From: the human T2T-CHM13v2.0 reference genome, Homo sapiens
Direction: 5' to 3' (one strand)
Assembly: GCF_009914755.1 (NCBI RefSeq)
Contig: NC_060927.1
DNA length: 64,000 bases
The notes below the pieces were generated by a model. It searched no databases. It worked only from the letters and a program-made list of their open reading frames with translations, and was not told the origin of the DNA. The position numbers were made by a program, and so were the translations under genes. Shown here one piece after another: positions 1 through 64,000 of the stretch (positions are counted from its first letter, which is position 1; each line of letters opens with the position of its first letter).

Positions 1-2194
1 AAAACGATCTTTCTTTTTCAATATAATGCCAGATGCAAAAGTGATCTTCCTGCCTGACCTGAGAGGGGCTGTGGATTTATCAGGGCACTGCCCTGTACCC
101 AGAGCAAGGCCTTTGTCTGCCAGGGGCCCAGAGGTGAGTGCCCAGAGAAAGGCCAGCCAGGGAAGACGCAGGGAGGGGAGGGGCGGGGAGCTGGTTAAAG
201 GGTCTCATCCACCCTCCAGAACTACTGTATCCCCACACGCATCTCACAGGCGGGGAAACAGGGGCTCAGGGAGGCTGCCTGTTATACAAACAGCCAATGC
301 CTCAGCAGCACCTACTGCAGCTGGGGGAAGCTTACAGGCATTGTCTCATGGAAGCTTCAGAACGTCTCTAAGAGTCACGTCCACGGTAGGAAGGGGCTGA
401 GCCCAGTTTTGAACTCAGGTCAGCCTGATTTCTGAGCCTGTGTGCTTCCCACTTCATCACGTTATCCCCCTAAGCCCCCACGCTGAGACTCAGAGGACAA
501 GGAGGGGGTGCCACAGCCATGCACCCTGCTGGATGCCAAGCCAACAGAACCCAGTGATGACCTGCCAAGAAGCCCGCCCAGCTGGCATGGCTCCCCCCCA
601 ACTCTACAGGCGAGGAAACAAGCCCAGAGAGGTTTAGCAACTTGCCCGAGGGCTGCACATCTCACAACCTACCGTTGTGGGCTCTAAACCCTGGGGTGCC
701 CAGCTCCCAAGCTGTTCTGTCCAGGATACAGCCTGCAGCCAGGATCGTCCCTCTCAGAGTCCTCGGGCCAAAGTTCCAGAGACCCTTCTCCCCGGCTCCT
801 TGACTGCGGTCGCCAAACCCCTGGGCAGAGGGCCAGGGCTGGCAGGCGCACAGCTGCTCCACACACACCTCTCGCTTTTCCAGATGTGAATGGGACCCAG
901 CCAGGGGCAACAGGCTCACTCGGAGGGGAATCTGAAGACGCAAGTGGAAAACTATGCGCTGTCCGATCGCAACCCTCCAATCTGTCCCTGTGGCCGCCGG
1001 CAGCTCCGCCTTGGGCCACAGACCTGCTGACTCAGGGCTTCCCTGGCAGCCGAGGGGGCTGGGATCCGCAGAGGGCCTGCTCCTGGCTGGCTGGCTGGTT
1101 GGGGCGTGGCCTTAGTCCTTTCAGGGGCTCTCAACAGAATGGGGTAGGGGTCGGGAGGGCAGAGTGCTTCTCTTGGAGCCCAAGGCCCATCCTCCCCAGT
1201 TAACCACAGGGGCGCCTGGCAGTTATGGGTGCTAAGAGTGGGTTTGGGACAAACCCAGTGCCAATTATGGTGCCCACACCCACCCCACCACTCTCCTCTC
1301 ATTGGTGGTGAGGAGGCCACCCGCCAGTGCTCGTGACACCCCTGTGAAGCTACCTGTCTATCACCACTTGACAGCCACAAAGCCTCCCGTAAGGCCCCGC
1401 CCCACAGCCCCGTCAGGTGGCCGTGCCATTCAATGAGGAGACTGAGGCACAGAGAGGCCAGTCTGCCAGGCTCTGTGAGGCGGTGCTGCTTCTCCTACAG
1501 ACCATGTGGGCAAACGGCAGCCAAGAGGGAGCGAGCGAATCACCCTTGGACAGGGCACAGCGGGCCTCCCAGTGCCGAGCCCTCTGCATTCTGTCAACAA
1601 GCCCTGAGGTTTCCAAAGTGCCAATACCTGGAAACCTTGGGACAGAAGGGGACTCAGGAAAATCCAGCTGTGGTCACAAGGAAAAGCACACGGAGAGCTC
1701 ACCAAAGTCCAGGACTCACCCGCTGCCTGGCCCAGCTCCCAAGTCACCCACCCAGGAGGTCTATCCCGGGGTCTGGGGCAGGGGCAGGGGCAGGGGCAGG
1801 CAGCCGCTGACTCACTCCAGGGCTGAGCTCTGCCTCTCTCCTTTCCCACAGCCAGCCGGCATCCTCATCCCAAGAGAACACTTTAGCCCTCACTGTCTGC
1901 CCTGCTCCCTCAAACCTGCCCAGGCCCAAGACCCGCCATTGAGGCTGAGGCCCAGGGCCCCAGGCACTCTCACCCAGCAGCAGAGACAACTATGGCCACT
2001 GTAATTATGGTTTCTTATTACAGTGAGAGTAAACTGTGTGGCTGGGTTTCCCCTTTCCCTTTGGCTGCCAGGAAACTTGGCAATTTTTACCCCAACAGAA
2101 GAACCTCAGGACCCTGTATATCTCTGTTCTGTTCTATTTTTCTACCCTAGCTCATGACATCCTATTCTAAATTGTGCTTTTTCCACTCCTGATT

Positions 2195-2356
2195 CTTTTT
2201 TTTAGAGATGAGGTCTTACTGTGTTGCTCAGGCTGGAGTGCAGTGGCTATTCACAGGCATGATCATCACACACTACCCTTGAACTGGGCTCAAGCATTCC
2301 TCCTGCCTCAGCCTTCCGAGTAGCTGGGACTAGAGACATGCACCACCATGCCTGGC
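2195..2356 (-). mobile_element. FAM/Alu monomer
   Basis: T-tail, gagatgaggtcttact..ggctggagtgcagtggctattcacaggc (7SL/FAM-type core)..caccaccatgcctggc. Confidence 0.85.
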
Positions 2357-2420
2357 TTCTGATGTTTTTTATTAACTATTTTGTTGCAGGTATTTTCTGT
2401 AAGCTGTCACAAGTATTTTG

Positions 2421-2495
2421 GGAAGGAAGGAAGAAAGGAAAGAAACAAGGAAAGAAGGAGAAATAGAAGGAAGGCAAAAAGGAAGGAAGGAAGGA
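2421..2495. repeat. (GAAG)n purine-rich tract
   Basis: ggaaggaaggaagaaagg... read directly. Confidence 0.85.
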
Positions 2496-2564
2496 ATGCT
2501 TATAAAGTTTATACACCAGAGAGTGAGGGCAGAAAGAAAGAGGGACAATCTTTCAATCCCTTAC

Positions 2565-2665
2565 CTGTTGCAAATCCACCCCTTTAAATAAAATAATATG
2601 CCCTTAGGCGGCATCCAAGTACAAACACATCTTCCAAATAGGTGGCTGCCCCTAAGCCCTTCCAT
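2565..2665 (-). CDS. IQSEC1: Candidate IQSEC1 alternative first coding exon MEGLRGSHLFGRCVCTWMPPKGILFYLKGWICN(S)
   Basis: ATG at 2665 (in-frame TAA upstream; second in-frame ATG at 2614), 101 nt open to a strong phase-2 donor CAG|GTAAGG. Non-repeat sequence; composition resembles the recognised first exons. Not recognised from memory. Confidence 0.5.
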
Positions 2666-3556
2666 ATACAAATTCGGGCCCCGTGTAGTTCCCCTTTACA
2701 GATGGGGAGACCCCAGCCTTGCCTGAGATCACAAGGGACCTGGCTTCCTGCGCCCTGGTCTCCCTCCTTCTGGCAGCTGCAGAGGCCGCAGCGATCACAG
2801 ATGGTGTCCCCTCCCCAGGGGGCCAAGGAGCTCTGCTCCACCCTTTCATTCTCACCATGCAGGCGCCATTCCAGATACCCCCACCACCCCCCACAGCTGT
2901 CCAGCTGGGGAGAAAGCTCAACGGCAAGGGTCATCGTATCCAACACTGACTGAATGCTGGCACCGCGCCGGGCCCTGATCTTAGTGTGTATTACCTCACT
3001 GAATCCTCAAAACAATCCTAAAAGGATCTGCAGATGGGAAACTTTGGCTAGAGGTGAAGCCGCTTCACACCACTAACAATGCCAAAGCCAGCATTAAACC
3101 TGGGCAGCCTGGTGTCTGAGTCCGGGCTGAGCCCTCAGCCACTCAGTGACTGACGTTTACGGTCACACGAAGGAATCACTACACCAAGCGCTGAAGGGAC
3201 GCGTGTGAGCCCCATTTCGCTGGTGGGTAACAGGCTCAGAGATGCTGTGGGGCAGGGCCAGGGTCACACAGCTGTGCCCTGTGCCAGCATGTTATGTAAC
3301 ACATGCTGCACCTGCCCCTGGCGTTCCTTTCCTGAACGTGTGCTCTGGATCCCAGCCGAACGTGTGCTCTGGATCCCAGCCAATCGCAGCACACCCCCTG
3401 GTCATTGTTCCACTCTCCTCCTCCCGCTCCACCAGAGACTGAAAGTTGCTCCAGCTCCCTCCATCCCAGCTCCTTCCTGGACCCTGTACAGCCATGCAAA
3501 CCATCCGGCCCAACAGTCGACAGCCAGGCAGAGCAGCCATGCACGCGTCCCGGTAC

Positions 3557-3624
3557 CTGAGTGTCCTCACAGAGATGCAGTACTTCCACATAAGGCTCCA
3601 CACGGCACTGCCATCCCCCTTCAT
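3557..3624 (-). CDS. IQSEC1: IQSEC1 alternative first coding exon MKGDGSAVWSLMWKYCISVRTL(S)
   Basis: ggcATG AAG GGG GAT GGC AGT ... AGG ACA CTC AG|GTACCG: 68 nt, phase 2. Near-identical to the recalled mouse Iqsec1 N-terminus MKGDGGAVWGLMWKYCISVRTLSVEGEAP. Confidence 0.87.
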
Positions 3625-3879
3625 GCCTGGCTCGGTGGAGGAGCGAGTGGCCAAGGGGCCCACCACCACTGCCCCACCACCCAGAGTCTCCTCCTGGCCA
3701 GGGAACGGCTCTCTTCACGGATTTTCAGGTCCCTTCCTTCTTCATGGTAGGAAGAAGAAAGAAAAGCCCCCAAAGTTAGGGAAAAGAGGAGGCACTGGCT
3801 GCCACAGGCCACTGCAGGGCTGAGCCACAGGCCCCACTATCCACCGGCCAGCCTCTGTGCCCTGGTCCTGTCTAGCTGC

Positions 3880-4250
3880 TCCAGACCCTCCTGGCCAAGC
3901 GGCCCTCACACACTAGACCCTGTGGCTTCTGCACAACCTTGCGCCTGCCTCCTGCCAGGAGACAGCAGTGGCTGCAGGCCAGGGGAGCAGTGAGTCACTC
4001 AGGGCGGGATGGGTGAGGGGCGTCCGCCGGTGAGGAAAAGCTCAGCTGCCGGAGCCCAGGGGCTGGCCCTGCGTCCAGAGGCTGGCCTGGGATGGGAGAG
4101 GCGAGCTCAGAGAGAGGGAGGCGGGCGGGGAGGCGAGGGCGGGCCCACATCCTCCCCATTTCCCCAGAGGCTTAAACCCAACTCCCGCCCCGCAGCCCAA
4201 AGCCTGCAGCCCGGCCCACCGACCAGCTGGCCAAGATGAGGGTGGAGGAA
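3880..4250 (-). promoter_or_regulatory. IQSEC1: Probable promoter of the MKGDG exon
   Basis: AP-1 site TGAGTCA 3991-3997, several GGGCGG boxes and local CpG enrichment 0.3-0.6 kb upstream of ATG 3624. Confidence 0.55.
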
Positions 4251-5759
4251 GGGGCTGCTCTGCCACCTCACTCCTAGAGAAAGCCTGGGGTTGACACAAA
4301 GCAAAATAAAGACAAAATCAGGGCTGCTCCTCTGGACAGTGGTTGGCCCTCCGAGGGTCTCCAGCTGGTGAGTGAGACGGTTTCCAGCTCTGGCTGGGCC
4401 ACTTCTTTGCTGTTTGATGCTGGGCGTGGTCAGCCCCCTCCGGCCTTAGTTTCACCTCAGGCTACTGTGGGCTTGTGGAGCTCTGGGAATTGGCCTAAGC
4501 CCTCCTCAGGCCAAGAACTAACTCATCCAGTTCTCCCAATGCCCTTAGAAAGTGGATTTTATGATTAGTGTTGGTTTACATGAGACACAGATAGAGGAAG
4601 TCACTTACCCTAGGTCACAGACCTAGGAATTGGTGGAGGTGGGATTTGAACCTTGGCAGTCTGGCTCTAAGAGCCCACGCTGGAGTCAGGGTGTAAGCTG
4701 GCTCCTCTCTGTAGGGATGGAGTGGGGTGGGATGAAGGGCTGGAGCCTCTGAGCAGCTGAAGGCCTTGGGGTCTGGGCCCAGGCTGGGTCTGGGGCATTT
4801 CCAGACTGAGGCCCCAGCTTGAGCCCCCACCCTGGTCTCCACCAGCTGCTCCCAGGCCCAGCCCAGGCCAGGCAGCTGGGGCTTCCCAGGCAGGGCCCCC
4901 AGGGATAATGACTCACGGATCAAGGTCAACACTCACAGATCTACTTTTCCCCACCTACAGCCCCCAGGAAGTCCCCCAGAAGGGCAGGTGCACCCAGCAC
5001 CTGGCACCCAGCAGGGCCCTGGGCATCATGTATAGTGGGCAGCAGAGCTTCCATTTCACCGGGGGAAACTGAGGCTCAGAGAGGGCCATCACCTGTCTGC
5101 AGAAACAGGGAGGGTGGGGCCAGGGCTCCAAAGCCTTGCTCTGTCCCCAGGCCCCACCCCCGGCCTGTGCAGAATGGGAAATCTGTCTCAGATTCCAGCC
5201 TGATTCCCACATCAAGGATTAGCAGCTGCAGGCTTCTCCATCCCCTGAGCCAGGAAAGAACTTTTAATCCAAAAACAAGATAGGTTTCTACAAAGGCTGT
5301 GGCCTCCCTGGGGGACTCGGAAACCCAAATTCTTCTCCCTGTCATCAGAGGAGGCTTCACAAGCCACCACAGCAGACCTCCACCTGCCACAGGGGCTCCT
5401 CCACAGCATGCAGCGGGAGTGGCTGCCCAGCCTCTTCTTGAACACCCCCAATGATGTGAAGCTCACTACCTTTCAAGGTTCCCCATTCCTTGTTTTTTCT
5501 TTAAGCTTCCCCATTCCATCATGGAACCCCACTGACCTAAGGAAACTCTCCCTTGGACATTACTTCCCTGTCACTTTTCATACTGGCCTCGGTTCCTTGT
5601 GCCACACAGACTAAGGCCTCCATTCAAATGTTTATCTGGCCTGTCCTCCTAGTAGGGGAAGTTTTCACAATGTCTTTTGTGGGTGGAAGTAGCCTCTGCT
5701 TACCCGCTTTATCTCTACCCACTGATTCATATATTCACACATCCACACACCTTCCTCTC

Positions 5760-6285
5760 CAATGAATCATCCATGGATTCATTAATCCATTCACATATCC
5801 ATCTATCATCTTCCTTCCTATCATCCATTCATTTATCCCCTCATCCACCCATCCATCCATCTGTTCCCTCACCCGCACATCCACCCATCCATCACTCCAT
5901 CCATCCATCCATCCATCCATCCATCCATCCATCCACCCATTTATCCACCCACCCATCCACTCATCCACCCATCTGTCCATCCATCCACCCATCCATCCAT
6001 CTGTCCATCCATTCACCCATCCACATATCATACGTTGTCTGCATATCATTGTAAATTTGAATTCATTGCAAATGAGCCTTAATTCATCCATCCATCCACC
6101 CATCCACCCACCCATCCATCCATCCACCCATCTGTCCATCATCCATCCACCCATCCGTCCATCATCCATCCACCCATCCGTCCATCCATCCACCCATCTA
6201 TCCATCCATCTACCCCATCTGTCCATCCACCCACCCATCCACCCATCTGTCCATCCATTTGTCCATCCACCCATCCATCCACTCA
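5760..6285. repeat. (CCAT)n/(TCCA)n degenerate tetranucleotide array
   Basis: Long run of catccatccacccatcc variants. Confidence 0.97.
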
Positions 6286-9200
6286 TCGGGGACATGTCAC
6301 ACTCTATCTGTCTTTGCCATCCTCGGGGGCTCATCCTTGAGAACAGGGCACTCCTTACTCATCTTTGACTCCTTTGTCCCTACACAAGCTACTTCCTCTT
6401 GCAGAGCCTCAGTTTGTCCCTTTGCAAAACAGGAATAAAAAATCTCTGCCCTCCAGGCTGTGATGAGGAATGAGTGATACCACAACTGTGTGACCCTGGG
6501 TATAAGACTTAACCTCTCAACATCACTGTCTGCAGGACAGCATGGCCAGTCCTTGAAGTGAGAGTTCATAATGGTTTCTGAAACAGAGAGTGCACTCAGT
6601 AAATACCAGCTGTCACCTAAAAAGCCCCTGGCACTGCCGGGCACGTGTTAGGTGCTCAGTGCTAGTTGCCCTGTAGGACACAGGGAGCCCCAGAAAGAGT
6701 GGGGGAAGCGAGGGCAGGTCTGCGTGGAAGCCTTCACCCCCTCAGCCATTCCATCTCCCCAGCCACAAGGCCAAAGCCGGGCTCTGCAGAGAACTGGCTC
6801 GCCCTCCAACCTCAGTCCAGTGACTCACACAGCCCGCTGGGGATGAAGTCACTGCCGCCCAGGCAAAGGGAAGGACACATTTGTTCCCTGGGAGATGCTG
6901 ATGCCATTGTGAACTTGGCCTTTGAGGGCAGGGCACAGCTCAGGGACTGTGTGCACTTGAGGAAGGCAGCAGGCACAGTGGAGGGACAGTGTTGAAGGGG
7001 ACCCTGCTTGGGGAAATGAGGACTGGAAGGGGTGCCCCCTACTCTGGAAACTGAGTGAGGGTCAATGAGCCTCTGTCTGGCCTCTAGGCCTTGCTGAATG
7101 TGTGCCCTCTCCTCGCCTGTTGAGATGTGTCTGCCTGTGGTCTTAGGGCCTTGAGACCCTCTAATTTCTGCCTCTGGCTTAAGGGGCAAGCCACTGTTCC
7201 ACATCTCTCATCCACAAAATGGGCACACTATACTCGACTCCCGCCTGGGGAACTGCAGGTGACAGTATGAGACCTCTCCTTACTCACTGGGGGTCCGTGC
7301 AGCCTCTCCTATTCCACCCACTCTCCCATGCTGACCGTCACCCACAGGAGACCAGGGTGGGGTGGGCAAGGCCCTTTGCCATCTTCTCTCTGCATTGAGC
7401 TTCCTGACACCCCCAAGTGGCCCCCACTCCATCACAACACCCCTGAGCCCTCCCAGATCTCCAGGCCTGTCCACCCTGGGCCAGGAATTCTGCACATATT
7501 GCCCAGTTATTCTCCACATGCCCCAGTCTGCTCTGGGCCCGGGACTGCAGCTCCCAGGCTCCCACTGCCTCCTGGTTCCTGACGGGGTGGCCAGCAGCGG
7601 CCCTGGCAGGAGGTCAGGAGGTGGAGGAGAGAATGATAGGTCAGGGTACTCGTTGCCTCAGCTCTGTCCTCGCTTCCTGTGCCCCTCGGCAGCCACAGTC
7701 CTGATGGGTGGCTGTTTGCACCCAGGTCTCTCTCTTTCTGGTTCATGAAACTGTTCTCTCCCCCAACCCTCTGGCCCAGGGCTGGTTAGGGTTCCCCCCT
7801 TCTGCCAGCCCAGGTGTCCAGTTCCCTTAACCCCATCCCACCCTGCACACAGCCCCATCACGGGCCACACTGCAAGGGAGCTTGTGTAGTGACCCATGTT
7901 TCCTACCAGGACCCAATGCTCAAGGCTCAAACTCAGACGACACCTCCTCTAGGAAGCCAATTTTCCATTGGCTTGTTCCTTCACCCAGTCAACATTCATT
8001 AATTGGCTTACTCTGTGCCAGATATCACTTGAGGATTTGGTGAACAAAACTGTGGAGCCTGGTGGGGCTGGCCTTCCTTCTGTACCAAGGGAGCAAATGA
8101 AAACGATTTCCCACAGTGGGCTGTGCCATGAAGAAGGCGTATAAACTAGATCATTTCTCTGGATGATACACTTCCCTTCTCCAGGAGTCCATCCTTTTTT
8201 GCCCTGCATCCTCTCCGTTCCCTGAGCCTGGACTGCAGCCATTTCTTCCCTGCACTTGGATGACCTGTCTCTGCATCCCTCCCTCACTGCTCTGAGAGCT
8301 CACATGAGCAGGTGAGGAGATCTATGTAGCTTAGTTCTTTGCACAATCACCCTATGAAGTAGCAGTTATTATCTCCCCAGCTTTTTTTTTTTTTTACCAA
8401 TTAATAAACTGAGGTTCAGATGCTGAGGTTAGTTACTCAGGATGATATATAAACCCAGCTCTGCCTATCTGACTCTAAAGCTAAAGCTCTGGAGGCTGAA
8501 AACAAAATAAATCACTTGTCATTTATATCTGCAGTCTTCCAATGGTGCCCAGAGCCATGCAAGGCGCAGGAAGGCACATACACCGAGTTGGCCGAACTTC
8601 AAAACCCTGGATCCCCCTTCTCAAGAAGCATTGGCCTTTTGAGGATGGGTGCTGGAATGCCCGTTTTCCAAATGGAAAAATGAAAGTCCAGGGTGCTGAG
8701 AGCGTTGGGTCTTGGAGGACAGTAGTGGGCTCCCAGCCTCCCAGGCAGCTGGCATCCTGAGTTCCACCATCTTGTCTCGGGCCTAGGATGGCCACTAATA
8801 TCCAGTGCGCAGGCAGGGGCTGGGCACTCACTTCAGGGCAGGAGCTGGGAAAGAAGGCAGAGAAGAGCTTCCGCAAGTCCATCTTATGGAGCACAAAGGG
8901 CCAGCGTCCAAGTTGCCAGACTTGGCCTGCAGGGCCTCACTTTACTTGCTGTGCAGAAAAGAGACCGCAAGGGGGCAATGGCCAGGCAGGGGCCAGGGAG
9001 GAACTGTTGCTTGGACTGGGGTGGTGGACAGGAAGGTGAGGACAAGAGGTTGGATTCTAGAGACATTCTCAAAGTGGAACTGGTAGAAATGTCTGATCAA
9101 TAAGATGAGGAGGTGAGAGAGAAAAGAGGAGTGGAAGATGATGCCTGGGTTGCTGGCCTGAACAACTGGAAAAATGGAGGTTCCATCCACGGTGACAGGG

Positions 9201-11284
9201 ACACAGGGATGGCCAGTGGGAGCAGGTTTGGAGGGATGATGAGGCAAGGCAGAACGGGGGGACTCCGACTGGTCAAACAGAACAACTGTGGCTTGGCTCT
9301 GGCTGATGGCTGCTCTGTAGGAATAAGGGCTCTGATTTTTCAGATATCAGAAATCCAGGTTTTTACGTAACAGCTCTTGATTTTTATATGTTTGCAATAA
9401 ATTCAAATTTACAATGATATGTAGGTTAATCCTATGCAAGCCAAATAAAATACATCTGTGAGTGTCTAGCCCACAGGATACCTCTTGTATCCTCCGCTCC
9501 TTCTTGTCTTTCAAGGTCCACTTAGCTGCCTCCTCCCCCAGGAAGCTGCCCATGATTGCTTCAGCTCCAGAGACGCCTGTGGCCCCTCAAAGCCCCGCAG
9601 GGCTGATAATCCCAGACTGGAAGTGACAGGAGGACAAATAGGGGGTTTGCTTATCCATTTCTCACGCCTCAAGCATAGGGTTTGGCCCAGAGGGGGAGTT
9701 AATGAATGAATACCTGCCGAATGAATGAATGAACAAGTAGCTCACTTGATCCCTCTGCCCTTATTTTGCAAATAAAACTGAGTCCCAGATAAGGGACATG
9801 ACCTGCCAGGGTGGGATCTGGGGCCAGGGACTGCTCACCGTCTGGCCTCTGTTTGTCAGCTGTCCCCCGAGGCTGGGCCAGGCTAGGCCGGCAGGAAGTA
9901 TAAAGACAATTGCACAGTCTTATCGAGTTATGCCATGGGAGGGTAGAAACAGGATCCTGAGCAGCTCTTGAGCATCTGGGTAGAGGCTGTTTGGGGGATG
10001 TTTTTCCAAGAACTTGCTAAGGTGACCCCAACCGGGGTCAGGGCAGAGCCAGACCCTAGAACTGGGTGCCTCTGCAGGTGGCATGGTCATGGGACAGATG
10101 ACACCCCAGATGGCAGGACTCACATTAGCAATCAGTCAAAGTGACAGCCAGTCCCCATGGGTTGTCCCTTCTGAGGGTTCTGACACGTTTCCTTTCAGCC
10201 ATGGGGAGGGCAGATGGTACTGGGTTTGACCATCAGGGTTTGTGCTCAGATCTTCTATGCAAGGAAATCAGACAACATAGGCACCGGAGGCTCTGGCCTC
10301 ATTCTTCAGTGTTGGAGATGGAGAATGGAGTCTCAGAGGTGGAGGCGACTTGCCCTGAGGTCACACAGTAAGGAAGCCGCAGATCTGGGACTCCGGATCA
10401 GAAGTCCTGATTCTGAGACCTGCGCTGGCCAAGGGATCCTCACAAGCCGTTCCTCACACCTTCTGGCCTACCTCAGTTTCTTCATCCACAACATGGGGAG
10501 AAAAATAGGATCTATCTCCAGGGGTTGTGAAGATGAAACAAATGGAAGGAGCTAACGCTGTGTGACTGTACTGTGTAAAGCTATATAGAAGATCACGAAT
10601 ATATAGCAACTGCCCTTCTAAGCCTCTAGCCTTGAAAGTTTCTGGCTATGGCCGTCTTTAAAACTTCCAGGGTGACACAGCTCTCCATCAACACAACAAG
10701 AACGGTGATACCTAAGGGCTACTGAATGGTTCCTGTAGCCACTGCTCTATGTGTGACTAATTCATTTAATGCTTAGGCTCATCCCATGAGGTAGGTGCTG
10801 TTACTATCTGATCTATAGGATAAAGAAAGGAAGGCAGAGAGAGGTCCACAGACACGCCCAGGGTTAATACAGATAGAACATGGCAGGGTGGGGAATTGAA
10901 CTGAAGCAGCTTTGTTCTGAGACATGCTTCATAACCGCTACATAACACGGCTCTCCTCGGCTGGCTTGGAAGTCTTTCTCAATGTCTAACCTAAATCCTT
11001 TTTGTTGCAGGCTGTGCCTATTCACTACCCCCTTCCTTAGACAAAGAAGAAAGCTGCTCCCTTCAATCTCCATTTTGTTGTGCTGAGAGGCCTCAATTCT
11101 TTAGCCCCTGTATCCTGACTCCCTGGGTCTTGCCGTCCAGGTCAAGGGGGGCCAAACAGGAACCCTCCCCTTGTGCGTGAGCGTGAGTGTGTGTGCGCAC
11201 ATGCGGTGTGAGATGTGTGTGTGCGTGCATGCGTGCACGTGTCCACACAAATCCCCTTCAAAGAGGACTGGTGAGGACTGGTAA

Positions 11285-11940
<656 letters not shown>

Positions 11941-11989
11941 TAGTTATTTATTAAATATTTTCTTTTAAAATCAACTGGCTTAAAAAATT

Positions 11990-12295
11990 GGACCTGAGTC
12001 TAATCAAGCTTCCTGATCTAACTCCCAGTTAACAGGAACTACAGGTGACAGAGGAATAGCTTAAATGACATCATGAGGCAATCAGCCTAATCCTGAATGT
12101 GGGACATGCCACAGGCAAATGGCCCTGTTCCTTCAATGAGTACTGCAAGGATGAAAAAGGAAGGGGAGCCTCTAGGTAAAAGGATGCTTACGAGACACGT
12201 GCACTGTGTGGGTCTTGTTAGGGCCCTGATTTGAACAAACCAGCTGTAAAAAGACATTTTTGGAGACCCTTTGGGAGAGCTGAACATGAAAAACA
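11990..12295 (+). mobile_element. Old L1MC/ME 3' UTR fragment
   Basis: cctgagtctaatcaag..gaatgtgggacat..cctgatttgaacaaaccagctgtaaaaagacatttttg. Confidence 0.65.
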
Positions 12296-13954
12296 GCATG
12301 GAGTGGGTGGAAGAAACTCAAGCATGAGGCGCAAAGCTGTGCCACGCAGGCGTGGGATTCGCCTTACAACTCCGAGGTTCACCTTCACCAAGCAGCTATC
12401 TCCACTTCCACGCATGTTTCACACTTTCAACAATAAGAAGCTAAAAGCAATGCACAAAATAATACGTTGGTTGGATTTCAGCCCTGAATACATTTATTTT
12501 AAAAGGAAACTTTATATCACTCCTTTAAATGGAAAACTAGGATCATCTGCTGTAAGTAGAAGGTTACCATGAAAACAAGACAATGTTACCAAGTTTCACA
12601 CAGATACTGTTTCCTGCCAAAGATGCTGGGCTTAAAAACTGCCCCGTTTTTGTTACAAAGAAGCCCAGGGACAGAAGTGAACTCACTCTTACCTGGACCC
12701 ACCTTTCTGGGAGCACTGGCCTACAGGTAAGGGCCACACAGCACATTCTCTCTGCCACATACTTCTCCTCTATCAGGGAATGGTGGTGACAAGCCTGGGG
12801 GCAGGGACAGGTCCACCCCAGCTGGTAGACAAGGGCCCCTGCCTGCCCCTGCCTACAGCAGGGAGGGGCTCAGCTGGGGGACTCGGCCTCTGCAGAACCT
12901 TGGGGCTTTCTGCAACATGGAATCCAAAAGCTATAGGGCTGGGTACAGATGAGGAAACCGAGGTCCACAGTGGGGCAAGACAGTGTCCCAGGTCTCCCGG
13001 CAAGCCCATGGGGGATAATCAGAAAGGACAAGACTCCAGGTTTTCTGACCTTTAGAACGGTGATCATCTAACCTTTCCCTCGTTCACAGATATTGCTTGA
13101 GAACCTACTGTGTGCCAGGCACAGGGGGCAGAGGGGCAGGAGTGACCAAGACAGAGTCTCATGGAGCCGACATTTGCAGACAGGGGATGCAGGACAAAAA
13201 CGCTAAGCAAATTAATGAGATAATTTCCCAGGACGGTGAGGGCGACAAAGAAAACAAAACTGAGTGACTGTGAAAGGTGAGGAGAGGGCGGTGCTACACT
13301 AGACAAGGTGACAGGGAGGGCCTCTTTAAGGAGGAGACAATGGGGCTGACACCTGAAGGACTAAGAAGGCGGTGGAGGAGGTCTAGGGTAGAGAACTTCA
13401 TGAGCCCCTGCAGCCAGCCCTCAGCAACCTCTGGCTCTGTTTTTAAAACTTTAGATACTGAGTTAATTGCGGACCCACAGAAAAGTTGTGGGAAGAGCAC
13501 AAAGAACCCCTGTATAGCCTTCACCCAGGCTCCCCACTTGTTACCATTGTATCCCATTTGCTTCCTCATATTCTCCTTTCTCTACGCACACACACCTGTG
13601 CTCGCATACACACTTTCCCCCTGTAATTGTTTGAGAGTAAGGTGCCCACCTCAAGCCCCCTACTCCTTCAAAGTGTCTTTCCTAAAGACAAGAACGTTTT
13701 CTGGCATAATCACGGTTCCACTTTCAAAATGAGGGCACTGACACTGACTCGGTACTACTCTCCAATCCTCACAGCTCATCCAGAGCTGCCAACTGACCTC
13801 ATGCGGTCCTCTATGGAGACACAACCCCTGATTCCTGAGCCTTTCACACACACCCCGGCTGGCCCTGTGAAAGTGGACAGCGCAGGGCGGCACGGGGAAG
13901 GCTGTGCTGCCGTGACTTCCGCAGGCCGAACCTGCAGGATGCGGATGGGCCAGC

Positions 13955-14666
<712 letters not shown>

Positions 14667-14787
14667 ACCACCAAACACCAGGCACATAAGCTCTTCTGAG
14701 GGCACAGAATACTCGCCCAGACAGCGTCTCCTGACGAGCCCGAGGACAGGTCCTCGTACCCACTTCACAGATCAAGACAGAGAGGCC

Positions 14788-15650
14788 CTGTATTGATTTG
14801 CAGCGGCTTCCGTAACAAAACACCACAGACCAAGAGGCTTAAACAACAGAAATGAGTTTCCTCACAGTTCTGGAGGCTGGAAGTCAGAGCGAGGCGCATT
14901 TCTCCTGAGGCCTCTCTTCTTGGCTTGTATGTGGCTGTGTTCTCCCTGTGTCTTCACACGGCATATTAGTCAGGGGTCTCCAGAGAAACAGAGCCAATAG
15001 GAGATGCATATATATGTATATGTATATATATACATATATTTTTTAAAATAAGGAATTGGCTCGTATGATTACAAAGGCTGACACGTCTCAAGATCTATAG
15101 TCAGCAAGAGACCCAGGAGAGCTGATGACTTAGTTTCAGTCTAAATGCCAGCAGGCTTGAGACCCAAGAAGAGTCCGTGTTTCAATCTGAGTCTGAAGGC
15201 AGGAAAATACCAACGTCCCAGCCTGTGGGCACCAGGCAGGAGACCCTCTTACTGATTACTGAGCTTCTGTTCAATTCAGGCCTTTAACTGATTGGAAGAG
15301 GACCACCCAGCCTGGGGAGGGCAGTCGGCTTCACTCAGCCCAGTGCAATTGTTCATTTCATCCAGAAACACCCCACAGACACACCCAGAGTAATGTGTGA
15401 CCAGACATCCGGTCACCTTATGGCCTAGGCAAGGTGACACATGAGATGAACACGGTGTTCCCGCTGTTGGTGGCCCAATTTCCTTTTCTTATAAGGGTGC
15501 CAGTCAGACTGCATTAGGGCCCACCCTAATCCCCACATTTCACCTTCATTCCTCTTTAAAGACCTTATTTCCAAATACAGTCCCATTTGGAGGTACTGGG
15601 GTTACGACGTCAGCATGTGAATTCAGGGAGACACTTTTCAGCCTGTGACA
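14788..15650 (-). mobile_element. MLT1 (MaLR) LTR split by a nested MLT2 LTR
   Basis: ggcttaaacaacagaaat..cacagttctggaggctggaagtc in the left part; cttataagg..attagggcccaccctaat..ccaaatacagtc in the right part. Confidence 0.85.
14962..15450 (-). mobile_element. MLT2 (ERVL) solo LTR
   Basis: tattagtcaggggtctccagagaaacagagccaatagg..catccagaaacacc..; 5-bp TSD CACGG at 14957-14961 and 15451-15455. Confidence 0.88.
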
Positions 15651-17135
15651 GGCCCTGCCAGGCGAAGGGCTCAGCTTGCAACCACTCAGGCCCAGGCGTC
15701 TCCCCCCAGAGTCAACTGGGCAAGTGGAGCTCCTCAGGTTGCCATGATCTTCCCCCTCTGGAAGGAAGGACCTGTCCAAGCCGGTGGCTGCCAAGAAACC
15801 GCTGAGGTGCAAACAGTCACTTGGGATGGACTTATCTCACGTGCTAAATCCAGCAGTTACCAAGAGCAAGAAGTGTTTGTGGTGAGAAGCTCGTAAGGTC
15901 TTGACCCAGCGAGAACGTTTCCCCGAATCAAATCTCCATGAACCTAACACCCGTTTCCCGCTTCTTGCCACCAGTGGGATCTTGCTAACACAGAAGGCAG
16001 CCGGGGAGGAGGAGAGGGCGTAGTGAAAGACTGAGCCAGTGTGGAGCCTGTTGGCACCTGCAACGCTTACTTTAAATGCTCTCTGGACGGGCTCAGTGAG
16101 GATCTGCTGACTGAGGCCAGGCAGCCCGTGACTCGCACTAGGAGATCAGCTGCTCTCTCTAAACCAGCCGGATTCAGCTCTGGATGCTTGATTCTCATTC
16201 CTTCACTGCAACTATTCTGCTGAGGACAAGTTTCTCAAGGCCCTGCCAGTTTGGTCAACCTGACCCTCTGGGGTATTTCTCACCTGCACCGGCTCCTGAA
16301 TCTCACCAGCCCAACAGAAGTGTCTGAGCTAATGCTCGCCATCGCAGGGAATACAGGCCCACATGCAGCTCCTGTCCAGCACACAGGCTCCCCTAACAGT
16401 ATTCCCATGCTCCCAGGGATCGGCCTCGCCCCGACAGGGCACAGTGCTGGTGGGGTGGGAATTCAGAAGCCTGTGCCCCATGGAAGCCCAGTGGTCCCTG
16501 GAGGCTCTGTCCTGCTTTCTCCTCCTCCACTGACATCCCAGCACTGCCAAGGGGCAGGACAGGACCTGAACTTGGCCAGTGAAACTCTCCTGAGACTTGA
16601 CAGCTTGAGTGGTGGCACAGGGCCATGGGCTCCCAGGGAGCCTTTTTCACAGCTGTGAGCCTGCCCTTGGGGGTACAGAGTAGGCGCCCCGGCTCCTAAT
16701 CCACATCCAGCTTCCTGCTGGTCCCCTGACCTCCTAAGAGTGGCTCAGTAAACTCCCTTTTTGCTGTAGTTGGCCTGTGGCGATTTCTGTTGCCCTCCAC
16801 CAAAGACTCCATCAGACACTAGGCACCATCTGCACATCCTTCTCAGGACTCTTCTGCCAAGGACACTGTCTTCCCTACGTGGACTTGAGAAGTCCTCCTC
16901 AGCCCTCAAGACCCATCTCAGCTCTAAAACTCTAAGAATCCTCTCCTGCTCCCCCAGCTGAAATGATTGCCCCCTCTCTTGAATAATCACCACACTTCAT
17001 TTCAACTTACTCCATTAAGAAAAAGAAAACCTGCCACTGATTGAATGCCACTGGGTCCCAAGTGTCCCTACACCTGTTAGGTCCTCTTCCCAACCCCAGG
17101 ATGCTGAGGGTTAGAGCGGAGAAGTGATTTGCTAT

Positions 17136-17675
17136 TGTGGTAGATTCTATTTCCAAACAGGGCCACAACCTCATCTCCTGTCCCAAACGCTCTGCCAGAA
17201 CCCTGCCACTCCTGAGCAGGGGTAGAGTTTAAGTCCTTCACCATGGGCTTGGGCAGCACTTTTGTGACTGTCCTGGTGAAGATCATGCCATAGAAGCGAT
17301 GCTGTGTGTCTTCTGAGGCCTGGTCATAAAAGGTGGCCATTTCTACTTGGCTCTCTTTCCCTTGGATTGCTTGCCCTTGGGACCCAGCCGCCATGTTTTG
17401 AGGACGCCCAGGCCACATGGAGAGTCCCGTGCAGGTGTTTTGGCTGCCAGCCCTGGCTAAGGTCTCAGCTGTCAGCCAGTAGCATTTGCAAGGTGAGGAA
17501 GGGAGTGAGTGGCTGGGTGGGTGCGTGGGCAGGTGAGGCTTCCTAGGAATCCAGCTCCTAGTCTTCAAAGCCCAGCTGACATTGAGTAGAGCAGGCTCTG
17601 CCCAAGTTGCAGTTCTATGGGATTTTAAACCACTAAGTTTTGGGGTGATGTGTTACACCGTCATAACAACCGCGA
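17136..17675 (+). mobile_element. Old MLT1 (G/H-like) LTR
   Basis: tgtggtaga..ttctgaggcctggtcataaaagg..cagccgccatgt..ttttaaaccactaagttttggggtgatgtgttac. Confidence 0.75.
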
Positions 17676-17724
17676 CAGTTACATGCAGTCAGAAAGTATT
17701 CATTAGTGTGGAGGAGACACGAGA

Positions 17725-17930
17725 TAGTGTAGCTCAGTGGAGGTGGTCACCTGGATTGATAAACTGCACTCCATTTCTGTGACTTTAGGCTGGTCATTTA
17801 ACCTCTCTGCCTTCAGTTTTTCCTTGTCTGAAACATGGAAAAAATAATAGTATCCCTTTCACAAGGCTGTTGTGAGGATTAACAGAGATACCACATGCAA
17901 AGCCACTTAGCACATATAAACACTCAAAGA
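17725..17930 (+). mobile_element. MIR
   Basis: ctgtgactttaggc..tttaacctctctgccttcagttt..gttgtgaggattaa..atgcaaagccacttagcaca. Confidence 0.8.
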
Positions 17931-18639
17931 AAGTAATAATAATAAACAAAAATAATTTTTTTTAAAAAGAAAATTATGAAAGGAGCCAGTCAGATTGCAT
18001 TCCCACTTCGCCTGACTTCAGAACTGCACTGTCCCCTCAAGCCACAAAGCCACCCAGGGTGCCCCCTGTAGAGCCACTCCTCCCTGGACTGAACTTCCCT
18101 GGCCAACAGATGAGGCCCAGGGCATCAGCGGTGTGGGGGGTGCCCGACAGCCCTGGATGAGCCCAGGAAGCTCGGCCAGCTTCTCAGGCTGTGTGCTTGG
18201 AATCCCGTCCACTGAGCTCCCTTACTGAGCTGGCAGTTTGGGGAGCTTGTCCCAAAGTGAGTTCCTTGATGCTGTGTTTTAGAGATCCCTGGCGGCCTCT
18301 GTTCTTTCTAACAGAAGCAATCTGTGAAACCTGCGCATCAGGAGATCAGTTGGCACCTTGTGTGATCAGAACTAGTCCCACATCCCGAACCAGACAACGG
18401 CATCCACGGCATGCTGAAGGTGAGGTTGCAAAGTCAGCGTGTGGGCAGAGTTCCTACCACCCTTGGAAGCCTCTTACTGTGGAGGGCCTGGAACTACACA
18501 GACCAAGGGAACAGCACATGTGTGCCTCACCCTCCACCCCAGGATGCCTGGGGCTGCGTCAAGCTACAGTTGTGCCCCCACACCATTTACATGCTCTCCT
18601 CTCTGAATCTCTCTTTCTCTCCTCTTTACATTAAAAAAA

Positions 18640-19747
18640 CCACCTGGCTTTCAATATTGAGTGTAGAAAGAATGTGGGGACATGGGACTCTCACCCACTG
18701 CTGGTAAGGCTACATACTGCCAGGGCCACTTTGGAAAGCAAGTTCACTAAGCCCAGGAAAGTTGAAGACACTCATGTGCCATCCTGGTACAAACCCTCCA
18801 TAAATGCCCGCAGCCAAGCACAAGGAGGCAGGGGCAAGGGTGCTTACTGCATCCCTGTCTGTAATGTCGAAAAATGGGACATCACCAAAATACACAAGAA
18901 CAGGAGAGCAGATACTTAGACCGGGGCATGGCTATACCATGAAATACTATACACCAGTGAAAATGAATCGATGAGATCTATACATTGCAATATGGATGAA
19001 TCTTACCAATAAAATGTTGACTGAAAAAACAAGGTGCACCTTGAAGAGATATCTGCACACCCATGTTCATAGCAGCACTACACACAATAGTGAACAGGTG
19101 GGAACAACACAAGCGTCCATTCGTGGATGAAAGGATAAGCAAAACGTGGTCCATACTTATAGTGGAGTATGATTCAGCCTTAAAAGGAAGGACATTCTGA
19201 CTCATGCTACAACATGGATGAACCTTGAGGCCACTCTGCTAAGTGAAATAATAAAATAACAAAAAAACAAATACTGTATTGATTCCATTCATATGAGGTC
19301 CCCAGAGCAGTGAAATTCATGGAGAAAGAAAGTAGAATGGTGGCTGCTGGGGGTGAAGGGAGGGGGGAGTTAGTGTTTAACGGGTACAGAGTTTGGGAGG
19401 ATAAAAAAGTTCTGGAGATGGACGGTGGGAATGATTGCACAATAACGTGAATGTACTTAATGCCACTGAATTGTACAATGGTTAAGATGGTGGATTTTAA
19501 TTCTATGTGTATTTTACCACAAGTAAAACTTTTAAAAAAGCAACTTGCAATTTATAATACTATGATCTAAAGTTTAAAAACATGTAAAACCATCTTTTGT
19601 TTTAGCAACGCTGTAAAAATATGCATGGCAACAGATGAATGGATAAAGAAAACTTGGTATATATATGAATATATATATAAGTATATATAAGTATGTATAA
19701 AAATATATAGAAATATATAAGGATATATAAATATACAAGTATATATA

Positions 19748-19810
<63 letters not shown>

Positions 19811-20600
19811 AAGTACTATTCAGCCATAAATGATATCCAGCCATTTGCAACCACATGGATGGAACTGGAGGTCATGATGTTAAGTGAAATAAGCCAGGTA
19901 CAGAAAAACAAAATATCACATGTTCTCACTTATTTGTGGGATCTAAAAATCAAAACAATTAAACTTATGGACATAGAGACTAGGACAGTTATCAAAATTG
20001 GGAAGGGTAGTCGGGGGACAGAGGGGGAGGTAGGTATGGTTAATGAATACAAAAAATAGAAGGAATGAGTAAGTGAATAAGACTTACTATTTGATAGCAC
20101 AATAGGGTGACTATAGCCAATAATAACTGATTTGTACGTCTTAAAAATAATTGAAAGAGTGTAATTGGATTATTTGTAACTCGAAGGATAAATGCTTGAG
20201 GGGATGGATACCCTCAATGTCGGGGGAAAGAATGTAGGGACACAGGACTCTCACCCACTGCTGGTAAGGCTACATACTGCCAGGGCCACTTTGGAAAGCA
20301 AGCTCACTAAGCCATGAATTCTCCATGAAGTGTGTATTTCACATTGCGTGCCTGTGTCAAAACATCTCACGTACCCCATAAATATATACACTTACTATGT
20401 ACCTACAGCAATTTAAAAAAATGTGCATGGGAAATCTACACACCAAACAAGAGGGACTGTTTAGGCTTAGCTCTGGGGAAGCAGGAAAGGGATAAGATTT
20501 GTGGGGTGGCCCACAGGGGCAGTCCACCACACCATTAACAGCTTATTTTGGAAGCTGGGCGATGGGTATACTACTCTCCTCCATATTTTCTTCCCACCTG
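18640..20600 (+). mobile_element. Nested L1 3' ends (L1ME host; L1MB ~19035-19540; L1MA ~19630-20420)
   Basis: cacacccatgttcatagcagcac..acatggatgaaccttgagg..; catggatggaactggagg..catgttctcacttatttgtggga..accccataaatatatacac. Confidence 0.85.
19660..19805. repeat. (TA)n/(TG)n microsatellite inside L1MA
   Basis: Pure TA run 19760-19805 preceded by degenerate TA and TG repeats. Confidence 0.95.
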
Positions 20601-23600
20601 AACTATTTCATTAACCAAAGTACCCTGAGGTCGGCTGGGCTCTGGGAACTTGGGAGAGGGCTTGCCGCCTCCCACAATGGCCTTTGGGCCAGAGCTAAAG
20701 AGTCTATAGAGGCATCTCCCCACAACCAAGGCAGAACGCAGAGGCGCCCCGTGAAGATTTCTTTCCGTTTGCTAGTTGAAATAAGCGGCTCTGCTCCTTC
20801 CCCTGCCCGAGCCTCTGGCAGAGCTCCAGGATTATTTTACATTAACTTAAGATCACTAATGAAGAATAATTAACAGCTTTGAGGGAGCCTGGCACACCCT
20901 GTGTTTAGAAGTGGTTAATTATGCATTGTCTGCAAAACACCCCTTTCATACTCTTAAGTTTGGGATCGCCGTTTTAAACAACGGAATATGGCATCAGGCA
21001 AAAAGCCAAGTGGCTCCATTTGCAGAGCTTTCCTGGGGAAGGATCCGTTTGGGTGAGGACAGCCGCTTGCAAAGCCTCTACTAAGTGCTGTATATTCAGT
21101 GCTTTTCCAGCATTTACCCTTGAAATCCCCACACAAGGGCCATGAGAGGTGAGCTGAGCATCCCCCTTTCCCCATGTTACACAGCTGTGGAGGAAAAGTG
21201 ACTTTTCTAAGCTCCCTGCCACAGCGAGGTCTGACCACAAAGTCTGAGTTCTTGCCCACCTGGCTGATGCATTATCATTATTTCTGGTCGACAACTGCTG
21301 GAAAGATGACTGCCCCCAGCCCTCAGCATGTCATTTGCCAGGGTGGACAGACCGAGCTGCTCAGCTGGCAGCATGCAGCCTCCACAGCTGGATCCCCTGG
21401 TTAAATCCCAGTGGCACCACCGACTGGCCATGAGCCCTTGGACAAGCTACTTCTCCCCGTGCTTTGGTTTCTTCACCTGGAAAATGGAAGAATCATGACT
21501 CCACTTCGTGGCATTAGCGCGCAGAGTTGGTGCTCAGAATGAAGCCTCACATGTAGCAGACACTCACTGAGCTTCCCTGCCCCACCTTCCTTTCTAGCTC
21601 TTCCCCTGACACACACCTAGGCTTCAGCCTCACCTCTGATCATTTATGCACCATGCGAGGCTTGGTCCCACACCATACGTTTGTTCGTGCTTTGTTTTCC
21701 ACCCACAGTGCCCTTCCCTGTCTGGAAAATTCCAACTCCCATGTCTAGGCCCGGATCAGATGCCACCTCCTGCAGGAAGCCTTCCAATAAGACCTCCCTC
21801 AGGCTGCTGGTAATTTGTGCACCCTCTGTTTATACCCCATTCTTAACATTCATGAGTTGTTAATAGGTCTTTTCCCTTTGTAGGTTGGGAGCTCCTCAAG
21901 GATTAGTCTCATTTGTCTTTCAGGCACAGTCAGGGCTTAAGAACAAGAGCACAGGCTCTGAGTAAGAACCTCCATAGGTCAGGGGAGGGGACAAAGAGCG
22001 CTCTCACGGGTTCCTCCTAGAGCCTGAGCCACGCCTCTCACACTTGGACCACGTGGCCCCCAGAGTGTGACTCTCAGTTTGCCACTTGCCCACTAAGATC
22101 CTTCATGGGCTCCCCACTGAATGCAGGACAAGGCCCAGGCTCCGGTCCTGAGCCCCAGCCCCTGGTACCCCTTCCCAGCTCCATGGCCTTTTGCCATGAC
22201 CCAAAGACACCCTTCCCTTTTAAAGCCTCTGGGTTTTTCCCATGTGGTTTCCCCTCTGTCTGGAACACCTGTGCTCCCCATCTCAACCCAGCAAACTCCT
22301 CCAGACACTTTACCACCTGGCTCAGCTGTCACCTCCTCCATGAAGCCCCCGCACCCAGCCCTGCTCCTCTTTCAAGACTCTGACCGCGACTCATGCCTGG
22401 CTAGCTGAGCCCTGTGGAGCAGGGTCTGTCCCTCATTTGTCCCTGCCTGGCCCAGGACTCCGGCGTCTGCATGGACTGAGACTGTAGACATTCAAGAGAG
22501 ATTGCATCTCGAGACAGGAAAGACAGGGGTCAGATCTCGTGGCCACTCTTCTGCAGTTGCCTGCCCTCTGGTTTTATTCTGCTCACCTGCGCACAGGGGC
22601 TTTAATGCTTCTTTTGCAGGAGGGATGAGGATGAACAATTAAGTATATAAAGTGCCCCACCGCGGTAGACACCGAATCACTGACAGCCGGACATGCCCTC
22701 CTGAGGCCGCATGAACAAGCCTGGGGGCGGGGGGTGGGGTGAAAGGCTGCACCACAGCGCTCAGGGCCCACTGGGTGTCGGGCTCCTCTCTGATGTGGCT
22801 TGCACTAATCAGACGCAGGACAGGCCTCTCTCGCTGGCACCCTCCCAAGAGCAGGGACTTCCTTTCTACAGCTGCTGTGAGACCCTCCGTGCCCGCCCCC
22901 TTTGGAGAAAGCCCACTGGAAGGAAGAAGAAAAGCTCCCACACTTTCCCAGAATTGCTCGTATGCTAATGGCCGCAGACTTCACAGAGTGTGAAATCAGG
23001 AAAAACTAATTCCCTCAGAATAGACGGGACAATTCCCTCCTCCAGGTCTTTAATAACACGCCGTTCAAGGTGACCATGGCGACGGCTCCATGATGATCTC
23101 CTGCTGGCCCGGATGTGGTTCTTTCTTGACCAAGGTGTGCACTGGACAGAACACACACGCTCGGAAGAACCTGCCGGAGGTATGAACATTCGGGCTTGTG
23201 GTGCCTGCAGCCCCTGTCACCTCAGGGAGCAGTCCCCAAATCCATGTCATCAAATCCGAATCCCTACAGTTGGGAAACAGGCTTAAAGAGGGAAAGTGAC
23301 TCGCCCAAGATCGCGCAGCCAGGAAAGGGACTGAACTTCGGGCTCCTGATCTCCTGACCAGGGGACCCCCAACTCTGCCTCCCCAAACTTGTGCTTAGGG
23401 AGGAGGCAGGCCAACCCTTGAGTCATCCAGCCCACGAGGTCGGAGCAAGTGTACCGGGAAAGAGCAGACCGGGGACCCCGGGCCGGTGCAGCTTCCCTGC
23501 CTAGGGCTCACCCCGGCAGCAAGGAACAATGAAACACAGTGCCTGGCCACAGAGCAGTCCAGGGTGACTCTTTCTCTGCAGAAACTCTACCAGTTTCAGG

Positions 23601-23793
23601 CCAGAGGGAGAGGAAAGAATAGTTAAGCCCAGTTGCAAAGTGAACCACGACAAACGCTGCTGCTGGTCTTGGCCAGTGACGGGGACCCTCCGCCAAGAGG
23701 AGGAAGCCCTGCAATCGGGCAGGATCAGGGCGAACTTTCTCTCCAGGTCCCATTGCCCTAGTGGCCAAGGCTCTCCCCAGAGGGTCGACTTAC

Positions 23794-23870
23794 CTTTTGT
23801 AGGCTCCATGCAGGGGCTGTAGGCACAGGAACTGCCAGTAATCCAGGCAAAAGGCCTTGAACTTGAGCAT
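23794..23870 (-). CDS. IQSEC1: IQSEC1 alternative first coding exon MLKFKAFCLDYWQFLCLQPLHGAYK(S)
   Basis: aaaATG CTC AAG TTC AAG GCC TTT TGC CTG GAT TAC TGG ... TAC AAA AG|GTAAGT: 77 nt, phase 2, consensus donor, CpG-rich context. The peptide is recalled from vertebrate IQSEC1 isoforms. Confidence 0.85.
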
Positions 23871-23997
23871 TTTCACCTTTTGGTCTCCAGCTGGACCACG
23901 GTAACGTCTCCGCGGAGACACGGAGAGGGGCTAGTGGGAGGTGGAGAACCGGCCGCTTCGGCCCGCCCTGGTCCCTGCCACGGCGGCCCCCACTCAC

Positions 23998-24083
23998 ATG
24001 GCCCAGCCCGCCCGGCGCAGCTTGTACAGTACACGCCTCCAATACAAAGAGCAGCCAGCACAAAAGCCTAGCAACTCATTCAC
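23998..24083 (-). CDS. IQSEC1: Candidate IQSEC1 first coding exon with non-AUG start: (V/M)NELLGFCAGCSLYWRRVLYKLRRAGWA(I)
   Basis: GTG AAT GAG TTG CTA GGC TTT TGT ... TGG GCC AT|GTGAGT: 86 nt, phase 2, CpG-rich. No in-frame ATG after the upstream TAA. Confidence 0.4.
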
Positions 24084-25689
24084 GCAGCTCGCCTGGCCCG
24101 GCTCATGCTGCTGCTGTCTCTGTTAGCTGGTGCCTCCGAGGGCTTCCCTGGGGGTCCCTGGGACACACCAAGGCAGCTCTGGCTGTATCAAGTTGTGGGG
24201 GCCCCCAGTCCATCATCCTGGGGGGTCTGGATGCTAGGGCTCCTGACGGTGGCTCTGCAAGTCTGTTCTTCCAACCAGGCCCTGGGGCTCCGGGTGGTGG
24301 GGCCGGCACTGGCTGGACAGTCCTACACCCGCCTGGCTGGCCCAGAGTGGCTGAGGCCAGGAAGACCCAGGGAGAGCAGGTAGGGAGGGGGCCAGATGAC
24401 AGGCAAACACTGGCCTCTTTTGCCAGATAAATTACGTTTGGCGGAATCCCTGTTCGGCCTGTGCGAGGGAAAACTCACCATGTAGCCACATGGTGCTTGG
24501 GGTGGGGGCAGCTGGGCTCTGAAAGGCAGGCGAAGGAAGACTGACAGGGTCGCCCAGCGCCTGCCGTTGCCTGGGCGACGGGGACACATTGATAAAATCT
24601 AAAATGGAACCGCTATGACAGCCGCTCATTGGCTGCCGGCAGGGGAATCCTGTCGCTAACCAGGGAGGGGAGCGGCTGAGCTGCAGGGCCACAGACAACC
24701 AGGCGCATTGTTGGGCAGAGGGACCCCAGGCAGAATGGGTGGCCCCACAGGCCAGGGGACCTGGCAGTCACAGACAATAGGAAAGGAGTCCCTGGCCCAC
24801 CCTCACCTCTCCCCTTGTATCTCCTGGGATCTGGCTGGTCCCGGCGTCTGCTCCAACCCTCCCATGGCCCATTTCCCACACACTAGCCACCTGAAAGTCT
24901 GAGGCTCTGGGTCCCAGATACAGTAGCCACCCTCACCCCCATGAATCCGGCACACCCTTTGGTTCCATGCAGTCTGCTCTCGGGTGCACTTCCTGCAGCT
25001 CCGCTCCTCCTCGTCAGTCAGGTCCCACTCCAGCACCCCTCGTGTCTAAGCTATAGCAGCTCAGCCCCCTTCAGCCACTACCCTGTCTGATTCTTTCCAT
25101 GGGACATCCCATCCTCTGAAAGGATCCTGCTTTTGCATGTTTACTTGTTAACTGTCTTTCTCCTGACTACAAGCAACGACTCCAGGGCAGGGGCCACATC
25201 TCTTTTAAGGGCCGGCCCACTGGAGGAGCCTCGATAATCATTTGTGGAAGGAAGGAAGGATCTTGTATAGTGTGTGAAAGGCTCTCAGAGGCACCACACT
25301 CACCCCCTCTGGCCGCTTTGGGGCCCAGGTTTGCACAACCCGACATCGTTTGCAAAGCAGTGGTCACACTCCATTCAGACGAGGAGGTCTTGCTACCTCC
25401 CCACTCCCCCTCAGATGAGGAAACAGAGGCACAGAGAAGACCCCATCCCCAGAGGTGTGCACACAGAGTCCAGGAGCTGCTGCTCAGGGGGGTGACATCC
25501 AGGCGGTCGGATGGGAGCTGGTGCCACAAAAAAGACAAGGCTCTGTGTGCCTCTAGCAAGGCTGCTCAGCTTCCAAGGGCCAGGCTGGGAACCAGAGGCC
25601 TGATCTCACCCCATGCAAAGCCAAAGAACAAAGTCTCCCACCTCAGGTGGCATTTTCTCAGTGTCATTAGCAAAAATGCTGCTTCTAGA

Positions 25690-25904
25690 GCAATGGTTCT
25701 CAACCAGAGGCGTCTGGGTCATCCCCCCACCCCCAGGGACATCTGGTAATATCTGGAGAAATTTTGGTTGTCACAAATGGGGAGAGAGTGCCAGCATCCA
25801 GTGGCATTTAGATGTCACTAAACACCTTACCATGCACAGGACAGCCCCCACACCAGAGAATGGTCCTGCCCAAAATGTCAGTAGTGCCAAGGTTGGGAGA
25901 CCCT
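25690..25904 (+). mobile_element. MER20 (hAT-Charlie)
   Basis: caatggttctcaacc..ttttggttgtcaca..tgcacaggacagcccc..cccaaaatgtcagtagtgccaaggttgggagaccctg. Confidence 0.9.
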
Positions 25905-28900
25905 GTCTGTAGTCACTTTCCCTTGGAGGTACCCGTCCTGGATGGCTGGAAAGGGAAAGCTTTCCAAATGGCTGGGTCCAAGCCTCTTATAATACAGTCG
26001 GGGAGTGCGAGGCCAGAGGTAAAGGGGGACACCCAGTGTCATCGGAATGGACCCAGGCTGGACGCAAGACACCCCAACTTGGGCTGATAACTGGGGGCAG
26101 GCAGGGGAGAGGCGATCTGCCGAGTGTGATGAGCCTGTTTGGCAAGGTAGCACAGGCGGGGCCAGCAGCCCTGAAGTGCTGCCCACTCCTCCCCCGCCCC
26201 CCCACACTCCTGGAGAAGGACATTAGCTTCCCTCTCACGCCTGTGGCAGAGGAAGCCGGCTGTGCCTTTGAAAGGCAGCAATTACTGGCTGGGACCTTTG
26301 TTTCTGAATTCCTAGGCTGTGCACAGGCCTCCAGAACATCCGAAGGCTGGGATTCTCAGAAGCTTGCCCCCAGCAGCAGAGCTGGTGCCTCCACTGCACA
26401 AAAAGGGCACAGAGTTCTGGTAGCAGCGGGGGCCCTGGGCCCTAGTCCTGGACCTGGCACCAATGCTCTTCTGGTCTCAGGTACCCTCATCTGTGAAAGG
26501 GGAACATTGATCCTGGCCCTGTCTGTGTCTGAGGCTGCTGTGAGGGTTGGGAGTCAGGACGCATGCCAAGGCAAGATGGCAGGATGGGGCAGGCCCCACT
26601 TAGCATCTGCCTCCTGGCCACTCCTCCAGGCATGCTCCACCCCAGGGCCTCTGCACCGCTGTTCCCACCAGACTGTTGGGATGCTCCTCACCCCTCCTGT
26701 GCTTCCAGGCCCAGAGGCCTTCCCTGGCCACCCTCCCATCTCTGTCTATTCCCTTCACCTGGATTTATTTTCTCCATAGCTCTTGTCACCACTTGACACG
26801 TTATGTTAAAAACCAGTTTCTTTTTCTGCTTGCTGCCTGTGCTCCTGCCTGCCACAGATGCTCTGTGAAGGCAGCAGGACTGCTCAACGAGGGATCCTGA
26901 GTGCCCAACACCCGCAGGTGCTCAGGAAATGTGGCTGAATGCAGGCGGGGAAACAGCAGAGCTGAGGGGCTCCTACGGCCTCCGCTCTGATCCCTGCTCT
27001 GTCCTCCAGGGAGTGAGGCACTGGGGCATTGGCTCTGAGGTCAAGTGTGGCTCCATCCAATGGAGGGCTGTGCAGTGAGACCCAAGTGGGCAGGAGCACG
27101 GAACCTGCTAGGCCCCCACACATCCTAGAACAAAGAGCCCCATCCACACTCCCTGCATACCAGAACTTTCCTGGGCTGGCCTCGAGCAGGGCACCTGACT
27201 GACTGGCCGGCGGAGTGGACAATTCAGATGGAGCTGCAGTGGCGCCCGTGGCATGGGTGGGTGGTGCAGAGGCCAGGCTCAGCCCCTACAGGAGCCTCCT
27301 CAGCCTCCTTCCCTGGGGCCACCCTGACACAGGAACCCACACGCCTGCTGGCACCCTGAGCCATCCCATCAGGGGTGAGAGTGTGTGTACCAGTGTGAGC
27401 CCGCAAGCACATATGTGTCAAAATGGGGGCTGTGTGTTCACCCATGTGCAAAAGTGACAATGCTAGCATTTGACTACAGGAAGAACTGGGTGTGGGAATG
27501 TTCTGGAGTCTGTGTGTATACGTGTGTGCGTGTGAGATTGTGCAATGGGCATATGAGGAACTACGAGTATGAGGGCAGGGAGTGTGCTACGGTGTTGGGC
27601 AGTATTCACACCAGGATACCCAAATGTTCAAATCCCGGCTCTGCCCCCGCAGTCTCGAATCCTGAGCAGGTGACGTCTGTGGAGTGGGCTAACAATAGCC
27701 CTGACTCGCTGGGCCATAAGGGCTGTCAGCTTTCACAAAGCAAAGGAAGTACTGTTATGATGATATGTGGGTGTGACTGTGGAGTGTCCGTGCAGAGGAT
27801 CAGGTGACTGCGTGAGCGTGTCGCTCATGTGTGTACACGTGTGTACCACTTGGCTGTGTCCTCCAGGAGCGCACGCGGCGGGGCTGCCAGTCCCTAGCTG
27901 GCTCAGGGAAGCAGGGCCCAGATGGCCACCCCCTCGCTCCCTGCAGCCCAGAGTTTCAGAGTCGGTCGCTCTGACATCTCCTTCCTGTATAGCATCTGCT
28001 GCAACCCTGACACGTGGGGCCCAGCCCTTGGTTGCTGTCTCCAGGGACAGGGCCTACGACCTTGTGAGTCTCTTTTTGGGCTTGTTCAAAAACCCCCTCT
28101 CCCAGAAGCCAAGCTCTTTAGCAGGACGAAGCTCCCTCCCAAACCTCCCCCAACTCCCCTCCTCCCTCTCCATGGCCCGGCCACATCCACCCTCCACAGG
28201 TCCTTACACAGGGTGCTCCCTTCCGGGACCACTTGTCTCCCACCCTCCAAACAGGGAACCAGTCAACCTCTAGTCACCTCTACAACGCAGCACAGATGTC
28301 CCCTCCTCCCCAATTCACGTCGATGCACCGAACACAGTCCTCTAAGCCACCTCCACTGCCAGGACAGTCTGCCTGTCACTTGTCTTTCTTGCCCACGAGA
28401 CTGGAACAAGGATCTGCTGGCTTCCAATCAAGGGAGCTTTCCTCTAAGCGCAGTCTCCAGTATTTTTTTGTGTGTGTGAAAACAGAAAATGCTCTTTTTG
28501 GAAGACATCAAGATACAAAGCACACGGAAGCAGAGACCCTCAGACACCCCAGCTCCCACCAAGCGCAGCTGCACACCAATAGAAACCAACAGGCTTCTCC
28601 CCTGGGCTGCAGCCTTGGTCGTCATGGGAACTGCCGGCTGCAGGCTGGTCCTTGGGAGACCCACCAGCCTTGGATCTCGGAAGAACTATCAGCTGCAGCC
28701 TGATCCTCCGAGGGGCCTTCAGCTGAGCTCTGGTCTTTGGGGGCAGAACTTCGACTGCAGTCCTGGTCTTTGGGGGGACCTTGATTTGAGGGGAAACCAC
28801 TCCAAGCTGTAGAAGCTCTCAGGGGACATATCAGTAGTACCTCTGGCCCTTGGGGGAATTTCAGGGCCAAATGGTGGAGCTAATTTCCCCCAAAGGGCTC

Positions 28901-28984
28901 TTGGAGGCCTGCCTCTGGGTGCAGATGGGCAGTGAGGACCTAAGGAGATCCTGGGGCAGGCTGGGGTGGACGGCAAGACAGTAC

Positions 28985-29029
28985 CTGTAGCGGTCAGTGG
29001 AGAGGCTGCTTCCGGTGTCCAGGGAGCTC
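28985..29029 (-). CDS. IQSEC1: IQSEC1 45-nt cassette exon (L)SSLDTGSSLSTDRY(S), phase 2-2
   Basis: Branch-like AGTAAC, pyrimidine tract ctgtctcgcttttgccacctcAG|G AGC TCC CTG GAC ACC GGA AGC AGC CTC TCC ACT GAC CGC TAC AG|GTACTG. Frame-preserving; resembles the recalled rodent BRAG2 N-terminus MACRRRYLSSLETGSSLSTDRYSVEGEAP. Confidence 0.85.
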
Positions 29030-32000
29030 CTGAGGTGGCAAAAGCGAGACAGGGTTACTTATGGTCCCACACACACAGCAAACCCCTTGGGGGCCATGTC
29101 CACTCAGGCCCCAGCAGGTGGTCCCAGGACAGGTCCTGGGGCAACTGAGCAGCCCTGGGAAGAGCGTCTGCCCCACATGCAAGAAACCATGTGCTTTCTT
29201 TCCCCCTGCTGGCTCAACTGAGAAGCTGCCTTGTCTCTACCCCATGGCAATGTCAAGTCCCACTGCCCCCTGTTCAGATGGGGAAACTGAGGCTCAAGGA
29301 GAGGAAGCGCAGTGGGCAGGGTTAAAGGTCCTCTCTGGCTGGACCCAGACTTAACCTCGGGTATGTTTGACCTGAGCCACCATGCTCCTTCCCCAAAGAG
29401 CCCTGCACCAGGAATCTCAGCAGACCCATGGGTTTGGGCCCACCCAGCCTCCATGCCGGCAGCCCAGGGGCCCTGGAGCCCTGATTTCCTGCCCAGAGAC
29501 TCGGCGTCCAGCTCTGGATCTGGGCCCAGGAGCCTGGGTCCTGCCTCCTGCCTTTGACCAAGTTCGGTCTGTGCTATGGGGTGTGGGCCTGGAGCCAGCC
29601 CAACTAGGATCACATCCCACCTCCACCCATGACTAGCCATAGACTTGGTGCCTGTCCCCTCACCTCTCTGTGCCTCAGTTTCCTCATGTGTAAAATGGGA
29701 GTAGGAAAAGCAGATCTCTCACAGGGGCAACAAATGCATCTGAAAGGACTGTCTCTTGTCTGCTCTGCCTGGCAGCACACCTCACGTTCTGTGTCTTCAG
29801 GGCGTGGAGTGATGCTTTCCTGGAGGCTGGGGGGCCCCATCCCCACAACACTGCCTGTACCTGCCCACCTGGGGAGCATCAGCTATGACACAGAACTCAT
29901 CCCTAGAGACCATGCCCTTGGAATACCCTCTTCTCCAATGCCACCTGCCTTCCGGCATGGGGCACCCACACCCCCCATCGCTGCCTCACACACTTCTCCC
30001 CACCTGAGGCCTTAGAAGTCCAGGGCACAGGCCAAGCCTGGGCCTATGTTTGGCCACAGTGGGGTTTGACATTCTGGGCCCAAGCTGGGTGCCTGCCATG
30101 GGTCGTCCCAGCTTTAGCCTCCGTTTCCCTACTTGCTCTCATACAAGAGCCCTGCTGGACACACCCCTGGAAGGAGGCTGACCTTCCTTCCCGTGTCCCA
30201 TGCTGGCCTGTGATTCCGCTACTTCCTGTCTAGCTGCCATTGTGGCCGCTGGTAGATCCTATGTTCAGCAGATTCGAATCCCCAATGCCAGGCCCTGCTC
30301 CACACGCCATCCCTTAGGGACTCCCATCCACAGCACAATGCCTCCTTCTTCTCCAGCCCCAGCAGAAGAGGCCCCAGGTGGCACCCCTCTCCCCTTGAGC
30401 CAGAACCCACCCAGGGCCACACTCTGTGGGCTCAGCAGCTCTACCTGTGTGGCAGCCATGCCTTGCCAAAGCTCATGAAGAAAAGAAGACATGAGGGGTG
30501 GTGCCAAGACGCTGTGAGCTCACTTCCTGGACTGGTCACAGTCCTGTGCCCAATCTGGGATGGGCAACAGGTTTTATAGGAGGGAGAGCTAGCGGGGTGG
30601 CAAGCAGGCCTTCCCTGCCTTCCAGTGCCAGAACCCACACTGGGCATGGTGAGGAATTTTGGCCTTCAGGGAGTCCTGGATCTGGACAAGAGGACCCAGC
30701 CCTCCATCCCCCAGCCTGGCCGCTCAGCTGCACACGAGCCACATGAGATGATACCAATACGATGCGACGAAAATACTGCAAAATGGTGCCAGGTTCCTGG
30801 GCCCCACAGGCAGAGCCCACTGTTCCCAGGCCCAGGGCTGCCCTGCCACAGCCATAGAGATTCAACTCCCCAGCTCTGATCTCACTCTGGCCACATCATG
30901 ACAAACTAGCAATATCTTCACCTACTGCAGGGAGCCCACCTCAGGCTGTGTTCTTCCCACACACTTCATCCGACCCTTGCATTAACCTTATGAGGCACAT
31001 GGAATCATGCTCCCACTTCACAGAGGCTGAAGGTATGGCTCACGGAGACCCCACACACGGAACACCATTCCATTCCCTGCCTCCTTATCCAGACGCAAAC
31101 TCCTAATCGCCCTTCAAAACCCTGCTCAAATGTCAACGCCTTTCTCTGTCTACCTTGCACCCTCCCTCAGCGGACTCCTTTCTTCCTTCTTCCTTTCCTG
31201 TTTCCCTCCTTTCCTTTCTTTCTTCTCCTCTCTCTCACTTTCCTAATAATAGCAAATATTTTTTGAGCAGTTTCTGAGTGGCAGGAGTGTTAACACTTCA
31301 CAGGTATTAACTCATTGAGCTATGCAACAGAGGTACGGTCACACCCTACATGCTGTGGTACATGGGTCCAAGGAATTGAGCTGTGTGCAATACTCTCTCT
31401 CCAACCAGACAGTACGGTCGCTGAAGTCTGCATGTGAAGACGGGAAACTGTCAGGTGGATGCAATGTGCCCTTGCAGGCCTGCTGTGGCCCAGTGCTGAA
31501 CCCCACAGCAGGCAGTGGCCCCTGCCTGCCCTCTCCACTTCTCCCCACCTGTGTACCTGCACCCCCACCCCCCGCCCCAGAAATCCTCAGTGGCCTGGAA
31601 CACTCAGCAGTTCCTCCCACCAGCTGCCTCGGTGCCCCACCCCTCCAAGACAGTATAGCTAGGACTGGCTCTGAATGGAGACCCTCCCTCTGTCAACTGC
31701 CTTGTTGGGTCCAAGTTGTCTGCAGCCTTGTCCAGCCAAGACTGAGGCCTTGTTCTCCCTGCCGTCCTTTTTCATCACTCAGCACAGCAGTGCACAGGCC
31801 AGGAACAGGCCCCAGCAAAAAAGGCCCAGAGTGAGGGTGCACAGGGTCCCCAGAGAGAACCCTCAGCCCAGCAGTCCTGAATTTGGAACCAACCCCAACT
31901 TGTGTGTGCCCCGGGGATAGCAATAACAGCGCCCACCTCCCAGAGCTGTTGAGAAATGAGATAGTGCCCATAAAGTAAAAGGGCTTTGCAAACCAGAAAA

Positions 32001-32069
32001 CGCCATTGCATGCATATTTGAGATACATCATTATTATCATTACATAGACTAGTGTATGTTGAGACGTAA

Positions 32070-32290
32070 GAGCTTAAAGGTTAACACATGAGTTCTAGAG
32101 CCAAGAGGGCCAGGGTTCAAATCCCAGCTATGCCACCTACTAGCTGAGTGCCCTTGGGCAAGTTAACTAACCTCTCTGTGCCCCATTTTAGCTTTTTCAT
32201 CTGTAATGTTTTGGGAAGATTAAACAGGTTAATACATTTAAAAGGCTTAAAACAGTGCCAAGAACAGAGTCGGCATTCCATAAAAGCTAG
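32070..32290 (+). mobile_element. MIR (one of many in the window)
   Basis: gggttcaaatcccagct..ctagctgagtgcccttgggcaagttaactaacctctctgtgcc..catctgtaa. Confidence 0.85.
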
Positions 32291-33414
32291 CTCTGACTAG
32301 GACAGGACTCAAAAGATTTGCATGATATTCAATATACCTTATATTGTATTATATTACATATATTAATGTGTGATACCAACAAAATACAAATAAAATATAT
32401 TATGTTAACATGCACACATATTTTTTAACACATTAACTCTATATTAATAGATATTTGTTATATATATGAATATATGAGTCTCATTTTATGTATGAGGGCA
32501 CTGGGGCTCAGAGAGGTGCAGCAACGAGCTCAGTGGCACCCAGTTTCCCTGAAGGTTTGCCAGCCCCAAGTCCAGAGTTCTGTCCACCTGCTAGAGCTGC
32601 ATCGCTTCCCCTGCTTCACCCCCAGGATCTTTGGAGGACCCTGGTCCAGGCTCATGGACACAGAGCTGCCAGTCAGCTAGGCAGGGCTCCAGCCCCTCCT
32701 CCATCCTTCACCTCTGGCTCAGAGACAAGCAGCCCATTCCAGCCATGCTGAGTGAGGCCCCTCCTCCTCTGTCCCCAGTCCCACTTCACAGCCTCCTGGG
32801 GAGGCTGCTTCCTTTTCCTTTTCAGAACCAACTGGTTGCCCCAGGCCTACACCCTGGCACTGCTTCTAAACAGCACCCGACCATTGAAGCAAAGTTCAAG
32901 AGCAGGAAAAAGTGCTGCTCTGTGCTGCACAAAGTCAGGAGAGCAGCCCCAGGGAATGGGCTGTGACTGTGACTGGCAGGGGCAGGGGCAGGGATCTTGG
33001 GGTGGGGTCTGTTCTGAGGTCAGGTGCTGGTTACATGAGTGTGTTCAGTTTGTGGCAATTCTACAAGCCATACGCTGATGAATTGTGCACTTTTCTGTAC
33101 ATATATAATAATTCAGTATCAATTTACACGAAGACAAAAACCAAACCGTCTGCCTCACGTTCAGTCTCCAGCACCAGCCTGGAGCAACAGAAGCCCAGGC
33201 CTCAGGCTCAGCTGGAACTGGTGGTCATCCCCTTTCTTGCACAGCACTTGCGTGGTCTTGGAAACCTCCCTCCCTGCCTCAGTTTCCCTCTGCTAAATGA
33301 GGAAGTGGTCAGTGTTTCTATCCTGGTTGTAGGGTAAACACCCTGGGGTGCTTTTAAGAAATATGGACGCTTGGGCCCTAATGCAGACCAAGTTCCTGCG
33401 CCTAGGGCTTAAAA

Positions 33415-34815
<1,401 letters not shown>

Positions 34816-37800
34816 CTAATGCAGAACCAGTGAATCCCCTCGAGCCTTCCAAGCTTAGACAGTTCTGTCCGTTTTAAAAGAACCCATTCGCTGCTGTAAG
34901 AATTATTCCAGAACACCCTGTGCTTTCTGGAAGGAACACCTGGATCCAGGCCTCAGGGCGGGGTCTAGGTGGCCAAAGGCAGCTCTGAGCTGTCTCAGCC
35001 AGACGATGACCTTGTGTGTTCCTGAGACGGAATGGGAGGAAAAGGGAAGGAATGCAGGGACCACGGGGAGAAGGGAGACTCTGGGAGTCGGCTCACAGCC
35101 CCAGCAGCTGCCATGACTAGGCTCACCAGCGGCAACACACTCCTACCAGCGAGTGGGCTGGGTCTGTGGTTTGGGGTGAGGGCATGACCCAGGAGGGGCC
35201 TGAGGCAGGGACGCCTCAGACTGCTACAGACCCTGGAAGGGGTTGTGTGAGTAATTTGCCTCAGTTTCCAAAGGGGTGGGGAGGCCACAGACCTCTCTGT
35301 TCCACTGTCCCCCTCCCTCTTATTAAATAAGTCACATATATTCACTGTACTAACTTTAGAAAATAACAGTGAAACACAACAAGGAAAATAAAATTATCCA
35401 CCATTCCAACTCCCTGGGGATACCCCAGTGTTAATATTTGAGGAGACTTTCTGGCTGTGCCTGTGCCTGGGTGTAGATGTGTTTTAGTTACACAAAAATA
35501 CGCTCCACTCTGCGAAACACTTTCCCCCACTTCGCACCGTCTCTCGAGTGTGTTTCTCGGTCTGGAAGCATTCCTCCCCTCGCCCCATGGAAAGCTGGTG
35601 GAGCCTGGCAGGCGTTCCCCTGCCCACGGTGGGTGTTGAGCTTGGCTGTCTCTCTCGTTGGCCCTGGTAAACAAGGCAGTGGCTTCAATAGGGTTTCTAT
35701 GCACAGCCACAGTCTCTCCTTTAGGACCAATTCCCGGCATGGCTGGGGCACAGGAGGGATGTTTTTTGGGCTATGGGTACACCCGGATGTCCACCCAGAG
35801 ATGGGACCAACAACACACTCCTACCAGCAGTTGACTGTGAGTGTTGGACCATTCTTAGGGCTCCAGAAGTTTCTCTGTTTGGGGCAGAAGCGAGGGCAAG
35901 GGAGGAAGCAGTGGGCACCCTTCTACCCTGTCCCCCACACGCCAGGCCCTGGCCCTGCAGTTTACGTGTCAGCCATTGGTGTCCACAGCCGAGCTATGAA
36001 CTGTGTCACAGATGAAGTGAACAAGAGCACGCTGGGTCTGCATTCCTGGCCTCCCTCCACCCCGTCACGTTGCCAGCAAGAAGGGAGCCTAACAGCGATG
36101 CCAGGTCCCCCAGGCTTACTGTGCCCCTTGAGCTCAGGGACGGGATGCAGTCAGCCCTCCTCCCTGGGCCTCCTGAGGCTGAGGCGCAGAGAAGTGAAGA
36201 GGTGGCCTCTGGACTTGAGCCCAGGAAAGCCACCGTGTCACCTTGTGGTCTCATTCCATGATCCCCGAGGGGGGAGGCTGTTTGCCAGTGTCACACGGTG
36301 GGACCCCAGGAGCCACGGCAGGGCACTCGGGTCAGACGGACCCTGTTGGGCCTCAGAAGCCACATGACCCCGCCTGAGCCTCAGTTTCCTCATTTGTAAA
36401 ACGGGGCTGATCAGAGGTTACAGCGAGGCTCCCAGAAGCTGACGGCTGGAGGCACCTCATAAACTGGCCTGAGGGGCTGCTACACTGGCTGACGCCCGCC
36501 TGTCCTGCCCAGGCCTCCCAAGCCCTGAGAAGGCCACAGAAGGCTCCTGTCCACCCACCGCCGGCCTTCCTGTCCTGGCTCTGGGCCACAGACCGCCCTG
36601 CCTGCGGGCTTGGGGCCCCACCACTGGGCACAGTGCGGCGATTGTCCCGGGGTTGGCCTGCACACCCCTCCATCCTGCCAAACTGCCCTGCCCAGGAGCT
36701 CAGCCCGCCTGTGTCTGGAACACTCCCTCCTCTGGGGGCAGATGGGGGTCTCAGTGAGGTCTTCCTGGACAGAGAGCCCAGGGTAGCGAGGCGGAAGCCC
36801 TGGGGTGAGACTTGTCTGGGCCTCAGTTTCCCCATCAGTGTCATGAGGAGTTGGTCTAGAGAAGTGGTTATTAACTCTGGCAGGGGGAGTCTCAGGCCAC
36901 TTTGAAATGATGCTTCATCCAATCTAGTCTCCATGCAGCCCCCAATTCCAGGTCTAAGAGCTTAGCACTAATTCATTTCACGCTCAACCACCCTGTGACA
37001 GGAGATATTCTCCTCCCCACTTTACAGATGTGAAAACGGAGGCACCTAGCCATGATCAGAGGCGTAACTCAAAGAGTGAATCAGACAGATGCCTTCACCA
37101 CCCGTGTAGAGCAGGGGCACAGGCAAAATACACAAACAAGGTAACCTCAAGTGATCCAGAAAGTAATACCAGGAGATAGTGGATGGGTAGAGTGGCGAAG
37201 CAGGGGGCTGCCCCCACTAACCCGGTCCAGAGCTGCCTCAAGGAAGAGGCGATCACTGGGCCAAGGTCACAGAGGGAGTACATGCTGTGCAAGGGGCCAG
37301 CAAGGACAAAACTTGCAGAGTGACCTCGGAACATCCTGGCGGAGGGGCCCTGGGGTGCAGGGTCCAGGCCCGGGGTGGGGCAGGCCAGGCATCTACTGCA
37401 GGAGTGAAGGCCTGGCTTGCATAGAGAGGCCCACCTGGCCCACCACACCTGCCAAGTAGCACCACCGAGATGTCCCCCCCACCACCATTCCAGCTTCTTC
37501 TGTGACCCCCAAAGGCTCCACCAAGGACTCTCTTCTTAAGACAGCAGCACGAGTCATGAGTGTCTCGGGTCAGGCCATGTCCAACTTCTCCTGGGCTTGC
37601 CTGGGTGGGATCAAGGCCTCACCATGTGGCCCGGAGCCTGACCAAGCCTGTGTGTCGGTGTCCTGTGGTCCTGAGTCCAGGACTGCTGCCAAGTCCTGTT
37701 CATTCTAGGCCCAATTCACTGATAGGCAAGAAGTAGAGAGAAGCCTTAGTCCAGTACAGGCTTGGGGGAGGGGTGTACCTGCAATCCTTGGAGTTCAGCC

Positions 37801-39497
37801 CTCCCAACCTCATGTCCTGGCCCTGAAAGAACCATCTGGCACCACCCCATCTACAGGGCAAATACAGCTTCCAGCAAACCCTCTAGAGTCCACCTGGCCT
37901 TTCTGGGGGGTCCTTCCTGGGTTTTCAGCCTCCCCTCCTTCAGATGTCAGACCCTTCAGGTGCTGACAGGATCTCATTTAATCCTCAAGCCGGCCTGGGA
38001 AGCTTAGGTTTCTTATTCCCATTTTACATATGAGGAAACTAAGGCTCAGAAAGGTGGAGAACTCCCCAAGCCTCCTCAGCAGATACACGTATCCACTCAG
38101 CTCCTGACCTGAGCCTGTGGGCTCTGTCCCCTGCTCCCTGCTGTAACGTCCCGCACCACCCATAGTCAGCTCAGGCGGCTGATCTCCAACCAGGAAGAAC
38201 ATTCTGAGCCCTCCCAACCTCAGGATGGAGGATTTGCTGAGGCGAGTTTTCCCTGAGGGTGTCCTTCCACTGGAAGTCCTTAGGATATTCAGAAAGCAAC
38301 CCAATTCACCTAGCAACTTACATATTTTAAAAATTTCATTTTAAAATCGCTAATGTATACTCATGGTTCAAAACTAAAATACAGAAGTTGTCAAGCAGAA
38401 GGTCTCCCTCCTAAATGTTCCATATCCACCAGGCTCCCAGGCACACAATGCATACCTGTAACGCATACATGTTCCCCTTGTCTCTTATTCCTTACACAGA
38501 GCCCCATCTTTTGGGCCCCCTTATAGGATTTCTTTATGTGAACATAAGCGGACACATATGCACACAGAGACGGGCGGTATCTATGTGCCTGCAATGCATA
38601 CACGTTCCCCTGGTCTCTAGTTCCTTACACAGAGGCCTTATCCTGACTGCAATGTGCTCCTGCCTTCCCCAAGCACCACACTCTTGAACTCACTCTCTGG
38701 CCATTCGGTCTCAGGCACAGCTCCCCGTGTGGACTGAAGACACAGCCAGGGGATGGAGGTGGCCTCTGCTTCACAGCTGCCCTCCCAGACCTGAGCCCCT
38801 GACCTAAAACAGTGGTGGGGGACACAGCGTATACCTGCTGGGTGCAGTGGAGGCCCCAGGCCAATCTTGGCCCTGTAGACTTTTCCATGCCCAATGGAGG
38901 GTCTACAGGACAGCCCCTCAACCCACAACACACACTCAGAACCATGCTGCCCTCACACGGCCAGACAAGCACACACACAAGACACACCCTTAGCACCATA
39001 CACATGCAGACACTACATGCACAACATGTGCAAGCAGGCACATGCACACGGGCTCTTCCAGTGAGTGGCGGGGAACACCCCACTGTCCCCAGCCCTGGTC
39101 TTAGGTGGCCGAGCACAGACAGGAGAAGCACCTGGCACAGGGTCACACAATGAGCAAGGATTAGGCTAGGATGGGGCCCCAGACATCCCGCCTGCCGGCC
39201 TGGGGGCCCTACCACTGGGCACAGTGAGATGATTGTCCCAGAGCTGGCCTCCAATGCTCCTCCATCCTGCCAAACTGCCCTGCCCAGGAGCTCAGCCTGC
39301 CTGAGTCTGGAAAACTCCCTGCTGTTTTAGGGCTCTCCTTACCCACTCCCCCACCCCATGCCTGCACTCAGCAACTACATGAAAGGAAAATCTGCCCCCA
39401 GGCTCCCTGCAGCTCAGGGCCAGGAACCCAGACAGCAGGTGACAAAACAGCTCAGGCTTAACTCACACATCCTTCTCATTAAGAAAAAACATTTTCA

Positions 39498-39806
<309 letters not shown>

Positions 39807-40990
39807 TCAAACCCCTGTGGGCCAGACACTGGGCTGGGCACTTCCATACAAACCCCACAGGGGCATGAAGGTTAGGAGAGGCCAATAAAGGCTAGGGCCA
39901 TGATGTGCTGAGTGCCACTGTGTGCCTGGTATATGACCTCTGTCCTTCCAAACATCCTTGGGGGCAGGGGTTGTTATCTTTCCCACCTCACACAGGAGCA
40001 AGCTGGGGTTCAGAGAGGTAAAGGAGTTGTCTGAAGTCACACAGCAGGTGAGGGCTATCTTTGTGGCCAGTCAGCACCATCCAGGGGAGGACCTGGAGGG
40101 CAGCTGCAGGGGACCTGAAGCCTTAGTGGGGCCCTGGAAGGAGAACCCACCCCCAGCCTGTGGGTACAAGGGTGTGCTGGTTTCTGGATAAACAGAGAGC
40201 CCAACCTGCCTCCCATCCCTCGCCATGCATGAGAGGAAGGAGCTGGAAAGCTCGGTCTGAGTGTGGGGGCTTCTATTTTAGGGGCGCAAGATGCTGTCAC
40301 GACACACAGTGTTCCCCATGCATCTGTCTCCACTTGGGACACAGAGCATTTTCCTGGCAGAGAGCTGCAGCAGGGCGGCAGGCCTTGGGTGCCCTCGGCC
40401 CACGGGGTGCCTGGTAGCTTTGGCCAGCGGCGGACAGCGCTGCCCTCAGCCAGGTGGGTGGGCTGAGCTCTGGGTGCAGGAGGTGGATGGGGGGGTAGTG
40501 CCCTCACCAGGGCATGAGAGTGGGGATGGTGCCAGCCTCTGACACATCCTCTCCTGCGGTAGCCATCTCTTCCTGGGCTCCCTCCACCCTTTGGTGACAC
40601 CAAGGTCACTGTCCTGAGTCTGACCTCCTTCCACCCCCGACCTCCAGACACAAGGAGCTCAATGCTCCCAGGCTCCTCCCTGGGTGTCCCATAGGGCTCT
40701 CCTTACACCAGCAGGCCCCACCCCAGGGGCCCATCTCGGCAATGGCGCTGCCACCCATCAGACCCCCAGGCCAGACCCCTAGGCACTATGGTCTACTATG
40801 CCTTTGATGCCCTGTTCTCCCGTTCCCTCCCAGTCTTGGGCTGAGTCTCTGTGGGCACCCTGGGCACCTCTGCTCCAGCAGCTGCCTCGGCCTCCCCATC
40901 AGACCACCTCCGGCTTTTCCTATCACCCCCTGACCACACAGCACAGGCCTGGCACGGGGTGCCCTCTGGGTGATGTGAGAGAGGCAGCAT

Positions 40991-41262
<272 letters not shown>

Positions 41263-44200
41263 TGAAAGAAGGAAGGAAGGAGGGAAGGAAAAGAGAAACA
41301 ACAGACTTCAGGCTAAAGGAGACAGTGTGGGTCTCTGGTCACTCTGTTGGTCCAGGGATGACTTTGGAGCAGCGGTGAACTCGACAGGCATGGCCTGCCC
41401 TCAGAGGCCACAGTCTGATGAGAGGATTGGGTATGCTCAGGGTTGCTGTGGGGTGCTACATGCTGGATTGGTGACGTGCTCAGCACTGGCCTCAAAAGGG
41501 ATGAGGCGCCGGCTTGGGGATGGCATCCAGGCAGCGGGAACGACTGTGCTGAGTGCCACTACGATGTGCTGAGTGCCACTGTGTGCCCGGTATATGACCT
41601 CTGTCCTTCCAAACATCCTTGGGGGCAGGGGTTGTTGTCTCTCCCACCTCGCAGAGGAACAAGCTGGGGCTCAGAGAGGTAAAGGGGTTGTCTGCAGTCA
41701 CATAGCAGGTAAGGGCCATCTTTGTGGCCAGTCAGCACCATGGGAGAGTAAGGCGGGGAGGTGGAAATGGTCTGTGCATGTTGGGATGCAAAGAGAAGGC
41801 AGATGTGGCTGAAAGGAAGGGAGTGACGGTGGGAGTAGGAAGGCTAAAGAGGGCAGGCAATGGCTGAGTCCTGCAGTGAACAGGCTCCTGCGGTGGGGCC
41901 CGGGACCTTACGGCTGGATCCGGGTTTGAAGTCAGCGGAGGCAGATGCAGTTGTAGGAAGAGGGGTGACCAGCTCCTGCAGTCTCAGGGCCTGACTCCAT
42001 GCCCTGGCTTTCCACCGATGGGCGGGGTAGCCCTGGAAAAAGTCCCCTCCCTCTCTGGACTCATGCTGTCTGGACCTGGGCTTCCTGCAAGGGGGCCACC
42101 TGCCCAAGGCTGGATGACGGGCCTAGGGCACATCTAAGGAACAAGGACAGGACAGAGGCAAAGCCACAGCTGCTGGGGCAGGGTGGGGGCCGGTATGTCT
42201 GGCCAGCAGCATCAGCCCTGCCCCCGGCGGGGCTCCAGGACCGGGAGACTCATCAGCCGGAAGCTCTTGGAGGAGGCGGCTGCCGTGAAGACAGGCACCC
42301 TTGCTCCTGAGAGGGGCACCCAGAGAACCAAGACTCAGCAGAGGGAACACAGGGCTACGCCCAGGCCCCAGGCCTGATATCCAGAGTCTAAATCCCACCT
42401 CAGCCCAGGGGGGAGCCTTGAGAGGAGCTATGTCCCTCATGGACCCCAGTTTCCTCTGCATACGGGCTCCGAGCCCTGCACTGCCTCCAGGGTAGTTCCC
42501 AAGGTCTTTTCCCATTACCTCCTACGTGAGCACTCAGTAAACCAATACACATACACAAGGGTGACATTAATTCCAGCCACAGAATCCCAGGCCACGCGTG
42601 GCCTGGCCCTCCCTGAGAAGTTGCTCTTGCTCAGGAACCCCCTGTGCAGTTCCTACCCCTCGGTTCTGGCCCACGAGGCCGGGAATGACCCATATTATAG
42701 ATGGGGACATGGGGACAGAGCCGGCAGCATGGGCATGACTGCCTCTCTTCATCGTTCCTCCCCAGGGAGGCTCAGAGCAGCCAGGAAGGGTTTCCCCTCC
42801 TTGAGATGCTGGTAAAAAGGATTTCAGGTTGATCTGGAATAAATGATGAGTTTTCTCATGTAACATACAATGCCCTAGGCAGTTTTAAAAAATATCTATC
42901 ACTAGGAAAAGAGGAAAGATAAAATGGTAAGAATAAGTGTTCGTTTATAGGTCCCAGTTGGCAAAGCAAGAGGGGGATGTGCCAGCCCAGTGGTGCAGCT
43001 GGATCCTGAACATCAGGGGTCCCAGGACTTACCTAGCACATGCAGTCCCCAGCCCCCACCAAGGTCCACAGAGCCCCTAACATACCGAGCCCATGACTCC
43101 AGGCCCTGTGCTGATGCCAGGGGCCAGCCGTCCGGTGGGGGTGCTGGGCTGGCCTCCCTGGTGCCTAAGCCAGGGATCTGGCTGCCCTGGGCCTCTACAC
43201 ACTACTGAGGCTGCCAGCTCCGTCCAGACTTGCCCCAAACTGCCAGGCTCTCCTCTAACTCCAAGCAAAGCCTGTGGCCTGTTTCTAGACTTGGTTTACC
43301 CCCGTCCCAACAAACACACACATTTGAATTCCCCTAATTCCCAGCCCAGTGGTTCGGGGGGCTGACCTCATGCTCCAGCTACAGGTGTGGCCAAGTGACA
43401 AAGAGGCTGGCCAGTCAGCACATGGCTCCTCTTGGGGATGGAGATGGTTTCAGGAATGGCCATGAGTCCCAGGGCTGACCAGGGGGACTGAGGCTGCTGA
43501 GGGGGCTGAAGCCTTCACACAGGAACGTGTCCTGGGGAAAGGTGAACAGGACATGGCCACAGGAGCATTGGAGCCCCTGGAGCCAGCCACACTGAAGCCA
43601 GATCGTGGGCTATTCACTGACAGTAATCACGGAAATCCCTTTGACTTGAGTTTCTGCCGTTTGCCACCCAAAGGCTCCTGATGGATACACCATTACAGCC
43701 CAGCTTCCCTTCCCTTCCCTTCCCTTCCCAGATGTTCACATTTCTTAAGTCCTAGCACGTCCTGAAGCCCAGCCCTGTGCCGTGAGAATCCAGGGGAGGA
43801 AGGGGACAGGAATAATCTCTATAGGTCACAGAGATACCACAGGCCTTATTACCTCATTCTGTCCTGATGGCCACCCTGCAAAGCTGGAATTATTAGCCTC
43901 ATTTTACAGAAAAGGAAATAGGTTCAGAGAGGTTGTCTTCTGCCCCAAGTCACACAGACACTGGGCAGCACATAAGGAGTTCCATCTGAGCAGCTCCTTG
44001 GAGAGGGGTGGGGTCCTGGCAGGGGAGGCACAGAGAAAGGTCTTGATTACCCCCAGATCTTGGACCCCACATCTGCTGAGCTCACCTGGTCTTGGAGAGC
44101 TCCTCTGAGGTGGCCTGACCTCTCTGCAGCCCAGAGATAGCCAGGGGACAGACACCCGAACAAGGAAGGGGGTTGGAGAGACTTGAGGGCATTTCTCTTT

Positions 44201-47029
44201 TATCTGATGGTGGAGAGCAAATGGGAGGAAAACGCTCGGTGTTATCGTGGGGCCAATGAGAGCCTTAAGACACAGGCAGTGAATTTCAGCCAGGGCCCTG
44301 GTGATTTAAGATGCATCACTTCCCTTAGTAACCATGCCAAGCAGATGTCAGGGACATCTTGATGAGGGATGAAGCCATCGGTGCCAATAAAACATTTTTC
44401 TATTAGCCACGCTCAGGTCAGCCGCCTGCTGAGCCACAGGGGTTGCTCTGACAGGACCTTCATCCTTCGGAGGTCGGGCCAGTGTGGCAAGGTCATGCCA
44501 TGGGATATAAAGGGGGACGGGCATCTCTGGCGCAGCCCCAGCTCCTCAGAGCCCTGATATCCCAAGCTCATGCTCAGGAAATGGGATGCACAGGGGAGGG
44601 AGAGCCGGGACTCCTGGGCTGGGCAGTCTAGTGGGCAAAGCCTGGCCCCTCAGAGAGCCGACACCACGCCCAGCCTGGCTTCCCCACTGCCCTGTTCACT
44701 GCCCTAGTCCTGCCCACAACCTCACCAGCCATGTCCCAGCTTTCCTTCAACCAGTGACAAGTCAATTCACTGAAAGCTAATTCATAGAACAGTCAATTTG
44801 TAGAATGACAAAGTCATAAAAAGTACTTGCTTCCTTCCCTTAACCTTTTAGCTTTAGTTGACTGGTCCATTTTTGTCTTCAAAATGGCATTTGATGGAAT
44901 GTTATTTGTCTCTGTCCCAGCTGCCCACTGTGGTGGCAGGAGGCACAGACAAGCATGGTGACTGTGTCATCAGGAATGCTGCGGGCACAGGGCAGAGGAG
45001 GGCAGGAGTGGCCGTCAGCAGGGCTGTTCTGCAAGCCCAGGGGAGCAGGAAGGCCCACCTGAGAAGAGGCCTGGGCTGGGGCTGGGGCCCCGGTTCTGGG
45101 AGGCATTGGGGGACAATGGATAAGACCTCTGCTCCATCAGCCAGCTGAAACCACTGCCTGCTGGCAGAGCAGGGTCTGAAACTCAGAACCCCTGGGGGCC
45201 AGCCAGGCCCCAGCTGGCAGCAAAAGGGACTTGTGTTTCCTTTCTGGGGTGAGGGGCCGGCCCCAGTGCCCCTGGTGGGATGCAGCCTTGGAGAGAAGGG
45301 CCCAAGGTGTCTCAGGTGTCAGGGAGTGGAGGGCAGTAGAGGTTGGTGACCATGGTGCACCACCAAGGAACTGAGACTGGGAGGTCACTGGCTGTCTGCT
45401 GTCCTCAATTACCAGGGATCTCAGCCTGTCAGACCTGATACCCACCCTCACCTTTTAAAAATTAAACTTTTTATTTTGAGATAATCGTAGATTCATTTGC
45501 AGTTGTAAAAAAAAAAAACAAAAAACAATACAGAGAGATCTTATATACATCGTTTCCCCCAATGGTAACATCTTACAAAACTATAGGATCCATCACTACC
45601 AGGATTCTGACACTGCACTGTCCTCCCATCTTAGGTAGCTTTCCGATTTTGCTTGTACCGTGGAGCCTGCATACATGATACGCCTGCATAGAACTAAACA
45701 CACGCATGCACACACATACAGGCACATACAAGTGCCACCACAGTCAAAATACACAATAGCTCCATTACCACAAAGATCCCTTGTCCAGCACCCCGCTCCT
45801 TAAATCCAGAGCTTTGCACTATCCTCTTCTCTCTTCTCAAATGAAGCTGATGACTCATGTGATCCATCCACACACATATTTAAAACAGAACCAAGAGAAT
45901 GGCTGAATGGTAAAATTACAGAGAAAAAAAAAGAGGAAAATAATTTAGAATAAAATAAACGGTAATTTGTCATGTTAATCGTGGGTGGGCCTAACCTATA
46001 GTCACCTGCCTGGTCGTGTGACAGCGACCACAAACCCAGATGGATGCTGGAGTTCACTGGGCACTCTGGCACCATGAGAGATGCTGTCCTTGGTGATGTG
46101 GTGCTCTGAATGGTGGCAGCTCTTGGCTGAGCTCCGAACATATCAGAGTCTGATCTTCCCTCGACTGCGAGAGCAGTTGCATTCCTGGAAAACTCAATGC
46201 ATATTCAAATCATACAAAATGCATTTTGTGGTTTAGATGTCAAGAGGAGTGAGGACCAGACTCGGATAGTTGCTCGCAGATTTTCATGCCCATAAATATC
46301 TGTGCGGATTCTTGGTGTGGGGGCCTGTCCTGCACAACCTAGGCTGGCCCTGCTCCCACATGCCCTCTGGCAGCTCTGCCTGAATCTGGGGCCCACTGTC
46401 AAAGAGATGCTGATAACTGTGCCCAGGACTGACCTGGACGGAGAGCCAGCTAAGGTGACAATGATGAAGGCTTGACGCATAGGCTTCCTGGAGATGTGTG
46501 GGGGTGTTCATCTTGGAATGTTCAGGCCCAGTCCCACCAGCCTCCCTTCTCCTGCCTGGGGAAGACACACAGGGCTTGGCTTCCTTCATGGAGGCCCCAC
46601 TGCAAGCAGCTGGCCAGGGCTTCCCATGGAAGGAGACCACCACCTCCTGCAGGGGCCGGCTGGTCACACATCCCCCAAGTTGAGCGTTTCATTGGCTCAA
46701 ATCCAGAAACCACAAAACAGTGGTGGGAAAACTAAACTGCTCTGTGTCACCAGCTTGCTGAGGGAGCACTTCAATGATGAAGCACACATATAAATGCACA
46801 GAAATTCACCAAGGACCCAAAGGAACTGGACACAGCCGTGGCCTCTGGGCAGAAGAACAAGAAGCAAGGGAACCAAATAGACAATATGTGTAGCCTTTTT
46901 TTGTACCATGTGGATGAATAATCTCTCAGTTATATGACTATATTTGAAAAACAACAAAGACGTAACCATCCCTTTTGTAAGCTAAACTTCATCACTCACA
47001 CTTTTATTCAAGAGGGGGAAATTTAAAAA

Positions 47030-47800
47030 CACAAGATACCACTTCACACCATTAGGATGGCTATTATTAAAGAAAAACAGAAAGTAATGAGTGATGGCGA
47101 AGATGTGGAGAAACCAGGACCTTTGTGCAGTGGTGGAGGGAAGGTAAAGCAGTGCAGCTGCTGTGGAAAACAGTATGGCGGCTCTTCAAAACAGTCAGCA
47201 TCCAATCACAATCTGACCCAGCAATCCCACTTCTGAGTATACACCCAACAGAAATGGAACCAGGGACTCGGAGAGGTATTTGCACACCCATGTTCACAGC
47301 AGCACTATTCACAACAGCCAAAAGGCAGAAACAACCCAGTGTCCATCAATGGGTGAATGGACAAACAAAATGTGGTCCATCCGCACAATGGAACAGTGTT
47401 CAGCTTTAAAAAGGAAGTTCTGCCCATTGCCGCAGCAGGGATGAACCTTGAGGACATGAGGCTAAGTGAAGTAAGCCAGTCAGGAAAGGACAAATGCTGT
47501 CTGATTCCACTCACATGACATCCCCAGGGCAGTCATATTCACAGGGACAGAGAGCAGAATGGTGGGTGCCAGGGGCTGGGGATGCAAGATGGGAGTCTGT
47601 GCTTACAGAGCACAGAGCCCTGTTTGGGAAAGTGAAGTTCTGGAGATGGATGCTGTGTTGGCTGCACGGCACTGTGAATGCACTTACTGCCGCTGAAATG
47701 TGTGTAATTAAAAAAGGCAAACATGTGGTCGATCTGCACAACGGAACAGTGTTCAGCTTTAAAAAAGGAAGTTTTCTGTCTATCTTACCACAATTTTAAA
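47030..47800 (+). mobile_element. L1MB 3' end
   Basis: agataccacttcacacc..ctgtggaaaacagtatggc..cacccatgttcacagcagcactattcacaacagccaaaagg..atgaaccttgaggacat. Confidence 0.9.
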
Positions 47801-50800
47801 AATGGTGATTTGTACCTTGTCAGGCCAGGCCCCTCAGGGATGCTAGAAAGCAAAGGCAGGACTTCCGGGCAGCTGGTGACAACAAAGGGGCCGGCACTGT
47901 GTCTGTCACAGCGAGGACTCGCCACGCGCCATGCGGGAGCTCTATGAGGGGGCCCATTTGCCTGGGGGAGTCAGGAAAGAGGCACAGGCTGGGCTGTGAG
48001 GTCTGAGGTGAAGGGGAAGAAGGGCACTCCCGGCAGAGGAGCCAGCATGGGCAAGAGTGTGGCAGGGTGAGCCTTCCAGGCAGGGCTGGGCAGGAGTTGG
48101 AACGTTGTGGGATCGTGGGAGGCCAGGAGGACCAGGAGAGAGGGCCTCAGGCCCCAGAGCGGCTGAGGAGAGAGGGGTGTGTGCAGGAAGGGGCGCCCAC
48201 TGCCCCACCCCGTTCTCTTCCCAGCTGTATCCAGGAGCCGCTCTGGCAGGTGCCACCGGGTCTTATTTACTGTGTCCCTTCTCTGGGCGGTAGCTCCATG
48301 CAGGCAGGGCGGGCCTGGTCCATTTACAGGCGTAGCCCACAGGCCTGGCGTGTGTCAGGACGTGGACTAGATGTCCAGTGACCATGGTGGGCTGAGTGAA
48401 TGAATGGGTGAGTGATCGGCAGGATGGGGCCATGTGAATGAGCCAGCATGCCTGGAGCTGCTGTGCCTGGCAGACACCACTCCTCCCACTCCCAGTCCCC
48501 TGTGTGTCGCAGCATAACCAGGAACTTTCCAGATGAGGTCAGAGGCCCAGAGAGGGCAAGCAGCCTGCCCAGGGTCACATAGTGAGGCAGGGACAGAGCT
48601 GGAGTGGAGCCTCCTTGTCCTGCTCTGTAAGGCCCCAGGTGGGCCAGGGCCTCAGAGACCAAGGGGCAGGATATTTTCATCCACTCTGCCTGCAGGGAGC
48701 CTCCTGGGGGTAAGAGTGAGATTTGAGAGAACAGGAGCCATCCAACAGGCTGGAAAGAGCGGGAAGGGCAGACAGGGGCTGTGTCGTCAGTAGGCTTTTG
48801 GGGGAAAGCAGCAGGCTCTAAGGTGAGCCTGGGAGCAGCTTAGCCAGCACCCAGGAGCAACGCCTCCTAAGCCCCCACTGGTGGTGACAAAACTGGTCTG
48901 GTCCACAGGCATTGGGTGGGGGGCTCCCAGTCACTGTGGGACAAGTACCCTCAGCACCCAGGACAAGCAGGCTGGGGGCAGCCATGCCACAGTGGCAGTG
49001 ACCAACACATTCCAGGTAGTGCATGCAGTGGGGAAGGGGTGGGGAGGGACAGAGCCTTGCGGCCAAGAGATCTGGAACCTGCTCAGGGTAAGGCGTCAGG
49101 TCCCCCAACACCTGGGCCCCCTGACCACCCTCCTTCCCTTCCTCATCCCATCTCTGTGCACTGGGTGCCCACTGGCCCCACCCACAAGGGCACACAGACC
49201 TGGCTGGGGAGGAGCAGGGTCTGGAGTCAGGCAGACTCACTGGCTGTGACCCTGAGCAAGGCACTTCCCTGGAAAACAGGATGGCACACAACCACCCTGC
49301 CAGAGTTGTGGGATTCAACAAGATAAGGCACTTTTGTTGTTATTCTTAAAGACCAAGTGAGTCAGTGCAAGGAGGCAGGCCAGGGCCCTGAGGAGATGGT
49401 GCCAGGTCCTTTAGGGGCACAGGGGGCCTTGGGGGCCTTCAACAAAGGGCCTCCAGGGAGGGACAAGGATGGCGTGACACTTGTTGAGCTTGGGGCCCAG
49501 CCTGCTTGCTGGCCCGCAGGCAAACCCTGGAAGGGGAGTATCAGCCCCACCACATAGAGCAGGAGGCTTAGGCCCAGTGCCTGTGCTTGGGGCACTTGGG
49601 AAAAGACGCTGACCATGGGCTGACCAAGGCCCAGCAGGGTCCTGCCCCGGGGCTGGGGCCAATCCAGGCCTTATGCTTCCTCTGAGGCCCAGGGAGGATG
49701 TGGATGTCGGACCTGTCCTTCACGGATCCTTTGGTGGAAGATGGTGGCAGGTGGGTCAGAGGTAGGTGCTTGCCTAAGCAGACGCTCCTTGTTGCCCTGC
49801 CTGTCCAGCAACTACCAGAAAAGTCTGTTCCTCTCAGTCTCTAAAATTCACCCCAGACAGGGTCTCTAAGTCCCAACATCATGCCAGGCCGTGCCAGCTT
49901 TGGGCATACAACGGGGAGCAGGCCTGCGCCCTGGCCTTGCAAAGGGGCAGAGGCAGTGGCCAGGCCTCTGAATTTTCAGGCCCCAGGCTCATGACACCCC
50001 CTCATGGTTGGGAGGCCCCAATGCAGTTCCCCAACCTCTTTAACCCCCAGTCTTTTCTTCATATCTTTAGCTTCCAGCACGACAATGCGACTCTTTACTC
50101 CAGGGCCTCCATGAACAGCCCCAGCCCCTTTACCTCTCTTCCTGGTCCACTCTGCTCCAGCAACACCATCCTCTCTCTGTGGCCCAATCCTGTCAAGCAT
50201 GCCCTCACCAGGGCCTCTGCACTTGCTGTCCCCTGCACCCGGGGCCCCCACTCTTCTCCTGGATAGTTCCTCCTAATCATTTAGATTTCTGTTCAAAGGT
50301 CACCTCCTCCAGGAAGCCCTCCTCACTTCCTGAGTGGCCACACAGTTCACTCAATCCATTCCCATTGGGCTCTCTATCTTCTTCATTTCTCTGTGTCCTT
50401 CTCCCCTGCAGTATCCCCTGAGAGCAGCACCCTCTCAGTGGTTCCCAGCACTGAGCTGGACATACAGCAGGTGCACCATGAACACTAGCTGAAGGCAGGG
50501 AAGTGAAGGCCCAGGCCTGGTTATGCGGCCTTGGCTGCCTATCCCAGTCTTTCTGAGTTATAACCAGGACCTGCCCAGTGGCTTCCTGGGGCTGTAAAGG
50601 GTGGATAGATGCTACAGCATTCTTGGAAAATAGCCCAGTGCTGTGTTGGTCATTCATAATAACCATTTTTAATAGTGATCACTGCATGGCAAGAAAGGCT
50701 ACCGGTCATCACACGTGCTTGAGTGAAGACTGGGCCTCCGGTTCCCTCCCTGCATCTCTCTCGGTGGGCTGGGGCTGCTCTTCCCTGGCATCCAGCCCAG

Positions 50801-53198
50801 GCCCACTGTCCAGCAGATGCTGATAACTGTGCCTGCAGAACTGACCCAGCCAAGGTGATAATGGTGAAGGCTCAATGCACAAGTTTCTTGGAGGCGTGTG
50901 TGTGTGTGTGGAATGTTCCAGGCCCAGTCCCACCAGTGTCCCTTCTTCTGTCTAGGGGAGACCCACCAGGGATTGGCTTCCTTCATGAAGGCCCCACTGC
51001 AAGCAGCAGGTCAGGGCATCCCACCAGAGGGAGACCACTGCCTCCTGCGGGGGCCGGCAGGTCATCATGTCCCCCAAACAGAAGGAAGAGAGGGGTCGGG
51101 ACAGTTCCAGGCAGTGAATGAATGATTGAACAGGCATGGGTAGGCGAGTGCTCCACTGGCCTGGCCAAGCAGCCCACATCTCACACACCACAAACTCCTC
51201 ACAGCCTCACTTCCTGTGTTCAAGTGACAGGATGTGACATGCCCATGAGGACAGAGGGGCCCCTTGCAGAGATGATGAAAAGGATGCTGTAGTTACAGAA
51301 TTGAGGGCCATCCTTCATTCAGACACCATTCATGAAGCTGCCAGTACAGCAATGACCTCGGGTGTTAGCAAGTTTGATTCAGGGTCTGATTCTTGGAAGC
51401 CTCCTGATGTTCCCCCATTGGGTTAAGAAATCTTCTCCTGCTTTTGTTGTCATCCTTTATCCCATCCAGTGTGCCACCTTCACGATGGACTGAGCCCTGA
51501 CCGGGACAGAGTCTCGATTCCATAAAGCTCCCTTGGGTGCACACCAGGGGCCCAGAGAGTGGAAGTGGCGAAAATGGAGGCTAGGGAGTGAGGACAGTGG
51601 GGTGGGGGTGGGGGCCCGCCGGCAGGGCTCCACTAGGCTGAGGATAGCCTGGCTGTGCCATGCACAGGGCCGCTGGAGCAAGTCTGTCCCGATTTGACAT
51701 GTGGCATGTTGGGGAAGGGATACCACTGCCAAATGTATGGCAGGAAACAGCTGTGTGACCCCAGTCAAGTTCCTTCCCCTCTCTGAGCCTCAGTTTCCTC
51801 TTCTGTAAAACAGGATCGACAGTATCACATTTTATAGCAGTTGGTGAGACCCCATGAGGCAACTAAGCATGAGAACGCTTTGCAATCAAGTTGGGCAGCT
51901 CTGATAGTGGCTACAGTGCAACTGTTGGGAAAGTTAAACATCTAGAGATGCTCAACACCCCATCTCCTTTCCACACTGAAAGGCAGGGTAACAATAAGGT
52001 CTGAGCAGCAGGTGCTGGGAGAGCCTGGGCCTAGAAGTGGGCCTGCCGCGGGTTCTGGGTGGGGAGTAATGGTGGGCAAACACAGGCTTATCAAGTGCAG
52101 CAGGGTAACCTCAGGAAAGGCCTGCTCTTGGTTACAAGATCCTTGTGTACAAACAGAGCCACCCCCTCCAAGTATCTTTGGTATTTCTGGTGCCAATAGG
52201 TTTGGTGGCAGAGGGGGGATGGCCTGGAAGTCACAATGCTCAGACTGGGAGCCTGAGAGCTGGAGAAGAGTGAAAAGACCCACAGAAAAGGAAGACAGTG
52301 AGCGCTAAGCCCCCTCGGGCCAGCCCCTCTCTTAGGCAGGAAGGCTAGACGAGCTTATTCCAGGAATCAGCAAATCCACCAGAGCCACGTGTTCAAATGC
52401 AGGTGGCTGGGCCCCCAACAGATTGAAGCAGACTCTCCAGGGAAGAGTATTGGAATCCATATAGAACATTGTCCCTGCAAAACTGCAATTGGATAGGCTT
52501 GGGCAACGCAGCCACAGTGAATAGCTGCATCACGGGAACATCAACCACACCTGGACATTAAAATCATCCGGAAAATGAAAAAGATCCTGAGGCTTGAGCC
52601 CTCCCCCAGACCTAGAAACCAGAATGTCTGGGGGTGGGACCCACACAGCTTTTTTTTTGTTTTTTTTTTTTTTGTTTCTTTAACTGCTCCTCAAGTGATT
52701 CCAGTATAGCTCCTGGGCTACAACCCCCACCCCAGGCTAGTATACTCCAGGGTTCCAGTAGAACTGTGCTGAGCCTCAGTTTCCCCATCTCTAAAATGGG
52801 GTTCTTAGTGCCTGCCCAGACAAGGCCTTTGTGAGGATGACATTTCTGAGCATTGGAGGCAAGCAGGCACTGGGCCAAGTAATCCGAATATGAATTGTCA
52901 CATTTCATCCTCATGACATCTCCCCTCCCCAATATAACAGCCCTGAGAGTTTAGAATTTCTCTGGCATCAGGCTCCTGGGCCCAGGCAAAGGTGTGGCAG
53001 GGAGGAGACAGCTGTCTCAGGAGGACCTATTCCCAGCCACTGGGGTGGAAGTTCCACGCTGGGAAAGGATTTACTATTTGTTTCAGAAAATGCAGCGAGG
53101 GCCTTGCCACAGGGAGTGAGAACTTTGGTGTGCTCTGCTCGCATCGACAAACCAACCTGTGAGCTTCTCCACTAAAAAAGCAAGTGAGCATCACAGCG

Positions 53199-53395
53199 AA
53201 CCAGAGGCCACCGTCATCCCTCGAACCAGAGGCCACCGCCATCCCCCAAACCAGAGGCCGCCATCCCCCGAACCAGAGGCCACTGCCATCCCCCGAACCA
53301 GAGGCCACTGCCATCCCCCAAACCAGAGGCCACTGCCATCCCCCAAACCAGAGGCCACCGCCATCCCCCGAACCAGAGGCCACCGCCATCCCCCG
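53199..53395. repeat. Minisatellite, 8 x 25-bp unit AACCAGAGGCCACYGCCATCCCCCR (one 22-bp unit)
   Basis: Units read directly from the sequence. Confidence 0.97.
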
Positions 53396-54494
53396 TGGGT
53401 TGCTGCCTGGCACTGCTGACGCAGCAGAGGCAGAGGTGTGTTTACTTTCCCTCAGTGGAGGTGACGGGGAGCTGCCACTCTATCAGGGGTTCCACAGGCC
53501 CCTGCCATGGTAAGGGGCCTCCATCAAGTAGGGAGGCCTTGGGGTAGCCCCCAGAAGGCTCCCCACATACTGCTCCAGGCCTCCTTTTCCTAGCCTTGCG
53601 ACTGAGCCCAGCTCAAGAGGACTCAGCCATGCTCTCTAACCTCCTAAGGTCTGAGGTCACTGCACAGCCCCAAATGAGTGGGTCCTGGGCAAATAGTTTA
53701 GGCAGGTGGAGACCTGACGCTGGGCCTCAACCCCCGCAGCCGAGGGTCCCAGAGGAGGGCAAAGGTTGCTCCTCCTAGAACAGCACAGTGCAGCGCCCAG
53801 AGAGCTGTGAGGGAAGCTGGCATTCGAACCCCACTGCCCCCTGGGAAGCCTGGCTAACCGAAGCGCAGGCTTTGGTTTCCATAAATACCCGGGCCCGTGA
53901 TGTCACCGCCCCGTGCAGACTTTCACAGCCTCTGCTGCTGGCGTGAGGCCCAGCACACAGCCGCTCTGCTGCCAGCCCACAGAACACCTGGGCACACAGC
54001 TGGACACTGATGCCACCGTGCTAGGGACGGTGGGCTGGACCTTCACCTGCCCTTGGAGGACGCAGCATCCTGCCCACTGCCTCAGCCTGCCTGCGACCTT
54101 CTATCAGGCATGGCTGAAGGGCTGGCCATGGGCGTGCTGGGCAGAGATTCTCTTCCTAAACAGGCTATGGGCTAAACCAAAGCCAAAACAGTAGGAGCCG
54201 GTCTGGGCACCCTGAATGTGGATCTGGGAGGGGGGATACCTGCTCTCACAGTTGGGAATTTCACAGCCTGCTGAAGACCTGCTGACTAATAGCCTTTTTC
54301 TCATCGTCATCACCAACAAACACCTCCGCTGCAGGGGCCGAGCGCCGGCATCCCTGCTGGGTGGCCAGCTCCCTCTGCAAGTCACCTGCACATCCACCTG
54401 CCCCTCCCCCAACGATGCCCCTCACTCCAGCTCCCAGCTCAGCCGGGCCCCTCTGGCCTCTGGCTTCAGGCAGAAACCTGCCACATATACTCAC

Positions 54495-54517
54495 AAATAG
54501 CGTCTTCTGCAAGCCAT
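54495..54517 (-). CDS. IQSEC1: IQSEC1 alternative first coding exon (MACRRRY-F/L...), coding part
   Basis: Minus strand ATG GCT TGC AGA AGA CGC TAT TT|GTGAGT (23 nt, phase 2), just downstream of a CpG island. Matches the recalled IQSEC1 N-terminus MACRRRYFVEGEAPSS. Confidence 0.95.
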
Positions 54518-54599
54518 CCTGTGTGAATCCGTTCTTCCCTGTTCTGGCTCCCTCTCCAGCGGGGAGGCTCAACGTGTTTCCAAGAGGAGCAGGCGGCTC

Positions 54600-55420
54600 A
54601 GGCAAGAAGTGGAGGGGAATAAAATTAAATCGCGGGGCGAGTCACATTCCCGGGGGTGGCGGGCTCCTCCAGGGAGGCTGGGGCGGGAGCGGGGGGCGGC
54701 GCCAGCAGCGGGCTGTGGAGGGCCCTGGCACGTAGCGCGCGCTCACACCGTGCCCAGGAGCGAGCGAGGACGTCGAGTAACCGTGGTCGCCAGGCTGGGC
54801 GGGGGCGTCCACCTCGCTGCTACCTGGGCCCACCTTGGGGTTTTTCCCTCCCGTCCATCCGGGGTGCGGGGCGCGGGGATGAGGAGGGGAGGGTCGAGAG
54901 AAGGCTGCCCCGGGTTTGCTCTCGCAGCATCCGGAGAAGGGGCGGGCGCGCCGGAGCCTCCCCCACCCCCCGCGTCCAAGGAGCAACGTAGTGCGGCCGC
55001 GCCGGACCAATCGCCGAGGCGCTGGTCGCCATGGCAACAGCAGCATCAGGCGCGGCCGCTCCGCTGCGCCCTCGCGGCAAAGTCACACACCCGGCGGGGC
55101 GCGGGGCGCCGGCCCCTTCCTGGCCCGCGCTGGAAACCTGGAAGTCTGTTGCTAAAATGCACGCGCCGCGCGGAGCCTACGATGACACTACTTTCCAAGG
55201 CGGCTTTTCTGCCTTCGGCACTGAGACACGCGAGCCGCGGAGCTCTCGGGGCTCTGGCCCTGGAGTGAGGCCGGCCGACTCCAAGGCTGTCTCTGCCACT
55301 GAAGGGCGATGAGACCTTGGCAAGCCGCGTCTCTCCTGGGAGTCTTGATTATGCTACTGTGAAAGGGATCATAACAGCTATACCACGGGGTTCCAGGAGG
55401 GCGCACCACGCCAGTAGCTG
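54600..55420 (-). promoter_or_regulatory. IQSEC1: CpG island / promoter of the MACRRRY isoform
   Basis: Dense CpG/CGCG, GC boxes, CCAAT at 55007-55011 and X-box at 55025-55038, directly upstream of the 54517 ATG on the minus strand. Confidence 0.9.
55025..55038. promoter_or_regulatory. RFX X-box GTCGCC-AT-GGCAAC
   Basis: Fits the consensus GTNRCC(N0-3)RGYAAC; 13 bp from a CCAAT box. Confidence 0.7.
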
Positions 55421-58400
55421 CACGGTGGATGGCAGAGCAGTCCTCGTTTGTGCCAGTCCTGTCCCAAAGGGGGCTGCACGTGGCTAGGGAGAATTTCTGG
55501 TCTAGCTATGGTGCCTCTTCCTCTCCCGAGGACCTTCCATGTGCCGGGCAAGTATCTGCCCTCATGATGTTTACAGTCTAAGGGGAAGCCAGGAAGTAAG
55601 TGTGCAGATATAGGATTGCACGTGGTGATAAGGATCAGGATGAAAAGAGAGCAGGAAGAGGGGAGGCAGGGACCCCAAGAGAGGCGGGAAGGAGGCTTCT
55701 GCCATCAGACGGGGTGGTCGGGAAGGCCCTCTGTGAGGCACGTGTGGCTGAGACTCGGATGACGCAAGAAGCAGGGGAGGAGCTGGCGTCAAGGCTCTGA
55801 GGCGGAAGGCAGCCTGGTGTATTTGACTGGCCCAGAGGAGGCCAGCGTGGTGCAGTGGTGCGACAGGGAGGTGGAGGGGAGAAGCGCACATCCATCCTCG
55901 GCTCCCACACCCGCCTTTCCCACACAGATTTCTCTCTTCCTGTCTGATGTTCATCTGATCCTCTCTGCTTCCTCATCTGTAAACCAGGAATCCCAGACCT
56001 ATCTCAGAGGCATGTAGATAATATTCTTCCGTGCACGGTAATCCTCAAGACAACCCCAATGAGGCCTAATACTATCATCCTACTTCACGGGGGAGCGCAT
56101 TAAAGCCAGAGGTTCAGCAACTGGCCCAAGCCACATAGCTGGCGGGCAGTCTGGCTCCAGAGTCTTGGTTCTTGACTGCTTGAAAGCTGCCTCACTGGGA
56201 GGAATAAATGAGAGAGGGAGTAGTTGAGACTGGGAATCGGCTGGATGTGGATGGCAGCCCACAGGGCCATTTCCCTTCCTCTTTCCATTCTCTCCAGATT
56301 CACACTCACCGAATTTAGAAGGAGTGATGCTGCATCCTTGAGTTCCATTCCATCCTTTACAGGGGAGGAAATGAACCTCAGGGGGTGAGCGATTTGCCTA
56401 AAGTTGCACAGCAAAGAGTGGCAGAGGTGGGACTAGGACCCCAGTCTTCCAGCTCAGTGTCCTGGTAGGGAGCAGAGGTTGGAGCTGCGGCCTCAGGTGG
56501 CCAAGGTGAGGCATCGAACAGAACTGCATGACGCTTCCCGATCTGCCCTCTCCAGGTGAATCCATATGCATGACCAATCTTCCTGTAGCACGGACCTCCC
56601 TCCCTGAGTCATGTGAGGAATTCATATTTCTGTGGGTTAACATGTTGCAGAGCCCACCCCACCCCTCTCCTCACTGGAGTTTCAAAAGATTTTAATAACA
56701 TCAAAATTCAGCCACTGCATCAGGAGGGCTCACTTTGTGTCAGGTCCAGTTGTTTCATGGTCTCAGTGAATTCTCAGAAGCGCCCTACGAAGTGAACATA
56801 ATTACCACTCCTGCTTAGATGGGTTGCACCACATACGGGGGTCTCCCATCAAGGCAGCAGCAGAGCCCAGACTAACTCACAGCCTGGCTCGGGCTAGAGC
56901 AATGCCCCTCTCAGCCGCCTTGCTCAACTAGCGATTCTCTTCTCACTTCCATCTTCCAGAGGCGGAAACAGGCTCAGAGTGGTGAATTGGATGCCTTGAG
57001 TGTGGAGCACCCAGTGTCCCTTTCCTGGGCTTCCTCTTTTGCTCCCTGGGAGGCCCATGCCATGCATCTGCACATCCGTTGCTTCTTCAGCACTTCTTCT
57101 TATAAACGTACTCTCCTTTTCCTTCCATGTTATGCTGTTATTTCAAAGCAGAGGAAATGGCAAGGACCCTGGCATTCAGATACAAATGCCAAGATTTTAG
57201 GCTTTTACAAAACATCATTTACAGGGCACGTGGGTAGTGCCTACAACCCACCTGCACTGGCGCGGTTTTGATTTCTGACATTCAATATCCAGCGCCGGAC
57301 CAGGCACAGAGGAGGCTCCAAAAAGCGTGGAGCTGGGATTCCGACTCTGATCTCTGACTACGGAACCCACAAGTTCATCCCTTCAGGCAGTGAGAGGTCA
57401 GAGAGTCTCAGAAAAGGGGCGCGCCCACCTGTGCAGGCTGAGCTTCACCTACCTCATGACCCCAAGCCCTCGACATCCAATCTCAGGGCAGATTTGTCAG
57501 CCACACCTCCCAGATGCAAAGCCTGTGGTCGTGAGAGGGTCCTGATCACATAAGAAGTGGAGCTACAGAACTCTGGATGGAATTGTCCACTTTCCTCACT
57601 TTCGCAGTTGTAACCAGATGTCTGGAGTGGGAAGCAGGGGCAGCCAGCCTTGGGGTTGCTGCCCTGTGACCCTGGTTATATCACAGAATCATCCACCCAC
57701 TCACCCACCTCTGCAGGCTGGAGACTAAGGCACAGTGGGAACCTAGCATTCAGACAGCGTTTTCATCCCCTGGAGTTTCTGTAAGTGCCCAAGTTCACCC
57801 CTGCCCTTGCCTCATCATTGTGGACTGTGGGAAGCCGCTTGGATCAGAAGGTGAGAGCAGCTGCCAAGGGGTAGGTCCAGAAACATCTCACATCCATCTC
57901 CCTTCCCTCAACGGGAAAATTTCCACCCTGCAGGCTGGCAGGAACATTCCTGCAGATCGGCTCACTCCTGCAACCTGCGGCCATCTGTCCCCAAGGTGGG
58001 AGAAACATGACAGCATTTGGGAAGAGGGAGGACGGAGAAGGTTGGAGCATGCAGTCCACAGATCTGACAGTCACAGAGCTCTTCAAGGCAGGGAGCCCCG
58101 AATCCCAGGGATTCAGGATCTTCATCCAGGGCTGGGCAGAAGTGAACCCCCCACCCCCGCTGCTCCGTTCCAACTGTGGAACTGCAAAGCCGTCAACACT
58201 CTGACTCTAAATCTCAGGACCACACAGTCTTCAAGTCTGGGGACTTTATTTTCTTTTAGCTGAAGCTTCACATTTTAAAGAAATGAAATCCTAACTGCAC
58301 AAATGATAAGAAAATGTATTCTCTTTAAACAAAATAAAGCCCCCTTTACCTCCCACCCTCCTAAATCTTATTCCCCGTTCCAATCTCTGCAGAGGTGACC

Positions 58401-58533
58401 GCTGTCATCTGTTTGGAGTGGATCCTTCCAGAACTTTTTCTATGCATTTATCTACATATATATGCCTATAGAAAATAGGAAGTATTACATAGACCCTAAA
58501 AAAAATGGCATCATTTTACAAATTTCTTTCTTT

Positions 58534-58692
58534 CTTTTTTTTTTTTTTTAAAGACAAGGTCTCACTATGCTGCCCAGGCTGGAGTGCAGTGGCTTTCACG
58601 GGAGCAACCATAGCACACTACAGCCTCAAACTCCTGGGCTCAGCGATCTTCCTGCCTTAGCCTGGGACTATAGGCATGCACCACCAAACCCA
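58534..58692 (-). mobile_element. FAM/Alu monomer inside an old antisense L1 fragment
   Basis: T-tail, agacaaggtctcactatgctgcccaggctggagtgcagtggc..cactacagcctcaaactcctgggctca. Confidence 0.82.
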
Positions 58693-61329
58693 GAATATTA
58701 AGAATTTTTTAATAAAAGATTTAAAATGTGCCAAAAGGCATAAAGATGAATACCGTGAACTCTGATATACCCCTGACCCACTACAAGAAACAGAACATGA
58801 CGAATATGATGGAAGCCCAGGGTCACCACCTCTGTTAAATCCCCTCGCCAGCCCTGCCCTCCTCCCATCCCCATGGTGAATTCACTCTGTAGTGAATCTC
58901 CTGCATAGAGAGGTATCCACAAACCATATAAACACTTGTGCACGTTTTTAAACTTTACATAAGTAGGATCACATTGCATATCTTTTTCTGCAACTCTTTC
59001 CCCACTCGGCATTATGTCTGGAAGACTGAATCATGGAATCTCTAAACCACAGACTCTTCCATGCTGAGTTCCCAAATCACAGGCTTTTCTAATCATAGAC
59101 ATGGGCTCGGGCTCTGGTGCTGGGAGGACCTCGCTGGCAGGCTCGTGCAGGGCCCTCCTAACATCTCTGCCCAGCCCCACCCCTCACGTGCAGGTGGCTG
59201 ACGGAGGGAGGAAGCAGCCGGAAGCAATTATCTCTGGAAATGTGTGTGGGCTTCTGGAAGCCTGGCAAACACCTCCCTCTGCAGCAAACCAAGTATCACT
59301 GAGGTGCCCTGTCCCCTGTCTTGGGGGAGAAGATCAGACCCTGGCCCTATAACAGTTGAGCAGCAGTCCTTGATATGCTCCTGAAATGGAGCACATCCAC
59401 TGCTTCTCGATGCTATTTTGGAGTCCTGGCTGATGGAGATCTGAAAGCCACGAGGGCTGGCATCGGTCCCCACTTGCCGCCTTGCCAGGTTTGCTGCTGA
59501 CTGTGCCAAGGACGGCCGTGGCCAATGGAGCCTGCTGGGGCCGCGGATGAGTGAGGGAGCTGTGGCCCTGCAGACACTCCCTGCAGGAGCTCACGCTGCA
59601 CGGGGCCACGCTGGCTGGAGGAAGGGGGCGTGGGAGACAGATGCTGCTTGAGATGCTTCGGCTGCTGCAGGACTCAAGAGTCCTGCTCCCCTGGGGAGAG
59701 AACCAGTGAACACATGAGCAGAGGGCACCTAGAGCAGCCCCTGTGCTTCTAAGCCTCTACTCAGGAGCCTGTGAGAGGCCCCTGAAGGATGCAGGGCGGT
59801 GTAATGTGAGCGAGAGAAGGCATCATTAAAAAGTGGTGGCCAATGGCAGGACAGGATGGAGCAGCCACAGACACTAAATCAGAGATGCTGGGCCCCTGTG
59901 TGCAGAGACAGAGCCCCAGGATGTGGGCTCCCTCCCGCACCCAACGGCTGCCATACCCCTCCTTTCTCCCCTCAAACCCTGCACCTCTCAGCAGGCAGTG
60001 TAGCCTGGGGGGGAAGGCCAGGAGCCTCCTCTGCCACCAGCTATGGGATTTTGGAAGGGGACCCCACTGCAGCCCTTCATCTAGATGCCGGGATTAACAG
60101 GGCATCTACGTCCACCTGCAGGTGAGAGCTGCGTGAGTGCACACAAGTGGAGCAGTCAGACCAGGGCCCATCCAGCTGCGTGCTCTGCTGGTGTTTGCTT
60201 TGCTGTTGCAGTTGTTTTAGAGCCAGGGCAGCTGGAGAGTTCACAGGAGGGACATTCATGGGGCGCTGGAGCCGGAGGTCTGGGCTGGGCAGGGCTGGTG
60301 CCTCCCTCTCCCAGCTGCCCCAGGGGGTTCTTCCAAGCCTGGCGTACCTTGTGCCAACCGCCCTTCTGCCCCTACTTCTCACCCTTCCTGTGTTCATATT
60401 GGCCTAATATGTTTATCTCAATTTAAAATAATTTTCACTAAAGCAGATCTTTTCTATCAGTATTGTAAATTGTGCATTCCACGTGCTAGTCACTTTCCTC
60501 CACCAATAAACATTCAAAGAAGTACGATTTAGAGAGAAGCACTGCTCTCCTGAGGCCCTCACAAGGCCCTGGGTGTCCCAACCTGGCAACTCCTGCACTG
60601 ATGTTGGGGTGCCAGACAGGATAGGTGCAGAGCAGGGCCGGGCCTGTGGAGGCTGAGTCAGCACAGATGTGCACGTGGAGTTGGGCTGTGTGTAGGGCGG
60701 AGGGACCGGCAAGCATAGGCCACTGGCTGCCTGGCCCCATCCCTGTGGCCCTGAGCCTTCCTAAACCTCACGCTCCATCTGCCCAGTCCTGCATCCGTAA
60801 GTGCTGACCAATGCTTGCTTTGGGTCAGACCCAGGCCAGGCATGGGAAACAAGGTGAGCCAAGGCCCCATTTCCTGCCTGGAGGAAGGGAGCAGCATGCC
60901 TTGGGCGGTGGTGGACACCCAGCAAATTTCCTGCCCAGCCACTTGCCTCCTTCTGGTTGCCGCTTCTTTAATCTCTGGGACTCTGGGGGAGCCAGGACCA
61001 GGGCATGACTCAAGCAGGGCTGTGAGAGGCAGGCCCAGAGGTTTGCCAGTGTCGTGGAGACAGAGAACATCCCACCTTGGACCTGAGCTTACCCCTGAGA
61101 GATAGAGGCCCCTTCTTTACTGGGGCCCCCATGGGGAGGAGCCTGCATGAGAGGCTGCAGGTTCTCATCACCGGAGCCCTGGGCCAGCCACACCTGAAAC
61201 CTGGAGGTTATGCCGCCCATATGTCCATTTTACATGAGCCAGTTTGAAGCGGGCTCACTGTCACACAGAACCAAACGTTCTAATGCAAGTACCTTGTAAT
61301 AGTCACAATACTGAGCGAACATGATCACA

Positions 61330-61800
61330 GTTATAATATGGTAGAACTGACTGTTTCGATGGAAATGTAGATCAAATAATACTACGTAAGATGAGGGAAG
61401 GAGGGGCAAGGTTTTTGAGAAAAAGAGATATAGCAAGGAAAAACAGAAGTTTCCTGGAGGACAAGATGTTGAAACAGAGTCTTGAAGGGTGGCCAGAAGC
61501 TTGTTAGGCAGACAGTGCATGGAAAGGTATTGCTTGCAGATGGAACAACATGTGCAGAGGCTTGGAGGTGAAAAGCAGCAGAAAGTCATGAGACAACCTG
61601 CCAGGGGTTTGGGCTTCATTATGCGGGTAATGGCATTCCAGGAGGTTTCTGAGTAGAGGAGGGACATGGTGAGGTTTGTGATTAAATAGATCCCCTCATG
61701 GGGGAAGGATTAGTGGGGAGAGATTAGAGGCTGGGATACCAGAGGAGAGGTTGGGATGGTGAGTCTGGAGGGAAGAGGTGGAGGCCTGCACTGAGGCATG
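61330..61800. mobile_element. L2 fragment
   Basis: gtttcctggaggaca..gagtcttgaagg..aacatgtgcagaggcttggagg..gggcttcatt..ggaggtttctgagtagaggagggacatg. Confidence 0.6.
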
Positions 61801-62764
61801 AGAGTGGGGATGCAGAGAACAGGTGTTTTGGGAGAAGTGTGGGTGGGAGAGGAGAGATGGGGTGGGGACAAGGCATCCACCTGCTCGTCGACTGGGTGGA
61901 TGGTGGCACCCTTTGTCTATACAGGGACACAGGCAGAGATGCAGGGTGGAGGGAGATATAACCCCTGCCCCCTTGTGAGGTGCCAGGGAGACCCCTGGGG
62001 AAGAGTCCAGGAGGCTTTGAGCGTCTGGCTGGAGGCTCAGCCCTGCAGGAGAAGAGAGGAGAGAGTGTGAGGGGTGAAGAGAGGTCAGACAGAGCCCTGG
62101 GGACATGGACATTTAAGGGAACAGCAAAAGCCGCTGCAGGGGTGGGAAGAAACCCAGCAGGCATCCTTACCCACAGCTGCCCACCTACCCTCCAATGGCC
62201 ACTTCCCTGGGCAAGTGCGCTCCCTCCCTGCCTCAGCCTCAGCCTGGGAACTGGGCTGTGCTCCCCAGCCCCCGCCCTGCCGCTGTTCCAGGGGATCTGC
62301 CGTCTGTCCTGTCCTGCCACAGTGACTCAGGCCCTGCCCTCCTCCCCGGGGATCTGAGCTAATACAAGAACAACATTCTTAGTAAAAAAGAATCCAAAAT
62401 AAGGGCTAAGCTTTATGCTCAAAGAAGTTCTTCACAGCATTATTTATAACAACAATAAACAAGCTAAAAGCTCAAACAAATGTTAAGGTAAATGTCCAAT
62501 ATTGGGAGCTGGCTAAAAATGCAAGGTTTCTGCATACAGTGGGATATTATACAGCCTTTAAAAGAGATGTTTACAATGTTTGGGAATAACCTTGATGACT
62601 GCGTAAAAAAAAGCAGCTTATATAAGTGCATAGTCAGTATGAATATAACAGCGTGTCCATAACACACAACTAGAAAAACATCTGGAAGGACACACAGACA
62701 TGCCACCAATAAAAGTTGGCATCTCTGGGTGACAGAATAACTGGTCAGCTTTATTTATTCCTTC

Positions 62765-63072
62765 AACTTTATTGATTTACTTTTGTTTTAGAGACAGGAT
62801 CTTGCTCTGTTGCCCAGTCTGGAGTACAGTGGCACAATCACAGCTCACAGAAGCCTCAAACTCCTAGGCTCAAGCAATCCTCCCACCTCGGCCTTCCAAA
62901 GTTCTGGGACTTCAGGAACATGCCACTACATCTGGCTAATTTTTAAATCGTTTATAGAGATAGGGTCTCCCTTTGGCACCTGGGCTGGTCTCAAGCTCCT
63001 GGCACCAATGGATCCTCCCACCTCGGCCTCCCAAAGTGTTAGGATTATAGGCATGAGCCACCATGCCTGGCC
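62765..63072 (-). mobile_element. AluJ
   Basis: gagacaggatcttgctctgttgccc..cacagctca..ggctcaagcaatcctccc..gagccaccatgcctggcc. Confidence 0.93.
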
Positions 63073-64000
63073 TCAATTTTCTTTATTTTTCAAAGTTTCT
63101 ACAACAGGCTTAACAATATATAAAAAAGTAAAATATATTACTACAAAAATTTTTCAGTCATCTAAAAATCACTGAAAACACCAATGAACTAATTCTAAAA
63201 GGGAGAGGAGGCTGGGATTCTGCAGGGACCAGTGCACGGGGTGGAGTCGGATGTGGGTTTGAAGCTGGCTCCGACACCGCCTGGCCCAGTGACCTTGGGC
63301 GGGTCTTCGCTCCTCTCTGAGCCTGCTTTCCCTCTCTAAGAATCTATTCTGGTCCTCCCGTTCACAGAGGGTTGACGTGAATACCAAATGACTGAATGCA
63401 CTTGATGTGCTAAAGGAGTGGGTGCTGCATGACAGGTGCTCGACAAAGGCGACCAAAGACTGCAGGGGTCGGTAGAGTGGGGTGAATGAGAGCAGGGCCA
63501 CCGGGCAGCACGAGGGGTGCAGGCTGTGCACTACCCAACTCCATGGGTGCAGCTCCTTTATCCTTGAGTGGAAGCAGTGGCCCCCGAGTCGCGCAGGGCA
63601 GCAGCGTGTGGTCATGTGGTCTCTGGAGTGCTGCATCCCAGCTCTGTCACCTACTAGCTGTGTGACCTTGGGCAGATCTCCAAAACTGAGGATAATAAGG
63701 GAATCAACGTGTCGGTCGGTTGTGACAGTCTGATGATCTAATGTGTGCAGGTGCTAATCACAGCAAATGGCTGCCGAGTGCTTATCATCACCCTGCACAC
63801 CGCTGGGCACACACAGTCTCACCACCCCCGACTCTCTTTTTATCCCCGACAAAGGGCAGTTAAGCTTCTTCTGCAGTTCCCTCAGGTCAGGGCTGGGGAG
63901 GAAGGCGCAGGCCTGGACCGCTACAATGGCTGGGGTGCTGAAGTCAGAGTGAGACCAGCCTCTCAGCTGGCCTGGTACCCAGCGGGCATTCTCTATGGGC

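What the first reader, a model, noticed from the sequence alone, without database searches (positions are those of the whole stretch)
2565..54517. Variable first-exon array: interchangeable short Cys/aromatic/basic N-terminal peptides for IQSEC1
Seen: at least five short minus-strand ORF-to-donor units, all phase 2: MACRRRY (54495-54517), VNELLGFCAGCSLYWRRVLYKLRRAGWA (23998-24083), MLKFKAFCLDYWQFLCLQPLHGAYK (23794-23870), MKGDGSAVWSLMWKYCISVRTL (3557-3624), MEGLRGSHLFGRCVCTWMPPKGILFYLKGWICN (2565-2665). The sequences are unrelated, yet each has 1-3 Cys near Trp/Tyr/Phe and Lys/Arg. Knowledge: three are recalled IQSEC1 N-termini joining the common VEGEAP exon; variable-first-exon loci (UGT1A, clustered protocadherins, plectin) and first-exon palmitoylation switches (PSD-95 alpha, GRIP1b, PDE10A2) are established. 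Inference: promoter choice selects an S-acylation or membrane address tag that sends the same ARF-GEF to different membranes. That IQSEC1 has alternative N-termini is known; the size of the array and the shared chemistry are the part I do not know to be described.
Basis: partly seen in the sequence, partly recalled or inferred. Interest (0 to 1): 0.85.

Follow-up and report, generated by a model that had tools for sequence, protein, structure and literature searches.

The report
IQSEC1 alternative first exons, three real
Three of the five short start-of-protein pieces are genuine, already annotated and deeply conserved alternative first exons of the IQSEC1 gene, while the other two look like chance, and the idea that they are fat-attachment address tags remains untested.

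Summary
All five minus-strand ORF-to-donor units are in the sequence as described and read in frame into IQSEC1 exon 2. Three are RefSeq first exons: 54495-54517 (MACRRRY), 23794-23870 (MLKFK...) and 3557-3624 (MKGDG...). They are strongly conserved in orthologues. The MLKFK type occurs in 23 of 183 proteins, from mammals to zebrafish, with both Cys in 23 of 23. The MKGDG type occurs in 29 of 183, from eutherians to platypus.

The other two units fail. 23998-24083 has no ATG. 2565-2665 is one of 123 equally valid phase-2 ATG-to-donor units on this strand. Neither resembles any of the 183 orthologue N-termini.

The Cys/aromatic/basic chemistry is not above random-ORF composition (Cys 6 of 75, P=0.066).

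The array is already in RefSeq, and D'Souza et al. 2020 designed primers for every variant. N-terminal S-acylation has no site-level support: the only reported site is C-terminal Cys960. All published constructs carried N-terminal tags, so the idea is untested rather than refuted.

The parts
54495..54932 (-). IQSEC1 first exon of NM_001134382.3 (labelled 'select'). The coding part is 54495-54517 and encodes MACRRRY plus two bases. The donor is TTT|GTGAGT.
   Evidence: MA[C/G]RR[R/C]Y-type N-termini were found in 8 orthologue proteins (4 mammals, 1 bat with Gly, 3 bird proteins).
54401..55600 (.). The only CpG-island-like stretch in the window (GC at least 0.55, CpG o/e at least 0.65). It is the promoter region of the MACRRRY first exon.
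28985..29029 (-). Optional 45-base coding cassette exon (SSLDTGSSLSTDRY region). It is used after the MACRRRY exon or after the far-upstream exons and keeps phase 2.
   Evidence: Seventeen orthologue N-termini match it. Bird and reptile proteins carry TSLETGSS.STDPL.
23794..23927 (-). IQSEC1 first exon of a Gnomon model (XM_054348628.1). The coding part is 23794-23870 and encodes MLKFKAFCLDYWQFLCLQPLHGAYK plus two bases. The donor is AAG|GTAAGT. The promoter is not a CpG island.
   Evidence: The same N-terminus occurs in 23 of 183 orthologue proteins, from mammals to zebrafish, with the core CLDYWQFLCLQPL identical in all 23.
3557..4305 (-). IQSEC1 first exon of Gnomon models (XM_054348612/615/629). 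The coding part is 3557-3624 and encodes MKGDGSAVWSLMWKYCISVRTL plus two bases. The donor is weak (CAG|GTACCG). The longest annotated 5'UTR holds 3 upstream ATGs.
   Evidence: The same N-terminus occurs in 29 of 183 orthologue proteins (eutherians, opossum, platypus), with Cys in 29 of 29.
23998..24083 (-). It is an open frame with no ATG lying upstream of the annotated start of the MLKFK exon. Its donor is CAT|GTGAGT.
   Evidence: It is not in RefSeq. None of 183 orthologue N-termini resemble it. There is no match.
2565..2665 (-). It is an ATG-to-donor ORF in the intron below the MKGDG exon, with a strong donor (CAG|GTAAGG).
   Evidence: It is not in RefSeq. None of 183 orthologue N-termini resemble it. 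No match. No Pfam match.
673..1010 (-). Non-coding alternative first exon of IQSEC1 (XM_054348625.1). Translation then starts in exon 3.
1..599 (-). The 5' part of another non-coding alternative first exon (XM_054348622/626), which runs off the low end of the window.

Best explanation
The window holds part of a set of alternative promoters and first exons of IQSEC1 (BRAG2/GEP100). RefSeq lists ten first-exon positions over about 335 kb, and five of them lie wholly or partly in this window. Each first exon is spliced to the same exon 2.

Three first exons in the window carry their own ATG and a short coding part ending in phase 2. Promoter choice therefore puts one of several unrelated 7-25 residue peptides in front of the common VEGEAP sequence. 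These three peptides are real coding sequence under long purifying selection. By taxa seen, the MLKFK type reaches bony fishes, the MACRRRY type reaches birds, and the MKGDG type spans mammals.

The other two units (23998-24083 and 2565-2665) are chance ORF-plus-GT coincidences.

How it works, shown: one phase, one acceptor, separate annotated transcription starts, and conserved peptides.

How it works, from papers: the isoform with the MACRRRY start rescues focal-adhesion turnover. The paper's primer table gives isoform X5 the MWCLHC forward primer and the same reverse primer as the MACRRRY isoform, so the two appear to differ mainly at the N-terminus. X5 does not rescue.

How it works, inferred: the peptides act as isoform-specific docking or address tags. 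Candidates are a hydrophobic, Cys-bearing membrane or partner-binding element, with S-acylation possible for some, or an export-signal-like element. The Cys/aromatic/basic composition is most simply the mark of exons born from non-coding GC-rich DNA and then frozen by selection.
For: Anatomy.

Chance level of extra units: (123 phase-2 units against 125 and 117 in the other phases).

Conservation. The MLKFK type is in 23 of 183 proteins and the MKGDG type in 29 of 183. The two reader-only units are in 0 of 183. The classification is bimodal with no intermediates.

Locus-wide scan: 8,915 open phase-2 stretches were compared with the 183 N-termini. All but one of the matched places were annotated coding exons. 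The exception is an open frame at a non-coding first exon outside the window.

Composition: Cys is 6 of 75 residues, against 3.8% in chance ORFs (P=0.066) and 1.3% in the rest of the protein (P=4e-4).

Papers: D'Souza et al. 2020 eLife (PMC7159923; passages and section 28 read). Nacke et al. 2021 (PMC7955138; passages read). A mouse CAGE study ranks Iqsec1 fifth by number of start-site switches (PMC5470264; passages read).
Against: No RNA evidence (junction reads, CAGE) could be consulted for any exon, so use of 23998 or 2565 as rare donors cannot be excluded.

Most orthologue proteins are computed models. The database is clustered at 90% identity, which hides isoforms, so absence from a clade is weak evidence.

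I had no orthologous DNA. Coding selection could therefore not be separated from nucleotide-level constraint by synonymous versus non-synonymous counts.

Nacke et al. found that the v2-specific N-terminus was not required for invasion and that the C-terminus dominates localisation.

The molecular action of the peptides is inferred, not shown. Both AlphaFold models were useless (mean pLDDT 35.9 and 32.0).
Confidence: 0.8

Rival explanations
1. One reading: an array of five or more interchangeable first exons whose shared purpose is to supply an S-acylated Cys (a palmitoyl membrane address), so that promoter choice sends the same ARF-GEF to different membranes.
For: Cys is invariant in the MLKFK type (both Cys, 23 of 23) and the MKGDG type (29 of 29), and present in 7 of 8 MACRRRY-type proteins. 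Birds gain a second Cys (MACRRCY). The MWCLHC exon outside the window has two Cys in all 38 proteins. The Cys sit among hydrophobic, aromatic and basic residues, as in known N-terminal palmitoylation signals (recalled). IQSEC proteins appear in acyl-proteomes: Iqsec1 Cys960 and Iqsec2 at protein level. Published isoform constructs were GFP- or FLAG-tagged at the N-terminus, so a free-N-terminus lipid anchor was never tested.
Against: Two of the five members are unsupported. The only site-level S-acyl report is C-terminal, and my searches found no N-terminal site. Cys is no better conserved than its neighbours: 17 of 25 MLKFK positions are invariant. A bat has Gly for the MACRRRY Cys. Cys content is not above chance ORFs (P=0.066). 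About half of the lineage-specific predicted N-termini lack Cys. The peptides are not amphipathic. The published v1-for-v2 N-terminus swap gave a more cytoplasmic protein.
Confidence: 0.15
2. The peptides are specific protein-docking or transport signals, not lipid anchors. One example is a nuclear-export-like hydrophobic spacing that sets the nuclear/cytoplasmic balance of isoforms. Another is an intramolecular regulator of the N-terminal IQ region.
For: Every position of the 13-residue MLKFK core is fixed from human to fish. Both long conserved peptides contain a class-1 export-signal-like spacing (LDYWQFLCL and WSLMWKYCISV), against 24 of 157 chance ORFs (the pattern classes are recalled). 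IQSEC1 isoforms differ in nuclear versus cytoplasmic or cortical localisation, and interactors unique to the v1 or v2 N-termini were sought by mass spectrometry. An N-terminal swap changes rescue of focal-adhesion turnover.
Against: The export-like pattern occurs in 15% of chance peptides, so two hits carry little weight. No partner is known for these peptides from what I read. The structure models gave nothing.
Confidence: 0.15
3. Promoter choice matters only for where and when IQSEC1 is transcribed. On this view the short peptides are passengers, conserved because the DNA serves as a promoter-proximal, 5'UTR or splicing element.
For: Five of the ten first exons are non-coding and give a protein that starts in exon 3, so an N-terminal peptide is dispensable for a functional GEF. 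Nacke et al. found the v2-specific N-terminus not required for invasion. The composition equals that of chance ORFs.
Against: The ATG, frame and length are kept in 23 and 29 independent species models. The variable stretch of the MKGDG type changes residues while staying in frame, with a single one-residue deletion. There is no unusual RNA folding (z -0.52 and +1.49). The rescue difference between the MACRRRY isoform and isoform X5 also argues against it.
Confidence: 0.08

Closest known systems
Plectin (PLEC) alternative first exons (recalled from the literature, not checked here)
   Same: Many mutually unrelated first exons, each with its own promoter, are spliced to one common exon 2. They give short isoform-specific N-terminal sequences on an otherwise identical large protein. 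Some first exons are non-coding.
   Different: For plectin the N-terminal sequences are known to direct isoforms to different cell structures. For IQSEC1 only indirect functional differences are published, and always with N-terminally tagged constructs.
First-exon palmitoylation switches: PSD-95 alpha/beta, GRIP1a/b, PDE10A2 (recalled)
   Same: An alternative 5' exon supplies a very short N-terminal peptide with Cys among hydrophobic or basic residues. The peptide is highly conserved.
   Different: In those proteins S-acylation of the N-terminal Cys is shown experimentally. For IQSEC1 I found no N-terminal site, only Cys960.
UGT1A and clustered protocadherin variable-exon arrays (recalled)
   Same: Several first exons with their own promoters join common downstream exons.
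   Different: Their variable exons are tandem paralogues that each encode a whole domain. The IQSEC1 first-exon peptides are 7-25 residues long and show no mutual similarity.
IQSEC1 isoforms as already described (RefSeq; D'Souza et al. 2020; Nacke et al. 2021)
   Same: These are the same exons. RefSeq models carry all three N-termini. D'Souza et al. list primers for the MACRRRY, MACRRRY+cassette, MKGDG, MLKFK and MWCLHC starts.
   Different: In the passages I read, those papers do not discuss the depth of conservation or the Cys content. The MKGDG and MLKFK variants were not among the three variants detected in MDA-MB-231 cells.

Membership tests
Alternative-first-exon gene of the plectin type | Several first exons with separate transcription starts spliced to one common exon | tested here: met
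   32 RefSeq transcripts use 10 first-exon positions, and all join exon 2 at window -76632. A mouse CAGE study ranks Iqsec1 fifth for start-site switching.
Alternative-first-exon gene of the plectin type | First exons are mutually unrelated and encode short isoform-specific N-termini in one phase | tested here: met
   All coding first exons end in phase 2. Pairwise peptide scores are at shuffle level.
Alternative-first-exon gene of the plectin type | The N-terminal peptide decides localisation or function | not testable with these tools
   Evidence from papers only. The MACRRRY isoform rescues focal-adhesion turnover and isoform X5 does not. The effects on localisation are described as 'nuanced'. 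Constructs were N-terminally tagged.
Variable-exon array of the UGT1A / protocadherin type | Variable exons are tandem paralogues | tested here: not met
   There is no similarity above shuffles among the peptides. The one z=2.8 pair shows no DNA similarity (189 of 1000 shuffles).
Variable-exon array of the UGT1A / protocadherin type | Each variable exon encodes a whole functional domain | tested here: not met
   The peptides are 7, 22 and 25 residues long. No Pfam family reaches its cut-off and there is no PDB match.
First-exon S-acylation switch (PSD-95 alpha type) | The alternative N-terminal peptide holds Cys conserved across species | tested here: met
   MLKFK type: both Cys in 23 of 23. 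MKGDG type: 29 of 29. MACRRRY type: 7 of 8, with a bat carrying Gly. Cys is not more conserved than its neighbours.
First-exon S-acylation switch (PSD-95 alpha type) | That Cys is S-acylated in cells | not testable with these tools
   No predictor or data were at hand. Literature searches gave only Cys960 of mouse Iqsec1 and protein-level Iqsec2.
First-exon S-acylation switch (PSD-95 alpha type) | Cys-to-Ser mutation changes membrane targeting | not tested
   This is a bench experiment. I found no such experiment in the papers I read.
Genuine IQSEC1 coding first exon (applied to 23998-24083 and 2565-2665) | An ATG start, annotation or transcript support, and an orthologous N-terminus | tested here: not met
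   23998-24083 has no ATG. Neither unit is in RefSeq. Both resemble 0 of 183 orthologue N-termini. Neither appears among the matches.

The most novel reading that the evidence does not exclude
The deeply conserved short N-termini of IQSEC1 (MLKFK..., MKGDG..., MACRRRY in this window, and MWCLHC... 51 kb downstream) could be alternative lipidation or address signals chosen by promoter, with at least one invariant Cys S-acylated in neurons. This would have been missed because every published isoform construct carried a tag on the N-terminus, and because the MLKFK and MKGDG isoforms were not detected in the cancer line examined. Promoter switching, which is frequent for mouse Iqsec1 in developing cerebellum, would then re-address an ARF-GEF between membranes.
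Probability: 0.2. Interest if true: 0.6.

Novelty: already known. Interest (0 to 1): 0.3.

Why it matters
IQSEC1 activates ARF5 and ARF6 in integrin and receptor trafficking, at synapses and in tumour invasion. Papers already tie isoform choice to invasion and adhesion turnover.

What this check adds is modest. Two N-termini known in human RefSeq only as computed models are among the most conserved parts of the protein's front end. One is nearly unchanged from human to zebrafish. They have never been studied with a free N-terminus. That makes a cheap, clear experiment worthwhile. It does not make the locus a new kind of system.

Tried and rejected
Structure prediction. I ran AlphaFold2 on alignments of 21 MLKFK-type and 21 MKGDG-type orthologues. 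Mean pLDDT was 35.9 and 32.0, and the N-terminal blocks scored 35-40. The short helices drawn there mean nothing, so I ran no fold search.

RNA structure of the two exons: z -0.52 and +1.49, no signal. Rfam on the whole window gave 0 matches.

Amphipathic-helix idea: the hydrophobic moment of both conserved peptides is below the median of chance ORFs, so I rejected it. The hydrophobicity scale was recalled.

Local duplication of the MLKFK exon as the origin of 23998-24083: rejected at DNA level.

Domain and structure look-ups of the peptides: nothing reached a cut-off.

Human counterparts of lineage-specific N-termini: tblastn gave only noise, apart from the items listed under Noticed in passing.

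Paralogue question, whether human IQSEC2 or IQSEC3 have the same first exons. Exact degenerate-motif scans of the genome found the three motifs only in IQSEC1. I held only half of each paralogue locus, so this remains open.

The donor score matrix uses recalled textbook frequencies, so thresholds are approximate. The comparison between phases and strands does not depend on them.

Supplementary figures that may bear on the claims were not visible: D'Souza Figure 1-figure supplement 1A and Nacke Supplementary Fig. 3. Divergence times behind statements of age are recalled, not computed.

'Not in print' rests on searches of the held library only.

Full report
OBSERVATION. I read the five stretches on the minus strand. 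In a script I translated each one into the common exon 2 of IQSEC1 (window -76926..-76632, fetched as L001). All five have lengths of 3n+2, are followed by GT, and read into ...VEGEAPSSETG... without a stop. The donors are TTT|GTGAGT (54495), CAT|GTGAGT (23998), AAG|GTAAGT (23794), CAG|GTACCG (3557) and CAG|GTAAGG (2565).

ANNOTATION. RefSeq lists 32 IQSEC1 transcripts that use ten first-exon positions, all joined to the same exon 2. Five first exons carry the start codon:
- 54495-54517, in NM_001134382.3, labelled 'select'.
- 23794-23870, in one Gnomon model.
- 3557-3624, in three Gnomon models.
- An exon 51 kb below the window (NM_014869.8, MWCLHCNSERTQSLLELELDS).
- A far-upstream exon at window +263 kb (NM_001376938.2, a 90-residue coiled-coil-like start).

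The other five first exons are non-coding, and translation then starts in exon 3. A 45-base cassette (28985-29029) is optionally inserted and keeps the phase. Units 23998-24083 and 2565-2665 are in no RefSeq model.

THE TWO EXTRA UNITS. Unit 23998-24083 has no ATG and begins with GTG. Reading by eye, the frame is closed upstream by a TAA at 24125-24123, and the nearby ATG at 24106 is in another frame and stops after eight codons. The unit also lies upstream of the annotated start (23927) of the MLKFK exon.

Unit 2565-2665 has an ATG and a good donor. To ask what chance gives, I listed every GT with a donor score at least as good as the weakest annotated exon (4 bits on a recalled position matrix) that is preceded by an open ATG frame of at least 7 codons. 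The minus strand has 125, 117 and 123 such units in phases 0, 1 and 2. The plus strand, which carries no IQSEC1 exon, has 99, 90 and 90. The donor at 2565 ranks second of the 123, behind the real MLKFK exon, but three more chance units score 10.9 or higher.

RELATIVES. No vertebrate genomes were available, so I used proteins. A search with exon 3, then with the exon-2 part of a 702-residue hit, then with the first 60 residues of a turtle protein, gave 220 proteins. Of these, 183 contain the exon-1/exon-2 junction. I classified their N-termini by local alignment score against the five human peptides. The classification was bimodal, with nothing in between.
- The MLKFK type occurs in 23 proteins: nine mammals, a turtle, a lizard, a bird, seven frogs, a lungfish, a bichir, zebrafish iqsec1b and a filefish (names). 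Seventeen of the 25 positions, including both Cys and the run CLDYWQFLCLQPL, are identical in all 23.
- The MKGDG type occurs in 29 proteins, all mammals, including opossum and platypus. Residues 4-10 vary while L-M-W-K-[Y/H]-C-I-S-V-R-T-[L/I] is fixed.
- The MACRRRY type occurs in 8 proteins. Four mammals have MACRRRY, one bat has MAGRRRY, and three bird proteins have MACRRCY.
- The MWCLHC type occurs in 38 proteins, including birds and coelacanth.
- No protein has an N-terminus like 23998-24083 or 2565-2665 (0 of 183 each; best score ratios 0.19 and 0.14).

I then ran the reverse test. I compared all 8,915 open phase-2 stretches ending at any GT with the 183 N-termini. The stretches came from the minus strand of the window and of the half of the upstream locus that I held. 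All but one of the matched places were annotated coding exons. The exception is an open frame at a non-coding first exon outside the window, which resembles a bear model at 61% identity.

Caveats. Most of these proteins are computed models. The database is clustered at 90% identity, which hides isoforms. The third search was seeded with an MLKFK-type start, so the narrower spread of the other types may partly reflect sampling.

THE 'SHARED CHEMISTRY'. Of 157 chance units of 20-35 residues, 68% contain Cys. Forty-five percent contain Cys plus an aromatic plus a basic residue, and 20% have them within four residues of each other.

The four conserved short peptides together hold 6 Cys in 75 residues. 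That is far above the rest of the protein (1.3%, P=4e-4). It is not clearly above chance ORFs from the same DNA (3.8%, P=0.066). Trp behaves the same way (P=1e-5 against the rest of the protein, P=0.24 against chance ORFs).

The simplest reading is that these exons arose from non-coding GC-rich sequence, whose translation is rich in Cys, Trp and Arg, and were then fixed. Within each peptide the Cys are not better conserved than their neighbours. One bat lacks the MACRRRY Cys. About half of the lineage-specific predicted N-termini have no Cys, while a few are Cys-rich: a cavefish, opossum, anole and coelacanth.

The peptides are not amphipathic. Their hydrophobic moment is below the null median. 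The MLKFK peptide is unusually aromatic (0.24, top 1.4% of the null). They are mutually unrelated. Only the MACRRRY exon sits in a CpG island.

WHAT IS PUBLISHED. D'Souza et al. [quoted passage not shown] They list primers for the MACRRRY, MACRRRY+cassette, MKGDG, MLKFK and MWCLHC starts, and detected three variants in MDA-MB-231 cells. The MKGDG and MLKFK variants were not among them. The MACRRRY isoform rescued focal-adhesion turnover. Isoform X5 shares its reverse primer but has the MWCLHC forward primer, and it did not rescue, nor did isoform B. [quoted passage not shown]

Nacke et al. 2021 (PMC7955138; passages read) swapped the v1 and v2 N-termini. They found a 'nuanced and combinatorial' effect, with the C-terminus dominant and the v2 N-terminus not required for invasion.

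Both groups used GFP- or FLAG-IQSEC1, that is, tags on the N-terminus. A mouse CAGE study ranks Iqsec1 fifth by number of start-site switching events in cerebellar development (PMC5470264).

On S-acylation, the only site-level report I found is Cys960 of mouse Iqsec1, near the C-terminus, in a preprint (PMC10996552). Iqsec2 appears at protein level in a rat palmitoylome preprint. Searches found nothing on N-terminal acylation of IQSEC proteins. The supplementary figures of both isoform papers were not visible to me.

MECHANISM. Shown: one acceptor, one phase, separate annotated starts, conserved coding peptides. From papers: the N-terminal peptide can change function. Inferred: the peptides are isoform-specific docking or address tags.

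I give about 0.15 to a protein-docking or export-signal role. Both long peptides show an export-like hydrophobic spacing, but so do 24 of 157 chance peptides. I give about 0.08 to the peptides being passengers of promoter choice.

COMPARISON AND NOVELTY. The locus works like plectin's alternative first exons (recalled): unrelated short first exons joined to one common exon. It does not meet two defining features of UGT1A- or protocadherin-type arrays, paralogous variable exons and domain-sized variable exons.

It shares with PSD-95-alpha-type switches a short conserved Cys-bearing alternative N-terminus. The defining feature of those switches, acylation itself, is untested here.

The real part of the finding is already in RefSeq and in the 2020 paper. 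The extra members are not supported. What is worth passing on is this: two N-termini that exist in human RefSeq only as computed models are conserved across mammals, and one across bony vertebrates, and they have never been tested with a free N-terminus.

VERDICT. The feature is already known, and I score interest at 0.3.

Noticed in passing
It combines with the MACRRRY exon or the far-upstream exons. It is matched by 17 orthologue N-termini, including bird and reptile forms (TSLETGSS.STDPL).
   Followed up: partly
outside the window: L003 (window +263053..+263324) and L004: The far-upstream first exon of NM_001376938.2 encodes a roughly 90-residue heptad-like start (AAEYLQELTRIVAAQQELL...). 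It resembles the starts of fish IQSEC1 (P0016) and an IQSEC2-like protein (P0053). It looks like the ancestral long N-terminus shared with the paralogues.
   Followed up: no
P0160, P0166, P0184, P0185, P0187, P0193 (sauropsid IQSEC1 models); L023 1149-1169: Lizard and bird IQSEC1 isoforms carry an extra exon with the motif LHQFCCPAPLYHTQL. The seven residues HQFCCPA match exactly in the human IQSEC2 locus piece I held. No counterpart was seen in the human IQSEC1 pieces held (half of the locus).
   Followed up: partly
P0042 (alligator, labelled IQSEC1): This protein matches human IQSEC2 best yet starts with MWCLHC, like the IQSEC1 exon 51 kb below the window. That suggests this start predates the IQSEC1/IQSEC2 split. 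An exact motif scan found no such start in the human IQSEC2 or IQSEC3 loci.
   Followed up: partly
L008 5424-5563 (window about -31509..-31370): The human 'non-coding' first exon of NM_001330619.3 has an open phase-2 frame that is 61% identical to the predicted N-terminus of a bear isoform (P0066). By my arithmetic the ATG lies about 10 bases upstream of the annotated human start.
   Followed up: no
P0006, P0198, P0199, P0208-P0211: Lineage-specific predicted N-termini of a cavefish, opossum, anole and coelacanth end in or contain Cys pairs (..LLCC, ..QLCCIL, ..VVFCCSLL, ..QCSC..). Whether this is recurrence of a Cys motif or just random-ORF composition is unresolved.
   Followed up: no
P0005 (snailfish): Its 10-residue N-terminus MFKKGDGSQI shares KGDGS with the start of the mammalian MKGDG peptide. 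The score ratio is only 0.24, so this is possibly chance.
   Followed up: no
window 53197-53395: A tandem repeat of a 25-base unit, 8.1 copies at 92% matches, lies in the intron about 1.1 kb below the MACRRRY exon.
   Followed up: no
window 5822-6281: A (CATC)n tract with a 28-base higher-order repeat. On the minus strand it reads as a long GWMD-rich open frame (5751-6334) that shows up among the chance ORF-to-donor units.
   Followed up: no
window 3559-3624 (-): The residues WKYC of the MKGDG peptide give a sub-threshold Pfam hit to Urotensin II (12.2 bits against a cut-off of 18.6). The MLKFK peptide gives one to CRM1_repeat (13.9 against 29.5). I take both as chance.
   Followed up: yes
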